Below, piece after piece: positions 1 to 52,623 of a stretch of DNA of 52,623 bases. How positions within the stretch are numbered: position 1 is the first letter of the stretch; every line of letters begins with the position of its first letter. The notes beneath the pieces were generated by a model that had not been told where the DNA came from, did not search any database, and saw nothing but the letters and a program-made list of their open reading frames with translations. The position numbers were made by a program, and so were the translations under genes. This DNA is from a virus (taxonomy: Duplodnaviria; Caudoviricetes): the IMG/VR virus record IMGVR_UViG_3300044730_000687, positions 1 through 52,623 of that record. The stretch is one strand, 5' to 3'.

Positions 1-127
1 TGTAACCACCCGCCACAACCCCCGCGTGGGGGCTGGGACGGAGGGTTAGGGGCGGAAGATCGGGGCCATGGAAAACTTGCCGTGCGCGTAGACGTATTCC
101 CCGTCGCAATCCCGTCCGATCTTCTTG
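1..127. repeat. Exact terminal direct repeat (copy 1); contig circularisation overlap
   Basis: 1-127 is identical to 52497-52623 (tgtaaccacc...gatcttcttg). Confidence 0.97.
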
Positions 128-273
128 CGAGTCGTCGATCCGTGAACCAACAGGGTGGCGAACGACCCTTTTCGCTCGATCACCGTTGCGGTGAAGATGC
201 AGTCGTAATCGCAGGCAGAACGGGCCTTGAGCGTCTGGCCGGCTTCGATCGTCGTGCTCGTGTTCGTTTCCAT
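46..273 (-). CDS. Hypothetical phage protein (75 aa), probably on a leaderless mRNA
   Basis: METNTSTTIEAGQTLKARSACDYDCIF...; ATG lies 7 nt after a -10 box. Confidence 0.75.
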   Translation of the reverse strand: METNTSTTIEAGQTLKARSACDYDCIFTATVIERKGSFATLLVHGSTTRKKIGRDCDGEYVYAHGKFSMAPIFRP

Positions 274-309
274 GGCCAAGACCATATACCTAAGCGGTTG
301 GGTATGCAA
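274..309 (-). promoter_or_regulatory. Sigma70-type promoter with a palindromic operator-like spacer
   Basis: TTGCAT-17 nt-TATGGT-7 nt-ATG; imperfect palindrome ATACCcAA ccgc TTaGGTAT between the boxes. Confidence 0.7.
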
Positions 310-310
310 C

Positions 311-352
311 AAAAAGAAAAGCGCGGAGGACTTTTCGAGTCGCATCCGCGCT
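311..352 (-). terminator. Rho-independent terminator after the surface protein gene
   Basis: AGCGCGGA...TCCGCGCT stem followed by TTTCTTTTT on the minus strand. Confidence 0.75.
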
Positions 353-381
353 AAGGTGAACGGGTTAGGGAGTGCGATTTT

Positions 382-849
382 TTACGCGAGAATCTTTCGC
401 GCACTCCAAATCCCGAGCAACGCGCCTCCGATCATGGCCAACACGCTGCCGTTGTCGGCGATCACGCCCGGATTGTGCGTGACGGGGTTAACGTAAGTCC
501 ACTGCCAGACTCCGGGTGACAGCAATCGGTAATTGCTGCCCTCGAATTCCGGAAAGATCAGCCGAAACGGCCGTTGCGTGAACTCGTCGTGCAGCGTATG
601 TCGATACGTCTGCCAATCGACGGTGATATCCACCACGTTACCGCCGGTAGCGTGCGCCCAGATGTCAGCGGTATTCCTGAAGGGTGGATCATTGGCGGTC
701 TGGGTGACCCGATCCCAGCCTTGCTGACCAGTCTCGGTGATGTTGAACACCAGCTTCTGGCTGGTCTGCTCGGTGATGTCGATTCTGACGGCCTGCGCTT
801 GGAACGCAAATGCCATTACCGTCGTGATGATTGCTGGTGTCTTGTTCAT
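382..849 (-). CDS. Exported surface protein with a VPDSG-CTERM/PEP-CTERM-like C-terminal sorting signal
   Basis: Signal peptide ending AQA; C-terminus IADNGSVLAMIGGALLGIWSARKILA (motif, TM helix, basic tail). Confidence 0.7.
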   Translation of the reverse strand: MNKTPAIITTVMAFAFQAQAVRIDITEQTSQKLVFNITETGQQGWDRVTQTANDPPFRNTADIWAHATGGNVVDITVDWQTYRHTLHDEFTQRPFRLIFPEFEGSNYRLLSPGVWQWTYVNPVTHNPGVIADNGSVLAMIGGALLGIWSARKILA

Positions 850-857
850 GTTGTGTC

Positions 858-1097
858 CTAAAATACTTCGTCCAGTTTTCTTTCCTCTGACAGTTTACCA
901 ATCGCTTCCCGATGTTCCTTCGTGTTCCTCGCGGCCTCCTGCTCGGCTCCGCACCGGCAGCACTCCAGCTCCCTCATCCCAGGCCCCACGAGCAGCCCAT
1001 CCCATTCCGCGCACCAATGCCACCCGGCCGCAACCTCGCGCTCCGTCAACTGCGCGTCGTCGTCGTCCATCAACCGGGTCCATCGCGTGCGCGTCAT
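858..1097 (-). CDS. Small Cys/His-containing hypothetical phage protein
   Basis: HWCAEWDGLL...ECCRC; immediately follows the TerS-like gene. Confidence 0.65.
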   Translation of the reverse strand: MTRTRWTRLMDDDDAQLTEREVAAGWHWCAEWDGLLVGPGMRELECCRCGAEQEAARNTKEHREAIGKLSEERKLDEVF

Positions 1098-1098
1098 T

Positions 1099-1836
1099 TC
1101 ATGTCCCTTCCGAAATCTGCGCCAGTTCCTTCGGCTCGTCGAACGTCAAGGCCTCCAACCGTTGCTCCCTAGTCGCCGTCGCGGCCCCGCCCTCAAATCC
1201 GTTACTCGGAAGAACGATCACCCTCATGCCTCCGTCCGCCTGAATCGGGATCGGATTGCCGTCCGGCCCGCTGAACTCCTTCCTTTCCGGTGCATTCAAT
1301 CCCAGGATCTTCGCCCGTTGCGCCCTGATCTCGCTGATGACTCGGAGGAATGACGGGTCGCCTGCCTGCCCTTCTTCCGTCGTGCTCCTCCGCACCTTGC
1401 CTCCCACGTTCTCGCCGATCCCGGTTTCGTCCATCGTTTCTTTCCTGATCCTCGGCTTTCGAGATTCATGCCAAGCGTTCCATGCTTGCTGTTCCTGATA
1501 CTCCATTCCCATTAACTCTCGCGCTCTGAATGTATCGACATCGCCGACAGCTTGCTCGCGCCATTGTCTTTGAATCTCTTTGATGTCCGCATATACCGCC
1601 GACTTTCCAAGAATGTAGTCCCTGCCTTCCCTTGCGTTCCTGTCATTCAGCGCCGTCATGATTTCGACGGTTGGCCAGCCCTGGACAATGCGCTCGGCTA
1701 TGAAGGCTTGGTCGTTCTCCCGCTGGGACTTGTACCGCTTTGCCCCTCCTTTGCTTTGTTGCGTGCCGGGACTTGGCGTGCCACTTACGACGGGTTCATC
1801 GGATCGTTTTGCCGTGTCGTCAGTTCCTTCGATCAT
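1099..1836 (-). CDS. Putative terminase small subunit / HTH packaging protein
   Basis: HTH-like N-terminal half; AWNAWHESR...GDPSFL...RAKILGLNAPERKEFSGPDGNPI motif typical of TerS-like proteins; start chosen at MIEG after GGAACCAAAC (ORF is open to 1980). Confidence 0.65.
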   Translation of the reverse strand: MIEGTDDTAKRSDEPVVSGTPSPGTQQSKGGAKRYKSQRENDQAFIAERIVQGWPTVEIMTALNDRNAREGRDYILGKSAVYADIKEIQRQWREQAVGDVDTFRARELMGMEYQEQQAWNAWHESRKPRIRKETMDETGIGENVGGKVRRSTTEEGQAGDPSFLRVISEIRAQRAKILGLNAPERKEFSGPDGNPIPIQADGGMRVIVLPSNGFEGGAATATREQRLEALTFDEPKELAQISEGT

Positions 1837-2012
1837 GTTTGGTTCCCAGTGCCTCAGTGGACTCGGGGGCTTTGGAACCCTCCTACGGTACAGTCTAATC
1901 CTCTTTCCCATCTTACGACGCTTCTTTTCTGGATTTGCTGTGTCCATCTCGCTCCTGTGCGTCGCCCATTCTTCCGTCACCCGCGTTCAATCGGTTAAAA
2001 ACGTCTGTCCCG

Positions 2013-2150
2013 TTACCGGCTTCGAACCTTGTCCTGCCACTCCCCGTTGCGCCATACCCGTTCCTTGCCCGTATTCCGGACGCATCCGAAGGCCAGCAGC
2101 GCCACGATTCCGATGGCCAGCGCAATGATTGTCCAGTCCTGGCGCTTCAC
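2013..2150 (-). CDS. Small membrane protein / possible lipoprotein
   Basis: GTG start overlaps upstream stop; hydrophobic stretch ending LAFGC. Confidence 0.5.
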   Translation of the reverse strand: MKRQDWTIIALAIGIVALLAFGCVRNTGKERVWRNGEWQDKVRSR

Positions 2151-2629
2151 GGTTTCACTTCCTTCCAGTCGGATTCCAGCTTCCATACTCGACGAGGCAG
2201 GGATTGTCCGGTTTCGCGGGTCAACCGTATGCCTTGGTCGGTAATGTACGTCTCGTATCGGACGATGTTCGTTCCAGCCCATTTCTCGGTTGGCGAAACG
2301 TATGGAATGCAATTGTGGCCGTCCGTCCGAAACACCGCTTGCACCATGCATTGTGGGTAATTCGGGCACCCGCTCGCGTTGTCTCCAGTCACCACGTTCG
2401 TCTCGGTCCGAACGCACAGAACGTACGTGCCAACCCGCTCCGCCGGGCCGTGCTCCTTATCGTGAGCCTCAGAGAACGTCGGGACGGTGTTGGTAAGGTT
2501 GATCGCACTTTGTGCTGTAGCGTCCCCATTCGTGGTCTTCCCATTCGACGGTATCAGCACGTCCGCCGCGCCAATGGCCCAAGCCATCACGCAACACAGC
2601 ATTCCGACACCGCTCGCTTCCCTATTCAT
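2147..2629 (-). CDS. Putative exported protein
   Basis: Signal-like N-terminus (GMLCCVMAWAIGA); 4 TN dipeptides; 3 Cys/His-flanked mature Cys in CPNYPQC...HNC. Confidence 0.55.
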   Translation of the reverse strand: MNREASGVGMLCCVMAWAIGAADVLIPSNGKTTNGDATAQSAINLTNTVPTFSEAHDKEHGPAERVGTYVLCVRTETNVVTGDNASGCPNYPQCMVQAVFRTDGHNCIPYVSPTEKWAGTNIVRYETYITDQGIRLTRETGQSLPRRVWKLESDWKEVKP

Positions 2630-2891
2630 CTTGGTCCTCCATTTTGATTGCCGCCGACTTCCTCCAAATCTCCACCGCCTCAATCGCCCGGTCCAGTTCA
2701 TCCCGGCATTCCGTCTCGACCTTGGCCAGAAGCTTCTCGGCCACCACCAACCTTCCGCCGCTCAATCGTGGCTCCTCGCGGCTCCATGCCCTGGCCGTCG
2801 TCGGGTTCAGAACGCTCTGCGGGTGTCGCGTCACACCAGAAAGGCCAGCCGAAGGCGTGCTACGGCTGGCCGTTGACTTCCGGATCTTCAT
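2622..2891 (-). CDS. Hypothetical protein
   Basis: ORF in the coupled minus-strand array. Confidence 0.45.
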   Translation of the reverse strand: MKIRKSTASRSTPSAGLSGVTRHPQSVLNPTTARAWSREEPRLSGGRLVVAEKLLAKVETECRDELDRAIEAVEIWRKSAAIKMEDQDE

Positions 2892-2904
2892 TCGGTCGCT
2901 GGCG

Positions 2905-3207
2905 TTACTCGGTTCGCCAGATGCGATGCTTGTCCGCGTCCGCCTCGTTGTGCGAGACCGTGATCTCGGGTCGCGTCACGATCTTGTAGCCAAGCTTCTT
3001 CGCGTGCGTGCGCCAGTTCCCGGACTGCGACTTCGGCACCACAGTCGATCCGCCGATGGGCATTCCCGTCAGAAAGTCCCGAATCTTGGACTTGCGTCCA
3101 CCGGCCGCTTTCGGCGGGATCGGGATGTCGCGGTCAAACTGGCTGCCGGCTTCGTTGTCGGTCGTGCTGGGTTCCGTCTTGTTCTTCGATTTGTTCTTCT
3201 TGCTCAC
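2905..3207 (-). CDS. Small phage DNA-binding-like protein
   Basis: DIPIP...MPIGGS...RIWR pattern common in small phage proteins; AAAGGA SD. Confidence 0.65.
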   Translation of the reverse strand: MSKKNKSKNKTEPSTTDNEAGSQFDRDIPIPPKAAGGRKSKIRDFLTGMPIGGSTVVPKSQSGNWRTHAKKLGYKIVTRPEITVSHNEADADKHRIWRTE

Positions 3208-3276
3208 TTGGTTTCCTTTGGTTGATGCGTCCTCCCACTTGGTGTGGTGATGACAGGTTGTGTCCGTGCCGGACGT

Positions 3277-3495
3277 TCACCCCACAACGACAGGTTGCGG
3301 GTAAATCCGTTTGATGTGCTGATCCCGTTCCGCATGCCCTTCCGGGTACTGGGCCTCGATCCTGGCTCGCCGTTCGTTTCGCACCGATTGCGTCAGGGTC
3401 CGCACGCGCTGAATCATTTCTCGGTCTTGCTCGGCCCTTGCCGGTGTTCGTTCGGGCATCAAGGCTCGTTGTTCGGGTGTCATGTTCGTTTCCAT
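3277..3495 (-). CDS. Hypothetical protein
   Basis: ORF in the array. Confidence 0.5.
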   Translation of the reverse strand: METNMTPEQRALMPERTPARAEQDREMIQRVRTLTQSVRNERRARIEAQYPEGHAERDQHIKRIYPQPVVVG

Positions 3496-3541
3496 TTCTG
3501 TCTGGCGCTTGTTCTACTCTGATTCGTTGCTGCGTCAAGCG

Positions 3542-4504
3542 TTATGTCATTCTGTCGATCAGTTGGATCAGGTAGGTTTTGTCCACTGCCGTTGCCGATT
3601 TCTCCTTCATTTTGTCCAGCAGTTCCTTGAAGTAGGCCACGTCAACGCCCGTCAACTGCTCCTCCAGCGTTGCGTAGTCGTTGAAATCGAGCGCAGCGCA
3701 TTGCATCACGATCTTGAGCAACTGGCCTGCCCCGATAGTCCACCCACGCTCGATGAACTTCCGGACGCGGAACACCGATGCCACCGGGTACTTGCTCCCG
3801 ATGTAGCGCAGTTCCTTCGTCATGATGCACTCCAACGCTTGCTGGTTCAGCGTAACGCGACGCTGCCAACTGGTCCAGTAGTTGGTGCAATGCACGAAGT
3901 CGTAGTTCTCGTGGATTTGGGCCGGGTCCCCGTAGAACCTGACCACAATCTGGATCTTGTCGGAGAGAGTGATTGCATTCGATGTCAGCCAGATTGGCCG
4001 GTATCGCTCCTTTTCGTCTTCCTTCTTCTCTTCCGCCTTGTCGGGTTCGGTCGCACCATCCAACACCTTCTTCACTTCCTCCGACACGACGCTGCCTTCG
4101 ATGTCGTTTAGGTATTCGGATGCGTTGCCTCCCTGCTCAAAGTATTCGTAAGGCTTGCTCTCGTTCTGGCTCCCGGCAATTCCGGCGCTCTTGACAATGA
4201 TTTTGACGCGCTCGTCTTCCCTGGTCTCGACGTAGATTTCAACTTCCTTGCCGTTGTGGAAGCGTGGCGATTTCGTGGCCTTGAACTGCTTGACGTAGTA
4301 CGCTGCCACCGCTGCCGCCGTCTCCCGGTTGCGGAAGTAGAAGTCGAAGTCGTTGACCTTGTTCTCGGTCAGCAACGTGACGATTGCCCCGCCCGTCAGG
4401 ATCGTGTTCTGATCTACCATCTTCCGCAGGCCTTCGTCCGTGATGCTTCGGCACCATGCGTCGAACTTCCGGCAGATGATCATGTTTGCGACTCGGGTTT
4501 TCAT
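3542..4504 (-). CDS. Pol-beta-superfamily nucleotidyltransferase-like protein
   Basis: LTGGAI...VNDFDFYF (GG...DxD), DFVHC, RVRKFIERGW. Confidence 0.75.
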   Translation of the reverse strand: MKTRVANMIICRKFDAWCRSITDEGLRKMVDQNTILTGGAIVTLLTENKVNDFDFYFRNRETAAAVAAYYVKQFKATKSPRFHNGKEVEIYVETREDERVKIIVKSAGIAGSQNESKPYEYFEQGGNASEYLNDIEGSVVSEEVKKVLDGATEPDKAEEKKEDEKERYRPIWLTSNAITLSDKIQIVVRFYGDPAQIHENYDFVHCTNYWTSWQRRVTLNQQALECIMTKELRYIGSKYPVASVFRVRKFIERGWTIGAGQLLKIVMQCAALDFNDYATLEEQLTGVDVAYFKELLDKMKEKSATAVDKTYLIQLIDRMT

Positions 4505-4902
4505 TTCAGTTTCAGCTTGTTGATGATGTTGGTTTCCACTTCGAATATCGAGAGCCTCGCTCGCATCGGCACGAACGGGAGTGCTCGTGCGTTCGCGAAC
4601 TTCAATCCGCACGGCCCGTCGAACCAGCGGCTCGCGCTCCGGTCAAACGTGATGCCCGTCATGTCCACCATCCCGATGATGCCGCCCGTCAGCAGTTCGT
4701 TCATCGCCGGAATCGCCACCTCGCACCTCGCCACGTTCACGGCCCACCAGCACGCCTGTTCGTACTCGCGCTTTAGCATGGTGCTGCTTGCGTGGATCAG
4801 GAGCGGGCCACGGTAGGGATGGGTCCACGTTCGATTCTCCACGTCCTTGCCGGCGTGCAGAATCATCCAGGCCCATGGTTGCCGAATCGAAATGCACTTC
4901 AT
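4501..4902 (-). CDS. ASCH domain protein
   Basis: ISIRQPWAWMILHAGKDVENRTW..YRGPLLIHAS. Confidence 0.92.
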   Translation of the reverse strand: MKCISIRQPWAWMILHAGKDVENRTWTHPYRGPLLIHASSTMLKREYEQACWWAVNVARCEVAIPAMNELLTGGIIGMVDMTGITFDRSASRWFDGPCGLKFANARALPFVPMRARLSIFEVETNIINKLKLK

Positions 4903-5129
4903 GCGTTCTTCCTTTGATCCATGTACTGCACGCACTCCTGCCACAACAACTCCGTCTCCTTCACTCCGTTTACTCTGGTTTGATTCACGGCGCAATCCGA
5001 TGTTCGAATCATGCACACCGCGAACCCTGCGTAGAAGGCGTCTTGCAATCCTTCCCATTGCACAGGTTCGCACCCGTCCGGGTAGCTTGCCTGCATCATG
5101 CGAATGAACTCGTCGCGGAGCGTGGTCAT
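4899..5129 (-). CDS. Hypothetical protein
   Basis: ATGA-coupled on both sides; AFYAG motif. Confidence 0.6.
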   Translation of the reverse strand: MTTLRDEFIRMMQASYPDGCEPVQWEGLQDAFYAGFAVCMIRTSDCAVNQTRVNGVKETELLWQECVQYMDQRKNA

Positions 5130-6331
5130 GCTTCCTGCCTTCTGGTTTTCTTGATGTCCATGTACTTCGCGTAAGCCTCGCTCTTTGGTTGGGTCAGTCC
5201 AAGCCCCTTGCACCAATGGTCGTTCCGGAGAATCACTTTGCACAGCCTTCTCCATGAAGGTGCCCAGTGCTTATCCTCAAGCACCTTCGGGGCTTCGTCC
5301 GGGATGCCGTTCACGTACCCTCTCCCTTTCCATCCCGTGATGAACGATTTGAACCTGCCTACGTAGTGCTCTCTCGTTTTGTTGGGCAGTGTGTTGAGCA
5401 GTAGGTTGCAGAAGCTCTTCCACGTATGCCCGTCCGGTTTGCTGATCTTGTTGTACCCTGTGATGTTCCCGGTTTCCTGCACGTACAACGATCCGCTGTT
5501 GGCTCCGCTCACCCTGGTTACCAGCTTGAACCACGTCTTTGGCTCCAGAATGTGGTACAGCCAAAGCCCCCTCCTCTGGTCGTCACCGTACGGTTGGCAC
5601 AACCGCATCTGACTGATCGTAAGCCCTGCTTGGTGCATTCGGTCGTATATTTCGTTGTGCGGTTTTTCGGGATAGTGCGCGTGATACCTCCAAATGTCCT
5701 CCGTTTTCCAGTCGTACACTGGATACACGTTGTAGAGACCTTCCTCCACTTTGGTTGTAAACAGCTTGCCTCCGTGGCATTCCTTCTTCCTGCTCGTCAC
5801 GGTCCGAAATCGGTTAAGGCTCTCGTCTGCCCTGATTCCGACGAACCCACAGCAATCCTTGCCTTGTCCATACCAGACGCCAAAGAGGACCATAAACTCC
5901 TCGAACTCCATTCTTTCCTCGAAGAAGTCGAAGTGCTTGGGGTCCGTTATGACGCCTTTGCGCTTCGGCACTTCTCGCACCCACTCCACACCCGGCTCCC
6001 AGCAGCACCACCTCGGGTTGAATGCGCTCACGGCATTCCTGAGCAGCATCGGTAGGCATACCCAATGAAGTTCGATGTTCTTTTCGTACATGTCGAACAT
6101 CTCGTTGGCGTGCTCTATCGTTTGACTGTACTGCGCCTCCAGGTCTATCAGCAGCACTCCTACGGTTCGGCCGCGCTTGATCGCCTCATCCATCACAAGA
6201 TGGAACATGACGCTTGAGTCTTTGCCTCCCGAGAAGCTGATGTAGATTCGTTCGAAGTTGTCGAACGCATACGCCACCCGTTCGCGTGCTGCCGTAAGCA
6301 CGTCTTTTTCTGAGTATCGCTTGATGCTCAT
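5126..6331 (-). CDS. ibrA: IbrA/YbdN-like PAPS-reductase-family protein with DUF3440 C-terminus
   Basis: SFSGGKDS PP-loop, IDLEAQY, GIRADESLNR, YPVYDW, MRLCQPYG, SWRRLCKVILRNDHWC. Confidence 0.93.
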   Translation of the reverse strand: MSIKRYSEKDVLTAARERVAYAFDNFERIYISFSGGKDSSVMFHLVMDEAIKRGRTVGVLLIDLEAQYSQTIEHANEMFDMYEKNIELHWVCLPMLLRNAVSAFNPRWCCWEPGVEWVREVPKRKGVITDPKHFDFFEERMEFEEFMVLFGVWYGQGKDCCGFVGIRADESLNRFRTVTSRKKECHGGKLFTTKVEEGLYNVYPVYDWKTEDIWRYHAHYPEKPHNEIYDRMHQAGLTISQMRLCQPYGDDQRRGLWLYHILEPKTWFKLVTRVSGANSGSLYVQETGNITGYNKISKPDGHTWKSFCNLLLNTLPNKTREHYVGRFKSFITGWKGRGYVNGIPDEAPKVLEDKHWAPSWRRLCKVILRNDHWCKGLGLTQPKSEAYAKYMDIKKTRRQEA

Positions 6332-6759
6332 CAGTACAGGTTCGCTTCGGTTTTGGATTGCGCGGCATCCATGGTCAGCTCCGGTTCGCTTCGGCCTTTC
6401 AGCCACTTGTTGAGAGCCCACAGAGCGGTGTAGTCCGCAATGTTTTGCTCCTCTTTTGAGAGCAGATGGAACCCGCCCCTGTAACAGGAAGGCAGCCCTT
6501 TAGCGATGCACGCCGAAGCCTGCCCAAGCCATGCGATTCTGTTCATGTTCTCGTTGGACAGGTAGTGCTCGCATGAGTTCGGCCATTCCTTGAGCACGCG
6601 CATGAGAGCGTCTCTAAACTCCTCTCCGTTTTTCAGGAATGCAGCGTACTCGGCTTCGCACTTGTCCTTGTCTGCCGTTTTCCTTCCGTTCGGCTTGTCG
6701 TTGTAGAACCCGGCAGGGTAGCACTCCCACTTGTCGTACGTGTGGAATATTCGTTTCAT
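6331..6759 (-). CDS. Hypothetical protein between ibrB and ibrA
   Basis: 1-nt overlaps with both neighbours; WECY..GFY, NRIAWLGQAS motifs. Confidence 0.8.
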   Translation of the reverse strand: MKRIFHTYDKWECYPAGFYNDKPNGRKTADKDKCEAEYAAFLKNGEEFRDALMRVLKEWPNSCEHYLSNENMNRIAWLGQASACIAKGLPSCYRGGFHLLSKEEQNIADYTALWALNKWLKGRSEPELTMDAAQSKTEANLY

Positions 6760-7484
6760 CAGTCCTCCAGTTTTGTTTCTGATTCTTCGTCAACGAAGTC
6801 CTCGACATCCCAGGATTTCGAGAAGTCTTGATCCTTGAACATTTCGGCGAGCCCGGTGATTTGGCAGAGCCGCAGCACTTCGTCGGGGTCCATCCCAAGC
6901 TCACGGCTGATCTTGTCGTCTGACCAGTTCCGACGCTTTAACTCGACCACGATGTCCGACATCGACTCGACGCGATGCTTTCCGCGTGCCCTGTTGTGAC
7001 GAATCGTCGCCGCGATACGGTCTCCCTTGTCCGTTCTCCCCTCGTTGATCTCAACCACTGGAAGGTAACCGTGAACCCTTTCGGCCACTTCTTTCGATTC
7101 CTTGCCAACCCGATTTCGGTGGAAGCCGTCCACCACCTCGTTTCGGCCTTCCGTTTTGAACGTGACGATGGGCTGTGTGTATCCGTCTTCCAGAATGGAC
7201 ACCTTGAGCAGTTCCATTTCGGGCGGAGCCACGCTGTTTGGGTTGTAGTCGTTGGCTTGAATCCTGTCGTTCCTGACCCACAACACACAGTCCACAGGCT
7301 CGCTTGCGAACGGCGATACCTTGTGCAAGGCCCGCTTGATTTCGTTTATCGCCTCGATTCGTTCCGCAATAGGTAGCTCGGCGAGCTTTTGCACTTCGTC
7401 CAATATTCCGCTGGATGATTGATTTCTTTTACATTTAGGTTGTGGCGCATCTTGCAGTCCTAACGGTAGCTCTGTTTCTTGCAT
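6759..7484 (-). CDS. ibrB: IbrB/YbdM-like ParB/Srx-domain protein
   Basis: ANDYNPNSVAPPEMELL..SI..DGYTQPIV, VVDGFHR, ATIRHNRARGKH, C-terminal HTH. Confidence 0.93.
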   Translation of the reverse strand: MQETELPLGLQDAPQPKCKRNQSSSGILDEVQKLAELPIAERIEAINEIKRALHKVSPFASEPVDCVLWVRNDRIQANDYNPNSVAPPEMELLKVSILEDGYTQPIVTFKTEGRNEVVDGFHRNRVGKESKEVAERVHGYLPVVEINEGRTDKGDRIAATIRHNRARGKHRVESMSDIVVELKRRNWSDDKISRELGMDPDEVLRLCQITGLAEMFKDQDFSKSWDVEDFVDEESETKLED

Positions 7485-7502
7485 TGTTTGGTTCCTTTTC
7501 TT

Positions 7503-7784
7503 CTAATCGCAACACCCGCAGCACGGTGCATTTTCGCATCGGCCGTTGGTGTTGCGGATTTGATGTCCTCCGCCTGCTTTCGTCAAGCTGAATACTCGCG
7601 CCGTTCCGTCCTGACACACTCGATGCACGATTCTTTTTTCGATTTTGTTCGGCGTGATGGTGCCGCCGGCCCTCAATTCCTTTTCCTGCTCGTGCGTGAT
7701 CTCGGCCACCCACTCGACCGCTCCGCCGTGGGCCGGCACGTAGCAACCGCACACCGCGCAAACTCCTTCAGTCGTGGTAGTCAT
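7503..7784 (-). CDS. Cys-rich metal-binding hypothetical protein
   Basis: N-terminal CAVC, HRVC, C-terminal GRCENAPCCGCCD. Confidence 0.75.
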   Translation of the reverse strand: MTTTTEGVCAVCGCYVPAHGGAVEWVAEITHEQEKELRAGGTITPNKIEKRIVHRVCQDGTARVFSLTKAGGGHQIRNTNGRCENAPCCGCCD

Positions 7785-7791
7785 GCGAGTT

Positions 7792-8406
7792 TTATCGGCT
7801 TGGATCCGGTTCTCGGATGCCGAACTCGTTATTGTCTGTTTCGCTTGGCGGGTATTTCCTGCGGCAACTTTTGATCGGATAATGCCACACGTTGTTGTTC
7901 TCGATCCTCACCGGGATCGCCAGCGGTAGGCACTCATCTCCCACGACGACTCCTGTCCCGACGTACCGTTCGCAGTTTACCAGCACTTCGGTTCCTGGCT
8001 GGAAATGTTTGGCCTTCCAGTCGTTCAACCGTTTGAGAGCCGCTTCCGCCATGTCGGCTGGATGTGGGTAAATCTGCCGCACAAGGTTTTCGAGGCTTGG
8101 ATGTCCTTCGTAAATGCTCTTGGAGTCTCTCTTTCGACGGTGCGCCGCTATGGTAATGCCCTGAGGATTGCCACGGTTTATTTCGATTCGCACACACCGT
8201 TCGTGTGCCAGCAAAACCAGCGTTGTCAGCCTGTTGAAGTCCCACGTTGAGAGGTCTTGGCTCCAATGGATGCTTACGCCCCGCCCGAATTCTTTTGGCA
8301 TAGGCAGATGATGGAAACCGTGTGCCCAGTCTCCAAGCATCCGAATACAGTATTGCTGATCCTCGTTGAAGTTCTTCAGTTGTCCTTCGTGCATCATCTT
8401 GGTCAT
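7792..8406 (-). CDS. Hypothetical phage protein
   Basis: LSTWDFNRLTTLVLLAHERCVRIEI motif; coupled start. Confidence 0.7.
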   Translation of the reverse strand: MTKMMHEGQLKNFNEDQQYCIRMLGDWAHGFHHLPMPKEFGRGVSIHWSQDLSTWDFNRLTTLVLLAHERCVRIEINRGNPQGITIAAHRRKRDSKSIYEGHPSLENLVRQIYPHPADMAEAALKRLNDWKAKHFQPGTEVLVNCERYVGTGVVVGDECLPLAIPVRIENNNVWHYPIKSCRRKYPPSETDNNEFGIREPDPSR

Positions 8407-8846
8407 GTCTTTTTCCTCCAGGCGAACGACACAAGGTTTCGCATGATCCAAAGGTGCCGCAGGTTCGCCACGTTCACCACGTCTCGCGCCCTCGGGTACA
8501 CCTCGACCGCGTCGCACCCAGCGAATCCGCACCCGTCCTTGATGCCCTGCAACTCCTCCCAGCCGATGTCCGCTCGCCATTGGCCGTTGTCGTCGATCTC
8601 GGTCCGGCACACCGACAACCGCATTTCGACACCTTCCTCGCGAAACCCTTGCACGAGAAACTGACTCGATCTCCACACCTTGGCCGGTTTGCTCTCGCAC
8701 TCGGGCCAGAGTTCTTTCGGCACTTCCGTCATGCCGATGCCGTACAGCGCATTGGTTTCGCGCAGATGTTTCCGCGCCAGCGAGAGCCTTCGTTTCCACT
8801 CGCGCTTTCCGAGTTCGTTCCTGTCGCCGAGTAGTTGCGTCTTCAT
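8403..8846 (-). CDS. Conserved phage protein (WxELQxIK...AVEVYP...VNVANLRHLW family)
   Basis: Recognisable motif; ATGA overlaps. Confidence 0.8.
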   Translation of the reverse strand: MKTQLLGDRNELGKREWKRRLSLARKHLRETNALYGIGMTEVPKELWPECESKPAKVWRSSQFLVQGFREEGVEMRLSVCRTEIDDNGQWRADIGWEELQGIKDGCGFAGCDAVEVYPRARDVVNVANLRHLWIMRNLVSFAWRKKT

Positions 8847-9139
8847 GGTTTCTTCAGGATTCGCACCGTCACGTTCCGTCTCCCAAACCGTTTCGCTTCC
8901 TCGTGGCTCACCATCAGCACGTCCCACACCCCGTCATGCCGTCGCGCCGTCCTGTCCTCCACCCTCCTGCGGAATCGTCCGTACCCCGGCACGTCCAGCA
9001 ACACCACCGTTCCGAACGGGACGCTGCGCGGAGCCGCAATCGTTAGCCCAACCCGTGGCACCGTCCCGCTCGCCGTCAATCCGCCCTCTCGTCCGCAGCA
9101 AATGGCGCACACACAGTACGCCGTTGCCCAGCCCTTCAC
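8843..9139 (-). CDS. 3D (Asp-Asp-Asp) domain protein, MltA-like double-psi barrel
   Basis: ATAY...TASGT...IAAP..VPFGT...VEDR...DV...A..FGRR. Confidence 0.88.
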   Translation of the reverse strand: MKGWATAYCVCAICCGREGGLTASGTVPRVGLTIAAPRSVPFGTVVLLDVPGYGRFRRRVEDRTARRHDGVWDVLMVSHEEAKRFGRRNVTVRILKKP

Positions 9140-9489
9140 GCCTTGCGCTCCAGTTGTTCGGCCCGCTCCATCCTGGCCATTCGGTCGAACCGTTCTTCCG
9201 CGTCCCGGCTCGATTCGTCCCACTCGTTAATGTAGACGCGGAGCCATCCGTTAACCACCTTCCCGACCCGTTCCGCGTGGTCCAACATGATGCAGTAGAC
9301 TCGCGGGTTGATCGTGCTGTAGGCGAACAGGAACTTGCCACCGTGCCGCTTCACTTCGGCCAACGCCGGAACGAACACCGGAATGCACCCGTCCGCCTGC
9401 TCGGGTTCGTTCTCGTAAAAATCGAAGTAGAACGCCTTGCCTTGTAGCTCGCCGTAGAACTCGCCTGCGATTTCGATTTTCTTTCTCAT
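9136..9489 (-). CDS. Hypothetical protein
   Basis: ORF in the array. Confidence 0.6.
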   Translation of the reverse strand: MRKKIEIAGEFYGELQGKAFYFDFYENEPEQADGCIPVFVPALAEVKRHGGKFLFAYSTINPRVYCIMLDHAERVGKVVNGWLRVYINEWDESSRDAEERFDRMARMERAEQLERKA

Positions 9490-9516
9490 GGTCGTTTCTG
9501 TATGTAGTTCGGCTTT

Positions 9517-10122
9517 TTAACCCCATTGCTCCGCCATCGCGCTAGCAATGCCTGGATACGTCTGACTCCGCAGCCGCGCACGGTTGGGGCTTGGCCCGAG
9601 GCGGTTCTGGCCTGAGTCGGTTTGGTTAGCCCATCGCGCCACAGGCTTCCCATTGACGACCACGATCCGACCCGGGACGTGGAGAGTCGGAACCAGCTTG
9701 GGCAGGCCACGGAGCCACAGCCCTGTCAGCTTCGATGCGTCGTCCCCGAATTGGTACGGCTGGATCCATTGGTCCGCCGGCCGGATCCGCGAACCAATCA
9801 GGCCCACGGGATTCTCAACAGCCACCCGTGCAACCGGCGCGTCGAGGCACATGCGCGCAAACTCCAACGCCTGCTCAGTGAGTGCCGCCCGTTCGGGCCG
9901 GCGGCGGTTCCAATGCAGGCCGGATCCACACAGGTAGGTGCATGGCGGGTGGAGGATGGCAAGGTCCCAACCTCGTCGGAGCACGTCAATGACATCGCCC
10001 TGCATATGCCACGGGCTGCCATCGTCTGCCGGTTCGAAGTCGCAAGACCAAGCGGTGTGCCCGCGTGCTCTAAATGCCTCACGCACCACGCCGCTACGCT
10101 CGCATCCAACGAGGACCTTCAT
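9517..10122 (-). CDS. Short phage DNA cytosine-C5 methyltransferase-like protein
   Basis: MKVLVGCERSG..REAF..RGH, HPPC (motif IV), ENPV (motif VI), RSQTYPGIA..MAEQWG. Confidence 0.85.
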   Translation of the reverse strand: MKVLVGCERSGVVREAFRARGHTAWSCDFEPADDGSPWHMQGDVIDVLRRGWDLAILHPPCTYLCGSGLHWNRRRPERAALTEQALEFARMCLDAPVARVAVENPVGLIGSRIRPADQWIQPYQFGDDASKLTGLWLRGLPKLVPTLHVPGRIVVVNGKPVARWANQTDSGQNRLGPSPNRARLRSQTYPGIASAMAEQWG

Positions 10123-10343
10123 TGATTGGCCTTTGCTTTTGCTGAGGCTGCGTGCTTGCGAAGGCTTTCGGCCGTGTAGCCGTTGACCGGCTTGCCTGTC
10201 GCCTCAGCCTTGGCTGCCATCGCCTCAAGCTGCGCGGCATTGCGTAGGTACTTAACCCGAACGTTTTCAACCGGGACGCCAAACATTTTGGACACGACGG
10301 TTGGCGATGGACCTCGAACTGCGGAGAATGGGTCGGTTTTCAT
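10119..10343 (-). CDS. Hypothetical early protein
   Basis: ATG directly after the conserved GTCGAAAGGAAACCAA leader. Confidence 0.7.
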   Translation of the reverse strand: MKTDPFSAVRGPSPTVVSKMFGVPVENVRVKYLRNAAQLEAMAAKAEATGKPVNGYTAESLRKHAASAKAKANQ

Positions 10344-10405
10344 TTGGTTTCCTTTCGACGTGCGTACTGTTGCGCGAATCTGGTGCATTGGTCAAGTGTG
10401 TTTTT
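10344..10405 (-). promoter_or_regulatory. Early promoter cassette with conserved leader
   Basis: A-tract, TTGACC-18-AACAGT-6-GTCGAAAGGAAACCAA-ATG. Confidence 0.7.
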
Positions 10406-10533
10406 GCTGTGCGGTGCCTCGCATCTCGGGGCCATGCCTTTGCCACTCCGCTCGTAGCCCAGCCTTGCCTTCGCTCAACATTGCCCCGCCGCTCGTCGGA
10501 TTTGGTTTGTGGTTTCTCCGAGAAATCTCCCGC

Positions 10534-10562
10534 GCACTGCATTGCCCGAGGGGATCGGTCAA
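10534..10562 (-). promoter_or_regulatory. Promoter-like element related to the one at 13702-13730
   Basis: TTGACCGAT-N9-CAATGCAGT shared with 13704-13730; -10 hexamer CAGTGC is imperfect. Confidence 0.45.
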
Positions 10563-10609
10563 CACTCCAGATTGGACTCATGCGCGGGATGTGGGGTTGC
10601 TGGCAGAAA

Positions 10610-10999
10610 TCAGACCGTTTCGAAGAACTCGTCCACGTTCGGGCGCTTGGGCCAGTTGGTAATGACCCCGCATGCGTCGATGTTCATGATGATGTAATCC
10701 CCGTACTCCCCGGGGATCAGACCGTGCGGAACGTAGTCGAATTCCATTTTCGCCACTTCCTTCCCGCTGGCGTCGCGCAAGGTGTACTCGCCTTCATCGC
10801 ACACCTTCATGTGGACGTTCGCCACGTAGTTCGGCCAGTTGCGGATGGTTCCGGTGTCAATGTCCACCGTAATGGCCCAAACGTCTCCCGACCGCTTCGG
10901 GAAGTCGTACGGCATGTCCTCGTTTTCAAATCGGACCGGAACCTTGATGTCCACTGTCGCGATTTCGATTTCTACTCGCTGCATTACGGTCGCTTTCAT
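10610..10999 (-). CDS. Conserved hypothetical phage protein
   Basis: DIDTGTIRNWP...HMKVCDEGEY...YVP...YGDYI..I..G.I.NW. Confidence 0.8.
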   Translation of the reverse strand: MKATVMQRVEIEIATVDIKVPVRFENEDMPYDFPKRSGDVWAITVDIDTGTIRNWPNYVANVHMKVCDEGEYTLRDASGKEVAKMEFDYVPHGLIPGEYGDYIIMNIDACGVITNWPKRPNVDEFFETV

Positions 11000-13056
11000 T
11001 GTTCCGTTTCTTTCGCTGCAATGTTTCGTGTTGCGCTTTCGACAAGTGCTAACGGGAGTTGCTTGGCGTACCGTCGCACAAGCCTCGCTCCCAACACAAC
11101 TTGTTTGTCGCTCAATCTTCCGCGCATCGCCAAGTCCTTCCCGATTGCGCTGTCCAGCTTGTTGAACCCCGCCCCGTCGATCTTCCGCGCCCCGTCGCAC
11201 GACCCAGCTAGCGATTGCAGGGCCAACCGCACGGCATGCCGTTGTTCGTCCGTCACGAGCAAAGCGTGGTCCTCAAGCTGTTTCCGGGTCGCCAGCGGCT
11301 TCCATTCCTTCGCGACAATCGGCGGCTCTTCCATCACCCGAGCCTTCGTCATGGCGTCCAGCGCACGCTCCGCAAGCTCGGCCTTCGCGACGCACGTCTT
11401 GCCCATCTGCGCGTCAATCGTTCCTGGCACAACGCACACCTGAACCGTGACGTTGTCCTTCTGTCCGATCCGGTGTGCGCGATCTTCGCATTGCACCATT
11501 TTCGATGGCACCCAATCGAACTCATGGAAAACGACAAGCGTTGCTGCCGTCAGTGTCAGTCCCTCGCCCGTTGCTCGGATGCTTCCGAAGAACACGCGGC
11601 ACGTCGGATCCGTCATGAACCGATGCACCCGCTCGTCCCGCAACGCCTGCCCGTGCGCCCCGTGGACCAAGACCGACTCCGACCGAAACGCCGCGTGCAA
11701 CACTTCCAACGCTTCCGTGTGATGCGCGAACACCAACACCTTCCGAGTCTCCTCCAGTTGCTCCCGCAAATGCTCAATCATCTGCCCCACCTTTGCGACT
11801 GCCGTTTCCTTCCGGATTCGCGCCATCTCGGCGAACTCGAATCCGCTCACTTCCTTCAATCGTTCGATGGCCTTTTTGTATTCGTCCTCGTTGTCGCCAG
11901 CCCGTGCCACAACCAACGCCGCCTGTGCCGCCGTCCTGTCTGTCTCGGTCTTGGCCAGCACTTCCTCCTCTTGTCGGATCAGATGCGCCATGCCTTCCGC
12001 GCTGAACTCCACGACGGTCCTGGTCTTGGGCGGCAGTTCGGTCAGCACGTCCTTCTTGAGCCTCCGGATCATGATGTTCTCGCGGAGGTACTGTTGAAGG
12101 TTCGCCAATCCATCCTGGCTCGCCTCCGTCATGCCCGCGCCCGGGACGTACCGCATGCCAGCCAACTTTTGCAGGGCCGATTTGCTCCGGAACTTCTCGC
12201 GATCCAACCAATGAAGTACGGGGAACATTTCTTCGATACAGTTCTCAATCGGTGTCCCGGTCAGCGCCAGTTTGCACTTTGCCGGGATTCCGCTGGATGC
12301 CAACTTCGGATCTTCTTCGCGCTTCGGTTTGTATCCGAATATCGCTTTCGTTCGTTGCGCTGTAGCTGACTTCGCATTGTGACATTCGTCTACGATTACG
12401 CAGTCCCAGTTCCTTTCGTTGAGCCGGTTCTGGTACTTTTTGCAAATGTCAAAGTTGATGATTACCACGTCGGCTGTCGGGAATTCCTTGTCGGCAATTC
12501 CGACCGTGAGATTCCGGTTGACCAGCCACTTCCTGCACTCCCGCCACCAGTTAATTTTTAGCCCGGCCTTGGTGATTACCAAAATATTTGTCCATTCCTG
12601 ATGCGCGTTGCATACTCCGATTGCTTGGATAGTCTTACCTAATCCCATGACATCCCCGATCAGCGTCGAGTTTCGTTTCGTTGCGTACGCGATGCCTGCC
12701 CTTTGGAACGGCATGTAGGCCAGCCCTTCGGGGCACGGCACGTCAATCTCCGCGTCGTTCGCCCGGCTCGCATCCACCGCCGCCTTCCGTTCGCTCGCGA
12801 TCTCGGCCGGAATCTCGCGCCACCACGTTGCCTCCCAATCGCCGCCTTCGTAGTCGTTCTTCCCCACGCCAATGCCGGCTGCCTTCAACTGCTCTTTGCC
12901 AGCCCTCCAAGCGTTCCAAAACCGTTCGCTGTGCTCGTCGCCGTTCAGCTTGCACTTCCGCAGGATGCGAGGCCCGTACTTGGTCGGAACCTCGCGAGCC
13001 GTTCCCCACTGGAGCAACGCCTCAAGTTGCGCGATGATTTCTGGCGCGAGTTGCAT
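10996..13056 (-). CDS. SNF2-family (SF2) helicase/ATPase, SMARCAL1/HARP-like
   Basis: DVMGLGKT, VDECH, LTGTP, MIRRLK, GEGLTLT, QCEDRAHRIGQ. Confidence 0.95.
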   Translation of the reverse strand: MQLAPEIIAQLEALLQWGTAREVPTKYGPRILRKCKLNGDEHSERFWNAWRAGKEQLKAAGIGVGKNDYEGGDWEATWWREIPAEIASERKAAVDASRANDAEIDVPCPEGLAYMPFQRAGIAYATKRNSTLIGDVMGLGKTIQAIGVCNAHQEWTNILVITKAGLKINWWRECRKWLVNRNLTVGIADKEFPTADVVIINFDICKKYQNRLNERNWDCVIVDECHNAKSATAQRTKAIFGYKPKREEDPKLASSGIPAKCKLALTGTPIENCIEEMFPVLHWLDREKFRSKSALQKLAGMRYVPGAGMTEASQDGLANLQQYLRENIMIRRLKKDVLTELPPKTRTVVEFSAEGMAHLIRQEEEVLAKTETDRTAAQAALVVARAGDNEDEYKKAIERLKEVSGFEFAEMARIRKETAVAKVGQMIEHLREQLEETRKVLVFAHHTEALEVLHAAFRSESVLVHGAHGQALRDERVHRFMTDPTCRVFFGSIRATGEGLTLTAATLVVFHEFDWVPSKMVQCEDRAHRIGQKDNVTVQVCVVPGTIDAQMGKTCVAKAELAERALDAMTKARVMEEPPIVAKEWKPLATRKQLEDHALLVTDEQRHAVRLALQSLAGSCDGARKIDGAGFNKLDSAIGKDLAMRGRLSDKQVVLGARLVRRYAKQLPLALVESATRNIAAKETEQ

Positions 13057-13060
13057 GCTC

Positions 13061-13678
13061 CTAGAATTGGTGAGCTTCGGCCTCGGCTCGCGTAATGTAG
13101 AAGTGAATCCCGCCAGCGCACTCTTGCCATCGGTCTTCGCACCACGCATCGCATCGCACGGTCAGCCCTGGGCTGTATTTCGTTCTTACATCTCGATCCG
13201 AGTATCCTTCGCCTTCCAGCACCTCCACGAATTCTGCGCGGCACTTGCGGCCCGATGCGTTAGATCGGCGAGCGTTTGGTGGAATTCTCAGTTTTACGAT
13301 TGCTCCTCCCCTGACTTTTTTCCATCCAATCAAATCGCCTTCGGGCAAAATGATTATTTGAGCAATGGCCGTTTCCGCATTTTTGGCACCACTCAGGTCG
13401 GCACCACTCAGGTCGGCACTCCTCAGGTCGGCACCACTCAGGTTGGCACTCCTCAGGTTGGCACCACTCAGGTCGGCACTCCTCAGGTTGGCACCACTCA
13501 GGTTGGCACTCCTCAGGTCGGCACTCCTCAGGTTGGCACTCCTCAGGTCGGCACCACTCAGGTTGGCACCACTCAGGTCGGCACTCCTCAGGTCGGCACT
13601 CTTGCCCGCTTCGCGGCCTTGCAGCCACATTGCATGGGCTTCAAGGATTTGTTTGAGTTCTTCCGGCGTTGGTTTCAT
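13061..13678 (-). CDS. Pentapeptide-repeat protein with a DUF5758-like C-terminal domain
   Basis: A(D/N)L(R/S)(S/G) repeats; [25 protein letters not shown]...[11 protein letters not shown]. Confidence 0.92.
13385..13599. repeat. About 14 tandem 15-bp repeats encoding the pentapeptides
   Basis: Unit ggcac(ca/tc)ctcaggt(c/t). Confidence 0.95.
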
Positions 13679-13740
13679 TCGGTTTTTCTTTCGACGTGGC
13701 TAGACTGCATTGGTCCTGTGCATCGGTCAAATGCTTTTTT
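13679..13740 (-). promoter_or_regulatory. Early promoter cassette
   Basis: A-tract, TTGACC-17-CAGTCT-6-GTCGAAAGAAAAACCGA-ATG. Confidence 0.7.
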
Positions 13741-14161
13741 GCAGTTCTTCGACCGTCACCGTGACGCCCGGCTTACCTCGCGTTGTCGTCTGCCCGTACT
13801 GCCACAAGATCCTCCCGTCCTTGTCCTCCAGGCCCAAGCTGGCGGATATCGCGTCCACCAAAGGCTTCAGGCTCGCCTTCAGGTTGTCGTGCTCGTCCAT
13901 CAGCTTCCGACTCCTGACGTGGAGCGTGACGCAAACTCTCGGCGAAGCGTCAGGATCAGTTCTCCCGCCTGACTTCCGACCCGTGTTGCTTCCTGCCACG
14001 CCAGTCCCGCCCGTTTCCTGTGCCGATGACTTGCGCTCCAATGCTCGCCCCGCGTTCGGTTCGGGGACCTGGGAGCCCAATCCACCACGCACGCGGCTTG
14101 GGTGACTCCACCCGTCTCCCGTCTTGATCCAGTGGCTTGGGACATGCGCTGGCCTGTTCAC
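13727..14161 (-). CDS. RusA-like Holliday junction resolvase
   Basis: MDEHDNLKASLKPLVDAI...GLEDKD...VTVTV; GTG start overlaps upstream stop. Confidence 0.65.
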   Translation of the reverse strand: MNRPAHVPSHWIKTGDGWSHPSRVRGGLGSQVPEPNAGRALERKSSAQETGGTGVAGSNTGRKSGGRTDPDASPRVCVTLHVRSRKLMDEHDNLKASLKPLVDAISASLGLEDKDGRILWQYGQTTTRGKPGVTVTVEELQKSI

Positions 14162-14475
14162 AACACGGGAAGCAATCGTTGGCCGTTCAACAACTCGATC
14201 AGTTCGGGCATCGTGATGTCGCGAGTCGATTCCGTGCGCCCGTGTTTCTTGCGAACCTTCAGGACGTTGTGTTTTGGGTCGTAACAGAATCGCCAGATTT
14301 GCGAGCCGATGGTCGTTTCCCAACGAGCCATTCGGGAGCGTGGTCCCCGTTTCGGTCTTTTCGCGGGGGTTGATTGTGGCCTCGCTTCCAGCCCGCTCGC
14401 CTCTGGGGCCACAACTGGCTCCCGTAGTGGACTGGCTTCGGTTCCTTCGTGTCGCTCGGTTGTCTGCGTTTCCAT
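14158..14475 (-). CDS. Hypothetical protein (start uncertain)
   Basis: Its stop is coupled to the RusA-like start. Confidence 0.5.
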   Translation of the reverse strand: METQTTERHEGTEASPLREPVVAPEASGLEARPQSTPAKRPKRGPRSRMARWETTIGSQIWRFCYDPKHNVLKVRKKHGRTESTRDITMPELIELLNGQRLLPVL

Positions 14476-14509
14476 GCTTCCTTTTCGGCCTCAGTGTGGG
14501 GAATGAACT

Positions 14510-14866
14510 TCACCATGGTCTCGTTGGTTTCGGGGTTTCGTCCGGCACATTCCAAAGTCCTTTCGCGCACAGGAACCCTTCACGGCGCGATCTTTCCGGG
14601 TTGTTTCCAATCCATGCGTGACACTCGCGGCACACCGCTCTCCAGTGACGCCAATCGAGCAACAGCGTCCCGCTTCGGCCTCGGGTATGATGGACATCCT
14701 GAGTCGGTCGTTGGTTGCATCGTTGACACTCCGGATGGGTCCGCTTGAACCTCCTGACAAGCCTGAAATATTCTACCTCCCGGTCCGGCTGTTCCGGTTC
14801 CATTTGTTCCGGGAATGCAGTGGTCCACAGGGCTTTGGGTCTCGGCTCTTTTCGTCTCGCGATCAC
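14510..14866 (-). CDS. HNH endonuclease-like protein
   Basis: CQRC...DVHH...VCRECH..I. Confidence 0.75.
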   Translation of the reverse strand: MIARRKEPRPKALWTTAFPEQMEPEQPDREVEYFRLVRRFKRTHPECQRCNQRPTQDVHHTRGRSGTLLLDWRHWRAVCRECHAWIGNNPERSRREGFLCAKGLWNVPDETPKPTRPW

Positions 14867-15161
14867 GTTTCGTTTCCTCTCGCTTCATTGCCACGTAACG
14901 GGTCCACCATTCCAACGCGCTGTATTCCCTCACGACCTTGACGTGCCAACAGGCCAGTCGTCTGTCTGGCTTTGCTCCGCGCTCAAGCAATCCCGCGTAG
15001 TGAATCCCGAAGTCTTCGCACCCGCACTTTCCGTTTCCTCCGTACCACGTCATGTCCACCCGATGACGAATGCTTGGCCGGCTCCTGCTTTGCACCCAAT
15101 ACACGCCAAACTCGCCTTCGACAGGTTCGACGACCGGGAGCAATGTCGGTTTCCTTTTCAC
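14580..15161 (-). CDS. SWIM-type zinc-finger protein (C-terminal extension overlaps the HNH gene)
   Basis: KCGCEDF...ACWHV (CxC-xn-CxH). Confidence 0.6.
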   Translation of the reverse strand: MKRKPTLLPVVEPVEGEFGVYWVQSRSRPSIRHRVDMTWYGGNGKCGCEDFGIHYAGLLERGAKPDRRLACWHVKVVREYSALEWWTRYVAMKREETKRDRETKRAETQSPVDHCIPGTNGTGTAGPGGRIFQACQEVQADPSGVSTMQPTTDSGCPSYPRPKRDAVARLASLESGVPRVSRMDWKQPGKIAP

Positions 15162-16033
15162 TCGCAATATCCGCTCATGCACTTTGCCCCGTCGTCGTCT
15201 TCCTGAAACATGAAGTCAAATCCGGATTGAACGCCTCCGCGTAACGTCTTTGACCATCGTACCACGTCGTCGATTGTTCCGATTGTATATTCGACTCCTT
15301 TGCGATTCGTGTATCGTTTAGAATGCTGGGCATTTGGAATTGCTGTAGCCGGAAAAAAAGTAGCGATTCCCGCGTGTGGTCTGGCTAATCCTACTAGTCT
15401 CTCCCATTCTCTGTACTCGTCTATTACTTCCGGTCGCTTTTTTGCGGTCCTTCGCACGTCTTCTTTTCCGCTCATGCAGCACAGTCTGCACCCGACGCGC
15501 TTCCATCCCTGCTTATACAAAGGATTGATTGGTATTCCCCATTCTTTATGCGCGTCCCAAACGTCTCCGATTGACCAATCAAGCAACGGGCGCCTCACCT
15601 TAGACTTCATTGGTTCGCTGTAATCCCATTCGTCCAACATTGATCGTTGCACGGATTCATCGCGGCGAACGCCGCTGTGAGAAATCACTTCGTAGCCATC
15701 GAGCCACAGCTCTTGAATATAAGCGATGCTTGGACGGATCTTAAGCCAGTCGGTACAGAATCGAGCCATGGAAGAAGGAAAGCGTTGCTTCCAAATGGCC
15801 AACCGAAGAAAACCCATCGACTTCATCCACCGTACCGGAGCGACGCCCCTAGCCTGACCGTACGCATCCAAGGCACGAATCTGTTCGTATACCTCCGGAT
15901 ATTCGTTCTCCGTGTCAGCAAATGAACCTCGGATTGATTCAATCGAATAGCCCGACTCGTTGATTGCCCACCCCCACAAAGCCGTCGAGTCTTTGCCTCC
16001 GCTCAACCCAAAATGGTTTATGGTTTTTGACAT
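15158..16033 (-). CDS. PAPS-reductase-family (PP-loop) protein, second copy
   Basis: LSGGKDS, FADTENE, RFCT..LK, GVRRDES, RPLLDW, NPLYKQG..RVGCRLC. Confidence 0.92.
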   Translation of the reverse strand: MSKTINHFGLSGGKDSTALWGWAINESGYSIESIRGSFADTENEYPEVYEQIRALDAYGQARGVAPVRWMKSMGFLRLAIWKQRFPSSMARFCTDWLKIRPSIAYIQELWLDGYEVISHSGVRRDESVQRSMLDEWDYSEPMKSKVRRPLLDWSIGDVWDAHKEWGIPINPLYKQGWKRVGCRLCCMSGKEDVRRTAKKRPEVIDEYREWERLVGLARPHAGIATFFPATAIPNAQHSKRYTNRKGVEYTIGTIDDVVRWSKTLRGGVQSGFDFMFQEDDDGAKCMSGYCE

Positions 16034-16039
16034 GGGGAT

Positions 16040-16294
16040 TCACGCGGCCGGCTTCTCGGGTTCGTCCTTGATGGTCACGACATGGTACGCCACGACGCTC
16101 GGAACAATGCCCTTGATTTGCTGCTCAAGCTGGTCATTCGTCATTGCGAAATACTTCGCATCGTCCATCGGTAGGATCGCCTTCCATTCTTTCAACGTGT
16201 GATGCCCTGCGTACGCCAGCACAACCCTGGTCGGGCACGGCGGGAGTTGGCGTTCCAGCCACTCGATTTGTTCCTTTGTCGCGTTCTTCAGCAT
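16040..16294 (-). CDS. Hypothetical protein
   Basis: ORF in the array. Confidence 0.55.
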   Translation of the reverse strand: MLKNATKEQIEWLERQLPPCPTRVVLAYAGHHTLKEWKAILPMDDAKYFAMTNDQLEQQIKGIVPSVVAYHVVTIKDEPEKPAA

Positions 16295-16869
16295 ACTGCT
16301 TTCGGTTGGTGTTTCGGTTTGTCGCGCCAATCGTAAACGTGCGCGTAAATCTTCGTCCCTCGATTCGCCCCAATCGGAACCCACAACACGTTCACGGCCT
16401 TCCCAAGCGCGGCCAGTGCCGGGTGCCCCTCAAGGTTGCCTTCGACGTGGCAGAACGTCTTGACGCTGTAGCCTTCCTTGTGGATCTCGCTGTGCGCCGT
16501 TGCCGGAACTTCGAACACCTGCTCGCACACGTCCCGCAACAGGTTCTCGGCCGGTCGCAGGTCAGCGTTCGGATCGGGTGCAACGCGCATGTAGCGCGCT
16601 TCCGGTTCCTCGTTCGGAATCATCCGGTCCACCCGCGTCTTGATCCCGCTCCCCGTTGCCATCAGGCCAAGCAAATCGGCCAGCGCACAAATCACGCTCC
16701 CTCGATCTCCCACGAGCCTCTTGGTGTCGCACGGATTCGCTTCAAACGACACGACGCAAACGCCTGGGCTTTGGTCCACCAGCATCTTCATCTGTTCGGG
16801 CACGCGGCAGATTTCCAACGCCACGCGCTCCAACAATCGCAACGCTGAGTCGAGCCGGTTTTCGTTCAT
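16288..16869 (-). CDS. KhpA-like KH-domain RNA-binding protein
   Basis: ICRVPEQM...ANPCDTKRLVGDRGSVICAL resembles KhpA (D.G.VIG..G..A.A.R); GxxG loop GDRG; second degenerate repeat. Confidence 0.7.
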   Translation of the reverse strand: MNENRLDSALRLLERVALEICRVPEQMKMLVDQSPGVCVVSFEANPCDTKRLVGDRGSVICALADLLGLMATGSGIKTRVDRMIPNEEPEARYMRVAPDPNADLRPAENLLRDVCEQVFEVPATAHSEIHKEGYSVKTFCHVEGNLEGHPALAALGKAVNVLWVPIGANRGTKIYAHVYDWRDKPKHQPKAVC

Positions 16870-17177
16870 CAGTCCTCGCCTCCCGTCGTGTCTTCCATTG
16901 GGAGCCCCGGTTGCTTCGGGTCCTCGCTCGTGTAGGTCCTGCTGTCCCGCGTCGCGTTGCTGAAGCTCAAGCGCACGACCACGATGGGAGCCGATTGGCT
17001 CGTGTCGATCTTGGCGGAGAACCGCACCGTCACCTTGTTGCCGTCGCTTTCGCTGAGAAGCTCGGTGAGTTTGTCCGCATGATCCTTGAACAGGTCCGAC
17101 ACGCCTCGCGTGATGTTGTCGTGGATTTCCTGCTCGGCTTCCGTCATGCCTTCCAGTTTGACTTTCTTTCGTGCCAT
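16869..17177 (-). CDS. Hypothetical protein
   Basis: ORF with SD, coupled to the KH gene. Confidence 0.65.
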   Translation of the reverse strand: MARKKVKLEGMTEAEQEIHDNITRGVSDLFKDHADKLTELLSESDGNKVTVRFSAKIDTSQSAPIVVVRLSFSNATRDSRTYTSEDPKQPGLPMEDTTGGED

Positions 17178-17221
17178 GTTCGCCCTTTCCTTCGTTTTGG
17201 TTTCCCGCTTGCGTTAGCTCT

Positions 17222-18043
17222 TTACTCTTTTACTCCACGCTTTGCAACGTGCTTCTTCCGATTGTCCGGTCTCGAACTCTCGGCCGTGATCTTGATCCAG
17301 TGCATCACGACTTCCCGCAACCTGTCCGCCATCCTGGGGCCGAGCACCGCCGCGAACTCGTCGTTGCCAATGTTCGTCGTCATGACGGTCGGTCGCCGGT
17401 TCCCATACCGTTCATCCAGCACTTCGTGGAGCTTCGGGATTTCGTCCTTCCCGCCAACCGACAGGCCCACGTCATCCAACACGAGAAGGCCCGTTTGCTT
17501 CGCGAGCCGCACGGCATCGGGAGCGTAGTGATCGTCGTACCGTGCCCGTAGCGCCGTCAGGAAGCTGCCCTGCGTCCACCACCTTGCCGTTCCGTGCGCC
17601 TGGATCGTGAGCCGCAACAGGCCCGCCGCAATGTGGCTTTTGCCGTTGCCGTACGATCCGCTGAGAATCACGAACGGAAACGCATCCCGATTTTCCAGCC
17701 ATTGGTTGACGTACCGTGGCACCTGTTGATCGGCCGGGTTGCGAGGTTCCCATGTCTCGATTCGGCAGCCCAGCAGGTTCTCCGGAACGCCAGACGACTT
17801 CATGCCGGCCCGCGTGTCGCACTCCTGGCACCGTTGCCAGCGCAGTTCCAACGTCTGGATTGTCGCGGCAGTCGTGGCCGTCAGGTCCAGCTTCACGGGA
17901 GTTGCGCAGTCGTGGCACGTCGCCACCCATTCGGCCCCTCGGAATCGTTCGTCCAACATCGCTTTGATGCGGTCCGTTCGTTCCTTTGCCTTGGCTATGA
18001 CGCGCTCCATCGCCTGCTTCACTTCGGTTGTGTCATGGTGCAT
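17222..18043 (-). CDS. DnaC/IstB-like AAA+ helicase loader
   Basis: CxxC...CxxC, GSYGNGKS, LLVLDDVG, RYGNRRPTVMTTN, R.ADRL. Confidence 0.92.
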   Translation of the reverse strand: MHHDTTEVKQAMERVIAKAKERTDRIKAMLDERFRGAEWVATCHDCATPVKLDLTATTAATIQTLELRWQRCQECDTRAGMKSSGVPENLLGCRIETWEPRNPADQQVPRYVNQWLENRDAFPFVILSGSYGNGKSHIAAGLLRLTIQAHGTARWWTQGSFLTALRARYDDHYAPDAVRLAKQTGLLVLDDVGLSVGGKDEIPKLHEVLDERYGNRRPTVMTTNIGNDEFAAVLGPRMADRLREVVMHWIKITAESSRPDNRKKHVAKRGVKE

Positions 18044-18939
18044 TCGACTCCTCGTTTGTCCTGTTGTTTCGCGGCCCGTTGCTCGCGCTGCAAGTCGCGT
18101 TCCTTCTGTTCCTCCTCCAACATCGCAAGCCATTCAGCTCCCAACGGATTCTTTTCGGTTGCGCCGGTCGTCCGTTGTTCCTGCGCCAATTCTCCGCCCG
18201 TCTCGTTCCAAAGTTTTGCGAGCGATGGAAGCGTCAGAACCCGCTTGCAGTTCCATCCTTTTGACCGCGTGCATTGGTCAAAGCGTTTGGCCACTTCTTC
18301 CGGAGTGACACCCGACGCGATGAGCGATTGTGCCGCCAGAACGTCCTTCGTTGCATCTGGACGATACGGGGACCCACGGAACCGTTCACCATACACCTGC
18401 GCAAACGATTGAATCATTCGCTTCGCATCCTCTGACGGTTCCAATGGGACAGAACGTTTGCGACGAGAACGAACCAATGGGTTTCCCCCAACGGGGGGTA
18501 GGGGGGATTGTTCTTCTGTTCTTACGGTTGTTCTTACAGATAGTTCGGGAGGACGTTTCGTCCTTTCGGGAGTTTGCGTTTCGTCCTGCACGGAAGGACG
18601 TTTCGCGCTTTCGGGAAAGGACGCGCTTTTTGGGGCTTTTTCTTTCCACTCGATCTCCAACTTTTCGGCGTCAACCGCGTAGAAAGTTCGGTGCTCAAGT
18701 CGGCGATGCTTGACCGTCAGGATGCCTTTCAACCGTTCCTTTGCGGTCTCAATGTTGCGCTCCGAAAGACCCGTTTCGTCCATGATGCGCTCCACCGTAG
18801 CCTCCACCGTTCCGCCCGTGTCGCGTGACTTCCAGATGATCCAGCACAGAAGAATTGCTCCGGTTGGCGTGAACACCTTGGCCAAGTCTGGCGAGTACGT
18901 GAACCAACGGACATCGGAAAGGTAGTCGTGAAGTCTCAT
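18019..18939 (-). CDS. Phage replication initiator (N-terminal wHTH, lambda O-like layout)
   Basis: AILLCWIIW...IMDETGLSERNIETAKERL; low-complexity linker with internal repeats; SPLPP; directly upstream of the DnaC-like gene. Confidence 0.8.
   Translation of the reverse strand: MRLHDYLSDVRWFTYSPDLAKVFTPTGAILLCWIIWKSRDTGGTVEATVERIMDETGLSERNIETAKERLKGILTVKHRRLEHRTFYAVDAEKLEIEWKEKAPKSASFPESAKRPSVQDETQTPERTKRPPELSVRTTVRTEEQSPLPPVGGNPLVRSRRKRSVPLEPSEDAKRMIQSFAQVYGERFRGSPYRPDATKDVLAAQSLIASGVTPEEVAKRFDQCTRSKGWNCKRVLTLPSLAKLWNETGGELAQEQRTTGATEKNPLGAEWLAMLEEEQKERDLQREQRAAKQQDKRGVECTMTQPK
18544..18626. repeat. Iteron-like repeats inside the initiator gene (putative origin)
   Basis: aggacgtttcg x2, cgtttcgtcc x2, (t)ttcggga x3. 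Confidence 0.5.
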
Positions 18940-19070
18940 GAGTAGCCAAACGAAAAGCCCCCGGAAGGACGACGACGGTGAGAACGAGACGGCAACCAAG
19001 TCTCGCCGGATTGCTCCGGATCGCCGACGCCCTTCCGGGGGCTGTTGTTCTGCTTCTTCATGGTTGCCAT
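18936..19070 (-). CDS. Putative leader peptide (44 aa) coupled to the initiator
   Basis: MATMKKQNNSPRKG...GYS*; its TGA overlaps the initiator ATG. Confidence 0.45.
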   Translation of the reverse strand: MATMKKQNNSPRKGVGDPEQSGETWLPSRSHRRRPSGGFSFGYS

Positions 19071-19096
19071 GTCTCCGCCATCCTGTCGGTTCTCAC
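18953..19096 (-). ncRNA. C4/CI-type cloverleaf antisense RNA with upstream target sites
   Basis: 13-bp closing stem plus U tract, GCAA-capped hairpin, loop UGGUUGCC and linker GUUCUCAC complementary to upstream GGCAACCA (19061-68) and GUGAGAAC (19089-96). Confidence 0.7.
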
Positions 19097-19100
19097 GCCT

Positions 19101-19571
19101 TCAGGACGCCACCACGTTGTTCCCCGCTTCGCCCGGGTTGCAATCCGATTTGCTCAATCGTTCCATGACGCCCTCAAAGAACGCCACAAATCGGTCGTAT
19201 CGCATCCGGTACTCTCGGTCCGTCGCAAGCAACGAGACGCACGACTTGAACCCGTGCAGCACGCTTCCGTGATCCTTGCCCAGTTGCCGTCCTGCTTCCG
19301 ACGATGAAATGCCGTGGTCCAGCAACACCTTGTAAACCGCCATTCTCGGCATCACGAACCTCATGGGGCGGCGTTTCCCTTTGATGTCGTCGGGCGTCAC
19401 GTCCCACTCGCGACACGCCGCCACTATGGCAATCCGCGCCATGCTACCATCGGACTCTTCATCGTGGTCCATCGGCAACGCCATGACCGTCCCTCGCGTC
19501 GTGTTCACCCGCACCACCTCCCAATCGTCCGGGTACTTGCTGGCGGCCTCGCGCAACTCCGCGATGGTCAT
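19101..19571 (-). CDS. DnaA C-terminal (domain IV) HTH-like protein
   Basis: VTPDDIKGKRR...VMPRMAVYK...S..EAGRQLGKDHGSVLHG. Confidence 0.85.
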   Translation of the reverse strand: MTIAELREAASKYPDDWEVVRVNTTRGTVMALPMDHDEESDGSMARIAIVAACREWDVTPDDIKGKRRPMRFVMPRMAVYKVLLDHGISSSEAGRQLGKDHGSVLHGFKSCVSLLATDREYRMRYDRFVAFFEGVMERLSKSDCNPGEAGNNVVAS

Positions 19572-19795
19572 GCCGCCTCCAATCGTAGGACCGCCCTGGT
19601 GGCCGCTTCCGCAAACGTCACGAGGTCCTGGCAGCGGTACTCCGGTTCCGCCACGAACTCCCAGCCGCCGAACTGCCGGCACCGCTTCAGGCTCCCCACC
19701 TCCACCTTGCTATCGGCCCGCTTGATCCGCACCCGATCCCTCGACGTTCGCAACGCTCGAAAGCGTGCTGACTGCGCTATGATCTCGTTTCTCAT
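19568..19795 (-). CDS. Hypothetical protein
   Basis: ATGA-coupled on both sides. Confidence 0.6.
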   Translation of the reverse strand: MRNEIIAQSARFRALRTSRDRVRIKRADSKVEVGSLKRCRQFGGWEFVAEPEYRCQDLVTFAEAATRAVLRLEAA

Positions 19796-20466
19796 GCCTC
19801 AACCTCCACGTAGCACGGGAGCCACGTATTGCCGCCGTCGATGGAGCGTTCGATTCCATCGTTCATCAGTCTTTCGTACTTCTCTTCGCCTGGAATCATG
19901 CTCGGACCAATCGCCCCAAGTCCACTCGGTCGAGCCCACAGAATCGCTTGCCAGTGAGTGCACCCTTCCGTTCTCACCACCGTCCCAGGAGGAAAGTGCT
20001 CCGGTCCGCACGGCACCCGCTTCGTCGCCTTGGCAACCGGAACCTTCGCGACGGGTGGCGTGATGGGGACGCGGAAGGTGCCGATGGAGTGTTTATAGAG
20101 CGTGAATGCGTAACCGCTTGGAACTCGATCCCACTTGTCTGTGCACCACCACTCGTTGGCTCCAGTCGCATTTTCGCCAACGTTGAGCAACCTCCACCCC
20201 TCCCCTACCTGCCCATTGGTCAGCCCGTCCGGGTTGTGCCCTTCGGCAAGGCAGGACTCCCATGGGAGGAGGATGTCCATGTTGGACTTGGTTCCGTCTT
20301 GCCATAAACGGCCATTGTTTTGCACTTCGAGGAATCCGTATCCATCCCCCCAAAAAACAGAGCGTTTTCTTGATGCGATGAACTCGCCTTTGACTCCGTT
20401 TCTGTTGACCCCAATCGTCCCTGGCTTCTGCTTCGACCAGTCAACTTCTTTTGGTTCCTTGTTCAT
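19792..20466 (-). CDS. Hypothetical protein
   Basis: AAAGGA SD; coupled downstream. Confidence 0.65.
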   Translation of the reverse strand: MNKEPKEVDWSKQKPGTIGVNRNGVKGEFIASRKRSVFWGDGYGFLEVQNNGRLWQDGTKSNMDILLPWESCLAEGHNPDGLTNGQVGEGWRLLNVGENATGANEWWCTDKWDRVPSGYAFTLYKHSIGTFRVPITPPVAKVPVAKATKRVPCGPEHFPPGTVVRTEGCTHWQAILWARPSGLGAIGPSMIPGEEKYERLMNDGIERSIDGGNTWLPCYVEVEA

Positions 20467-20634
20467 TCGTTTCCTTTCGCGTTCCGTCCTCCGACTTAGC
20501 GCACCGGCAGCCTGCTAGGTTATCGGTGCGCCCAGTCCGTAGACTGGAATGCAATCACACGTTGGTTCCGTCTTGTTCGCTACTTCATGCTGCCTCCTTG
20601 GTTCGGGTTTCGTTCGCCGGATCGCTCCGGGAAA
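20467..20634 (-). other. Structured intergenic leader containing a Met-Lys-stop minigene
   Basis: GCGA-capped hairpin, AAGGAGG-4-ATGAAGTAG, cUACGg hairpin, 8-bp GC stem. Confidence 0.55.
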
Positions 20635-22521
20635 TCACAGGTTGATCGTCACGATTCCATCCGCGTCCGGTGCCGGCGTCGTGCTCGCCCCAATCAAGAT
20701 GGCCTGCGTGATGGTCCCGTTCTCCACAAGTTCCTTCACGCGCACCAACACGTTCCGCCGTCGCTCGTCATCCAACCGGCCGAACTCGTCCAGCACGACC
20801 AACTTGAACCGCGCCGTCCTGGCCAACGCAAGTCCAAATGCCGCCATCCCAATCAGTTCCTCCGTCCCGCTGAAGCTGCGCCACGGAATCCACGACCCCA
20901 TTGGCACGTTCCGACCTGCCTTCCGGTCCTGCTCCGACACGCACCGTCCAAGCTCTCCATCCCGGAACTCCAGCGGCGAGTTCAACAACCCATCCGTGAA
21001 GGCTCGCGACAACGCCAGCACCTTGCCGAACGCCTTCTCGCTCCACTTCCCAACCAGCCCCATCGGGATCTTGATGGACTGAGTCAGGCAATCCAACTCG
21101 CACCGCAACCGGATCAGCTTCCCTTCGCGTTCGTTCCGCCGGTTCAGCACGTCCTGATAGTTCTTCCACGCCGCACCGTTCACAGCCTCTCGGTCCAGTC
21201 GTTGCTGAATGGTCGGCAGTTCTTCCAGCGCCTTGTTGAGTTCGGCGATTCGCTCGTCCCGGTTGGCCATTGCGTTCCGGTCGCTCGCCGCGTGCTCCTC
21301 GATCAGCCGTTCCAACTCGACCTTCCGGGCCTGTTGTTTGGTTGCCAAGTCCACCGCCATCTCGCTTTCGGCCACGCGCATGTCGTACGCGCTTTCGATC
21401 TCGGCGAGGTCCTCGATCCGGTTGACGATTTCCTGCCGTTCCAACAGCACCTTTTCGAGTGCCGTCATGGCCTGTTCCAGCCGGTTCTCCGCGTTCTCAC
21501 GGGCCTTCAGCATGGAACCTTCCGACCCGCAACACGGGCAAATCGTGACGCCCGCCAGCTTGGCAAGTTCATCGTCAAACCTGTCCTTCGCGGCCTCGCA
21601 CAGCTTGGTTTGCATCGCGAGGTCCACGTCGCGATCCCGCATCTTGTCGAGTTCGTCCAGTTCCTTCGGCCGCACCACCGCCACCGGAGCGTTCGACTGG
21701 GCAAGGTCTTTCGTGAGGCTTTCGAGTTCGGCCTTGTACGCCGCCAGCTTTCCGGCCTCCGACCCTTCCGCCTGTTGGACGCGCAGCAACGAGGCGAGTT
21801 CACCACGCAACGCCACGAGTTCATCCCGGCGTTTCTGGATGCTCGTCACGTCAGCCGGTGGATTCGGTGCCTGGGCCGGCAACACGGTCCCGGCGAATTC
21901 CTGCGCGGCCTTCTTCTCGTCAGCCTTGCACGCCTTCAACCGTTCCTTCCATTCGCCCGTCAACCGTTCCAACGCCGCAACCTTGTCGTCCTGCTCCAAC
22001 GCGAACACCGCTTCATCCGTCAAGGCCCGCACCGTCTCGTCACGCACGTTCGCCGGGCTCGCCTCCACCTTCCAAAGCGCCTCCTGCAATTCGTTCGGGT
22101 CATGATCCAACCCACCAGCCGCACGGAACACAACCGCCGTCCGTTCCGCCGCCGTCAGCGCGAAGAACTGGCGCACGTCGAGAATCATCGGGTCCAGTTC
22201 GTACGGTCCCTGCGTCCGGTTCAACGTCTTGACGCTTCCCTTCGCATCCCGCGTCAACCGCGCAAAGCACCCATCAGGATCGGTCGATAGCGTTACCTTT
22301 GCCTCCACCTCGCCCGGCACCTGCGGGTTGCCCGCCAACGCATCCCACAACGCCTGTCCCGTTTTGCCGATGGCCGGCAGGTAACCGGCGAGCGCGAACC
22401 GTACCGCGTCCGCGATTGTGCTCTTGCCCGCGAAGTTCCTGCCCGTGATGAGCGTGACGGGGCCGAGTGCTCGGTTGATGTGCTGACCGCGAAAGTTCTT
22501 GGTTTCGATCTTGGTAATCAT
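20635..22521 (-). CDS. Rad50/SbcC-like ABC ATPase with coiled coil and zinc hook
   Basis: NFRG, GRNFAGKST, central CPCC, FSGTE signature, VVLDEFGRLD. Confidence 0.88.
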   Translation of the reverse strand: MITKIETKNFRGQHINRALGPVTLITGRNFAGKSTIADAVRFALAGYLPAIGKTGQALWDALAGNPQVPGEVEAKVTLSTDPDGCFARLTRDAKGSVKTLNRTQGPYELDPMILDVRQFFALTAAERTAVVFRAAGGLDHDPNELQEALWKVEASPANVRDETVRALTDEAVFALEQDDKVAALERLTGEWKERLKACKADEKKAAQEFAGTVLPAQAPNPPADVTSIQKRRDELVALRGELASLLRVQQAEGSEAGKLAAYKAELESLTKDLAQSNAPVAVVRPKELDELDKMRDRDVDLAMQTKLCEAAKDRFDDELAKLAGVTICPCCGSEGSMLKARENAENRLEQAMTALEKVLLERQEIVNRIEDLAEIESAYDMRVAESEMAVDLATKQQARKVELERLIEEHAASDRNAMANRDERIAELNKALEELPTIQQRLDREAVNGAAWKNYQDVLNRRNEREGKLIRLRCELDCLTQSIKIPMGLVGKWSEKAFGKVLALSRAFTDGLLNSPLEFRDGELGRCVSEQDRKAGRNVPMGSWIPWRSFSGTEELIGMAAFGLALARTARFKLVVLDEFGRLDDERRRNVLVRVKELVENGTITQAILIGASTTPAPDADGIVTINL

Positions 22522-22554
22522 TTCGTGTTCGTTTCGATGTTTCGGTTTCGATCC

Positions 22555-23364
22555 TCAGAACTGCGGCAGGTTCGGCGGGTCCACGTTTGGCACCGATAGC
22601 ATCGTTCCATCCCGCGTCATCTGAATGAAAAACGTGGTGGCGAGTTCCTGAATTCCAGTTGCCGGGATCTCCACACCCATCAGCCGTCCGTCTTCCTGCA
22701 CCTTGCCCGCGACCGAAATGCACCGGAGGTAGGCGCGACGATACTTGTTCAAAACGTGATCGGCCTTCGACCACGCGGCTTTCGCGTCCTGCGCGACGGG
22801 AGGGGCGACGGGAGGCGCGGTTACTTGGGGAGACGGTGCCGTTGGGGCGAGTTCCTCGGGAGCCGGCAGATAATCCGAATCGCTTGGCGGCGGTTCAACG
22901 TACGGCTCGGGCGCCGGTGCCGTCACTGCCGGCCGTGTCGGGCTTGCCGTCGGGGCCATCGCCGGCCGTGTTGCGTTCGCGTGCACCGGAGCCTGCGCCA
23001 TTCCGGCCGGGGCCTGAAACGTTACCTCGCACGATTCCTGCACCGTGAGAATCATGTGCGTCTTGCCCTGGTAGCTGTCCATTTCGGTCTTGAGACCGAT
23101 CCGTCCGCCACCCCGTTTCCCTTCCGCCGACACGATGTAGAGCCGGTGGCCGATGCACTTGACCTTATCGAACTCCGGTCGCCGCCACATCTTCACCTTC
23201 AGTTTGCTCCCGTCGTCGCCCGAGAGCATGAGGTTCTGAATTGCCCACGCCTTCTTGCCTTCACCGCCAGTGATGCGGTCGTAAACCGCCGTCACGATCC
23301 CGTTCACCGCCTCGACGGGGCCGGGTTCTGAGTCCAACAACTGACTGATTGTGCTGACGATCAT
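22555..23364 (-). CDS. OB-fold (SSB/RPA-like) protein with a Pro/Ala-rich linker
   Basis: VNGIVTAVY...QNLMLSGDDGSKLKVKMW beta pattern. Confidence 0.6.
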   Translation of the reverse strand: MIVSTISQLLDSEPGPVEAVNGIVTAVYDRITGGEGKKAWAIQNLMLSGDDGSKLKVKMWRRPEFDKVKCIGHRLYIVSAEGKRGGGRIGLKTEMDSYQGKTHMILTVQESCEVTFQAPAGMAQAPVHANATRPAMAPTASPTRPAVTAPAPEPYVEPPPSDSDYLPAPEELAPTAPSPQVTAPPVAPPVAQDAKAAWSKADHVLNKYRRAYLRCISVAGKVQEDGRLMGVEIPATGIQELATTFFIQMTRDGTMLSVPNVDPPNLPQF

Positions 23365-23387
23365 TTTGGTTCCTTTTGGTTTTTCGA

Positions 23388-23585
23388 TCAGTGATTCACC
23401 GCAACGAGACGGTAGTCCAGTTTTCCGAGACGCGAGTTCTTCCGGATTCCTCGCACCCAACGCGCCGCGTGCGCAATGTCAATGTGCCCCATGGTTCCGG
23501 TGTGGCGAAGTCCTTTGAGCGTTCCAGCCACAAACTCGCGAGTGATGGTAAGCGTTACGCTGTATGGAGACTTGAAGTGTTTCAT
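23388..23585 (-). CDS. Hypothetical early protein
   Basis: Follows a promoter cassette. Confidence 0.65.
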   Translation of the reverse strand: MKHFKSPYSVTLTITREFVAGTLKGLRHTGTMGHIDIAHAARWVRGIRKNSRLGKLDYRLVAVNH

Positions 23586-23649
23586 GTTCCTGTTTCCTTT
23601 CGACGCGCTCAACATGCGCGAATCAGTTTCACGTTGCAAGTGCTTTTTC
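23586..23649 (-). promoter_or_regulatory. Early promoter cassette
   Basis: A-tract, TTGCAA-17-CATGTT-6-GTCGAAAGGAAACAGGAAC-ATG. Confidence 0.72.
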
Positions 23650-23802
23650 CAAGTTTCGCACATGTTCGTTCGCCTGCGCCACAGTCGCCGGACACTCCAC
23701 ACCGTGCCGCCAGCTCGCCTCAATCGCGTCCAGCAACACCCCGGCCCACTGGTCCCCCACCACGTCCAACAGAATCAAGAGCGTGAAGTCCGCGATGCTC
23801 AT
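23629..23802 (-). CDS. Hypothetical protein
   Basis: ATGA coupling. Confidence 0.5.
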   Translation of the reverse strand: MSIADFTLLILLDVVGDQWAGVLLDAIEASWRHGVECPATVAQANEHVRNLEKALAT

Positions 23803-24026
23803 GGGTCGTTTTCCGGTTTGGTTCCGTTTCGATGCGCCAGAACTTGGTCGATCCTGTGCGCCAACTCGCGCAAATGATCCCGGACCTGCCGCTTGTCCAG
23901 GCTCGATTCCTGCCCCGCGAACCCGCTCATGCGCTCGATCAGATGCCACATTCGTTTCTCGCGCCAAATCCATTCCGGCTCGGGGCCAAGCGGAGGCTTG
24001 GGAATTGTTCCTTGAATGATGCTCAT
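23799..24026 (-). CDS. Hypothetical protein (KPPLG.xP motif)
   Basis: ATGA coupling on both sides. Confidence 0.6.
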   Translation of the reverse strand: MSIIQGTIPKPPLGPEPEWIWREKRMWHLIERMSGFAGQESSLDKRQVRDHLRELAHRIDQVLAHRNGTKPENDP

Positions 24027-24247
24027 GATGCGTGAATTTCGTTGCACCCGGATCGCACCGCGTAGAACACGTCCGCCAGCATCCTGCGCTGAGTGTTCGT
24101 TCCTTGGATTGTGTTCACGTTCCATTCCCTCTTGAGCCATTCGTAAGCCATGCTGTTGCTCACGGGCGGTTTGTCCTGGCAAGCGAACTCCACCATCTTG
24201 GCGCACGCCTCGCGCCACGTCGCCGGGTCTTTCAGGTTTCGTTGCAC
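24023..24247 (-). CDS. Hypothetical protein
   Basis: AAGGA SD, GTG start. Confidence 0.6.
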   Translation of the reverse strand: MQRNLKDPATWREACAKMVEFACQDKPPVSNSMAYEWLKREWNVNTIQGTNTQRRMLADVFYAVRSGCNEIHAS

Positions 24248-24284
24248 GGTTCCTTGGTTTCCTTGGTTATTTCGGTTTCGTCGC

Positions 24285-24392
24285 CTACAGGCTGAACAAA
24301 GCGATCAGCCCCAGCCAAATCAGAACCAACACGGCCCCAGCACTCAGCATCATGCCAAGGCCGTACAAGAGTTCGTTGAGCAACCGCTTCAC
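24285..24392 (-). CDS. Small membrane protein (35 aa, not in the ORF track)
   Basis: MKRLLNELLYGLGMMLSAGAVLVLIWLGLIALFSL; GTGA overlap. Confidence 0.6.
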   Translation of the reverse strand: MKRLLNELLYGLGMMLSAGAVLVLIWLGLIALFSL

Positions 24393-24616
24393 GAAAGCAC
24401 CTCCGCCATCGCGTCCGCGTGGTAAGGGTGCGTCGGAACCGTCTCGCACCAGATGAGGCTAGGATCCTGCTGGATCACTTCGTACGCCTCGCCGTAGGTG
24501 ATGCTTTCCTTCGCTCCTTCGACCGGGTCCGCGTACTTGCGCATGACCGAGTCCGTTCCGATTTCGTAGGCGTACGTGAGGGCCGCGCTACCGTGGAGTC
24601 TTGTGCTGTTGCTCAT
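24389..24616 (-). CDS. Hypothetical early protein
   Basis: ATG after the conserved leader. Confidence 0.7.
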   Translation of the reverse strand: MSNSTRLHGSAALTYAYEIGTDSVMRKYADPVEGAKESITYGEAYEVIQQDPSLIWCETVPTHPYHADAMAEVLS

Positions 24617-24675
24617 TTGGTTTCCTTTCGACATGCGAACCGTAGTGCATGGCTCGCGTTGCGTCAACTGATTTT
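24617..24675 (-). promoter_or_regulatory. Early promoter cassette at the late/early boundary
   Basis: TTGACG-17-TACGGT-6-GTCGAAAGGAAACCAA-ATG. Confidence 0.8.
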
Positions 24676-24894
24676 CGGATGCGTTGCATTGTTCGCCGAA
24701 GCCCTTCCGGTCCGCTCGTAGTAGTCCCACATCGGCGGGTCCATGTCGGGCTTCGTCGCCTCCCATGAGTCCTGCGCCTGTTGCCACGCTCGCATCGTGG
24801 TCATCCTGACGTCCGGCCCGTTATCGCCTCCAACCGTTTTCAGCACGTCGCCCGATCCGCTCACCACCAGCCCAACGAATCTCGGTGTATCCAT
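24664..24894 (-). CDS. Hypothetical protein
   Basis: Last ORF of the late block. Confidence 0.5.
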   Translation of the reverse strand: MDTPRFVGLVVSGSGDVLKTVGGDNGPDVRMTTMRAWQQAQDSWEATKPDMDPPMWDYYERTGRASANNATHPKIS

Positions 24895-24903
24895 GCGCCC
24901 GGT

Positions 24904-25140
24904 CTACCACGCGCCAGCAGGACACGCAACCCGTCGCCTCCACGGTTCGCGCCTCGCCGGACTTCGCCAACACCCTGCCGCCGGATGAATGCACCTATCC
25001 CCAGTCCCCATCCATTCGCACGCCCTGCAAATCCGCTCCCACGACACCGGATCTCGCTCGCGACGCACGCCAGACCCCACCACGGCTCGGGAATCCTGCT
25101 TCTGCACAAGCCTTGCGGTCACGCGGAACGTCAGGCTCAT
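24904..25140 (-). CDS. Small Cys-rich protein (CxxC...C...C...CPxGxW)
   Basis: ATGA overlap with the large tail gene. Confidence 0.6.
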   Translation of the reverse strand: MSLTFRVTARLVQKQDSRAVVGSGVRRERDPVSWERICRACEWMGTGDRCIHPAAGCWRSPARREPWRRRVACPAGAW

Positions 25141-28100
25141 ACCAGCTCGATCTTGATGCTGGATGTTGCGGTGGCCAGCAACGTAATGCTCCACCTGTAC
25201 TCCGGGCCGGCAGTGCAACCGTTGGATGAATAGAACAAGTTTGAGTAACTATCGATTGCTGGTGCCGTAAAGCTGCTTCCTGCAATATCGCAAACTGTTT
25301 CTTCAAGCAGGTAGATTGGTGGAAACGTTAACCAATGACTTCCATCGATGGGCCATTTCTGCCCTGCACAATCCTCGGCAAGTCCGAAGTCGTCCGTTGG
25401 AACTCTTGCGATGATGCCGTGTCTTTTGATGATGCTTGTTAGAACTCGTGGATCTGATTCGAATTGATCTCTCCACGACTCTGGAATTGCGTTCACCAAG
25501 TCGTCGTCCATTGGTGCAAACCTGAACTTCACGGCATCTCGGCTTGTCGTCAAAATCCAATCCGATCCGTCGCACGTACCGTTTAGTAGTGCTGAGCTGA
25601 TTATTTCGTGCCCTCCACCTGCCGGCTCCCACGTCGCCGCGTCCAGAACCGGTTGCGGGATCGGGAACGCTGCATGTTCGTACCAAACTTCGCCCGGAGT
25701 TCCGCATGTCACGGGAGTTCCGTCCCCCGCCAGTGCCGTGATGCTTTCGTCGATGTCCGCCGTCGCGACCGCTTTCTCCGCGTTGCACGGAATCATCACG
25801 CGCACCGTATCGAGCGCATTGATCCCGTTCGCAAACTGATTGAACACGTATGCCATGGCTTCCGTGTTGGGCAATGGTCCGTGCCCCTCGCGGTTGTCCT
25901 GTGTGTCGGTCCAGACAAACGTGTTGAGCCAACGATTTCCAATGGCCTTCAGGCAGAACGATTGCCAAGTGAAGTCGAACAACGAGATTGTGCCTTCCTC
26001 GCACGCATAGTCCTTGGTTGTCTCGCCGTCCACGTAGCCCTCGCACATCGCCCGCAGGTAAAGCTCCATCTGGGCAAATGGATCGTGGTCGAAGTAGCTC
26101 TTGGCCGGACTTGTCGGTGTGTATCGGCCGTCTTGGTACGGTTCAGGAATCAGCTTGGTCAGTCGGAAAGTCGGATAGCACGTTGACCATGGAGCGTCAG
26201 TCAATGTCTCAAGACTTCCGTTGCTCGATTGATCGCCGATCTTGAACACCGGCACCTCTCCGGTTGACTGATACAGAATGTACTCGCGCAGTCCGTTCTC
26301 GATTGATCTGTACGGTTCGGCCTGCAATGCCGCCACGTCCCATCCGGTGCAATCCTCGTCAATCGTCGCGTCCGCCTCGTCGCAATGGTGCAGCCTGCTT
26401 TTCAGCGTCACCTTCAGGATCTCGTCATTGCCTGTGCCTTGCTCCCACTCGACCGATTCAATCTCTAGATCCGGTTCATAGATTCGGCATGACTTGTAAA
26501 AATTCGCCCTGTCCTCGATGCAAACCGTGTCCAGCGGATCGCACGTAATGCCGTTGGCGTTGAGGAACCCAAAGAAAGCCGATCCTCCCAGGTCCGCGTA
26601 GTTGTATCCCGAAGGACTCTCCGGATACCGGACCCTTCCGCTGGCAGTCTGGCCGAACGCGAAGTGTTTCCTGAGTGACGCATCCCCTCCGACGTCCAAT
26701 GCGTCAACGTGGCATCTGTTCTGGATCGGGAAGTAGTCTGCCACGACGGACGGTTTCCAGATTGAGTTTTCATCGTTTCGGAACGGTTTGAACTCGACGC
26801 CAAGAAGCCAGCGATTCGAGACGCCTCCGTAAGGTGCCGTCAGCCTGATCCCATCCGCCTCCCACGCTTCCCCGCTGTATTCGGTCGCACCCAACACCCC
26901 AAGGAACCGTTGACCGTTCGCGTACGTGGCCCCGTTGTAGACCGCGCCTGCCGCCGTCCTGCATTCGTACCAGACGCCCGGCAGGATGTCGCCCGACACG
27001 ATCCGGTCCACGGCAGGACCGATCCCGTCCCACGCATCCGGAGCCGCACCCGCAATCCCCGTCACGCGACGGCGGAACCACAGGATGCTCTTGCCGTCCT
27101 GCACCGCGTAGGCGTTCGGCGTCCAGAACTCTTGTCGTCGAATCAACCGCACGCACTTGGAGAACCTCCTGGCCGCGTCCCATATCGCGCTTCGGTTCAC
27201 GGCCGAATACTTCGGTTCGATGTCGCCCTTACCATTGATGTTCCAAAGACATCCCGTGTTGAAGTAGCCGTCCCCGATTTCCTTCGCGGCAGTCTCGTTT
27301 ATCCCGACGCCGTCCGGGGTTCCGGTGCTGGCCGATGCGACGCGCAGAAACACCGAGTAATCGTGGACGCTTGGCCTGTACCTCATCAGCTCAAGAAACT
27401 CGATATTGAGCAGTCCGTTTGCCCCTTCAAACACCAACGCGCTCGTCAGTCGGCAGTGAAGCCCTACCGGCGTAAAGTCCTCGGTTTCGATCCAGACGAC
27501 CGTATCCCCATCGCCTGCCGGTATCGTGATGGTCCGCCACGATTCGTTCTCGGTTCCGTGCTGCAACTCGATTGTCGCTGTGTTGAGCACTCGCACCCAT
27601 TGCACGCGATACCCAGCCAACACCGTCCCGCTTGCCCACGACTTCGTCAGCCCTCCGATGTTCCATGGAAGGTCCTGCCCGCTCACCGTGTTCTTCGTGG
27701 TCTCGACAAAAGGATAAGTCGCCGACACAAGCCCGCCCGTTTCGGTCCCGGCGGCCGGTGCGAGCCGATACTGCGTCGTGCAAAACCGATGGAAGTCGAA
27801 CGCATGACCAAGATGGTAATTCCGTTCCGCTCGTTGCCCCGTGCTACCTCGATACTCCCGCGCAAACGTGTTGAGCATTCGCGAAATCCCTTCCGCGTCC
27901 TGCTTCATCAGTCGCGTCTCGCCCGTGTACGGTCCTTCGACCCAATCCTGTGTGTTCAGAATGTCAATCGTCCCATCGTTCAGCACGACGTAATAGGCCC
28001 ACGGCAACGACACGATTGCCGCCACGTCGGTCGCGTTCTCACTGCAACTTCCGGAATAGGTCGTGGTGCTTCCGTCCGCCAGTGACGTGAACTTGAATAG

Positions 28101-28703
28101 GTAGTTTGCTTCCGCTGCATCCGCACAGTCTGACCCAAGCTCCGGAGTCGGCGCATACCCTCCGTAGCTGTTGCCATGCGGACTCGTGCGCGAGTTCCTT
28201 ATTCGCCAGTGCGCCCTGGCGGCGTTGAACGATGGCGACGCCATCCCGCCAGTGTCCGGGTCCCACGCGCCACGCTGTTGCTTCGCCAACTCCCACGCAT
28301 CGCCTGCCGTCGGTTCCGTCACGCTCCAAGGGAACTCCGCCAACCTCGTCGCTTCATCGTCCAGTCCATACGCCTCGGCCCCGAACACGAACGCATTCAT
28401 CACGCTCGCAAGGTTCGCCCCTTCCGCTTCCCCTGGTCCAGCTAATGGCCATTCGTACTCGGTTGGATCGACGTGCTGGTACACCTCGAAGAACTCGCCC
28501 ATGGACGGGAATGCTGTGCCTGCCTCGTCGCTGTTCCGCACCTGCCGAAACAGCGCGAACCAATAGAAGAAGACTCGCCACGGGCCATCGCCTAGCCCAC
28601 TGACGAGTCTATCGTTGAACGCCGACGCAAGCTTTGCGAACTGCTCGGCCGTTATCGGGTCGCCAGTCTCAACGGTCGGTGCCCGCGTGAAAGTGACGGA
28701 CAT
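25137..28703 (-). CDS. Large putative tail tip/virion protein (1188 aa)
   Basis: Size and position at the distal end of the tail module; no signal peptide; no family recognised. Confidence 0.75.
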   Translation of the reverse strand: MSVTFTRAPTVETGDPITAEQFAKLASAFNDRLVSGLGDGPWRVFFYWFALFRQVRNSDEAGTAFPSMGEFFEVYQHVDPTEYEWPLAGPGEAEGANLASVMNAFVFGAEAYGLDDEATRLAEFPWSVTEPTAGDAWELAKQQRGAWDPDTGGMASPSFNAARAHWRIRNSRTSPHGNSYGGYAPTPELGSDCADAAEANYLFKFTSLADGSTTTYSGSCSENATDVAAIVSLPWAYYVVLNDGTIDILNTQDWVEGPYTGETRLMKQDAEGISRMLNTFAREYRGSTGQRAERNYHLGHAFDFHRFCTTQYRLAPAAGTETGGLVSATYPFVETTKNTVSGQDLPWNIGGLTKSWASGTVLAGYRVQWVRVLNTATIELQHGTENESWRTITIPAGDGDTVVWIETEDFTPVGLHCRLTSALVFEGANGLLNIEFLELMRYRPSVHDYSVFLRVASASTGTPDGVGINETAAKEIGDGYFNTGCLWNINGKGDIEPKYSAVNRSAIWDAARRFSKCVRLIRRQEFWTPNAYAVQDGKSILWFRRRVTGIAGAAPDAWDGIGPAVDRIVSGDILPGVWYECRTAAGAVYNGATYANGQRFLGVLGATEYSGEAWEADGIRLTAPYGGVSNRWLLGVEFKPFRNDENSIWKPSVVADYFPIQNRCHVDALDVGGDASLRKHFAFGQTASGRVRYPESPSGYNYADLGGSAFFGFLNANGITCDPLDTVCIEDRANFYKSCRIYEPDLEIESVEWEQGTGNDEILKVTLKSRLHHCDEADATIDEDCTGWDVAALQAEPYRSIENGLREYILYQSTGEVPVFKIGDQSSNGSLETLTDAPWSTCYPTFRLTKLIPEPYQDGRYTPTSPAKSYFDHDPFAQMELYLRAMCEGYVDGETTKDYACEEGTISLFDFTWQSFCLKAIGNRWLNTFVWTDTQDNREGHGPLPNTEAMAYVFNQFANGINALDTVRVMIPCNAEKAVATADIDESITALAGDGTPVTCGTPGEVWYEHAAFPIPQPVLDAATWEPAGGGHEIISSALLNGTCDGSDWILTTSRDAVKFRFAPMDDDLVNAIPESWRDQFESDPRVLTSIIKRHGIIARVPTDDFGLAEDCAGQKWPIDGSHWLTFPPIYLLEETVCDIAGSSFTAPAIDSYSNLFYSSNGCTAGPEYRWSITLLATATSSIKIELV

Positions 28704-28706
28704 GCC

Positions 28707-29078
28707 TCACACCTGCGAAATCCAGAATTGAACCGCGACGGCTGCCGTATTCGCCCTTCCGTACAGACTTGCCGAAGGAACGCCGGCAAGCTGGCAGAAC
28801 TCCCCGGCCGCAAGCTTCGACAGCAAATGCGAGTTTCCGCTGTCCTTGAAAATCTCCACGTAGTTCGTCGAGTCCAAGTTCTTGATCGTGATGTGGACGT
28901 CGCCAGTGATGTCGGTCGTGTTGAAGCTCAACGCCTCGTTCGACGTTCCGATTGCTTGGGTCGTGGTCCCCATGTACGTGCCGGCCATGTCGCTGGTCTT
29001 GGACAGTGTTCCGGTGCTGATTGCGGCTCCGCCTTTCGATACAGTGAACGCCGCTGACCGTGTGAATTCGTTTGCCAT
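28707..29078 (-). CDS. Small beta-rich virion protein
   Basis: IKNLDSTNYVEI...L.AGE pattern; tail module. Confidence 0.75.
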   Translation of the reverse strand: MANEFTRSAAFTVSKGGAAISTGTLSKTSDMAGTYMGTTTQAIGTSNEALSFNTTDITGDVHITIKNLDSTNYVEIFKDSGNSHLLSKLAAGEFCQLAGVPSASLYGRANTAAVAVQFWISQV

Positions 29079-29096
29079 ATTGTGCCTTGATCGTTG

Positions 29097-29297
29097 TTAG
29101 CCCCACCTTGGAATCGTGCTGCTCGCACTCGTTGCCGGTTGCTGTTTCGTGTTACGCAACGCCCTTACCACCGTTCCGCGTGTCGTCGTGTCGGTCAGTG
29201 TCGTTGACGTTCGAGCTACCGTCGTCCGCATTCCGACGGCCTGTTGCAACTCGCGAATCGCTCGCGGAAACTTTCCGGTGCCTTTGATGTCTTCCAT
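29097..29297 (-). CDS. Hypothetical tail-module protein
   Basis: Position in the tail module. Confidence 0.55.
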   Translation of the reverse strand: MEDIKGTGKFPRAIRELQQAVGMRTTVARTSTTLTDTTTRGTVVRALRNTKQQPATSASSTIPRWG

Positions 29298-29300
29298 AGA

Positions 29301-30200
29301 TCACCCGTCGATTGCCGTGCCAAGCGCAAAGATGTTCCAAGTCTCGGCCCACCACCACTGCGTTTTGACCGTGAGCTTGTCGCCGTCCGTCGTGACTGTC
29401 GGTGTCTTCTTCATGTAAACCCCATCAGGGATCGCATCCAGCTTGTTCTGCGGAACACCAGCAACGTTCAGCATGTAGCTCCGGGTATGCACGCGATTCG
29501 TGTTTGCCGTCACGCCGCGCAACGAGGAGTTCGTGGGGCCGGTCGCCGTGTGCTCCAACACGTACTGACTCACGGGGAACTTCTCGACGCCCGAAATGAG
29601 TGCTCCGATCAGTCCAATCAAGTTCAGCACGTCGAACGCATGCACGGTTCCAGGCGCTAGAGTCGTGGCTGCCGTAGCCAGCGTCAGAATCTCCGTCATG
29701 GTCAGATTGATTTCGTAGTCCGTACCCGCCGTGTCCTTGTAGGCAAACGTCGTGTTGCCTCGAATGTAGGCGTCAATCGCTGACCGAAGCACAACCGCGT
29801 TATGCACGCCGGCCGTTGTTCCGCCCTGCGCCTTCACCGCCTCCATGATGTACTGAATCTCAGGCTTCTCCCACAGGTCCTTTTCCAGCTCGTTCCCGAG
29901 AATGTTCCAGACGTTCGTGATGAAGTTGTCGGGCGTTACTGCCGGCGCTCCTGTCGCAGGATCAATCGCGCTCGATTCTGCCGTGAGCGCGTGCATGTCG
30001 CCACCCGACTTCGACATGATCCGGACGGGGGACCATCCTGCCGCAATCTTCGCATCTGCCTCCGCCTTGATCTCGGCTGCCCTACCGTTCGCACGATACG
30101 TCGCGGACCATCCTGCCTCCCGCGTGTAAACCATTTCGAGCGGCTCCGCGTTGATCGGGGCTGCTCCGCCTTCCGTTGTCCAAACAGGTGCGTCGGGCAT
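29301..30200 (-). CDS. Putative distal tail/hub protein
   Basis: Immediately downstream of the tape measure gene. Confidence 0.65.
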   Translation of the reverse strand: MPDAPVWTTEGGAAPINAEPLEMVYTREAGWSATYRANGRAAEIKAEADAKIAAGWSPVRIMSKSGGDMHALTAESSAIDPATGAPAVTPDNFITNVWNILGNELEKDLWEKPEIQYIMEAVKAQGGTTAGVHNAVVLRSAIDAYIRGNTTFAYKDTAGTDYEINLTMTEILTLATAATTLAPGTVHAFDVLNLIGLIGALISGVEKFPVSQYVLEHTATGPTNSSLRGVTANTNRVHTRSYMLNVAGVPQNKLDAIPDGVYMKKTPTVTTDGDKLTVKTQWWWAETWNIFALGTAIDG

Positions 30201-30201
30201 G

Positions 30202-31332
30202 TTACCTCCAGCTCGTTTCCATCACGCTGGCAATTCGTCGATTCAGGTCGAGGCTTTGCTGCGCCACGTCCAGTTGCCTTCGTTGCACGTCAAGATTCGA
30301 TTGTGCGCCCCCTATGAAAAGGCCGATCCGTTGAAGCGCATCACTCGCCGGTCTTGCTGCCGCCTGTGACGCCGTCGCACCACCACCGCGCAACCCTTCC
30401 ACGTCAGCGGAACGTCCCGCCCTGGCTCTCCGTTCGGCCCTGGTTCGCGCTCGGTCCTGTTCGTCGTTCCGCTGCATTTGCTGGACGGCTTCGTCCGTGC
30501 TGTCCAATGCGCCTCGCGTTCCTCCAAGCCCCTTGTAGAACTCGGGATCTTTTCTCGCGTCGTAAGCCGTGATTGCCCCTTGGATGATTCGCTCGGTGAA
30601 GTTGACGCCTTTCTCCCACATTGAAATGACGCTTCCAACGACGCCAGCAAACCCGGCCTTCGCCTTTGCTGCCAGAATTCCAAACCTGTCGCCAACGTCG
30701 TCCAGTTGCTCGATCACTTCCGAGTCAATAATCGTCCCGAAGTCCACGGCTTCCTGTGCCAGCCCTGAGAACCCTTCGCGCAACATTGGGAGAACCTCGG
30801 ACCCCGACCTGCCAAGCAAAGCCATTGCCGCGCTCAACTCGGTCGCGTTGCCTGTCCCGTTCTCGATTGCGTTGCCAACCCGCACCCACAAGTCTTCCGC
30901 GTTCATGCTGCGAAGTTCTTGGACCGATATGCCAAGCTTTCGAAACGCATTCGCATCTTCGCCGCCACGATTCCCGACCGCCGCAACCTGCGACCGTTGC
31001 AGTTCACGAAACGCCGCCGTCGAAGCCCTCAGCGATGTCCCGGTTTTCTCGCCAGCGTACGCCAGCTTCTGCATGAAGTCGGTCGAAGCTCCGACCCGCT
31101 GGCTCATGTCGTTGATGCTCGATCCAAACTCAACAACCGACCGCACTTGATTCGCGAGGTAATCGACCGAGAACACCGCTGCCATTTGGGCTCCAATCCC
31201 GCGAATTGCGCTTGCCGGCAACTCGTTGATTGCCTTCCGGATCTTCCCAATCTCTCCGACCGCAGCCCTGGCAGCCGCGCCAAACCCCTCGTCGTTCCCA
31301 CGGAATCCTACTGTGAATTGCTCGTCAGACAC
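30202..31332 (-). CDS. Tail tape measure protein (short, 376 aa)
   Basis: Helical Ala/Gly-rich; MQKLAYAGEKTG, AFRKLGIS..EL, ALLGRSGSEVLPML. Confidence 0.85.
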   Translation of the reverse strand: MSDEQFTVGFRGNDEGFGAAARAAVGEIGKIRKAINELPASAIRGIGAQMAAVFSVDYLANQVRSVVEFGSSINDMSQRVGASTDFMQKLAYAGEKTGTSLRASTAAFRELQRSQVAAVGNRGGEDANAFRKLGISVQELRSMNAEDLWVRVGNAIENGTGNATELSAAMALLGRSGSEVLPMLREGFSGLAQEAVDFGTIIDSEVIEQLDDVGDRFGILAAKAKAGFAGVVGSVISMWEKGVNFTERIIQGAITAYDARKDPEFYKGLGGTRGALDSTDEAVQQMQRNDEQDRARTRAERRARAGRSADVEGLRGGGATASQAAARPASDALQRIGLFIGGAQSNLDVQRRQLDVAQQSLDLNRRIASVMETSWR

Positions 31333-31951
31333 GTCGTGCTCCCATGGGTTCGGGTTTTGGAATCGGGATCTCGCCTGACTTCAGCTTCTCGATTGTCTCG
31401 GCCTGTGCGTCGTGGACCGATGACCAAATCCGAATGGTCCCGACTTCTTCCATTGCCTCCAGGCGATCCAGAATGGACATGGCAACCGGAGTATCCATCG
31501 CTTCGTCAATCGTCTTGCGAAACGCGGACCGCTGGTGAGCGATCAGGATGTGAACATTCTCCGCGCCCCTCACACCTCCCGACCGGCACCCGTCACCTTT
31601 GAACGTCTGGGGACATCGCCACGCCGCCCGGAAGTAACGCAATGCCGCACCGTTGTCCTCGCGCTCGCAGTCGATTCGCTTCGCCAGCATCCATTTCAGC
31701 CACCAGCGAACCCGCTTTCCGTTCACTCGACTCGCCGCAACGCGCCAGTCCATCGAACACACGTATACGGCAAGCAACGTCTGTTCGTGCTTCAGTTCGA
31801 CTTCTTCCTCGGCACCAAAAGGCGAGTCCAACCGCTTCAGCAAAAGCGCATGTCCAAGCGTCAACTGTTTCAGTTCGACGCCGGCAACCCGGTGCCTGTC
31901 GGGAAAGACTGCGGCACCGTAGTCGGATCGAAATGGACGTGTGCTGCTCAC
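31325..31951 (-). CDS. Putative tail assembly chaperone
   Basis: Between the tail tube and tape measure genes; GVELKQLTLGH..LL. Confidence 0.65.
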   Translation of the reverse strand: MSSTRPFRSDYGAAVFPDRHRVAGVELKQLTLGHALLLKRLDSPFGAEEEVELKHEQTLLAVYVCSMDWRVAASRVNGKRVRWWLKWMLAKRIDCEREDNGAALRYFRAAWRCPQTFKGDGCRSGGVRGAENVHILIAHQRSAFRKTIDEAMDTPVAMSILDRLEAMEEVGTIRIWSSVHDAQAETIEKLKSGEIPIPKPEPMGARRV

Positions 31952-31953
31952 GA

Positions 31954-32400
31954 TCAGGTCACCACAGCCAATGATGCCGGGGTGTCGCCATGCCTGGACA
32001 GCGGAAGCGTCAACTCCCAGTAGCCTCCCGCCTCGCCATTCAGCGAACCGCCGCCGTCGTAGTTCCACGTCCCATTGATTAGCGTCCCGTTCGTGCTGTC
32101 GAAGTTCGCCAGCGTCACGATTCCAAGCATGGTCGGAAACTGCCCAAGCTTCAGAGCTTCGGCCATCGTCGGGCTCCCGGCCGTCATCTGCACCAACGCC
32201 CGAATCGTGATCTTGTGCTTTCGATCACGCCCGGTTCGCGTCTTGGTGTAACCGTACGAATTGCGCGCCTCGTCAATCGTGAACTCGTCACTCAGACCAA
32301 AGCCTTGCGGGTCCGTCACGGTCGTGGCGCTTCCCGTGAAAGCCAGCGTTGAACCGTCGATTCCGTATGCGGCTACTACGCCTGTCATTACCTTTGCCAT
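31954..32400 (-). CDS. Putative major tail (tube) protein
   Basis: Thr/Gly-rich beta protein in the canonical position. Confidence 0.65.
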   Translation of the reverse strand: MAKVMTGVVAAYGIDGSTLAFTGSATTVTDPQGFGLSDEFTIDEARNSYGYTKTRTGRDRKHKITIRALVQMTAGSPTMAEALKLGQFPTMLGIVTLANFDSTNGTLINGTWNYDGGGSLNGEAGGYWELTLPLSRHGDTPASLAVVT

Positions 32401-32413
32401 ATCGTGTCCTTTT

Positions 32414-32881
32414 TTAGACCGTCGTTCCCGTAATCTTCAACTTTGCCACAAGTTGCACGTCATAGACGAGCCATGGCGTTTGCGATTCCAACGTAATGGC
32501 CGTCGAAGCTCCTTCGAACACGGCCCACGGACTCTCGGTCATGTGCGCATGGTCCAGTGTCGCCAGCACTTCCTCGGCGACGCGCAAAGCCGTCCAATGC
32601 GACACACGACTTGTCCCCCTGTGAATCTTGACCGACTCAAACACCTTGATCGCGCAGGCCACTTCGCGCAAGACGTGGTTCACGCGCACCATCGTTGGCG
32701 TCGAGATGAAAGCGGCAATCCCATCTCGCGACAAACGCTTGTCTATCTCGCTTTCAAAGTCGCCTTCGTCCTCCGTGATAAATGCGACTTTCTCCGCCAT
32801 CCAACGAGCATCGTTTTGCAAAGTGCTTTGCATCCACGTCTGCACTGACCTCATGACGCCTGTCTCGGGTTCACGTACCAC
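32414..32881 (-). CDS. Putative tail terminator/completion protein
   Basis: Position upstream of the tube gene; about 150 aa. Confidence 0.55.
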   Translation of the reverse strand: MVREPETGVMRSVQTWMQSTLQNDARWMAEKVAFITEDEGDFESEIDKRLSRDGIAAFISTPTMVRVNHVLREVACAIKVFESVKIHRGTSRVSHWTALRVAEEVLATLDHAHMTESPWAVFEGASTAITLESQTPWLVYDVQLVAKLKITGTTV

Positions 32882-33149
32882 GGTTTGCCTCCTTCACGTC
32901 CTTGGCGTCTTGAAGGTCGCCGTTCAACAGGCTCCGGAACGATCCGCATGCCGCACCAATTAGCGCCGCGATCAAAATTGCCAAATCGTAGGCGTATTGC
33001 ACGGGATGCTGAACCATGGCGTTGAACCGTTCCGCTCCCACTTGGGACAACCATGCCGTTACGACGGCTGACAAAGCAATCCCCTCATACGTGATCAGCG
33101 TCAGAACCGCCCACTGCCATCGATTGACGAAGTTTCCTAAGGCTTTCAT
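32871..33149 (-). CDS. Holin-like membrane protein
   Basis: 92 aa, two hydrophobic segments, charged C-terminus. Confidence 0.6.
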   Translation of the reverse strand: MKALGNFVNRWQWAVLTLITYEGIALSAVVTAWLSQVGAERFNAMVQHPVQYAYDLAILIAALIGAACGSFRSLLNGDLQDAKDVKEANRGT

Positions 33150-33763
33150 GTCGCGTATGGGGTCCCGTCGTTGTCTTCCTGCGCTTCTCCAAGCTTGTGC
33201 GGAGCCACCTTTTCGACGACCCCAAACATCCGCAGGATCTTCCCGTCTCTGTTTTTGCTGACGTAGGTGTGGGCCTTCGCGATGAATCGCTCGCCGGTCT
33301 TTCTGTTGTGAACTCTGTAGGTTTCAAGCCACGGCATGCTTCCATTCAATGCGGCTCGCCAGTTGTTTGCTACCCGACTTCGCTCCTTGGCCCCTTCCAT
33401 TCCCTCAAGCCATCCGTTTCCGAGCATGCTGTGCGCGTCGAGACCGAACATGTCCGCAAGTGTTCTCGAAACGTACACGCAGTTCCCAATCTGGTCGCAT
33501 TCAAACGTTGCATCTCCTCCGCAGAAGTCAGCCCTGACTCGCTGGCCATCGCGCAACACCACGAGATCATCCTCAATAGCTGTAACCCGATCGGGAAGCG
33601 TCATGCCGCCGCTGCCAATGATCGCACTGTGAATCGCCGTCAGTTTCCGAATGCTGCTCCAAACCCATACAGCGGCACCTCCGACAACAGGATAGACAGA
33701 CACCACAACGAACTGCTTTACAAGCTCGGAACCGAATGCGTGCTGTAGAAATTCGGCGATCAT
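33146..33763 (-). CDS. Membrane-anchored PAS-domain protein
   Basis: TM helix, GSGGMTLPDRVTAIE linker, then FECDQIGNCVYVS..LADMFG...LGNGW...RV..NW..AL...YRV...RDGKILRMFGVV (PAS_3/PAS_4-like). Confidence 0.85.
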   Translation of the reverse strand: MIAEFLQHAFGSELVKQFVVVSVYPVVGGAAVWVWSSIRKLTAIHSAIIGSGGMTLPDRVTAIEDDLVVLRDGQRVRADFCGGDATFECDQIGNCVYVSRTLADMFGLDAHSMLGNGWLEGMEGAKERSRVANNWRAALNGSMPWLETYRVHNRKTGERFIAKAHTYVSKNRDGKILRMFGVVEKVAPHKLGEAQEDNDGTPYAT

Positions 33764-33782
33764 ATTTGTTGGTCTTTTGAAA

Positions 33783-34115
33783 TTACTCGCGAGTCAGGTT
33801 GCGAACTACAACGGTGAGAACGTTCTCCAACCGTGCAATTCGTTCGTCGCGCGTTCCTGTTCCAAAATCCCGAACGACCCTCCGTTGCTTTTCCAGTCGG
33901 GTATTGTCGTCGCGATTATCCTCCTCCTTTTTGAGTTGGGCCAATTCTTCAGGCAGCAACTCCCTTCCGCCAATCCAAAGCCACGTTGTGCCGTTGTATG
34001 AACAATTGGAAACAACCCACGTCGGACAATCAATATAGCCGTCCGGTGGAACATCTCCGCTGTAAATCTGTGTGGAGATGACTAGCGAGTCCTTGAGCAG
34101 CGCGGAGTTTTTCAT
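33783..34115 (-). CDS. Hypothetical protein (possible fibre chaperone)
   Basis: Coupled to the GH gene; C-terminal RIARLE coiled coil. Confidence 0.6.
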   Translation of the reverse strand: MKNSALLKDSLVISTQIYSGDVPPDGYIDCPTWVVSNCSYNGTTWLWIGGRELLPEELAQLKKEEDNRDDNTRLEKQRRVVRDFGTGTRDERIARLENVLTVVVRNLTRE

Positions 34116-37100
34116 GGTGCGTTAAGTGTCCCGATGGTCGCCGTCCCGATGGTCGCGTTCGGCGGAGTCGACGCAACTCCGTTCGTGACTGCGAATGTGA
34201 TTCCAGAAAGCTCTCCGGTGTTCCCATACTTGTCTCGCGCCTGCACATCTAGCCGATAGACTCCGTTGACCAGATTCGTGAACTCCGCGACTGTACCCTC
34301 GGCCCAGTTTTCCCATGGAGCAGATGGGCCGAGCCGGAATCGGCTCAACACGTTGCTCCTGTAGAGCGGAGTGTTCATCACCGTGTCGTCTAACGCGGTC
34401 CATTTGATGAACGTGTCAGTCAGCCCTTCTCCGTTCAGTGCGGACAGCGGGTACGAGTCCATAGTGATGACTGGCGGATTTGTGTCAGCCCGCGACGCGA
34501 CAACCGCATTGGTCAGCAGAGCAAACATAGCGGCAGGACTGATGGTGCGGCTGACGAGGTACGTGGCCACGCGCCCAATCGGGATGGCTGCGCTGTTGCT
34601 TGTCAGCAGATTCCCGAATACGTCAAGCTGGCCGAAGTTCGTGCTGCCCAGCGTCAAGCTTCGGTTCGTTTTGTCTTGGGTCCAGATGATTGCGGTAGTG
34701 AGATTGCTTTTGCCGAAAACGTAGCAGTCGGTTTTCGGTATGTTGGTCACCGAGGCAGTGTACGAAGGCGGGTCTATCAGCCTCTTGAATTGGAGCATCG
34801 CAGCAAGCTGTGGCCGCGCTTCATCGTAGAAATCCCACACAGGGGAGCTGGTGTCGATTGCTCCGCCGCGAATGTAGGAGCTGTATCGGGCGTCGTAGTA
34901 GTACACCCCCGCAAACCCATGACCCAAGCTGCGAGCCAGCACCGCCAAGGCACGCATCGTCGTGTTGTAACCAGCCCTGTCCATAACCTCGTGCCGAAGC
35001 ATTTCGTACGTCCACGCAGCTCCGGTCTGAATTCCGACATTGTATGTCCGGCAAGGACCGTTGTCGTAGACGCCGGATTCCGAGTTGTACACAGGTTTCC
35101 CGTAGTTGATCCCAAGTTGCTGCCACTGCTGATACCTGGGTCGATCCGTAACGTCGTCATTCATCAACATGACGACGTTGCCGCCTGCCGGGTAGAGATG
35201 GCACGACAGCCCGTGGACGTTGGAGAGTGTGTTCGACGGAAGGATGCCGAGAAACCCGTGAGCGACGTTCGTGTCAGCCATGCCGCCGCATGTCACGTAC
35301 AGCGCCCCGGGATAGGCTGCGTGTAGCGCATTCTCTTCTGTTATGGCGATGTCGCGCAGATTCGCTGCGGTCAGGGTCGAGTGTGGCTCATTCCGCATCT
35401 CATAAAATGCGATTCGGTCAGTGTACCGGCCGGCCACTCGATTAATGTAATCCCAAAGAAGGTTTGTGTGGACCATCGCGCCGCTGGAGACGGCGAATGC
35501 AGGTATCTCAGCATTCGTCCACAAAGTCATCCAGATGTCCTGTTCGTCGTGAGCGCCAACTCGCCAGTCGGTTGACTCGAACGTGAAATTGTTGTCTGTC
35601 GCCTCGATGCTCGTCCATCGCGCATACCCGCCAGGGGACAGAGTTCGGGTCCCGCGAAATCCAAGGACCTTGTTTGTCGCCACCGCGTCTTCGGCAGTCT
35701 GGCTGTGAATGTGGACAATCCCGTTGGTTGCGTCGCTCGACCAGACCTTCGCGAACATAGTCTCGTCCTGTTCTGGATGAGACGTTGACCTGCTCACGAC
35801 TCGGTAGTGGCCGAATTGAATCCACGGAGGAAAAGTGATTGTGTTGGTGGCCTTTCCGGGTGGCACTGACCCATTGAACTCGCCGCTGAAAATGGGCACT
35901 CCGAACTGATGGTTCGTCTGCCCGTAGGCGATGTAAGACCAGTTGAAATTTGAGGAACTCGAACCGTAGTTGTACGTGACGAGATCCATCGACACGGTCT
36001 CGTTGTCGAACCACAGATTGCCATTTCTCGGTGTGGTGAGAACAAACTCTACCCCGTGCTTTGGAGCCCACGGTGTGGCGGTTGCCCCCTCCTCAAGTTG
36101 GACGTCGTCGATGTAAAATGAGGTAAGCGTGACCGATTCGATCGTGAGCTGCCACTCAGCCGTGGGGCGGTCGCTTGCCCAAAAATTCGTCTGGAACCGC
36201 ACCCAGTTCGTGGTCCCCGGTGCGGTCCAATTCCATGAGTACCCCACGTTCGTTGTGCTGGCCGGAACGTAGCGATTCGTCCAAGCCAATGACGTCATCC
36301 TCGCAGTCACCGTTGACGCCAAGGCTTTGGCGTAAAAGCTCAACGTGTACTGACGAGTTCCAGGTCGCAGCTTGATAGGGCTGTTGTAGATCGCGAACCG
36401 AGCTTTACTGTCATTGATCCATGCAATCGTTGATCCAGTCACCGCGTTGTTGGTCGTTGCTACATTCGACTTCAAGAACGTAGGCTTGAAGAGATTGCTG
36501 TCGGTCTGCGAGTTTCTCGCATACATCCAGCGTGGCTGCCAACCCAGCTCAAACGAAGCGTTGCCAAGTTTGTTTCCATGGATGGCGTTGGTCTGAACTG
36601 GAGGCACCGAGTAATCGTAGAATGCGTCCATGTAGGCCGCCGTGCCGATCGGGTCAGTCGTTGCCGGTGCGGCGACGTTGGTGTTTGACGATAGCGCGAA
36701 CGCCTCAAGATAGAAGTCGTGGGCTTGGCTGGGTGCAGCGAGCCACGTAAACCGTACCTGGGCGTTGGTGAACTCCGTGGTCGCGACGTAATTGGTTCCG
36801 ACGTAGCCGGTGGCCTGGCTGAAATCTATGTTCGCCCAAGCGTTTGTTCCCAAGCGAAACTCCGCCACCCCCAGTGTGTTCGGTGGCTGAAAGTTTCGTG
36901 TCCAGGCTTTTAGGAAGGCCCTGTACGTCCCCGGCCCGCCCGACGGCCCGTCGATCGTTGCGGTTACATTCGTGGTCGCAGATGTGGTCCGGAAATACCA
37001 CGAGCCATACGTGAGGTTGACGTCCGACTTGGACCAGTTTGTGTTCTGCTGAGATAGGTCAAAGTCATCCTTCGTCCAGATCCGCAAGCCTGGAATCTGG

Positions 37101-37147
37101 GCCAGACATGAGACCGATGCGAACAGGATTGCAAGAAATAGCTTCAT
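34112..37147 (-). CDS. Signal-peptide-bearing clan GH-A glycoside hydrolase with CBM-like and Ig-like domains
   Basis: MKLFLAILFASVSCLA/Q; NASFE..YTLSFYAK..IDDVQLEEG (CBM4/9-like); YEMRNEP and PVYNSESG catalytic-like motifs. Confidence 0.82.
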   Translation of the reverse strand: MKLFLAILFASVSCLAQIPGLRIWTKDDFDLSQQNTNWSKSDVNLTYGSWYFRTTSATTNVTATIDGPSGGPGTYRAFLKAWTRNFQPPNTLGVAEFRLGTNAWANIDFSQATGYVGTNYVATTEFTNAQVRFTWLAAPSQAHDFYLEAFALSSNTNVAAPATTDPIGTAAYMDAFYDYSVPPVQTNAIHGNKLGNASFELGWQPRWMYARNSQTDSNLFKPTFLKSNVATTNNAVTGSTIAWINDSKARFAIYNSPIKLRPGTRQYTLSFYAKALASTVTARMTSLAWTNRYVPASTTNVGYSWNWTAPGTTNWVRFQTNFWASDRPTAEWQLTIESVTLTSFYIDDVQLEEGATATPWAPKHGVEFVLTTPRNGNLWFDNETVSMDLVTYNYGSSSSNFNWSYIAYGQTNHQFGVPIFSGEFNGSVPPGKATNTITFPPWIQFGHYRVVSRSTSHPEQDETMFAKVWSSDATNGIVHIHSQTAEDAVATNKVLGFRGTRTLSPGGYARWTSIEATDNNFTFESTDWRVGAHDEQDIWMTLWTNAEIPAFAVSSGAMVHTNLLWDYINRVAGRYTDRIAFYEMRNEPHSTLTAANLRDIAITEENALHAAYPGALYVTCGGMADTNVAHGFLGILPSNTLSNVHGLSCHLYPAGGNVVMLMNDDVTDRPRYQQWQQLGINYGKPVYNSESGVYDNGPCRTYNVGIQTGAAWTYEMLRHEVMDRAGYNTTMRALAVLARSLGHGFAGVYYYDARYSSYIRGGAIDTSSPVWDFYDEARPQLAAMLQFKRLIDPPSYTASVTNIPKTDCYVFGKSNLTTAIIWTQDKTNRSLTLGSTNFGQLDVFGNLLTSNSAAIPIGRVATYLVSRTISPAAMFALLTNAVVASRADTNPPVITMDSYPLSALNGEGLTDTFIKWTALDDTVMNTPLYRSNVLSRFRLGPSAPWENWAEGTVAEFTNLVNGVYRLDVQARDKYGNTGELSGITFAVTNGVASTPPNATIGTATIGTLNAP

Positions 37148-40100
37148 TTGTACTGGACAGCAATCTCGTTGAGAGTCGTATCCAGCGATGTCGAACCCGA
37201 AATGACCGCATTCCGCACCGACGCGCCAGCCGCCAAGCCCCAGGGAATATTCGATGAGTTCGTTACAACCGCCACATCATTGTGGTAGCCGATCATATTT
37301 GTGCCGTTAACATGGACACCAAGCTTGTACCACGTGCTTGGTGTGTACGTGATTCCGGTGTCCACCCACGTAACGCCCACGCTGTTCGAGACGCAGCCAA
37401 ACGCCCACGTCACCGCACCGCTGGCGATGTTCGTTTGGTGAATCCAGCCTGCAAACGTCGCTGGACGATTTGTGTCGCCCGTAGCCAGAGAATTGAATCC
37501 AACCTGGAGTGAGTAAATATTGGTCAGTACATTGCCAGATGTTTTGTCCGGCGTACGAATATCAGCGCCGAAGAACAACTGGTTAGTGCTGTTCTGCGTT
37601 GGGATTGCAAACGCACGATTGTCATACCAGCCAAAACACGGCGCTTGATTCGTGTTCTGCGCCCGCATGATGCGAATGCCTTGCCGGCCCGCACCGTTAG
37701 TCGCGCTGGTGTATTGGAACGATCCGCCATTGTTGGCACCGCTCGATCCCATATCACCGGATGTGACCGCCGTATTCAGGTTGAACAAATCATCAACGAA
37801 TAACTGTGATCCACCGATGATGCCTGTCACGAACATCTGAGGCGCGACACTTTCGAGTCGTTCATACACAGCACGCTCAGTCGCGACGTTAGTGCTGCTT
37901 TCCCAGCTTGGCCCGTACGGGTTGTACGAAACGATAAAGTTCGTAACCACGAGGCTGCTCATGATCACGTCTGCAAACGTGGCAGTGCCCGTGAAGGTCG
38001 GCGATGCGATGGTCGAGTACGTTGCGGCGGCGTCGTTGGAGCGAAGGATTGAGGATGGGATTCGGAGAGCGTCAATCGTTCCGGTGAGCAACGTTGCATC
38101 AACCGCCGTTATGTTGGCCGCGCTTGTTCCGTTCGTTCGAACGAAGCTGATGGAGGCCGAGTTGACTAGGTTGGAAACTGCGTTCGTCGCGCTCCCGATT
38201 GTGATGTAACCGGAACCTCCGCCTCCGCTTCCGCTCGCCGTAATCATGATCTTCTTATTCGAAGCGTCGTAGGCGAGACTAATGTTGTTTGACGAAACGA
38301 TTGAGTTCGTGAGCGCAGCCCACTGAACATCAGCAAAGTCGCTGATCGTCGAAGCAGTCTGCGTTCCCGTGTGATTTGCCCTGGAAATCAATGCTTGATA
38401 GGCTGCCGTCGTTAGCTTGTTCGTCCCCAAGCTGCTTGCAACAACCGAGTAGGTATAGTTCGATCCGCTTGTATTCCCCTCGATTTCCGATCCGTCGAGA
38501 AGGTTTAGCGTCGTCTTTTGAACTCCTTCGACCCACAGGGCCGTTCCGTTCGTTGGGCCGCCTCCTCCGCCTCCCGTAATCCCCATCGCGTTGTAAAGGT
38601 TTGCCAGCGTCATGCCGATACCTTCGCGAACTCCGGTTGATGGGTCGGCGGCGAATCCGTAGACGTGCGTCAGTGTGCCGGTGGAAGCCAGCACAGACAG
38701 AGGGCGCTCGAAGTAAATCCCGTTGTTCGTCCCGAAGTGCGCGAGGTTGTTTGCTCCCTTCTGGATCGTCAGCATCGCGTCCGCGTTTGCCTTCAAGACG
38801 AAAGCCTGCGTTGATCCGATTGCCCCTCCGGTAATCAGTCCGTTGAAGTTTGAGAGGACGTTTCCGAGCTTCACGGCTCCAGTTAACTCAGAGAAGCCAG
38901 CCACGTTCAGCCCGTTCGTGATGCTCAGCGAACCGTAAAGCGTGCCGCCGTAGTCCGGCAGGTACGGGTACACGTATCGCGTCCAGGCTGAATTGCGGTA
39001 GGTGAACGTGTCCTCTGTGCCAGCGCGAATCACTGTGTTGATGCCAGTGAACGTGACGGTGTTGGTGCCGGTGTTTCGGATCGTCAGCGTCGTGCCTGGG
39101 TACGTAAACCCGCCAACGCTGAACGTCATGTTGCTGGATCCTGTGATCTCCACCCGACTCGGCAGCAGGTCGCCGGGAATTGAAAGGTTTGTCGTCGCGC
39201 CCGAGACCGTGAAGTTGGTGGTGATAACCGAAAGCGCCGGCTGACTCTGCGTCCAAAGCTTAATCGGGACATTCGCGGGAAGCTCGTAGTCGCTGGCAAT
39301 GTCGGTCGGCGCGGAGTGGATCTCCCAATCGCGGACCAAGGAATTGGTCAGGCTCAAAGCCTTACCACTGTCCGATGTGATGGCGTTGTCCCGCCACCGG
39401 AACCCATAGAGCGTGGTGCCATTCGTGTCACGCAAAGCCCATGTCCCGCCCGTAAAGTCCTGGTAGAAGTAATTGCGGGTGACCGACAGAGCGCTGTGCT
39501 GGCCCGGTCCAAGGGCGATCGGGTTCTGAGTGAATACCTCAAAGTAATTGTGGTCGATGCTGTTGTTGATTTGACCTGAACCAACAACGCCTTCCGGATA
39601 AATTCCGTAGCGCAGACTCTGAAAAACATTCGCTGTGAAGTCGTGGTTTGCCACGCCCCCTTTCCAACGAATACCGATCGCATTGGTAAATCCTGGCGAC
39701 TCAAACTTGTTCCGAAAGATTGAATTTGCTGTCGCTGAAACACCATTAAGATCCAGCCCGATGTCAGAGTTGTTTATGAATGTGTTGAAGGTGATCAGAT
39801 GTCCGTAGTTCTGATTGCCAGTCAGCAACACGCCAACGCCGTTCGCCCTGTAGAAGTCATTTCCAACGATCTTGAACTCCGTCGAATTGTTGATGGTCAG
39901 GATGTTTGTCGCGGTGTTGTTCGCGTCGAACCAAAGATTTTCGATGGTGACGTGCCGCATCGTGTGAAGCGTGAACATCGTCGATGCTGACGTGCCGCGA
40001 ATGATGGACCGAAGCCCCGGCTGGCCTCGCAACGCCAATCCACCAACGAGCCCGGTTCCCGTGAAGCTTACGCTCGAAACCAGAATCGTCCCAACCGGGA

Positions 40101-40503
40101 ACTCAAGCGTCGGGACGTTGTTGGAGTAACAGTAGTTGATCGCGGCTTGCACTCCTGCCGTTCCGTCTGTCGATCCGTCGCTCGCAACTCCAAACCATTC
40201 GGCGCGTTGAGGAATAGCAAGCCTGTCAGCCGAGACCCACTTACCTGAAACTGATCTGTTCGTTAGGTAGTGAACACCGTCGTGCGACTGTGTTGCGGAT
40301 GGATCGTTCCGAAATGTTCGCGGTTGGCTGAATGGGACGGTTGCGCTGTAATTCCTGACTTGAATCTCCTCGCCAACAACGGGGCGTCTGGAGGTCAAGT
40401 CGGCAATCGTCGCGACGCTGTTAACTGGATTCATCTGCTGGCCAAAAGCCGCGATTGAAACGCACGCGCACAGCAGGCTAAGGAGTAGTGTCTGGATTCT
40501 CAT
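37144..40503 (-). CDS. Signal-peptide-bearing tail spike/fibre with a pectin-lyase-like beta-helix
   Basis: MRIQTLLLSLLCACVSIAAFG/Q; WFGVASDGSTDGTAGVQAAIN..LEFPVGT; fibre motifs RANHTGTQTASTISDF and ASPTFTGT. Confidence 0.85.
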   Translation of the reverse strand: MRIQTLLLSLLCACVSIAAFGQQMNPVNSVATIADLTSRRPVVGEEIQVRNYSATVPFSQPRTFRNDPSATQSHDGVHYLTNRSVSGKWVSADRLAIPQRAEWFGVASDGSTDGTAGVQAAINYCYSNNVPTLEFPVGTILVSSVSFTGTGLVGGLALRGQPGLRSIIRGTSASTMFTLHTMRHVTIENLWFDANNTATNILTINNSTEFKIVGNDFYRANGVGVLLTGNQNYGHLITFNTFINNSDIGLDLNGVSATANSIFRNKFESPGFTNAIGIRWKGGVANHDFTANVFQSLRYGIYPEGVVGSGQINNSIDHNYFEVFTQNPIALGPGQHSALSVTRNYFYQDFTGGTWALRDTNGTTLYGFRWRDNAITSDSGKALSLTNSLVRDWEIHSAPTDIASDYELPANVPIKLWTQSQPALSVITTNFTVSGATTNLSIPGDLLPSRVEITGSSNMTFSVGGFTYPGTTLTIRNTGTNTVTFTGINTVIRAGTEDTFTYRNSAWTRYVYPYLPDYGGTLYGSLSITNGLNVAGFSELTGAVKLGNVLSNFNGLITGGAIGSTQAFVLKANADAMLTIQKGANNLAHFGTNNGIYFERPLSVLASTGTLTHVYGFAADPSTGVREGIGMTLANLYNAMGITGGGGGGPTNGTALWVEGVQKTTLNLLDGSEIEGNTSGSNYTYSVVASSLGTNKLTTAAYQALISRANHTGTQTASTISDFADVQWAALTNSIVSSNNISLAYDASNKKIMITASGSGGGGSGYITIGSATNAVSNLVNSASISFVRTNGTSAANITAVDATLLTGTIDALRIPSSILRSNDAAATYSTIASPTFTGTATFADVIMSSLVVTNFIVSYNPYGPSWESSTNVATERAVYERLESVAPQMFVTGIIGGSQLFVDDLFNLNTAVTSGDMGSSGANNGGSFQYTSATNGAGRQGIRIMRAQNTNQAPCFGWYDNRAFAIPTQNSTNQLFFGADIRTPDKTSGNVLTNIYSLQVGFNSLATGDTNRPATFAGWIHQTNIASGAVTWAFGCVSNSVGVTWVDTGITYTPSTWYKLGVHVNGTNMIGYHNDVAVVTNSSNIPWGLAAGASVRNAVISGSTSLDTTLNEIAVQYK

Positions 40504-40991
40504 TGTCGTCGCGTGTAGACCAATCCTGCCGCGTTCACGATGTAGTTGTCCCCATCGTCGGTCCCGGTGTCACCCTTGTTCTCCCACCAGCCGTAATCCT
40601 CGTTTGTTTCGGACTCGCGCACCCAGATTAGGTCGTACGTTTTACGGTTTAGTCGGACCTCTGCGACTGTTTCGAAATATCCAATCACAGCATCTGCCTC
40701 CGTTACGGTTGTGAGAATGTCTTCCAATACCGCATCTTCATCTGGCATCGCCATGTATGCCACGTTTCGCACTGCACCAACTCGGCACTCGAATCGGTAC
40801 AGTCCAGGCACAAGATAAAATCCTGCCGGCACAATACCGCCAGCGCCAGTCGTGAACCACAGCTCTTGCCCCATTACGACGCCATTGGTCGTTTTGTGCG
40901 GGTAGTACAACCTCTGCAACAACACTTCCTTGCCAACGAGAGCCGCCTCTTGCTGGTCCAGAACATGCCCTGACAGTAGGTACTTTGCCAT
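40500..40991 (-). CDS. Putative spike anchor/adapter protein
   Basis: Transthyretin-like N-terminus; C-terminal FETVAEVR...TDDGDNYIVNAAG..Y.R resembling tailspike N-terminal domains. Confidence 0.6.
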   Translation of the reverse strand: MAKYLLSGHVLDQQEAALVGKEVLLQRLYYPHKTTNGVVMGQELWFTTGAGGIVPAGFYLVPGLYRFECRVGAVRNVAYMAMPDEDAVLEDILTTVTEADAVIGYFETVAEVRLNRKTYDLIWVRESETNEDYGWWENKGDTGTDDGDNYIVNAAGLVYTRRQ

Positions 40992-40994
40992 GCG

Positions 40995-41585
40995 TCACGC
41001 CTTCTTCAGTCGCCAGTCTTTGTAGTAGTCCGCAAGTGCAATTCTGAACCGCTTCACGATGCTGGCCTTTTCCGGAATGCTTCGGGGCCATGGAGCTTGA
41101 TTCACTCCTTTGGACAGTAGGTAGTATTTCACAAGGCTACGTCCCTTCTTGCCTGCAAGGAATGCTTCCCCACGCACCCGCAGAATGAAAAGCTTTATGC
41201 CGAGTTGCTTCTCCAAGTCTCGCGCTCTTGTGCCATGCGCGTCCGGATGCGTCGGGATCGTCAAGGCCCTGGCTCGCACCGGAACAATCGGTCCGCCATT
41301 GATCTTCTGACGAATGCGCGTGTCCCGCACCATTACGGTCACGACGCCGTTTTTGATCTTGGGCTGGGCTTCGACCGAGTTCGAAATCTGCCGCCAGAAG
41401 TGAGTCCTGATGCTCCCCGCGCTGTAGAACGAATTCGGCTCGGCCGCGTCCTTCCGATTCCAGAACAGCTTGAGCATCGCAATGACCGCTTGCCCGGCCC
41501 TGCGGAGCGCAGCGGTTCTCCGTTGCGGACTCGCCATGTCGCGAAGCCGTTCCGTGACCTTGTTCGGTTTGACGTGAAGCTTCAT
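40995..41585 (-). CDS. Mu gpG-like virion morphogenesis/tail completion protein
   Basis: Basic; GGPIVPVRARALTIP motif. Confidence 0.7.
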   Translation of the reverse strand: MKLHVKPNKVTERLRDMASPQRRTAALRRAGQAVIAMLKLFWNRKDAAEPNSFYSAGSIRTHFWRQISNSVEAQPKIKNGVVTVMVRDTRIRQKINGGPIVPVRARALTIPTHPDAHGTRARDLEKQLGIKLFILRVRGEAFLAGKKGRSLVKYYLLSKGVNQAPWPRSIPEKASIVKRFRIALADYYKDWRLKKA

Positions 41586-42355
41586 TTCATCACGCCGCGA
41601 ATCACGCCACGCGCAATCTCGTAACCGGGTCCCAAGTCCTTCAACAACTGTTGCGCCAATTTCTCGTCCTTCATCACGTTCGACTGCGGAGGTTCCATCG
41701 GCGGAATGCGCCTTGCCGATTGGGTTGCTGGGAAGCGAAGTCCAAGCTTCTCGCCTCGCGCACGCGCCATTCGTCGAACGCTCATTCCAGAGTTGTAATC
41801 GAACGGTGGGTAAGGCGTCCCGAACGCACTGATCGTTTTCCAAATCTTGTCGTTCACCGGAGCCACCATCTTGCCCTGGCGCAAAGCACGCCCAGCTTCC
41901 TGCCATCGCGTAGGCCAATCCCTCGGTTCCTGCCGCAATTCCTTTCGGTACATTTCCCAGAACGGATACTCGTCTAGCGCCTTTTGCGCGTCCACGAACT
42001 GACCGTATCCACGCGCCATGTCCACGTTCGTTCGCACAATCAAATCCAGTCGCGCCGTGCTCGTCAGGTCTTGGATCGTGCCTTCCTTACCTTTCGGTGC
42101 CTTGTACCGCGAACGCTCCACCGTCTCGCGCAACTTCTCGCGTGCCGCGAACGGAGAAATTTTCTTGTTCAACACGCCAAGCGTTACATCTCGGATCGCT
42201 TCGAGGATCTTGCCATTGCTGACTTTTGCGCTGAACACGGCCTGTTGCCGGATGCTCGTTCGTATCTCGCCAAGTTCTTGCGATGAAAGCTTCGTCTTCA
42301 GCAGCCCGACTGCTTCCATCTTCTTGACTGCAACTTGGAGCGTTCGGCTTGCCAT
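41582..42355 (-). CDS. Mu gpF/SPP1 gp7-like head morphogenesis protein
   Basis: AVFSAKV, RLDLIVRTNV..ARGYGQ, PYPPFDYNS. Confidence 0.85.
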   Translation of the reverse strand: MASRTLQVAVKKMEAVGLLKTKLSSQELGEIRTSIRQQAVFSAKVSNGKILEAIRDVTLGVLNKKISPFAAREKLRETVERSRYKAPKGKEGTIQDLTSTARLDLIVRTNVDMARGYGQFVDAQKALDEYPFWEMYRKELRQEPRDWPTRWQEAGRALRQGKMVAPVNDKIWKTISAFGTPYPPFDYNSGMSVRRMARARGEKLGLRFPATQSARRIPPMEPPQSNVMKDEKLAQQLLKDLGPGYEIARGVIRGVMK

Positions 42356-42357
42356 AC

Positions 42358-42843
42358 TCAGATTGCGCTTCCTTCCTGATCGGCTCGCGTCATCTCGGCC
42401 ACTTCGCTCGTCGCCTCGTTGCTGTACTCCATCGGGTACACCGGCCCGTCGTCGTCCTCCGGATTGTCGCTTACAGGAATCTCTGGCCCTTTGCCTTCCG
42501 CGATGTCGCGCAACGTGCGCTCCGCCTGTTCCCACGTCGCCTTTCGGACACCGCTCGCGTCCATCACTTCCCCAAAGCTTCGCCCCATGATGCGCCAGCA
42601 AATGATTGCTAGGGCCACTTCCTTCATGCTCGCCGGCAGTGTCCCGGCCGGTCCCATGCTGTTGGAGTTTCGCTTGTAGGCCGCGATGTATCCACGCACG
42701 TACTCGACAACGTTCGTCGTGATGCCGGCCACAGGGTCCACCTCGGTCCCGTACTTTGCCGCGTTTCGGTACGCCTCAAGCTCGCGCCCGGCCAAAACGG
42801 TGCGGATGTCGGCTTCGCTAATCGTTGTCCAAGTCGCTGCCAT
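42358..42843 (-). CDS. DUF1320 / Mu gp36-like head-tail adaptor
   Basis: VRGYI...LPASMKEVALAI...A.R.L.DIAEGK. Confidence 0.8.
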   Translation of the reverse strand: MAATWTTISEADIRTVLAGRELEAYRNAAKYGTEVDPVAGITTNVVEYVRGYIAAYKRNSNSMGPAGTLPASMKEVALAIICWRIMGRSFGEVMDASGVRKATWEQAERTLRDIAEGKGPEIPVSDNPEDDDGPVYPMEYSNEATSEVAEMTRADQEGSAI

Positions 42844-42864
42844 CGTGTGTCCGTTCGTTTTAAC

Positions 42865-42897
42865 AAAAATGGGGCGACACCCTACGGCATCGCCCCA
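42865..42897 (-). terminator. Rho-independent terminator after the capsid block
   Basis: TGGGGCGA...TCGCCCCA plus TTTTT. Confidence 0.8.
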
Positions 42898-42937
42898 CAA
42901 CCCTATCCCAACCCACAGCTATCTCAGGCGAAGCGCG

Positions 42938-43441
42938 TCACTGGATTGTCGGACCGACAAGAGTCTGCCACGGCGGCTTTGCCGAAATTGTGACCGTGAT
43001 GTTCGTCGCGATGTTCGTCGCTGCGTTGCCGTATCGGTTGAACAGAAGGTAACGAGCACTTCCGACGTTGATGTTGGTGCACCAAGTGCGAAGCAAGGCT
43101 CCATCAATCGAGATACTCAACGTGGTGAAGGCCGTGGTCTCGAACGTGGTTCCGTCGATGCTTCGATGAATCGGAATCGTCAACGCTGCCGATGCGTTTG
43201 TGGAAACGTTCCGTGCGCTGATCTGGACGAAAAGATCGTCCTGCTTCCGAACATCCACGATTTCCGTATTGGTCGCCGTGGTACTGGCCGCAATGCTCGT
43301 CGGCACGTTGACCAGCGGTGCCGTGGTGCTCTGCGAGAGCGACGTGGTGGGAGCCTGAGCCATGACGGCCATCGGCAACACAAGCGCCAACACGAAAGCC
43401 CATGCCCCCGTGAACGCCATCGAAAGTTTGCGAGTGCTCAT
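42938..43441 (-). CDS. Signal-peptide-bearing capsid-decoration-like protein
   Basis: MSTRKLSMAFTGAWAFVLALVLPMAVMA/Q; SIDGTTF..ARYL jelly-roll-like pattern; lies before the capsid-block terminator. Confidence 0.7.
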   Translation of the reverse strand: MSTRKLSMAFTGAWAFVLALVLPMAVMAQAPTTSLSQSTTAPLVNVPTSIAASTTATNTEIVDVRKQDDLFVQISARNVSTNASAALTIPIHRSIDGTTFETTAFTTLSISIDGALLRTWCTNINVGSARYLLFNRYGNAATNIATNITVTISAKPPWQTLVGPTIQ

Positions 43442-43485
43442 AGGTCGTTCTTTGCTGTCGTTTCGGTGATTGTTTCGGCGTTTGC

Positions 43486-44421
43486 TTATGCCACCGTCAC
43501 GTTGACTCGCGCACCAGCAGCCGAGTTCACGGCCTTGATGTCGAAGGACCAATCGAACCCGAACACCTCGCCTCGCCCGTCCTGGGTCGTATAAGCTCGG
43601 GGTCCAAGCCACTGGCCAGTCTGGCGGAAAGTCTTCAGCCACGACGGGTCGGTCCGGGTCGGGATGCTCGACGCCACGAAAATCAGGACGCCGGTATCCA
43701 GCAGGTAGCTGTAGCTCGGGGTGACACCTTCGCCGGCCGTGTCGGCGACCACGTTGCTCACCATGATCTTCGGGTTCCCGATGAACAGGCTCGACGCCAT
43801 CTCCTCGCTCACGTTCGGGATCGCCTTGTTGCCAGCCGCAACGAATCGGGAGCGAACCACGGGAGCGTTCTTGAACCGCTTCCAGGCGGTCGCACCGAAA
43901 AGCAGGCGCGTCTCCATGTTGCCACCGTACGGGACGTTCTGCCGAATCGTGAGAATCCCGGTGTCGATACTGTCCACGATGTCGGTCGTGGCGCTGTTGA
44001 CGTTCACATCGGTCCCGGCACCAGCCGTGGCGAGCGCCAAGTCAATGGCACCCTTCTCGTGACTAAGCATCGCGATTTCGGCCGCGAGGTCAGCCGCTTC
44101 CATCGCGGCATTTAGTCCCACGAGACGCCCTTCCTGAATCTCCGAAGCGTCCAGCGGAACGTCCACACCGTTGATCGTGCAACTGTAGGTGCCGTCGTCG
44201 GCACCAAACCCAACCTGAACGGCCGGGTTGCCCGGGGACCGGCGCGTGTCCGGCAGCCGGAACCGGCTCTTGGCGTTGTAGACCTTGTACCGCCCGACCT
44301 TCGACGCGACCGAAACAGTAGGGGCGAGGAAGTCAGCGACGCGACCAATGCGAAGCTGCGATGCGTTCTGCGCGTATTCGATCAGGACCGGATTTGCGCT
44401 GAGATCAGAAAGTAGGCTCAT
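43486..44421 (-). CDS. Major capsid protein (HK97 fold)
   Basis: NPVL...VADFLAPTVSV...GRYKVY; 311 aa; follows protease and decoration genes. Confidence 0.85.
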   Translation of the reverse strand: MSLLSDLSANPVLIEYAQNASQLRIGRVADFLAPTVSVASKVGRYKVYNAKSRFRLPDTRRSPGNPAVQVGFGADDGTYSCTINGVDVPLDASEIQEGRLVGLNAAMEAADLAAEIAMLSHEKGAIDLALATAGAGTDVNVNSATTDIVDSIDTGILTIRQNVPYGGNMETRLLFGATAWKRFKNAPVVRSRFVAAGNKAIPNVSEEMASSLFIGNPKIMVSNVVADTAGEGVTPSYSYLLDTGVLIFVASSIPTRTDPSWLKTFRQTGQWLGPRAYTTQDGRGEVFGFDWSFDIKAVNSAAGARVNVTVA

Positions 44422-44468
44422 TTGTTATCCTGTTGTAATGTGTGTTGCTGCGTTGTTCTTGGTGCGTG

Positions 44469-44882
44469 TTAGACCGTGACGGTTCGGCCCACAGGTCGAA
44501 TCAGCACCAGCCCGCCGCTCGCCACGTCCGTCTCGGCAATCCCGGGAGACCAGTACGTGTCCGCACCAGCCCCAGTCGAAGTCACCACCTTGCCGAAGCT
44601 ACCCGACAGGTAGACCGCGACACCCGCCACAATCGCGCCGTCCGCCACAACCCGGACGTTCCGTTCCGGACTCAGCGGTCGGATCGCAACGTTTGCGCCG
44701 TCCGCCACGGTTTCGAGCGCGACGAACGGGGTCACGTCCGCAACGTCGGTCGGCAGAATCACGCGCAGCTTGTTGTCGCTCGTGTCGGTCGTGATCTTAA
44801 CGAGATATCCTTCCGTGATGGCACCGGAAGCGGTCGCGACAAGGTCGCCTTCAGTCGTGTTGGTCTGTTTTGCAGAAGTCAT
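44469..44882 (-). CDS. Capsid cement/decoration protein (DUF2190-like)
   Basis: A.GAI.EG.LV, GAIVAGVAVY, GIA. Confidence 0.8.
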   Translation of the reverse strand: MTSAKQTNTTEGDLVATASGAITEGYLVKITTDTSDNKLRVILPTDVADVTPFVALETVADGANVAIRPLSPERNVRVVADGAIVAGVAVYLSGSFGKVVTSTGAGADTYWSPGIAETDVASGGLVLIRPVGRTVTV

Positions 44883-44925
44883 TTTTCAGTCTTTCGATGA
44901 TTGTTTGCGGTTAATCGGTCAGCCT

Positions 44926-46107
44926 TCAGGCGAGCGTCACGTTGTGCTCGGATTCGATCTGGCGCATCGCCTGAATCGTGGCCTCGGCTCGCGTGCATTT
45001 CCGATTCTTCAGGATGTCGTTCACTCGCCCAGAGACCATGAGCGCATACTTCTCGGATTCGTCCGCGTTGCCCTTGTCGATACTGCCCGGGTTCTTACCG
45101 CCGTTGGCATCGCGATTGAACACCGGCTTGCGGTTCGCCCGGTCCAGCGCGCTCTTGTCCGGAGCCTTGCCTTCCGCCGGCTTCTTCAGCCCCTTCAGGA
45201 TGGCAATGGTCCCGTCCCGGTTTGCCAGCAACGCTGTCTTGATTGCGTCGGCATTCTCGATCACGCCGGCATAATTCTTCAGGTCGTTGTCCACCACTTC
45301 CTCGGTCAGTTTCGTGACCCGGTTCTTGGTCGTGTCCAGCTCGCTGGCCGTTGCGGTCAGCCTGTTCTGAACGCCGGTCAGGGTGGCCAACACACCCGGG
45401 ATGTCCCGGTGCGCCGTCGTGAAGGTCCCGACGCTGGCCTCCATGGCCGCGTCGTCGGCGGTCTCGGGAAGACCGAGAAGCCGCGCCAAGAGTGCTTTGT
45501 GATTCATCGTCGTTTTGCCTTGTTCGTTGTTGCGATTCGGAACCGTTATCGGATTCAACCCCTTGTCATTCGGATCATTCGTCAGAGCCACCCGTTCCAC
45601 CTTGCTCGGCCGAAACTTGTCTCGCTCAAGATGCGCGAACCCACACAGCACGGCCGAAGCAAACCGAAAGTCCCCGTTTGTCACGGCTTCCATCCCTTCA
45701 CCCGTCCACTTGCCCCTCGCCCACACACCATCGGGCCGCGCTTCCATCTCGAAAATCCAACATCCTGCCTTGCTCGATTTGCTCGCGTCGTGGCTGAAAT
45801 GGTCGAAGTCCACCAGCATGCCTGGGAACTCCTTACCTTCGGCCGCGTAAGCGTCGCGCTCGGCATTGAACGTCGCGACAATCGAAGCAATGGCCGCGTC
45901 GTCGATTACCTGAACGATTCGCTCGCCGATCATCGGGCCATCGCTGAACCGGCCGGGATGCTCGCCCTTGCTGCTAATCTGCCACCATCCGTCATTCGCG
46001 ATTCGGAATGGAGCCTTACCTTCTCCGTCCTCCTGGCTTCGGTTTGCCACAAGGCACGGAAGGCCCATTGCCCTTACTGACTTTTCGATGAATGGCGTGG
46101 ACTTCAC
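44926..46107 (-). CDS. Mu I-type prohead protease/scaffold
   Basis: LVDFDH, KAGCWI, WT..G...V..G.FRFAS, VALTNDP; scaffold C-terminal half (MNHKALLARLLGLPETA, possible internal start). Confidence 0.92.
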   Translation of the reverse strand: MKSTPFIEKSVRAMGLPCLVANRSQEDGEGKAPFRIANDGWWQISSKGEHPGRFSDGPMIGERIVQVIDDAAIASIVATFNAERDAYAAEGKEFPGMLVDFDHFSHDASKSSKAGCWIFEMEARPDGVWARGKWTGEGMEAVTNGDFRFASAVLCGFAHLERDKFRPSKVERVALTNDPNDKGLNPITVPNRNNEQGKTTMNHKALLARLLGLPETADDAAMEASVGTFTTAHRDIPGVLATLTGVQNRLTATASELDTTKNRVTKLTEEVVDNDLKNYAGVIENADAIKTALLANRDGTIAILKGLKKPAEGKAPDKSALDRANRKPVFNRDANGGKNPGSIDKGNADESEKYALMVSGRVNDILKNRKCTRAEATIQAMRQIESEHNVTLA

Positions 46108-47639
46108 TTTTTCGATTCGACTTGTAGACCTTCCGTGAAACCGTCAACAAGTAATTTTTCAATTATATCGGCTGACTTAGGCTCAACATTCGCGCTTTGT
46201 AGCATGTCGGGAAGCTTTTCGATGAAGCTTTGCAGCGACACCCTGCGTTCGTCCTCGTTTTCAATCCCAAGAACATCCGTGAGGTAACGCATCGCTTCGC
46301 CGCAATCGCCCAAGGCCAATCGCGCCACTTCCTCAAGATCCTGTTCCAATGGATCGTTGGCATCCCGCTTCCGGTTCCGCGCCGTTCCTTCGGCCGGTTC
46401 CTCGCCTTCCTCCGGTTCCACTGCGTTGGATTGTTGGCTTGGTCCTTTGTCGTGCTCCAAGTCCAGGCCCACCAGCTTTTCAGCTTCTTCCTCGTTCACG
46501 CGCCAACCTGCCGACTTCAACGCTCCGAGAATATCCGCGCCTTCCTTCTGGTCCTGCTTCTCGTTGCGCTTGATCGCAAGCCGCACGTAATGCGGCATGC
46601 CTGGAAAGGCTTCGTCCAACCGTGGCTTGGCAATCGCATTGTGAAGGATGTCGGCAATCTGTCCGCCTTCATCCGCCGCGATGTCCTCGAAGGCGTCCTC
46701 GTGCGCTCCCGTTGCTCCGCTGCCAATCCCGGTCGCCTCCGAAAGCATCGTCAACTTCCCGCCCGTCCCGGCCAAAACCAGCATCTTGTCGATGTAATCG
46801 GTGAATCCTGGGAACGGAGTGCTGTCGCTCGATCCTCCACCGAACATCTGGGCCTCGACGCCAACCGGCAGAACACCGCGCCCATTTGACACGTACCGCT
46901 CCAACGTGGCTCGCCATGCCGCCATTTCGTTTGGCGATGGCATGTTGTTTCGGTCCGTCGCCTTCAGGAAGATATTGGGAACGCCAAACGTCCCGACGTA
47001 CGTGGACCAATCGCGCATGGCCAGCGATTTCCTGATCCAATCGAACACGGCCAATTCGTCCAGCGACGACGTTACCTCCCGGCAAACAAAGTGTTCGCCT
47101 TCAACCTCAATCCCGCGATTCGTGTTCATCGCGTCCGGGTTGAACTGCCACTTGAGCGAAGGGAAGTTCTGGCACCAAAACCACTGAGGCACCGGCTCCA
47201 AATGCTTCACGTTGCCGCTCGCGTCATAGTGCTTCTCAAGGTGCGCGTATCCCCTGAATGAAGCTGTGCCTAACCATTTCCATGCGTCGCGCAAGTTGTC
47301 GATTCCGCTGAAGATGCCGTGAATGAATTCCTGTTGCGCTACCGCCTCGGTTTGAACCGATTCATCTTTCGTTGCTTGTTCTGTCAACTCGACTCTCCAC
47401 ACACAACTGCCAAGCGCCGATTGTCTTCGCTCCACCAACGCTTTCATTACGTGTTCCCGTTTCTCGACGTGCGCGTAAAGCCAAGTTAGGTCCGCGTAAT
47501 ATCCTCGTTGTGCAAGCTCAAGAAGATTGACGACTCGCGCCATCGTCAGGTTGCGAAGCGGATTCAGATGGGCGCGGATTGGAGCAATCTGCGGGTCGTA
47601 CAGTTCCGATCCTTCGTCTTGCTTGGTCAAGTTCATCAT
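46104..47639 (-). CDS. Portal protein (DUF935 / Mu gp29-like)
   Basis: RGYAHLE, DW..Y..TFGVP, G.LT...G.GSGA..AHE. Confidence 0.92.
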   Translation of the reverse strand: MMNLTKQDEGSELYDPQIAPIRAHLNPLRNLTMARVVNLLELAQRGYYADLTWLYAHVEKREHVMKALVERRQSALGSCVWRVELTEQATKDESVQTEAVAQQEFIHGIFSGIDNLRDAWKWLGTASFRGYAHLEKHYDASGNVKHLEPVPQWFWCQNFPSLKWQFNPDAMNTNRGIEVEGEHFVCREVTSSLDELAVFDWIRKSLAMRDWSTYVGTFGVPNIFLKATDRNNMPSPNEMAAWRATLERYVSNGRGVLPVGVEAQMFGGGSSDSTPFPGFTDYIDKMLVLAGTGGKLTMLSEATGIGSGATGAHEDAFEDIAADEGGQIADILHNAIAKPRLDEAFPGMPHYVRLAIKRNEKQDQKEGADILGALKSAGWRVNEEEAEKLVGLDLEHDKGPSQQSNAVEPEEGEEPAEGTARNRKRDANDPLEQDLEEVARLALGDCGEAMRYLTDVLGIENEDERRVSLQSFIEKLPDMLQSANVEPKSADIIEKLLVDGFTEGLQVESKK

Positions 47640-47656
47640 GGCTTCGCTCCGGTTTT

Positions 47657-47685
47657 AAGTTGTGCCCCACAAGTCGCCTTTACAA
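47657..47685 (-). promoter_or_regulatory. Possible promoter for the portal/head operon
   Basis: TTGTAA-17-CAACTT just downstream of a terminator. Confidence 0.4.
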
Positions 47686-47691
47686 GCAACG

Positions 47692-47727
47692 AAAAACCCC
47701 GACAAGCGGGAGGAACGCCTGTCGGGG
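47692..47727 (-). terminator. Rho-independent terminator between terL and portal
   Basis: CCCCGACAGGCG/CGCTTGTCGGGG 12-bp stem plus TTTTT. Confidence 0.8.
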
Positions 47728-47794
47728 TCGGGATGCGTGGGGATCTCAGCCCCTGTCGGTATGCACGTCGCGGTTCAATTCATTGGCTCGCCCA

Positions 47795-49198
47795 TCACCA
47801 AGTCAACTGCCGATCTTCACCTCTCACGACTTCTTCAATGTATCCGGTATCTTGCGGTGCCTCGCCCCACGCCGATCCCGCCAATCTCGCGAACGCTCCC
47901 GCAAGGCAATCAACTTGATCGTCCTTCGCGCCATCGGGGAACGATTCGCATTCCGACAGGAAAGCCTCGGTCCAATCCCCTTGCACCACCATCACGTTGC
48001 CAACCTCGACTTGGGGAGACACGACTTCAGCCCTGGCCAATTTGCTTGCCCTTGGGACCGGGTCGAATCGAAGGCCGAGTTCAGGGAGTGTCGTGAGGTA
48101 ATCGTTCGCCTCCACCTTGCCGGCCTGACCTGGGTCGTGCTGAAGCCATTGCTCAACGTTCGGTCCGTCCGACAATGTCGTGTTTCGAATCGCGGCCTTC
48201 ACGTCTCCAGGCGTGCCTTGGAACCTGACAACGTGCGTCACGTAATAGCGCCGATCCATCCCGACGCCCATCCGCAGTCCCACCGTCCAGTCGGGATTCG
48301 GGTTCTTCGATGTCGGTTTCGTTGCGGCTCGATCCCAGTACCGGATGATTCGCGTAAGGCTTTGTGGTGCGGTCGGAACCATCGGGAACCATTCCCTTCG
48401 GAACACCTTGCCGCTTTCGCTCCTCACCTTCCAATCGCCAAGCTCCAACCGTTTCCGAAGCACCAGCGAAAGCGAACGCATCTTTGCGAGGTAAGTCGGA
48501 TCGCTCTGCGTCAGCTTTGGATTGTCCGCCAGCAACGCCGGGATGAACGTGACGCTCAAAGCCCTGTGCTCGCCATAGACCGCCTCGGCCTTTGCCCTGG
48601 TGGGGAACCACACCAAGTCCTCACCGTCCCGCACCATCCATCGAACCTTGCCGGCCTTTGCCGGGTCCGCGAACTGGCCTTCCTCATCCAGCCACCAGCG
48701 AACGAACTTCTTGACCCATGAATCAGCGTCCGGGTTTGTCGTGGCCCTGATTCGTCCCGGGATGCCTGACGTACTGCGCGACCGGCCCAGCATGTTCAGG
48801 AATTGGTCACGGTCGAAGTGCGTCAATTCGTCAAACCCCATGCACGGAATCTGCGCCCCTTGCATCGCGGTCTCGGCGGCGTCGTCCTCCAAATGTCGGA
48901 ACCCAACCCTGAATCCGTTCTTCCATCGCCACTCGCCTTTGCCGGGGAATGGATACCCTCCAGCCGTTGGATACAGTTTGCACGCGCTCGACCACAAACC
49001 GCCAGCCACCCAAATCTGTGCGCCGATTCGACGGAAGATGAGGCTCTCGAAGTCTGGCTCGCGCACGTTCCGCAGCGGGTCCATCAGAAGCGCGAACGTT
49101 TTGCCGCCACCTCCCCCCCCGCCATAAATCACGATGTCGGCTGGAGATTCGAGGAAGTTGGTTTGCGGACCTGCGTTGGCTGCGATGCGTTGCGCCAT
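47795..49198 (-). CDS. terL: Terminase large subunit
   Basis: YGGGGGGGKT Walker A, GFDELTHF Walker B, ATTNP, RYWDRAA, FPDGAKDDQVD. Confidence 0.96.
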   Translation of the reverse strand: MAQRIAANAGPQTNFLESPADIVIYGGGGGGGKTFALLMDPLRNVREPDFESLIFRRIGAQIWVAGGLWSSACKLYPTAGGYPFPGKGEWRWKNGFRVGFRHLEDDAAETAMQGAQIPCMGFDELTHFDRDQFLNMLGRSRSTSGIPGRIRATTNPDADSWVKKFVRWWLDEEGQFADPAKAGKVRWMVRDGEDLVWFPTRAKAEAVYGEHRALSVTFIPALLADNPKLTQSDPTYLAKMRSLSLVLRKRLELGDWKVRSESGKVFRREWFPMVPTAPQSLTRIIRYWDRAATKPTSKNPNPDWTVGLRMGVGMDRRYYVTHVVRFQGTPGDVKAAIRNTTLSDGPNVEQWLQHDPGQAGKVEANDYLTTLPELGLRFDPVPRASKLARAEVVSPQVEVGNVMVVQGDWTEAFLSECESFPDGAKDDQVDCLAGAFARLAGSAWGEAPQDTGYIEEVVRGEDRQLTW

Positions 49199-49201
49199 GG
49201 G

Positions 49202-49552
49202 TCAACAGTACGGCTCGAAATCCCGTGGCAGTATGCAATTCCCCGGTGCATCGTGGAACATTGGCCCAATCTGATCGGGTCGATATCCGGCCAGTCCGCA
49301 CCCGATGGCCACGACGCAAAACTGAGTATCGGGATTCGCTCTGGCGTAGTCGATGAAGTGCCGAACGTGTCCCTCGATCTCGCACAGTTCCATCCGTTCG
49401 ATGTTCCGATCCTTCGTCGGTATCGCGTAAGCGTTGCCGGTCGGACCAAATCCAATGCCCATCTCGGCCCCCCAGTTCAGTCTCGCTTCTCGCGCCGACC
49501 CTGCGCCATGGATGCCGGCAAGATTGCTTCCGAACACAAAACACTTCTTCAT
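49202..49552 (-). CDS. A1S_2505-family macro-domain-like protein
   Basis: FVFGSNLAGIHGAG.A, YAIPTK, IGCGLAGY. Confidence 0.85.
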   Translation of the reverse strand: MKKCFVFGSNLAGIHGAGSAREARLNWGAEMGIGFGPTGNAYAIPTKDRNIERMELCEIEGHVRHFIDYARANPDTQFCVVAIGCGLAGYRPDQIGPMFHDAPGNCILPRDFEPYC

Positions 49553-49812
49553 GCGATGGACCTTTTGACCGTGCCGGCGTTGTCCGCTTCGTAGTGCTGC
49601 TGCGTCTTGTCTGGCTCGCTCGGCAGCTTCCACTCCACGATGGCCGTCGATTGCAGATGCATCGAACCATTCGCGAATCGGATCTTCCGGTTGCGCCATT
49701 CGGCCGCAGCCCGTTCGGCCCCATCCCGCGTCACGGCCAGCCCTTCCACCGTCCAACAGTGGGACCCGACGGGCCGCACCATCACGGCAAACGTGCTTCG
49801 TTCCTCGCTCAC
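49549..49812 (-). CDS. Hypothetical protein
   Basis: AAAGGA SD; coupled. Confidence 0.6.
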   Translation of the reverse strand: MSEERSTFAVMVRPVGSHCWTVEGLAVTRDGAERAAAEWRNRKIRFANGSMHLQSTAIVEWKLPSEPDKTQQHYEADNAGTVKRSIA

Positions 49813-50108
49813 TTCGTTTCCTTTCGTTCCTTGTGCGGTTTGAACTTCACGCGACCGAGTGCCCGTGCGTCAAGGCGTTTTGCTGCCGCCCTGGCCGCTC
49901 GCCTCATGTCCGCCATCGGGCCGGTATCGTGCGATTTCTTTGCCTTCGGTTCCGGTTCAGGTTCCTGCGTTATCTTTTCCAGTCGTCCAACAACCTCCGC
50001 CAGTTCTCGTCGCCGTGCTTCGATTTCGTTCATCTCGCTTCCATAGTTCACGATGCGCGTTTTCAGTTCCTCGATCAGGACCTTGAGCTGTTCAAGTGTT
50101 TCGTTCAC
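49809..50108 (-). CDS. Coiled-coil hypothetical protein
   Basis: Heptad pattern; coupled. Confidence 0.6.
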   Translation of the reverse strand: MNETLEQLKVLIEELKTRIVNYGSEMNEIEARRRELAEVVGRLEKITQEPEPEPKAKKSHDTGPMADMRRAARAAAKRLDARALGRVKFKPHKERKETK

Positions 50109-50191
50109 GGCACGTAAACGATGAGTGCCACGCGGGCGTTGGTTGCCGCCAGGGCATTGACATCCAAAACATTGTTGCGCTTTGTGCTCAC
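50105..50191 (-). CDS. Small 28-aa peptide (not in the ORF track)
   Basis: MSTKRNNVLDVNALAATNARVALIVYVP; GTGA overlaps at both ends. Confidence 0.45.
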   Translation of the reverse strand: MSTKRNNVLDVNALAATNARVALIVYVP

Positions 50192-50439
50192 TTCGCGCCC
50201 TCCACGATCACCGGCACCCCGTGCTGGTCCACGCCCCGGGTCTTGGTCCATCCGCAGTACAGTGTGAGAAACGCCGATGCCGCATGCGCTGCGTCAACCT
50301 CTTGCTTGGATGGCTCCCTGAAAGCCGTGCTGGCGCGGTACATCTCGTACGTTGTCCGGTACGCCCCGCACCGCTGGTCTTTGGTTGTTCCGCAGCCGAC
50401 GAGCAGCAGGGCGAGGAGGAGTGAGAGTGAGCGGATCAC
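50188..50439 (-). CDS. Lipoprotein
   Basis: SLSLLLALLLVGC lipobox; two further Cys. Confidence 0.7.
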   Translation of the reverse strand: MIRSLSLLLALLLVGCGTTKDQRCGAYRTTYEMYRASTAFREPSKQEVDAAHAASAFLTLYCGWTKTRGVDQHGVPVIVEGAK

Positions 50440-50711
50440 GGCTTCCTCCCTTCTGCCCGGGCGATGGCGGCCCGTGCTGCATACCAAGCGAGGTGATCAT
50501 GTTCGGTGGTTGCCATGATTTCCTTCAGTGCGGCCAAAAGCTCCGGAGCCGTTGCGATCAGATTGCAGTTGGCTTCAGATTCCTGATCTCCAGGGTGATG
50601 CACAACCGCCAAGCGCTTTCCCCTGCCAAACACAACTCGTGATTCTGCGTCGAGATCGTTGTAGTCTCCACGGTCGGCTAGCGACCAAGGCCCCGGCGTA
50701 TGTTTTCTCAC
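50436..50711 (-). CDS. Conserved phage protein (HTPGPW...AN..LIA.APELL family)
   Basis: Recognisable motif. Confidence 0.85.
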   Translation of the reverse strand: MRKHTPGPWSLADRGDYNDLDAESRVVFGRGKRLAVVHHPGDQESEANCNLIATAPELLAALKEIMATTEHDHLAWYAARAAIARAEGRKP

Positions 50712-50983
50712 GGCTTCACCTCCCCGATGATGCGATCCAGTTCTTGGCGCAAAGTTTTCATTTCCGACTTCGTCCGTTTCTCTTCGTGCATCAAGTTGTT
50801 CATGACGCTCAGAGTTTCGAGATAGCTGTCTCTTAAGTGGCCGTTGGCTTGCCTGTAGGTTTCAATCAGCGAATCTTTGGCCCCCAAAACTGAGCGGTGG
50901 TTTTTGGTCTTTTCATGGTTGATGAAAGCAAGCGTAAGGACAGCAATCGCAAGAAACGCATTGAGCGCCAGTGATGTTTTCAT
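50708..50983 (-). CDS. N-terminal TM plus coiled-coil protein
   Basis: MKTSLALNAFLAIAVLTLAFI followed by a helical region. Confidence 0.65.
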   Translation of the reverse strand: MKTSLALNAFLAIAVLTLAFINHEKTKNHRSVLGAKDSLIETYRQANGHLRDSYLETLSVMNNLMHEEKRTKSEMKTLRQELDRIIGEVKP

Positions 50984-51177
50984 TTGTCCTTTGCCTCCCC
51001 AATGATGAGGGCCGATGCGGTGCCTTCCCATTTGCAGTCATCGCAACCGGAGCCTCCGCAGTTGGAACACGCGCCTTTCCGTGGGTTGGCTCTCGCGTGC
51101 GATTGATCTGCCTCCTTGTCCGTTGCCGGCACGCCATGAAGCTTTTCAGCGTTTGGTTCTTCGCTTTTTTCCTTCAT
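50980..51177 (-). CDS. Small zinc-finger-like protein
   Basis: CSNCGGSGCDDC.WEG. Confidence 0.6.
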   Translation of the reverse strand: MKEKSEEPNAEKLHGVPATDKEADQSHARANPRKGACSNCGGSGCDDCKWEGTASALIIGEAKDK

Positions 51178-51272
51178 TTCGTTTTCCTGTTTCTTGCTCG
51201 CGCCATTAGTCCGACCGTCACGACCAAAACTAGCGTCCCGATCATTACCATCACCTCGGCTCGCATGTCCAT
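51174..51272 (-). CDS. Small membrane peptide (32 aa, not in the ORF track)
   Basis: MDMRAEVMVMIGTLVLVVTVGLMARARNRKTK; abuts the upstream stop, ATGA downstream. Confidence 0.55.
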   Translation of the reverse strand: MDMRAEVMVMIGTLVLVVTVGLMARARNRKTK

Positions 51273-51908
51273 TTATTTCGCTTCCTTTCCTTGTTCGCGT
51301 TTCCGTTGCGCCAACCTCGCTCGCAATGCCTTGGTCTCGGCCATGTGACAACCCCAGCACAACGTGCGGTACGCATCCAGCGTCTTGGGCTGGCCTCCAC
51401 CCTCCGCCACGGGCACAACGTGGTCCGCCTCCCACCAGCTTGATCCAATGTGGATTGGCCAGCCTTCCGCCTCCATTCGACTCAACCGCGCTTTCAACGC
51501 TCGATCCAATCGTGCGCTCCGTTTCGGCCACCCGGCCATCCAAGCACGGTAAAGCGTTTCCTTCCGCTCCGACCACATCGCATTCGTGTGCCGGTACAGT
51601 AGCCAGCGGCGTTCGTTCGGCTCCCAACGTTTGAACAGGCCCCACTTGCTTTCTCCGTGGTACGCCCGTCGCATGGCTCGCGCCACGTCTCGCCCGCACT
51701 TCACGCACACTTCCTTGTCGCGCTCCCGGAGCCGCATGCGGACGTGCTGCGCGTTGTTCGCGATCATCCATTCCTCGACGCACTTCTCTCCAGCCCACGA
51801 CCGCCGGCCCTTGCCCACGGGCTGGCCGCATCCGCACTTGCACGTCTTGGTTCCGTCTGGCGCGACGGGCGTCTTCCGTGGCGCTGACTTCCTCCTGACC
51901 GTGTTCAT
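51273..51908 (-). CDS. HNH endonuclease
   Basis: RDKEVCVKCG...WEADHVVPVAEGGG...RTLCWGCH. Confidence 0.88.
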   Translation of the reverse strand: MNTVRRKSAPRKTPVAPDGTKTCKCGCGQPVGKGRRSWAGEKCVEEWMIANNAQHVRMRLRERDKEVCVKCGRDVARAMRRAYHGESKWGLFKRWEPNERRWLLYRHTNAMWSERKETLYRAWMAGWPKRSARLDRALKARLSRMEAEGWPIHIGSSWWEADHVVPVAEGGGQPKTLDAYRTLCWGCHMAETKALRARLAQRKREQGKEAK

Positions 51909-52054
51909 GTCTTTTCCTTCCTCGGCCCACGCTTCCTCCCCTTCGGCCATCCCCCCTTGCGTCCGTTGCGCCTGGCGGATGCGGTTTTGGCCTCGGAGGT
52001 TTTCGCTCCACCGAGGCGACCGAGGGACTGGGCTGCTGGGTTCATTGGTTTCAT
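51905..52054 (-). CDS. Small basic KGG-motif protein
   Basis: LGRLGG..TSEAK.ASARRNGRKGGWPK. Confidence 0.75.
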   Translation of the reverse strand: MKPMNPAAQSLGRLGGAKTSEAKTASARRNGRKGGWPKGRKRGPRKEKT

Positions 52055-52260
52055 AGCTCTAAGAAAAGCCGATACTCGGGAGGAGGTCCCACCTTCCAGA
52101 TTCGGGCCTCCTGCCATGGGTTGTCGAGTTCGTGCCGAAATTGAATGGTTGCCCCGACTTCGCTCCCTCGCTCGGAGTATTTGACCCAAGCGCACTCACC
52201 GGGCATTGTCCCGATCTTTACCCATCGGTGGACACCTTTAATGCGATCTTCTCTTGTCAC
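52051..52260 (-). CDS. Hypothetical protein
   Basis: Coupled on both sides. Confidence 0.55.
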   Translation of the reverse strand: MTREDRIKGVHRWVKIGTMPGECAWVKYSERGSEVGATIQFRHELDNPWQEARIWKVGPPPEYRLFLEL

Positions 52261-52478
52261 AGCAAGCCTCCGAGTCCGGCATCTTTGATCTCCGCCTCGC
52301 TCCAGTCCTTGAGCAAATCCTTCCGCATCCTCTCGTTTGCATCCACAAGTTCGCGTAGCATGACTAGCCTTTGATTTTCCAGGTTCGCAAGTTGCTCGAC
52401 AATCTTCTGAACTTCCCACACCGAGTCCGGAGTTCTGCCGGCTTCGGGGAGGCTTTTGAACTTTTCAATGACGCTCAT
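52257..52478 (-). CDS. Hypothetical protein
   Basis: Follows 46..273 across the circular junction. Confidence 0.6.
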   Translation of the reverse strand: MSVIEKFKSLPEAGRTPDSVWEVQKIVEQLANLENQRLVMLRELVDANERMRKDLLKDWSEAEIKDAGLGGLL

Positions 52479-52496
52479 GTTCTTTTTTCCCGGGCT

Positions 52497-52623
52497 TGTA
52501 ACCACCCGCCACAACCCCCGCGTGGGGGCTGGGACGGAGGGTTAGGGGCGGAAGATCGGGGCCATGGAAAACTTGCCGTGCGCGTAGACGTATTCCCCGT
52601 CGCAATCCCGTCCGATCTTCTTG
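52497..52623. repeat. Exact terminal direct repeat (copy 2)
   Basis: Identical to 1-127. Confidence 0.97.

Follow-up and report, generated by a model that had tools for sequence, protein, structure and literature searches.

The window (52,623 nucleotides of a Caudoviricetes virus, IMG/VR record IMGVR_UViG_3300044730_000687) encodes, among other proteins, a predicted exported glycoside hydrolase (GH), an exported protein referred to here as the spike, two small proteins with an excess of the dipeptide Thr-Asn (TN), a large tail protein and the major capsid protein (Table 1). Signal peptides were assigned by eye and with our own n/h/c-region heuristic, not with SignalP. By these means the phage proteins show the features of Sec signal peptides (a basic n-region ahead of a hydrophobic h-region, with small amino acids at -3 and -1), and a signal peptide is retained in all GH and spike homologues listed in our first searches; for the 2147-2629 protein the heuristic gave no clean call. 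The C-termini of the phage proteins read ..IGTLNAP and ..IAVQYK.

Table 1. Positions in the window of the proteins and signal peptides considered here, with counts of TN and of the reverse dipeptide, Asn-Thr (NT)
Feature	Position	Strand	Remarks
Predicted exported GH, 1011 aa	34112..37147	(-)	26 TN, 8 NT; TIM barrel, clan GH-A type
Putative GH signal peptide	residues 1-16, nt 37100-37147	(-)	cleavage guessed between ..CLA and Q
Exported 'spike', 1119 aa	37144..40503	(-)	25 TN, 8 NT
Putative spike signal peptide	residues 1-21, nt 40441-40503	(-)	..AFG before QQ
Spike layout	beta-helix region at residues ~130-350		conserved N-terminal part; variable C-terminal part
Capsid-adjacent protein, 167 aa (~139 aa mature)	42938..43441	(-)	5 TN, 1 NT; directly downstream of capsid gene
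Putative signal peptide of capsid-adjacent protein	residues 1-28, nt 43358-43441	(-)	..VMA before QA
Small protein	2147..2629 (ORF 2147-2701)	(-)	4 TN, 1 NT; N-terminus weakly signal-peptide-like
Tail protein without signal peptide, 1188 aa	25137..28703	(-)	internal control; 0 TN, 7 NT, 4.0 expected
Major capsid protein	43486..44421	(-)	phrog_1005, E 2.5e-30; used to link phage with host phylum

The product of 34112-37147 has the predicted hallmarks of a clan GH-A glycoside hydrolase, namely the barrel, an NEP motif with the putative acid/base Glu and a putative nucleophile Glu; across 41 sequences N586-E587 and E690 never vary and P588 hardly does. In the predicted structure (pLDDT 85) the barrel is flanked by beta-sandwich domains, and the best hit in the PDB is 5jvk, a GH39 enzyme (TM 0.72 on target). 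Pfam returned weak matches to GH10 and Y_Y_Y, both below cut-off, too little to assign a CAZy family. Homologues of the spike have the N-terminal part in common and differ downstream, with a TN excess in all of them, and PF13229 (Beta_helix) was recorded on two. The spike model is poor (pLDDT 47), reaching moderate confidence only at residues 100-350 and 980-1119.

Expected TN counts were obtained from composition-preserving shuffles, 5000 per protein, each using that protein's own composition. We found 26 TN in the GH where 8.4 are expected (z = 6.8) and 25 in the spike where 11.4 are expected (z = 4.5), and none of the 5000 shuffles reached the observed count in either protein. TN is the top outlier among all dipeptides in both, and NT is at or below expectation. 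The exported phage proteins (GH, spike and capsid-adjacent) stand at 2.2-3.2 times chance, and within the GH the excess is 3.2-fold in the N-terminal beta part, 2.6-fold in the TIM barrel and 2.9-fold in the C-terminal beta part; the signal is weaker in the capsid-adjacent and 2147-2629 proteins (P = 0.010 and 0.017). The Poisson chance of finding no TN in the tail protein is about 0.02, and 36 further phage ORFs, when pooled, hold 22 TN and 18 NT against 25.6 expected (0.86-fold for TN). Earlier hand counts of TN and NT (GH, spike, capsid-adjacent protein, 2147 ORF and tail protein) were all reproduced exactly, and the original prediction, which had argued from the surplus of TN over NT that composition bias is not the cause, is borne out by the shuffles, which confirm an excess directed towards TN and not NT. 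Its further claim, that the excess is confined to signal-peptide proteins, is supported as well, the 36 other ORFs being neutral. One signal-peptide-like protein, at 382-849, has no TN where about one is expected, so that a statement about all exported proteins would be too strong for small ones.

The TN signal sits at the protein level, not at the DNA level. Thr and Asn codon usage inside TN is the same as elsewhere in the GH and spike genes, and the excess holds across viral contigs of GC 0.41 to 0.64. The raw count might suggest a DNA word (ACNAAY / RTTNGT) used in methylation, restriction or packaging; this idea is refuted, and its probability negligible, as ACNAAY occurs 51 times in frame in these two genes, 3 times and not at all in the other frames and 9 times on the opposite strand, with ordinary codon choice.

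The excess recurs in homologues, in related viral contigs and beside related prophages of Verrucomicrobiota genomes. Among 85 TN-rich proteins, which are mostly GH-family homologues and include spike homologues and the two window proteins, TN occurs 1810 times against 615 expected (2.94-fold), with NT at 0.98-fold, SN at 1.10-fold and the next dipeptide at 1.82-fold; the (T/S)-N sequon proposed at the outset is thus not upheld, and T-N alone remains. GH homologues of like similarity fall into TN-rich (2.3-4.1-fold) and TN-poor (0-0.5-fold) groups, and in the TN-poor group the columns at which 20-23 of 36 others show TN hold unrelated residues. Given this split, and an excess of similar size in beta-sandwich and TIM-barrel parts, the fold itself does not call for TN. 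Likewise, when the 30 best GH-family loci in the 401 Verrucomicrobiota genomes were examined, the longest ORFs at 28 of them had ratios of 0-1.9, on small counts and with no clear excess. Close homologues keep the T and N of TN pairs at rates of 0.83 and 0.85, compared with 0.62 and 0.67 for T and N elsewhere, and some TN columns persist throughout the GH family, at times with Ser in place of Thr. Of the 226 TN columns among distant homologues 114 are singletons, and the per-protein count stays at 16-33; this combination indicates that TN sites are both kept and replaced. The non-homologous C-terminal parts of spike homologues are also enriched. Related phages also have large tail proteins that lack signal peptides, and these are TN-neutral.

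Residues around TN were compared over 1687 sites, an effectively smaller sample as many homologous columns are counted repeatedly. Two positions after the Asn (N+2), Lys is at 0.06-fold and Arg at 0.21-fold, whereas Gln (0.87), Ser (0.95) and Thr (1.19) are tolerated; Pro is at 0.37-fold at N+1, and hydrophobic residues are preferred at +2 and +3. The motif extends to T-N-x-Z, in which Z is not Lys or Arg, is rarely acidic and is often Val, Leu or Ile. NT, SN and TD sites do not have this +2/+1 context pattern. At exported host TN sites K/R is found at 0.03 versus a background of 0.09, and at cytoplasmic TN sites at 0.11 versus 0.12. A bar on Lys combined with tolerance of Gln, Ser and Thr makes the exclusion at N+2 look like one of charge rather than plain burial.

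The Verrucomicrobial host that had been presumed is supported by homologues of the capsid protein (42-48% identity) in 32 of the 401 Verrucomicrobiota genomes, where they lie inside long contigs at no more than four copies per genome. Signal-peptide proteins beside these homologues have TN at 2.17-fold (135 vs 62.3) and NT at 1.03-fold; in prophages (L255, L259 and L250) the same position beside the capsid-gene homologue is taken by small proteins that have a signal peptide and are enriched in TN. In the hosts, with gene calls and C-terminal motif calls made by our own heuristics, a first set of 16 signal-peptide proteins that carry a C-terminal motif (described below) has TN at 2.14-fold (175 vs 81.9, P = 3e-19), and 95 signal-peptide proteins without it are at 1.16-fold. 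This was replicated in three further genomes, in which 20 of 20 proteins with the corresponding domain lie above expectation (335 vs 131.1, 2.55-fold; NT 0.85-fold), and TN is still at 2.36-fold when the last 110 aa are removed. For 18 host proteins with the domain, z is 10.7 for TN and 4.3 for the next dipeptide. The class has about 9% Thr and 6.7% Asn, and its excess spans unrelated proteins (GH10, subtilase, PIG-L deacetylase, cyclophilin and Big_9). Host cytoplasmic proteins are at 0.57-1.04-fold. A similar bias had been suggested for secreted proteins of Pedosphaera/Limisphaera type; in the host genomes the 2-2.5-fold excess marks those secreted proteins that bear the C-terminal domain and not the whole secretome. 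No TN excess was found in other Verrucomicrobiota (Luteolibacter, Opitutales), in a deltaproteobacterial MAG or in 50 kb of E. coli.

The C-terminal domain common to the TN-rich secreted proteins of the hosts is unannotated and about 70 aa long (G..Y.L..S.[N/D]L....W ... TN ... F-Y-R-[V/L]), and the proteins end in ..FYRVxxx. TN is densest in the domain itself (4.4-fold), at conserved positions. The domain occurs in 9-83 copies per genome and, at E <= 1e-12, was detected in 8 of the 10 genomes that have a capsid homologue, against 1 of the 10 that lack one. Eighteen domain sequences gave no Pfam match at E <= 1, Por_Secre_tail included, and eight whole host proteins gave no match to Por_Secre_tail / TIGR04183 or PEP-CTERM in NCBIfam; the domain has no counterpart among the other NCBIfam models either. 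To judge from its features the domain looks like a sorting tag. The exported phage proteins (GH, spike and capsid-adjacent) have the TN motif without the domain; two TN-rich GH homologues bear the host-type C-terminus.

Type IX secretion in Bacteroidota employs small, beta-rich C-terminal domains found on many unrelated secreted enzymes and adhesins. The domain described here is likewise small and beta-rich and shares this wide distribution over secreted enzymes and adhesins of unrelated kinds, but it belongs to a different phylum, has its conserved motif at the very end and does not match Por_Secre_tail. The N-glycosylation sequon of PglB/STT3 is (D/E)-X-N-X-(S/T), which resembles TN in placing Asn within a short motif of exported proteins and in disfavouring a neighbouring Pro; at TN sites, however, Ser and Thr at N+2 are at 0.95-fold and 1.19-fold, and Asp and Glu at N-2 at 0.92-fold and 0.51-fold. 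STT3/PglB (PF02516) had no match in any of five host genomes (G115, G208, G002, G022 and G202, some perhaps incomplete), and the same search gave matches in four archaea as a positive control. PMT-type GT-C proteins (PF02366) do not track TN, being present in three of five TN-positive genomes (none in G208 or G002) and in three of five controls, and no glycosyltransferase family was matched in Pfam among 40 phage ORFs scanned. A strong preference for Thr over Ser is unusual for known bacterial O-glycosylation. The general O-glycosylation sequon of Bacteroidota, D-(S/T)-(A/I/L/V/M/T) (PMC8550257, PMC8729774, PMC12871550), is comparable in being a short, phylum-specific motif of proteins leaving the cytoplasm, with a hydroxyl residue beside a fixed residue and a hydrophobic preference nearby; it differs in that here Asn follows Thr and the hydrophobic preference lies two positions further on. 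The TN excess also differs in affecting one class of secreted proteins only. Asp is not enriched before the Thr (0.92-fold at -1 over 1687 sites), and the Bacteroidota pattern of Ser and Thr both as acceptors with a hydrophobic residue directly after is absent (SN 1.10-fold versus TN 2.94-fold, with Asn after the Thr). The cargo of PEP-CTERM/exosortase, described by Haft et al. (2006, PMC1569441), has a C-terminal tag in many copies per genome, was first seen in Verrucomicrobia and is rich in Thr, Ser and Asn, which was called suggestive of glycosylation. It is alike in being a secreted class, likewise first noted in this phylum, that is defined by a multicopy C-terminal tag and enriched in Thr, Ser and Asn; the enrichment described by those authors (PMC1569441) is one of composition, with no dipeptide or order effect reported there. 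In place of PEP motif, membrane helix and Arg cluster the tag is here a folded domain, about 70 aa in length with F-Y-R-V at its end, and neither phage nor host TN-rich C-termini show a PEP motif followed by a membrane helix and basic cluster.

We propose, tentatively and with less than even confidence, that T-N-x-Z is a selected motif, tied to lineage and compartment, which is read by an extracytoplasmic host factor, most likely a protein-modifying enzyme. Selection would keep T-N-x-Z in proteins leaving the cytoplasm in part of the Verrucomicrobiota; in the hosts the motif stands at 2-2.5 times chance across the many secreted enzymes and adhesins that share the C-terminal domain. We infer that a trans-acting factor outside the cytoplasm reads the motif. 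O-glycosylation of the Thr would be the leading candidate, a plausible function but a candidate only, and to call the factor a glycosyltransferase is speculative. Phage proteins bearing the motif would be handled like host surface and extracellular proteins. A more specific version, which we think unlikely, is that part of the Verrucomicrobiota has an unrecognised covalent modification system for surface and extracellular proteins, glycosylation being the simplest kind. Its sequon would be Thr-Asn-x-(non-basic), and it would be coupled to a new FYRV sorting domain present in tens of copies per genome; the phage GH and spike would be exported through Sec, receive this modification too, and outside the cytoplasm either act or become part of the particle. 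The data examined revealed neither a modification nor an enzyme for it, which counts against modification, as does the GH model, in which TN often begins strands or helices. If glycosylation in the periplasm were general, one would look for it on every exported protein, whereas those signal-peptide proteins that lack the domain are close to neutral. The TN peak in the C-terminal domain suits a structural or sorting function no less well than glycosylation.

Thr and Asn are ordinary capping residues at the starts of strands and helices, and Thr-Asn could be a structural idiom acting in cis, a preferred cap in Thr/Asn-rich, charge-poor extracellular proteins that needs no reader. We regard this as possible but doubtful. 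It would agree with the hydrophobic residues at +2 and +3, the Thr and Asn content of the class, the density of TN at conserved positions of a folded domain, the Ser at some conserved columns and the GH model, in which 15 of 26 TN sites lie in coil, often just before a strand or helix; in a strict test, however, strand starts fall at 6 of the 26 sites versus 21% of all positions, which is no enrichment. Folding physics is equal everywhere, yet cytoplasmic proteins of the same genomes have no such excess, same-fold homologues elsewhere are at 0-1.9-fold with unrelated residues at TN columns, and burial predicts something other than a bar on Lys with Gln, Ser and Thr tolerated. Alternatively, TN could serve, at sites scattered over a protein, as a signal for export or quality control, recognised by a periplasmic chaperone or by an outer-membrane secretion route that also reads the FYRV domain, and marking cargo that has to cross the outer membrane. 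The limitation of the excess to the class with that domain, its strength inside the domain, and the domain's sorting-tag-like copy number and distribution with capsid homologues point this way; we consider it unlikely, as the phage proteins bear the motif without the domain, no machinery was identified, and we know of no secretion system guided by a dipeptide that recurs over the full length of its cargo. Descent without selection, by way of TN-rich homologous modules passed between phage and host, is quite improbable: conserved TN columns in the GH family and the two homologues with a host-type C-terminus do suggest family ties, but the enriched families are unrelated (GH, beta-helix spike and small proteins besides those of the hosts), the excess extends to non-homologous parts of spike homologues, half of the TN columns are singletons, and expectations were taken from each protein's own composition.

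To our knowledge, only a few bacterial groups are known to label exported proteins for modification by means of short motifs. Here one two-residue signature, statistically very strong, picks out a secreted class of a little-studied phylum, an unannotated C-terminal domain and exported phage proteins. The TN sites and the FYRV tail offer a testable handle on a possible new modification or secretion route, and the TN signature, as a marker readable in sequence only, could help to assign phages to these hosts. Sec-exported predicted enzymes lie amid the structural genes of this tailed phage, which raises the question of why they are placed there.

The original prediction held that the Thr-Asn dipeptide (TN) exceeds its reverse (NT) in the signal-peptide proteins of the phage, and its hand counts for the GH, the spike, the small proteins and the tail protein were all reproduced: TN/NT counts are 26/8 in the GH, 25/8 in the spike, 5/1 in the capsid-adjacent protein, 4/1 in the ORF at 2147-2701 and 0/7 in the 1188-aa tail protein. 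Significance was assessed by 5000 composition-preserving shuffles per protein; dipeptide ratios marked x are observed over expected from a protein's own composition. The excess withstood shuffling in the GH (8.4 TN expected, z = 6.8) and in the spike (11.4 expected, z = 4.5), the observed count being reached in 0 of 5000 shuffles for each, and in both proteins TN is the strongest outlier among all dipeptides. For the capsid-adjacent protein and the ORF at 2147-2701 the shuffle P values are 0.010 and 0.017, respectively; the 36 remaining ORFs together contain 22 TN and 18 NT, against 25.6 expected. A DNA-level motif is ruled out, as ACNAAY is frame-bound in the GH and spike genes (51 in frame, versus 3 and 0 in the two other frames) and codon use inside TN is ordinary, with Thr and Asn codons in the proportions seen elsewhere in these genes. 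Thus the TN signal resides in the protein rather than in the DNA. The flat GC skew at 34-40 kb is probably a consequence of the Thr- and Asn-rich composition.

Close homologues, namely five full-length GH and eight spike proteins, all have a signal peptide and a 2-3x TN excess; a sixth, truncated GH match, not counted among the five, has the same sequence as the window protein. In the spike homologues the excess persists in C-terminal parts that are non-homologous to the window spike. Within TN, the GH alignment retains Thr at 0.83 and Asn at 0.85, versus 0.62 and 0.67 for other Thr and Asn residues. Scanning all 1.84 billion representatives yielded 232 relatives, and the 149 listed contain, when pooled, 1755 TN and 829 NT against 802 expected. 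Their distribution is two-peaked, with a majority at 2.3-4.1x and a few of like similarity at 0-0.5x; the TN-poor relatives have unrelated residues at columns where TN is common. The 692 TN of 36 distant sequences are spread over 226 alignment columns, of which 114 are singletons and four are common to 20-23 sequences. TN is therefore dispensable for the fold, old sites are kept and new sites keep arising.

TN-rich GH relatives were found in four viral contigs (L131, L230, L231 and L232; GC 0.41-0.64), where the GH homologue and adjoining signal-peptide proteins are TN-rich and the remaining ORFs, large tail proteins included, are not. At 28 of the best 30 GH-family loci from 401 Verrucomicrobiota genomes, the longest ORFs lack a clear excess (0-1.9, on small counts), and 48 distant metagenome loci retrieved by a generic pattern (21-31% identity) have per-locus TN totals near expectation. 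A search of genome contigs with the GH alignment returned no relatives. The window GH (C-terminus at 34112-34200) and its phage-type homologues (P0002-P0041) have in common a conserved extreme C-terminal tail, ..N.ATVGTL.I.., which is missing from the TN-poor relatives and might serve as a strand for trimerisation, attachment or sorting.

The GH was modelled with a pLDDT of 85; beta-sandwich domains and, at the C-terminus, further beta domains flank a TIM barrel in which N-E-P and another Glu are conserved, and among solved structures a GH39 enzyme has the closest fold. The spike model was too poor for mapping TN sites. The 26 TN sites of the GH lie in coil (15), strands (6) and helices (5), often immediately ahead of the start of a structural element, and a strict test for strand N-caps or starts gave no enrichment (6 of 26 TN, versus a 21% background). 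The excess is 3.2x in the N-terminal beta region, 2.6x in the TIM barrel and 2.9x in the C-terminal beta region. Homologues poor in TN, together with an excess that is just as high in the TIM barrel, rule out a requirement of the fold, or of beta-sandwiches, for TN.

Residues around TN are also constrained. Across 1687 TN sites in 80 non-redundant TN-rich proteins, an effective sample smaller than 1687 because many sites are homologous, position +2 after Asn is depleted, relative to background, in Lys (0.06x), Arg (0.21x), Asp (0.46x) and Glu (0.51x), is near background for Gln, Ser and Thr, and is raised for Val, Leu and Ile, while Pro at +1 is at 0.37x. This context pattern is absent from NT, SN and TD sites. 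The exclusions of charge at +2 and of Pro at +1 resemble the specificity of an enzyme or of a binding interaction.

TN-rich host proteins have a common C-terminal ending, [F/L]-[F/Y]-R-[V/L/I]. In 16 proteins bearing it (from genomes G208, G115 and G002), TN occurs 175 times versus 81.9 expected (2.14x, P = 3e-19; NT 0.95x), and in 95 signal-peptide proteins without it 80 times versus 69.0 expected. The ending closes a roughly 70-aa domain (alignment A5), G..Y.L..S.[N/D]L....W ... TN ... F-Y-R-[V/L], that matches no Pfam or NCBIfam model. TN is the lone dipeptide outlier in domain-bearing host proteins (z = 10.7, next 4.3), at 1.85x without the last 110 aa and 4.4x inside them. A replication set of 20 domain proteins from three further genomes (G022, G103 and G322), picked from profile matches by coordinates only, lies above expectation in 20 of 20 cases (335 pooled TN versus 131.1; 2.55x; NT 0.85x). 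The carriers are enzymes and adhesins of unrelated families (GH10, subtilase, PIG-L deacetylase, cyclophilin, Big_9, PKD/CBM), and a TSP3-like Asp-rich repeat often precedes the domain. In five genomes that have a homologue of the phage capsid protein, profile searches found 83, 48, 31, 20 and 9 copies; none was found in Luteolibacter, Opitutales, genome G001, LP2A or a deltaproteobacterial MAG. At E <= 1e-12, 8 of 10 genomes with a capsid homologue have the domain, versus 1 of 10 without one, the genomes not being phylogenetically independent. The domain is attached to many unrelated secreted enzymes; its copy number, 9-83 in five genomes and zero in another five, gives it the look of a protein-sorting tag. 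The phage proteins lack it; two TN-rich GH relatives bear the host-type ending.

We surveyed a random 110-200 kb per genome, calling signal-peptide proteins heuristically. Their TN ratios are 1.69 in G115, 1.60 in G208, 1.48 in G002, 1.41 in G001 (not significant), 1.08 in G022, 1.00 in Luteolibacter (G004), 0.97 in G202, 0.68 in Opitutales (G410), 0.55 in E. coli (50 kb) and 0.43 in the deltaproteobacterial MAG; a Fimbriimonas sample (G406, GC 0.70) was excluded for the implausible composition given by the gene caller. Cytoplasmic proteins range over 0.57-1.12x in all sampled genomes. A bias of the phylum or secretome as a whole is ruled out, given the Luteolibacter, Opitutales and G202 values. 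Inside the cell, several Verrucomicrobiota genomes show the opposite asymmetry (cytoplasmic TN 0.57-0.83x, NT 0.96-1.23x).

Homologues of the capsid protein (42-48% identity) occur in 32 of the 401 genomes from the Verrucomicrobiota, the phylum of G002, a MAG titled Limisphaerales. They are located within long contigs, in up to four copies per genome, and we read them as related prophages. Across 20 stretches that lie downstream of capsid copies, signal-peptide proteins together contain 135 TN and 64 NT against 62.3 expected, and cytoplasmic proteins are at 1.06x. Copies in G208:C1 lie at 698 kb, 2.58 Mb, 2.95 Mb and 3.39 Mb; large TN-rich exported proteins are absent from the 20 kb downstream of the G208 copies, so some copies may be other elements or remnants. 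The 16S genes of G208, G202 and G022 are only 80-82% identical to named Verrucomicrobiae loci; none was found in G115 or G103. The genomes G208 and G202 each consist of one contig and may come from isolates.

An external reader within this lineage is the simplest account, because TN is lacking in same-fold relatives elsewhere and in the cytoplasm, yet is conserved and renewed in exported proteins. A factor outside the cytoplasm would recognise the motif in exported host and phage proteins. We rank a modifying enzyme first, tentatively, with O-glycosylation of Thr as the leading guess. Against glycosylation, STT3/PglB was not found in five host genomes, an exclusive preference for Thr is unusual, and TN is close to neutral in other exported proteins. 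PMT-type enzymes also do not track the signature, and are ruled out as the reader by that lack of correlation. Canonical N-glycosylation and the Bacteroidota O-sequon are likewise ruled out, their sequon features being absent.

A cis structural idiom, with TN serving the protein that carries it, ranks second and is rather doubtful; the position of GH sites ahead of structural elements stands beside the null strand test. A signal for a chaperone or for secretion, linked to the new C-terminal domain, ranks third and seems unlikely; TN is densest in that domain, which the phage proteins lack. A full-text literature search, judged at abstract level, returned no report of a Thr-Asn signature, and Haft et al. 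(PMC1569441) report neither a dipeptide nor an order effect.

The window is a complete viral contig with almost every gene on the minus strand, and also encodes a replication module. A Pfam scan of 40 of its ORFs matched neither integrase nor glycosyltransferase families. Among cultured phage records, the capsid protein had no matches and the terminase only distant relatives (<60% identity).

Positions of phage genes and of examples of the host C-terminal domain
Feature	Sequence	Position	Strand
Large terminase	window	47795-49198	
Portal	window	46104-47639	
Head protease	window	44926-46107	
HK97-type capsid protein	window	43486-44421	
Tape-measure-like protein	window	30202-31332	
C-terminal domain	L283	11356-11685	+
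C-terminal domain	L269	18971-19300	+
C-terminal domain	L137	4468-4797	-
PAS-domain protein, 205 aa	window	33146-33763	-
Anchored protein, 155 aa	window	382-849	-
Two PAPS-reductase-like proteins (one DUF3440) and one pentapeptide-repeat/DUF5758 protein	window	5126-6421, 15158-16033, 13061-13678	-

In most phage-encoded exported proteins the predicted cleavage site (slash) is followed by Gln, as in ..CLA/Q, ..AFG/Q and ..VMA/Q (window 37100-37147, 40441-40503 and 43358-43441; homologues P0002-P0014); the host signal peptides listed mostly lack it. The pattern is reminiscent of the pyroglutamate 'Q-rule' of Bacteroidota. The PAS-domain protein (PF08447, E = 1.7e-8) has an N-terminal hydrophobic segment and adjoins the exported GH within the structural genes, which is unusual in a tailed phage. 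The anchored protein carries a signal peptide and, towards its C-terminus, a hydrophobic anchor with basic residues after it; it has 0 TN versus about 1 expected. The PAPS-reductase-like and pentapeptide-repeat/DUF5758 genes, in the replication region, are candidate DNA-modification or anti-defence genes.

Follow-up and report, generated by a model that had tools for sequence, protein, structure and literature searches.

A membrane-anchored stand-alone PAS protein and a two-helix protein form a conserved membrane module in a tailed phage genome

Introduction

To our knowledge, the molecular basis of lysis timing has been worked out in detail in only a handful of model phages, and an antiholin that senses a signal is known to us mainly from RI of phage T4. 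The T4 holin T has one transmembrane (TM) helix and a large periplasmic domain, and the genes rI and t do not adjoin each other. The lambdoid S21 type represents the class II holins and pinholins, and P2 LysA and P1 LydB are examples of separate antiholins. The PAS domain is a classic and tractable sensor, the cofactors of which are visible by spectroscopy and the pocket of which can be mutated. VqmA-Phage of vibriophage VP882 is reportedly a PAS-containing receptor, with the switch to lysis tied to a small molecule. The literature on this phage describes the encoded protein as homologous to VqmA, a quorum-sensing receptor (PMC8284805). According to two further papers, T4 RI combines a membrane-targeting N-terminal segment with a soluble domain for sensing; it binds the holin T and delays lysis upon a signal (PMC8385771, PMC11413866). 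In the available parts of the open-access literature, we found no paper joining a PAS domain with a phage antiholin, a holin or lysis timing.

The stretch of DNA analysed here (52,623 nucleotides, the window) has terminal repeats of 127 bp and represents a complete phage genome of 52.6 kb. In an original prediction made from its letters, a membrane protein carrying a PAS domain was coupled to a downstream holin-like gene as a possible signal-gated lysis system. The RI/T pair, as described in the papers cited above, is the working model that this gene pair would resemble; RI is likewise a small separate protein with a membrane segment and a sensing domain.

Results

The gene pair lies between the genes of two giant proteins with signal-peptide-like N-termini on one side and tail genes on the other. 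Both ORFs were found as originally predicted: 33146..33763(−), where (−) marks the minus strand, encodes a 205-aa protein and 32871..33149(−) a 92-aa protein, each from an ATG start. The end of the former ORF and the start of the latter share 4 nt (ATGA), which also agrees with the prediction. This overlap shows little by itself because overlaps of 4 nt occur at 9 of the 71 junctions of the phage genome. The codon-usage scores per codon were 0.209 for the PAS gene, 0.238 for the 92-aa gene and 0.203 for the terminase gene terL, with a training set that included neither gene of the pair. The two genes thus score like confident genes.

The predicted PAS domain of the 205-aa protein was confirmed by three family models, all above their cut-offs: Pfam PAS_3 (35.0 bits, cut-off 25.6), Pfam PAS_4 (27.1 bits, cut-off 23.1) and NCBIfam TIGR00229 (sensory_box; 31.5 bits, cut-off 22.9, residues 84–190). 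The protein belongs to a family of 11 clusters (8 close and 3 distant) among billions of proteins, and PAS_3 and PAS_4 matched 10 of the 11 members at E ≤ 0.001. The PAS core, residues 84–190 (33194..33514(−)), was delimited by Pfam, NCBIfam, AF2, Foldseek and the alignment. Residues E88, G93, C95, G107, G115, G117, W118, L119, R128, P144, N153, L177 and G181 of the core are invariant in all 11 members and, judged by this conservation, C95, W118, R128 and N153 may line the pocket. A disulfide or redox pair C89–C95 was also considered and was dropped since C89 is absent from the members P0014 and P0016 in the alignment. The AF2 model reached a pLDDT of 72–89 across residues 81–190 and contained strands 85–89 and 95–98, helices 100–106, 117–121 and 124–141, and strands 146–152, 159–170 and 176–188, an order which we read as PAS-like and which agrees with the five-stranded antiparallel sheet and flanking helices of the PAS fold. 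The Foldseek search that had been proposed as a check of the fold gave at least 500 PDB matches at E ≤ 0.001, the best of which were LOV and hERG PAS domains with a TM score (by target) of 0.66–0.79.

As predicted, neither a kinase nor any other output domain was found, and all 11 members are only 195–216 aa long. Besides PAS, the protein had no Pfam or PHROG match, including the known antiholins RI, RIII, LydB and LysA, and no PHROG match at all at E ≤ 0.01. Solved structures searched by sequence with the PAS alignment A1 gave nothing at E ≤ 0.01. PADLOC produced just a chance-level CorA-like match at the TM helix (E = 0.02), and its defence scan gave nothing for the other 7 of the 8 phage proteins scanned.

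The single TM helix of the original prediction corresponds to one hydrophobic segment, residues 18–36 (33656..33712(−)), assigned from KD19 and the flanking charges. Pro25 in this segment is invariant, and Tyr24 is invariant among the 8 close members. KD19 is 1.73 in the window protein and 1.09–1.83 over the 11 members. The helix of most relatives contains much Ala, Gly and Trp and is only weakly hydrophobic: KD19 is below 1.6 in 7 of the 11 members, in which A, G, S and T make up 8–10 of the 19 residues. The Wimley-White octanol free energy is nevertheless below 0 in all 11. Low hydrophobicity, a high content of Gly, Ala, Ser and Thr and the ability to leave the membrane characterise TM helices of the signal-anchor-release (SAR) type. 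On the N-side of the helix acidic residues outnumber basic ones in every member, and the C-side has a net positive charge. This charge distribution suggests an orientation with the N-terminus out and the C-terminus in; a helix spanning the inner membrane in this way would place the PAS domain in the cytoplasm.

The juxtamembrane linker that follows, residues 50–77 (GSGGMTLPDRVTAIEDDLVVLRDGQRVR; 33533..33616(−), alignments A1 and A4), is the best-conserved stretch among the 8 close members. Its pLDDT in the AF2 model is low (39–42), and it is probably an N-terminal cap or a signalling segment of the PAS domain. The linker had originally been likened to the NGGSSLRD..DRIE motif of small lysis-cassette membrane proteins. 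This likeness was not borne out: among 1.84 billion representatives, a profile built from the N-terminal 84 positions found 4 proteins, all of 205–216 aa and none outside the family, the N-terminal module with the linker had no Pfam match at E ≤ 10, and the TM and linker module matched just phrog_9869 (unknown function) among PHROGs, at E = 0.02–0.095 with 2 of 3 sequences. A motif of 15–20 residues could slip past such profile searches. Since all 11 members lack an output domain and the N-terminal module was not found fused to other domains among the 1.84 billion representatives, the output is expected to proceed via protein contacts.

The downstream 92-aa protein (32871..33149(−)) has the two hydrophobic segments predicted for it. 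The first helix, residues 14–32 (33054..33110(−)), was assigned from the alignment and hydropathy, contains polar residues (T, Y, E/Q and S) and is nearly invariant in the family. The second, at about residues 53–74 (32928..32993(−)), is rich in Ala and Gly. The family consists of 5 clusters among billions of proteins, every one 92 aa long, and its helices are near-invariant while the loop and the termini vary. Eight of the last 21 residues are charged, and the protein probably folds back as a hairpin of two helices, so that its N- and C-terminus would both be cytoplasmic. Holins are typically small, have one or more TM helices and end in a charged hydrophilic tail, traits which the 92-aa protein shares, and among 72 scored ORFs this is the sole one below 150 aa with two hydrophobic segments. 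A dual-start motif is absent, with one Met at the start and the next not before residue 45. Pfam gave no match at E ≤ 10 and PHROGs nothing significant, the best holin match being phrog_18836 at E = 0.13. By protein-language-model comparison (Atlas), the nearest neighbours were small viral proteins (0.85–0.87), and holin families followed at 0.83–0.84; this holin likeness is a lead only because it is below the 0.9 bar. The prediction of a complex between the PAS protein (A1) and the 92-aa protein (A3) scored 0.00 twice in runs made without controls and weighs neither way.

A metagenome scan yielded two related loci, L001 and L002, and the gene context therefore covers three loci together with the window. 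The PAS protein and its alignments found no related loci in viral contigs or genome contigs, and neither did searches with the 148-aa and 155-aa tail proteins; TerL found one 7.3-kb fragment, 97% identical. Other PAS family members sit on contigs of 73.9, 22, 11.8 and 6.7 kb. The adjacency of the PAS and 92-aa genes and their 4-nt overlap are the same in the window and L001. Only these two of the three loci include the junction, as L002 stops inside the PAS gene. In comparison with L001, the tape measure protein is 98% identical, the 148-aa protein 100%, the 155-aa protein 93% and the 92-aa protein 71%, and further upstream identity decreases to 54% for the PAS protein, 34% for the 110-aa protein and 26% for the glycanase-like protein. 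The block alignable by blastn ends 18 nt into the 92-aa gene. From this stepwise drop and the end of the block it follows that the two genes of the pair have not been inherited together as a tight unit. Among cultured phages, TerL reached 45.8% identity at most and the major capsid protein had no match, and a tblastn search with the family member P0003 against 50,697 phage records gave nothing at E ≤ 1. None of the phages searched was a cultured relative suited to a comparison of gene order.

The tail block downstream of the pair (30202..32881(−)), recognised by PHROG tape-measure matches, encodes proteins of 155, 148 and 247 aa and the tape measure protein, and its DNA is 85–94% identical to L001. 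Immediately upstream of the PAS gene, 33783..34115(−) encodes a 110-aa soluble protein of unknown function with no family match in Pfam, PHROGs or NCBIfam. It has a counterpart in L001, and L002 carries a small signal-peptide-bearing ORF in its place. The next gene (34112..37147(−)) encodes a 1011-aa protein, the N-terminus of which resembles a signal peptide. It has weak glycoside hydrolase matches; neither Glyco_hydro_10 (E = 0.0027) nor Y_Y_Y (E = 9.2e-5) of Pfam reaches the cut-off. Its catalytic-type motifs are kept in alignment A5. Solved structures searched by sequence gave one chance-level match (E = 0.076), and the AF2 model of the glycanase-like region (552 aa, alignment of 3 rows) was unusable, with a mean pLDDT of 29.9. 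The second giant protein (37144..40503(−), 1119 aa), also with a signal-peptide-like N-terminus, had neither a family match nor a solved structure by sequence. Overlaps of 4 nt link the genes between 40991 and 33783 to one another, and likewise the two genes of the pair, and every product from 40991 to the pair has a hydrophobic N-terminal segment except the 110-aa protein.

No muralytic domain was found by Pfam, PHROGs or NCBIfam in the genes adjoining the pair. The sole candidate peptidoglycan enzyme of the genome is a 98-aa 3D-domain-like protein (8843..9139(−)), 24 kb from the pair, which may cleave peptidoglycan. Its Atlas structure match (TM 0.85) is a cluster with PF06725 in 97% of members, and its Atlas feature scores against viral clusters were 0.95–0.97. 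NCBIfam gave weak matches to the C-terminal ends of EntA-D cell-wall-binding proteins (E = 0.006–0.13), Pfam gave none, and no solved structure was found by sequence at E ≤ 10. A putative spanin-like set (50188..50983(−)), about 17 kb from the pair, comprises two proteins of 91 aa, one with a TM helix and one soluble, and a lipoprotein-like ORF. In the TM protein (50708–50983) the TM helix is N-terminal and the C-terminal part is helical and appears coiled-coil-like by eye, and the leader of the lipoprotein-like ORF (50188–50487) ends with LLVGC; the set matched the Rz-like phrog_214 just at E = 0.12. Another membrane-protein candidate is a 54-aa ORF with one TM helix at 24285–24449. A PEP-CTERM/VPDSG-type sorting signal on ORF 382–849 was considered as a clue to the host and dropped, as it had no NCBIfam match.

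Discussion

Together, the genes for the PAS protein and the 92-aa protein make up a conserved membrane module in this tailed phage. With or without a link to lysis, the PAS proteins are a conserved and very rare phage family of output-less membrane PAS proteins.

Since the genome is complete, with terminal repeats, a holin is expected somewhere within it. The reading that the 92-aa protein is this holin and the PAS protein its regulator (antiholin or co-holin) is the likeliest of those considered, but doubtful. In its favour, the 92-aa protein is the sole small two-helix membrane protein, its C-tail is charged, its helices vary little, the pair is kept in L001 and the PAS protein has no output domain of its own. 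Against it, no muralytic gene adjoins the pair, neither protein matches a holin or antiholin family, the likeness of the linker to lysis-cassette proteins was not borne out, the identities to L001 drop stepwise across the pair, the lysis candidates are distant, and other membrane-protein candidates exist at 24285–24449 and 50708–50983. As for gene position, which speaks for this reading, the lysis genes of P2 also lie between head and tail genes, and those of T4 are scattered around the genome. According to this reading, the 92-aa protein would act as a holin or pinholin that builds up in the membrane during late expression, and the PAS protein would regulate it by helix–helix contacts in the membrane and by the conserved juxtamembrane segment. 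A cytoplasmic ligand or a redox change at the PAS pocket (invariant C95, W118, R128 and N153) would shift the time of permeabilisation, which would in turn release a cytoplasmic muralytic enzyme (the candidate at 8843–9139) and/or activate exported enzymes. The more specific proposal of a PAS-built antiholin or holin partner, through which a cytoplasmic ligand or the redox state directly times the opening of a two-helix holin, seems rather unlikely to us. If true, it would be the first case of metabolite- or energy-gated lysis timing at the holin itself and not through transcription. If the PAS protein does act on a holin, two small genes expressed in E. coli would suffice for a direct test of which intracellular cue times lysis.

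It is unlikely that the PAS protein is a decoy of host signalling. As a tethered domain, it would bind its PAS counterpart in a membrane sensor of the host, such as a histidine kinase, a c-di-GMP enzyme or an Aer-type receptor, so that the sensor is blocked or redirected in the infected cell; the 92-aa protein would be an accessory membrane partner or unrelated. The PAS_3, PAS_4 and sensory_box matches are typical of bacterial sensors, the weak NCBIfam matches of the protein are c-di-GMP enzymes, and the output domain is missing from all 11 members. The PAS identity of 54% between two phages with tail genes 93–100% identical also suits a host-interaction protein. A precedent is provided by phage-encoded peptides with affinity for a diguanylate cyclase of the host (PMC8085984). 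However, conservation peaks at the juxtamembrane linker and not at the surface of the PAS sheet, and the conservation of the 92-aa neighbour is left unexplained.

A role in superinfection exclusion, or as a membrane "moron", is improbable. The pair would then be late-operon inner-membrane proteins that alter the envelope or block the DNA entry of other phages, and the position of two small membrane proteins within the structural block, beside fast-diverging host-range-like genes, is consistent with this. Small inner-membrane exclusion proteins such as T4 Imm and Sp and HK97 gp15 are precedents. Nevertheless, no PHROGs or PADLOC family matched, and a cytoplasmic sensor domain would have no obvious role. 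Long-term protection of a lysogen is unlikely because neither an integrase nor a repressor was recognised in the genome.

It is likewise improbable that the pair helps the two co-transcribed giant signal-peptide proteins by controlling how they are exported, anchored or activated: such a role agrees with the order of the genes (the glycanase-like gene, one small gene and the PAS gene in 3 of 3 loci), with the 4-nt overlaps and with the hydrophobic N-terminal segments, but Sec export does not need such a helper, the identities to L001 (26% for the glycanase-like protein vs 54% and 71% for the pair) do not co-vary closely, and the signal peptides were assigned by eye.

The reading as a holin with a PAS regulator can be compared with several known systems. 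The sensing domain of T4 RI is periplasmic and is not a PAS domain, whereas the PAS domain described here is cytoplasmic as judged from the charge distribution, and no sequence relation between the two proteins was found with Pfam and PHROGs. The holin T has one TM helix, in contrast to the two-helix hairpin of the 92-aa protein. The latter resembles the class II holins and S21 pinholins, which have about 70–100 aa, two helices and ends that are probably cytoplasmic, and it also shares with them the charged C-tail and the Ala/Gly-rich helices with polar residues. It differs from them in having no holin homology in Pfam or PHROGs, no dual start and no adjoining endolysin.

LOV domains share the PAS fold with the 205-aa protein, with a TM score (by target) of up to 0.79. 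The stretch that we take to correspond to the LOV flavin-binding cysteine motif (E-alpha region) reads LGNGWLEG in the 205-aa protein, and C95, the one invariant cysteine, is on the second strand. A LOV photoreceptor was dropped as a candidate since the cysteine at the flavin site is missing from all 11 members of the alignment.

The PAS protein had 17 viral matches in BFVD at E ≤ 0.001. The best two, of 195 and 205 aa and both named "PAS domain [uncultured Caudovirales phage]", are PAS-only proteins of similar size (166 and 204 aligned columns, E = 1.6e-9 and 2.6e-8, identity 14–16%). VqmA-Phage, on the other hand, is soluble, carries a DNA-binding domain and acts as a transcription factor, whereas the 205-aa protein contains a membrane helix, lacks any output domain and would act post-translationally at the membrane.

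The PAS protein and its family

Both ORFs were found as described originally, with 205 aa encoded by the PAS gene (33146-33763, minus strand) and 92 aa by the holin-like gene (32871-33149, minus strand). In a codon-usage test trained on the other genes of the same genome, both proved gene-like, scoring 0.209 and 0.238 per codon, respectively (terminase, 0.203). The PAS protein matched PAS_3 (35.0 bits, cut-off 25.6) and PAS_4 (27.1 bits, cut-off 23.1) in Pfam and sensory_box in NCBIfam (31.5 bits, cut-off 22.9; residues 84-190). An AF2 model built from an 8-sequence alignment reached a pLDDT of 72-89 at residues 81-190, and its strands and helices succeed one another as in a PAS domain, in our reading; in the N-terminal 80 residues, the model shows a long helix (13-49) and then a linker of low confidence. 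The predicted fold was borne out by Foldseek, which gave at least 500 PDB matches at E ≤ 0.001, the best of those listed being LOV and hERG PAS domains (TM-score by target 0.66-0.79). A LOV photoreceptor was rejected, since LGNGWLEG stands at what we take to be the position of the motif with the flavin-binding cysteine.

A word-indexed search of 5.8 billion proteins yielded eight clusters of PAS family members (195-212 aa, 46-100% identity). A profile of the helix and linker (first 84 positions), run against all 1.84 billion representatives of any length, matched four proteins at E ≤ 0.001, namely the PAS protein itself and three more distant proteins of 212, 212 and 216 aa, and revealed no fusion of the N-terminal module to kinases or anything else. 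Helix, linker and PAS core are common to all 11 members, and the architecture of the family is therefore fixed; PAS_3 and PAS_4 were matched by ten of them. P25 in the helix and E88, G93, C95, G107, G115, G117-W118-L119, R128, P144, N153, L177 and G181 in the PAS core are invariant throughout. Among the eight close members, conservation is highest in the linker (residues 50-77; 33533-33616, minus strand). Its proposed likeness to a motif of small lysis-cassette membrane proteins was not supported, as profile, Pfam and PHROGs searches detected no relatives among other small membrane proteins, although relatives carry NGGSSLLDRVGAIEDDL at the site in question. A short pattern at the C-terminus of the 110-aa protein encoded upstream (33783-34115, minus strand), DERIARLENVL, resembles the PAS linker (DRVTAIEDDLVVL), which may be due to chance. 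The 92-aa family comprises five clusters whose members are all 92 aa long (71-100% identity), and a profile search added no further members. The PAS family is rare, conserved and uncharacterised, and the observation is real, beyond chance.

Membrane topology

In all 11 PAS proteins, acidic residues outnumber basic ones in the flank N-terminal to the helix, and the 15 residues C-terminal to it, of which no more than one is acidic, carry a net charge of +2 to +4. From these charges and the positive-inside rule, we infer a cytoplasmic PAS domain. The octanol-scale free energy of the helix is negative in all members; in seven of the 11 the helix is Trp-rich and weakly hydrophobic (KD19 1.09-1.58, A/G/S/T at 8-10 of 19 residues), a composition that may resemble that of signal-anchor-release helices. 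The 92-aa protein has hydrophobic segments at about 14-32 and 53-74; its N-terminus is basic (K2, R10), and 8 of the 21 residues in its C-terminal tail are charged. Within its family, the helices, which include polar and small residues, are nearly invariant and the loop is variable.

Genome and gene order

The record is listed as a 100% complete genome with direct terminal repeats; an exact 127-bp repeat stands at both ends of its 52,623 bases. The minus strand carries every credible gene of the window, including all those named here. An HNH endonuclease and then small genes come first in transcription order. An A1S_2505-family phage non-structural protein (49202-49756; NCBIfam, 139.6 bits) lies directly upstream of the large terminase (47795-49198) and occupies the position expected for a small terminase. 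The terminase is followed by a Mu-type portal, a Mu-type protease, the major capsid protein, several unknowns and two giant proteins of 1119 aa (37144-40503) and 1011 aa (34112-37147). Next come the 110-aa protein, the pair of PAS and 92-aa genes, three proteins of 155, 148 and 247 aa and the tape measure protein (30202-31332; PHROG matches), and then 299-, 123- and 1188-aa proteins and the replication and DNA-metabolism genes. The pair thus lies inside the late structural block, immediately upstream of the tail genes.

No tRNA gene was found and no integrase or repressor was recognised in the whole window. Upstream of most gene starts there are A-rich stretches and no Shine-Dalgarno-like sequence. 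Pfam and PHROGs also identified two proteins with PAPS-reductase domains (5126-6421 and 15158-16033), one of them also with DUF3440, and a ParB-like protein (6759-7484). Next to an SNF2-type helicase (10996-13149) lies a pentapeptide-repeat protein whose C-terminal domain is DUF5758 (13061-13678). A 155-aa ORF at 382-849 begins like a signal peptide, and its C-terminus consists of a hydrophobic anchor and then basic residues, an end that we take to resemble PEP-CTERM or VPDSG-type sorting signals; it had no match in NCBIfam.

Gene context beyond the window came from two related metagenome loci, L001 (5.4 kb) and L002 (2.5 kb). L001 shares the order of the window, from the glycanase-like protein through the 110-aa-like ORF, the PAS gene, the 92-aa gene and the 155-aa protein to those of 148 and 208 aa and then the tape measure. 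L002 contains a glycanase-like protein, a small ORF with a signal peptide and the PAS gene at the contig end. Protein identity between the window and L001 declines stepwise going upstream (30202-37147): 98% for the tape measure, 99% for the 247-aa protein (208 aa in L001), 100% for the 148-aa, 93% for the 155-aa, 71% for the 92-aa, 54% for the PAS, 34% for the 110-aa and 26% for the glycanase-like protein. The blastn-alignable block (90% identity) stops 18 nt into the 92-aa gene. The pair is thus situated where a conserved tail block borders on a fast-diverging one. A single sharp recombination breakpoint was rejected, a gradient being seen instead over 30202-37147.

Both giants start with a single basic residue, a run of 10-12 hydrophobic residues and then small ones, which by eye looks like a cleavable signal peptide. 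Such starts on consecutive giants (34112-40503) in a structural block are unusual for virion proteins. The 1011-aa protein matched Glyco_hydro_10 and Y_Y_Y in Pfam weakly, both under the cut-off, and the AF2 model of its glycanase-like region had a pLDDT of 29.9. It shares motifs with its L001 and L002 counterparts, which in our reading may be of the kind bearing catalytic residues in glycoside hydrolases. If the giants are exported, the block 40503-32871 consists entirely of envelope-directed products and fits an envelope-acting module of unspecified kind.

Evidence for and against a lysis cassette

The overlap of the PAS stop with the 92-aa start is present as described originally, measures 4 nt and is identical in L001. 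Several points speak against a lysis cassette. Overlaps of 4 nt occur at 9 of the 71 junctions in the window, including the three from 40991 to 33783. Pfam, PHROGs and NCBIfam revealed no muralytic domain in the neighbours of the pair, and neither Pfam nor PHROGs assigned the 92-aa protein to a holin family (best phrog_18836, E = 0.13). Other lysis-like genes lie far away, as set out below.

In favour of a lysis cassette, the genome is complete, and a holin is therefore expected somewhere in the window. Of the 72 ORFs scored, none below 150 aa other than the 92-aa protein has two hydrophobic segments; the remaining small membrane candidates (24285-24449 and 50708-50983) have one each. Its Atlas neighbours were viral small proteins (0.85-0.87) and three holin families (0.83-0.84, under the bar of the tool), a proximity that is a lead only. 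There is precedent for such a placing, as lysis genes are scattered in T4 and lie between head and tail genes in P2.

The sole wall-enzyme candidate found in the genome is a 98-aa 3D-domain-like protein (8843-9139), identified by Atlas features and structure among early and DNA-metabolism genes and without a membrane neighbour. 3D domains belong to MltA-like lytic transglycosylases. The protein was not scored by Pfam and matched the C-terminal ends of EntA-D in NCBIfam weakly; in Atlas, its feature scores to viral clusters were 0.95-0.97, and by structure (TM 0.85) it matched a cluster 97% of which is PF06725. Of the three Asp positions in the 3D motif, the first looks replaced by eye, on our assumption of where the motif lies. 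Far from the pair, upstream of the terminase region, lie three small translationally coupled genes (50188-50983), possibly a split spanin pair. One product (50708-50983; Rz-like PHROG, E = 0.12) has a TM helix at its N-terminus and a helical C-terminal part that is coiled-coil-like by eye; the others are a soluble protein of 91 aa and an ORF whose lipoprotein-type leader ends in LLVGC. The lysis interpretation of the pair is plausible and weaker than assumed in the original prediction.

Possible function and known systems

Anatomy, conservation and adjacency of the pair are observed directly; the topology, an interaction between the two proteins and an influence on lysis are what we infer. The 92-aa protein might be a holin or pinholin and the PAS protein its regulator, a reading that we hold tentatively. 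The PAS protein would then act via membrane-helix contacts and the conserved linker and couple the triggering time to a cytoplasmic ligand or the redox state. The PAS domain, lacking an output domain, could be a decoy of a host PAS sensor, which we consider unlikely. Superinfection exclusion or another membrane moron function is distinctly improbable, and a role of the pair as a helper of exported glycanases is slightly less probable still. Functions beyond these readings account for the remainder.

As regards a sensor acting on a holin, searches of open-access literature for a PAS domain together with a holin or antiholin found nothing relevant, and no characterised phage counterpart of the PAS protein was found. 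Small PAS-only proteins occur in uncultured tailed phages: BFVD contained 17 matches to the PAS protein at E ≤ 0.001, and the alignments of the best two (195 and 205 aa) span 166 and 204 columns with 14-16% identity. PAS-only architecture is therefore not unique among viruses. VP882 encodes VqmA-Phage, a homologue of the quorum-sensing receptor VqmA (PMC8284805). To our knowledge, it is the sole phage PAS receptor tied to lysis, and unlike the PAS protein it is a soluble transcription factor. Two reports on T4 describe antiholin RI, whose sensing domain binds holin T (PMC8385771, PMC11413866). The PAS protein differs from RI in having no homology to it and in that its sensing domain would face the opposite side of the membrane; the working model resembles RI and T in that a protein with a sensing domain would act on a holin.

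Follow-up and report, generated by a model that had tools for sequence, protein, structure and literature searches.

Three genes in the late virion block of a lake-water phage begin with apparent signal peptides, and the question raised by this locus is whether their products are exported and, if so, whether they join virions or act on the infected cell. The window, i.e. the whole stretch of DNA analysed (52,623 nucleotides), is a complete 52.6-kb genome with terminal repeats. Shine–Dalgarno motifs are unused in this genome, which makes starts hard to call and is consistent with a Bacteroidota host. The sole isolate match was a weak one, to the major capsid protein (MCP) of an Akkermansia phage (23.6% identity, E 1e-3). 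The original prediction had singled out the three genes by n-, h- and c-region signal peptides ending before a Gln, and their coordinates and N-termini were confirmed:

37144..40503, (-): tailspike-like protein ('the spike'), 1119 aa, recognized by Foldseek and AF2; predicted signal peptide 1-21 (nt 40441-40503).
34112..37147, (-): probable clan GH-A glycosidase ('GH'), 1011 aa; predicted signal peptide 1-16 (nt 37100-37147).
42938..43441, (-): small jelly-roll protein ('the small protein'), 167 aa, predicted to be exported; signal 1-27 (nt 43361-43441) and a predicted cleavage site ahead of Gln28.

Signal peptides were scored by a strict rule of our own, consisting of an n-region with K/R, an uncharged h-region of 8-18 residues and an AXA-like site. 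This rule flagged 8 of the 67 minus-strand ORFs of the window, in a greedy ORF set that does not contain the small gene. The eight comprised the spike, GH, two membrane-protein-like ORFs, two probable false positives and the following two genes, for the first of which no family match was found:

382..849, (-): fourth protein with a signal-peptide-like N-terminus, 155 aa, with a C-terminal hydrophobic segment.
50188..50439, (-): lipobox protein (..LLVG before C), which by shape only forms a spanin-like pair with the N-terminally anchored product of 50708-50983.

The spike signal has 21 residues and ends in ..AAFG, followed by QQ; that of GH has 16 residues (..SCLA, then QIP) and that of the small protein 27 (..AVMA, then QAP). 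All three show the hallmarks of Sec export and signal peptidase I cleavage, with a charged n-region, an h-region of approximately 8-18 residues and small residues at -1 and -3. A check proposed with the original prediction, namely whether homologues keep the signal peptide, gave a positive result. The signal was kept in 11/11 members of the spike family (the query and 10 matches), where the Gln at +1 (Q22) is invariant in the alignment. It was also kept in 6/6 members of the GH family (the query and five full-length matches), with Gln+1 in all GH relatives; a sixth match, P0014, did not enter the count, being a copy of the window's own protein truncated at the N-terminus. For the small protein, the strict rule recognized a signal in 95 of 115 matches and a lenient rule in 107 of 115, and in six of the remaining matches the signal was internal, behind an over-long gene call.

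The signal regions diverge faster than the mature parts, or equally fast (37.5 vs 43.4% conserved for the spike, 42.1 vs 62.6% for GH and 27.1 vs 26.4% for the small protein), and in each family the region is still hydrophobic. Such conservation across homologues is not what a chance pattern would give. Gln+1, present in all three window proteins, is allowed in 74 of 95 small-family signals compared with 13 of 62 when the same rule was applied to an Akkermansia genome sample; the nearest relatives of the small protein (P0020-P0026) do not have it. The mean for Bacteroidetes given in the paper on the Q-rule is 71% (PMC5837995).

The translational coupling claimed for the spike and GH genes is real. 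ATGA stop/start overlaps were confirmed at the 163aa/spike, spike/GH and GH/110aa junctions, and the spike and GH starts are fixed by this coupling to their neighbours. Taken together, the N-terminal sequences make Sec-type export of the spike, GH and the small protein highly probable.

The spike consists of a conserved N-domain (residues ~22-100), a beta-helix (~100-400), a beta-sandwich (~440-510), a fibre-like region (580-970) and a jelly-roll tip (970-1119). The beta-helix was modelled by AF2 at a pLDDT of about 70-90 over residues 100-400, and the best Foldseek matches of the model were the Sf6 tailspike (E 2e-6, TMt 0.43), Phi92 gp150, phi29 gp12, HK620 and CBA120 TSP3. An A3 profile search of the PDB returned an AmsF-type beta-helix start (E 0.006), and all three phage fibre motifs quoted in the original prediction are present. 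On the strength of the model, the spike appears truly tailspike-like in fold. Residues 22-90 are conserved in the family, yet were modelled at pLDDT <50, and in P0010-P0012 the distal parts are swapped behind the conserved N-domain. The order of signal peptide, short conserved N-domain and variable body would suit a docking domain.

The tailspikes of Sf6, P22/HK620, Phi92 (gp150) and CBA120 (TSPs), as well as phi29 gp12, likewise have a beta-helix behind a short N-terminal domain, and classical tailspikes also swap distal modules behind a conserved N-terminus. To our knowledge, a Sec signal peptide is present in none of these classical tailspikes (Sf6, P22/HK620, Phi92, CBA120, phi29 gp12), whose folding and assembly take place in the cytoplasm. 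The spike differs from them in its invariant signal, its conserved Gln+1 and the long fibre and lectin-like tip behind the helix. A literature search found no report of tailspike-type proteins with signal peptides and no published case for tailed phages. A comparable layout is described for the mosaic adhesive trimer (MAT) fibres of Bdellovibrio, in which a signal peptide is followed by a conserved beta-rich N-domain and a variable body resembling phage tail fibres (PMC10769870). These proteins show that fibres of the phage type can undergo export and reach maturity beyond the cytoplasm. MAT fibres are, however, chromosomally encoded and placed on the predator's own surface or vesicle, whereas the spike lies in a phage late operon, and the likeness is one of layout.

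GH has a predicted catalytic region at ~480-800 and a Y_Y_Y-like Ig domain at 936-980. PF00331 (GH10) scored 17.4 bits against a Pfam cut-off of 22.1, and Y_Y_Y was also below its cut-off; profile matches to GH10 in the PDB were weak (E 0.007-0.8), and Atlas neighbours carry GH5/GH39/GH42/GH10 families, which is a lead only. The motifs NEP (586-588; N586-E587-P588) and SESG (689-692; S689-E690-S691) are invariant in the six sequences, and are candidate sites of the two catalytic Glu expected in this clan, the acid/base in NEP and a nucleophile. GH is probably a clan GH-A glycosidase, an assignment made from sub-threshold matches.

The AF2 model of the small protein (pLDDT 87) has a lone low-confidence helix at 7-26, followed by a confident 8-strand beta-sandwich. 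Its fold matches were CBM36 (Z 9.8), XepA (Z 9.6) and the BC2L-C lectin, and superposition on XepA residues 35-143 gave an rmsd of 2.8 over 106 residues at 18% identity. The small protein is a jelly-roll (CBM/TNF-like) module, which is a generic fold. The small gene has the following neighbours:

43486..44421, (-): major capsid protein, 311 aa (phrog_1005 major head protein, E 2.5e-30), without a signal peptide.
42869..42898, (-): intrinsic-terminator-like hairpin, 13-bp stem followed by a U run, which closes the unit of MCP and small gene.
42358..42900, (-): candidate head-tail adaptor resembling Mu gp36 (PF07030 at E 1.2e-4, which does not reach the Pfam cut-off), with a true start probably near 42843; a 161-aa equivalent is found in L002.

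An equivalent hairpin lies 3′ of the small gene in L002 and also in L003, there with a different sequence, which places the small gene in one transcript with the capsid gene and a conserved terminator 3′ of both. Of the claim that the small gene encodes a decoration protein, the adjacency to the MCP gene and the shared terminator stood; the label has no further basis.

The spike and GH genes are flanked by two coupled genes, and envelope-directed features lie just beyond:

40500..40991, (-): 163-aa protein without a signal peptide, coupled to the spike by an ATGA overlap; candidate adaptor or export chaperone.
33783..34115, (-): 110-aa protein without a signal peptide, joined to GH by an ATGA overlap; last gene of the mobile cassette, with a homologue of 48% identity that follows GH in L012.
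33146..33763, (-): 205-aa protein with a PAS domain (PF08447, E 1.7e-8) and one N-terminal hydrophobic segment (14-32).
32871..33149, (-): 92-aa protein, holin-like in shape only, which has a charged tail in addition to two hydrophobic segments; no family match was found for it.

The four genes from the 163-aa protein to the 110-aa protein have counterparts in L012/L013 at 35, 84, 65 and 48% identity, respectively. When the other 23 window proteins were queried in L012/L013, only the protease matched, and weakly (35% over 66 residues, E 1.7e-4). These comparisons show that the spike, GH and the two flanking genes are a mobile cassette, passed between phages with unrelated heads and tails. Homologues of the 163-aa protein precede a signal-bearing spike in L002, L012/L013 and L003, and in all a short protein without a signal precedes the spike in four phage backbones. 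In L014 the gene upstream of the spike encodes 319 aa, matches a tail-fibre N-part (phrog_9851, E 2.4e-5) and has a C-terminal motif in common with the 163-aa protein (hhalign E 8.9e-4, probability 23%). The L014 spike occupies the usual place of a receptor-binding gene, last before the lysis genes. Genes for a lipoprotein, a TM protein and an amidase-like protein lie 3′ of the spike in L014, and lipoprotein and TM genes do so in L003. The window also holds a separate tail module without signal peptides:

30202..31332, (-): tape-measure-like protein, 376 aa (phrog_9483, E 1e-14, and seven further tape-measure PHROGs; 8 of the 10 matched PHROG families are tape-measure and the other two are of unknown function).
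31954-32400 (148 aa, tube-like by reading only), 29301-30200 and 25137-28703 (1188 aa): further genes of this module.

The explanation that we prefer, at a probability of roughly 0.45, is that the exported proteins act late on polysaccharide in the envelope or capsule of the infected cell, and not as pre-assembled virion parts. Sec signal peptides would be removed by signal peptidase I before the Gln in all three precursors, so that the mature spike, GH and small protein would form in the periplasm or envelope of an infected diderm host and not in the cytoplasm. The spike would act as a beta-helix depolymerase of the tailspike type, extended by a fibre and a tip resembling a lectin. GH would probably be a glycosidase of clan GH-A, and the small protein, a jelly roll of the sugar-binding type, would be produced at levels similar to those of the capsid protein. 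A late attack on polysaccharide, encoded beside holin-like genes, might clear the exit and destroy receptors on debris, and lysis would free the three proteins without their pre-assembly into virions.

This explanation is supported by the envelope-directed neighbours (the TM-PAS and two-TM 92-aa proteins here, and the lipoprotein, TM and amidase-like genes of L014 and L003), and by the passage of the cassette between backbones with no detectable relationship among their remaining virion genes. The separate signal-less tail module supports it as well, as does a Pfam scan of 50 window proteins that detected no endolysin domain. There is also a precedent in XepA of PBSX, a late, phage-encoded beta-sandwich protein that crosses the membrane by export and does not occur in particles (PMC6834076). 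XepA, compared here together with YomS, ranks near the top of the small protein's fold matches; it is a two-domain pentamer from a Gram-positive lysis cassette, whereas the small protein consists of one domain and adjoins the capsid gene. The modelled likeness is that of a common jelly roll, tied with CBM36, and need not imply kinship.

Two other kinds of exported phage protein bear comparison. Sec-exported and SAR endolysins are lytic enzymes that reach the envelope via host Sec before holin action. No muralytic domain was found in the spike, GH or the small protein, and unlike endolysins these have the sizes and folds of polysaccharide depolymerases. The Lom and Bor morons of lambda are signal-peptide proteins encoded in the late or structural region, as autonomous units expressed from the prophage; the spike and GH genes, by contrast, are coupled to their neighbours and conserved as parts of a structural-type cassette. 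Of the Sec-exported or SAR endolysins, fOg44 Lys44 and P1 Lyz are named in PMC6834076.

Against action in the envelope stand the best matches of the beta-helix, which are phage tailspikes, and the docking-type layout; the position of the spike, always behind a short signal-less protein, with a tail-fibre-like counterpart in L014; the coupling of the genes inside a late structural operon; and the place of the small gene in the capsid transcription unit, as with decoration proteins. In addition, Pfam and NCBIfam found no T9SS C-terminal sorting domain (Por_Secre_tail-type) in the spike, GH or the small protein; the enzymes would therefore be periplasmic in a Bacteroidota host, where a capsule-degrading role is less obvious.

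Several of these observations favour instead a completion of virions outside the cytoplasm, a tentative alternative that we consider rather unlikely, in which the exported spike and small protein, and perhaps GH, mature in the periplasm and dock onto particles that are otherwise complete when the membrane is breached. The spike would attach via the signal-less 163-aa adaptor, by then already carried on the particle, and the small protein to the expanded capsid. The tailspike-like fold (Sf6, Phi92, phi29 gp12, HK620), the conserved N-domain right behind the signal with distal swaps in P0010-P0012, the 163-aa family in three backbones with its fibre-like L014 equivalent and common motif, the site of the L014 spike and the conserved terminator are all in accord with it. 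Furthermore, P22 tailspikes are able to bind completed particles in vitro, as are decoration proteins. The partners would, however, be kept in separate compartments until lysis and then diluted; the phages that share the cassette show no detectable kinship in their other virion proteins; a full signal-less tail module with a 1188-aa distal protein is present; the small gene is absent from the Akkermansia phage, a distant relative with a cultured host; and the literature search yielded no published tailed-phage case. In a more explicit version, which we regard as doubtful, signal-less adaptors of the 163-aa family would sit on cytoplasmic particles, while the spike, GH and the jelly roll, the last at capsid stoichiometry, would be exported by Sec, trimmed by host enzymes to pyroglutamyl N-termini, and snap on only at the inner-membrane breach. 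If true, this would be a two-compartment assembly line, which is not known for Caudoviricetes. Of the proposal that the proteins are exported and then join particles, export is upheld by the conserved signals and coupled starts, and no observation places the proteins on particles. The alternative offered with it, that the envelope is remodelled for egress or exclusion, is no less likely than extracytoplasmic assembly.

It is improbable that the genes are moron-type cargo, changing the host surface for superinfection exclusion or host fitness in a manner unrelated to lysis or virions. Phages of P. gingivalis do carry five Q-rule signal-peptide genes of unknown function, in which signal peptidase I cleavage exposes a Gln, read as an adaptation to host secretion (PMC10367356, PMC5837995). 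The products are described as probably modifying the host outer membrane; they are neither tailspike-type proteins nor glycosidases, and the genes are not coupled to a structural operon (PMC10367356). The mobility of the cassette between backbones and a GC skew at 34-40 kb unlike that of the rest of the genome are consistent with cargo. Against it count the translational coupling to late structural genes, the tailspike architecture and size, the lack of integrase or lysogeny genes among the scanned window proteins, and promoter-like sites that were not above shuffles (2 found vs 4.8 expected, in a sigma-70-type scan that may not suit the host).

An ordinary cytoplasmic tailspike, its hydrophobic N-terminus bypassed by a downstream start or its precursor retained late, is equally improbable, for while in-frame starts exist behind the signals (spike ATG at codon 24, GH TTG at codon 21, small gene GTG at codon 46) in a genome whose starts are hard to call without Shine–Dalgarno motifs, Met24 occurs in only 3/11 spike-family members, the upstream ATGs are fixed by the ATGA coupling, and a useless AXA-Gln leader would not persist across homologues of 22-84% identity and ~100 small-family clusters.

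The finding means that these three late proteins of the phage are probably made outside the cytoplasm, the compartment in which its particles are assembled.

The lack of a signal peptide is routinely taken as a mark of phage virion proteins. The original prediction held that three virion-module proteins of this phage begin with Sec signal peptides, and their N-termini, each with n-, h- and c-regions, were borne out as described. These genes and their neighbours are as follows.

47795-49198, minus strand, large terminase (head module)
46104-47639, minus strand, Mu-type portal (head module)
44926-46107, minus strand, Mu-I-type protease (head module)
43486-44421, minus strand, major capsid protein, MCP (head module)
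42938-43441, minus strand, small signal-peptide protein, 167 aa
42869-42898, minus strand, terminator-like hairpin
40500-40991, minus strand, 163-aa protein without signal peptide
37144-40503, minus strand, spike, 1119 aa
34112-37147, minus strand, GH protein, 1011 aa
33783-34115, minus strand, 110-aa protein
33146-33763, minus strand, PAS protein with one hydrophobic segment
32871-33149, minus strand, holin-like protein, 92 aa, two hydrophobic segments

The window, of 52,623 bp, is an entire virus record of IMG/VR, carries direct terminal repeats and has a completeness rating of 100%; every gene is on the minus strand. GenBank phages showed no nucleotide similarity to it, and no tRNA genes were found in the window. 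Its sequence is present in lake-water metagenome runs, eight of which contained at least half of the sampled words; three of the eight are a possible source. No RNA dataset was among the runs listed.

Downstream of the MCP gene the order is the small gene, the hairpin, a Mu gp36-like adaptor, two head-completion-type genes, the 163-aa gene, spike, GH, the 110-aa gene, the PAS gene and the holin-like gene. A separate tail module follows, comprising a 148-aa tube-like, a 376-aa tape-measure-like, a 299-aa and a 1188-aa gene, and no signal peptides were found among its proteins. The translational coupling that had been predicted is real: ATGA stop/start overlaps join the 163-aa gene to the spike gene, spike to GH, and GH to the 110-aa gene. 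GC skew is near zero at 34-40 kb, compared with about -0.1 across the rest of the genome.

Signal peptides were called with a strict rule devised by the authors (a K/R n-region, an uncharged h-region of 8-18 residues and an AXA-like site). This rule flags 8 of the 67 window ORFs, spike and GH among them, and two of the flags appear to be false. Conservation is a stronger argument than these flags, and the check that had been proposed, retention of the signal in related phages, came out positively for all three proteins. All ten database relatives of the spike (22-84% identity) start with an n/h/c segment, and the Gln directly after the predicted cleavage site (Gln+1) is one of only eight invariant columns in the 11-sequence alignment. 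For GH, signal and Gln are retained in 5/5 full-length relatives (65-79% identity), a sixth match, which is the window's own protein in truncated form, having been left out. In a library clustered at 50% identity, a search with the small protein gave 115 relatives at E values of at most 1e-3; a signal peptide was identified in 95 of them by the strict rule and in 107 by a lenient one. In six longer members the signal is internal, behind over-extended gene calls, and three others (P0041, P0124 and P0125) are apparently truncated at the N-terminus. In P0036 and P0078, the hydrophobic segment does not begin with Met and is directly preceded by approximately 70 extra in-frame residues at the N-terminus; these two proteins may have a signal anchor instead of a mis-called start.

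The signal regions are no more conserved than the 60 residues that follow them (mean pairwise identities of 37.5 versus 43.4% for spike, 42.1 versus 62.6% for GH and 27.1 versus 26.4% for the small protein), yet the hydrophobic core is kept in every case despite this drift in sequence, which is what genuine signal peptides would show. AlphaFold places residues 7-26 of the small protein in an isolated helix of low confidence, followed by a confidently modelled sandwich. Judged from these sequence comparisons, export of the spike, GH and small proteins is very probable. An additional protein of 155 aa (382-849, minus strand) has a signal-peptide-like N-terminus and a C-terminal hydrophobic segment with basic residues behind it; it gave no family match, and looks like an anchored exported protein.

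The spike model (mean pLDDT 53) is reliable only at residues ~100-510 and 970-1119. Phage tailspikes are the best fold matches of its beta-helix (Sf6, E 2e-6; Phi92 gp150, phi29 gp12, HK620 and CBA120 TSP3), and the C-terminal domain matches galectin/PL7-type jelly rolls. The N-domain (residues 22-100), in a low-confidence part of the model, is conserved even where the body differs (relatives P0010-P0012); a region search with residues 22-140 for further carriers gave only four proteins, all already known. Complex prediction pairing spike residues 22-140 with the 163-aa protein gave a score of 0.00, without controls, and hence no verdict. Single-sequence searches of spike and GH against the PDB yielded nothing useful.

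GH is a probable clan GH-A glycosidase, for which all support is sub-threshold: the Pfam matches to GH10 (17.4 bits; cut-off 22.1) and Y_Y_Y (22.7 bits; cut-off 26.6) fall short, GH10 profiles from the PDB match at E 0.007 and weaker, and language-model neighbours carry the GH5, GH39, GH42 and GH10 families. Its NEP and SESG motifs are invariant. The small protein is modelled as an eight-stranded jelly roll (pLDDT 87), matched best by CBM36 (Z 9.8), by the PBSX exported protein XepA (Z 9.6, 18% identity), by further CBMs and BC2L-C, a TNF-like lectin, and by numerous fibre knobs and uncharacterised phage proteins. In the Atlas it lies closest to viral clusters; tblastn gave no match to it in phages, and P0062, a distant member of the family, had no match in genome or viral contigs. 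Two candidate relatives without signal peptides were rejected: the 134-aa gene after the capsid gene of the related locus L012 is in register but not significant (hhalign E 0.085), and the window's own 137-aa gene does not align.

Periplasmic O-glycosylation was considered as a reason for export and set aside, the Bacteroidetes sequon D[ST][AILVMT] occurring once each in spike and GH against approximately 3.9 expected from shuffles. None of the three proteins showed a T9SS sorting domain.

The hairpin 3' of the small gene is strong and GC-rich, with a U run. An equivalent is situated in the related loci L002 (~2975-3005; MCP 89% identical) and, with a different sequence, L003 (~11557-11596; MCP 66%). 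The small gene would thus be made from the transcription unit of the capsid gene, and the two are probably one high-expression unit. The block from the 163-aa to the 110-aa gene (33783-40991) recurs in L012 (7504-14382) and L013, with identities of 35, 84, 65 and 48%. Among the other 23 window proteins, only the protease matched these loci by tblastn, and weakly (35% identity over 66 residues). On this sequence comparison the block is considered a mobile cassette, being common to phages whose other structural proteins gave only that one match.

A protein of the 163-aa family precedes a giant protein with a signal peptide in three phage backbones. In a fourth (L014/L015) the spike is 40% identical and retains its signal; the 319-aa protein upstream of it matches the N-terminal part of a tail-fibre PHROG (E 2.4e-5) and weakly shares a C-terminal motif with the 163-aa family (hhalign E 8.9e-4, probability 23%). 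It is apparent that the spike adjoins envelope-directed genes in the window, L014 and L003, and in the latter two they come immediately after it. These are the PAS protein, with its transmembrane segment, and the holin-like protein in the window; signal-peptide, lipoprotein and transmembrane genes with an amidase-like gene (phrog_5107, E 1e-11) in L014 (12874-13838 and 13840-15588); and a signal-peptide protein, a lipoprotein and a transmembrane protein in L003 (17444-19810).

The PAS protein (PF08447, E 1.7e-8), whose hydrophobic segment is N-terminal, is a candidate membrane sensor, unusual for its lysis-type position, with the exported enzymes on one side and the holin-like gene on the other. 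Pfam recognised no endolysin domain in the 50 window proteins scanned. Near the terminase end, a lipobox protein (50188-50439) and a small, N-terminally anchored protein (50708-50983), both on the minus strand, look like a candidate o-/i-spanin pair, far from the holin-like gene. Elsewhere on that strand, two PAPS-reductase-fold genes (5126-6421 and 15158-16033), of which one has DUF3440, are located close to a ParB-N-like gene (6759-7484) and may be DNA-modification genes. In the replication-side half, a 200-aa protein (14580-15182) matches the Pfam family 'Spike protein P1, second jelly-roll domain' (PF22465, 26.5 bits; cut-off 26). A further minus-strand gene (13061-13678) encodes a pentapeptide-repeat protein fused to DUF5758.

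Gln+1 recalls the Q-rule of the Bacteroidetes, for which the published analysis gives a mean Q-value of 71%, with 2 to 77% in other FCB members and the PVC phyla not analysed there (PMC5837995). By the strict rule, 74 of the 95 small-family signals allow Gln+1; the closest relatives of the small protein (P0020-P0026, L002 and L003) are without it. The genome does not use Shine-Dalgarno motifs, and its leaders are A-rich. Because the only isolate-linked hint to the host was a capsid match to an Akkermansia phage (23.6% identity), 400 kb of an Akkermansia genome were sampled. SP-like starts were found in 62 of 299 ORFs, only 13 of the 62 allowing Gln+1. This speaks against a host like Akkermansia but does not count against other lineages of PVC or FCB. 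The MAG containing L003 carries the label Gammaproteobacteria, although the contig, at 60-69% GC, seems to be viral for the most part. Neither a taxonomy nor another MCP match came from the 30 relatives listed for the MAG, and a 16S fragment on a different contig of the bin was left out of the assessment.

The favoured reading, to which a probability of about 0.45 is assigned, is that the exported proteins act in the envelope of the infected cell. The cassette would be a set of exported polysaccharide enzymes which, with an abundant exported lectin-like protein, would, late in infection, remove glycans of the capsule or envelope or destroy receptors. Parallels are provided by Sec-exported endolysins and by XepA, described as late, exported and not in particles (PMC6834076).

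The original prediction, that the three proteins are real virion parts meeting the particle only at lysis, is rather unlikely, and two-compartment virion assembly, the categorically new reading, slightly more so. The tailspike fold, the conserved spike N-domain, the partner gene without a signal peptide, the canonical receptor-binding-gene position of the L014 spike and the coupling of small-gene expression to the capsid speak for virion parts. Export of phage-type fibres is also feasible, since the Bdellovibrio MAT fibres mature outside the cytoplasm and resemble the spike in having a signal peptide, a conserved N-domain and then a phage-type fibre (PMC10769870). A cytoplasmic spike isoform made from a downstream start is a weak proposition, as only three of the 11 spike relatives have Met24.

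Searches of the full-text literature, supplements and subscription journals apart, found no account of a tailed-phage spike or fibre bearing a signal peptide. Q-rule signal peptides have been noted in Porphyromonas gingivalis phages, on genes of unknown function (PMC10367356), and a study of phage DGR-target proteins reports no detectable transmembrane regions or signal peptides in them, which its authors took to support phage origin (PMC6199706). Phage-encoded Sec substrates as such are already known.

A tailspike-type depolymerase family retains a host-adapted export signal across several phage backbones, which is a warning for annotation pipelines, since a protein called 'tail fibre or spike' can be one that is exported, and Gln+1 suggests itself as a possible host-lineage marker for uncultured phages. 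If the proteins act in the envelope, they would make up a cassette of a new kind, assembled from tailspike parts, for phage release or receptor destruction; if they are on particles, the textbook picture of the tailed-phage assembly site would change. Either way, the small protein represents a large family of secreted, phage-encoded jelly-roll proteins that had no name before and comprises at least 115 clusters at 50% identity.
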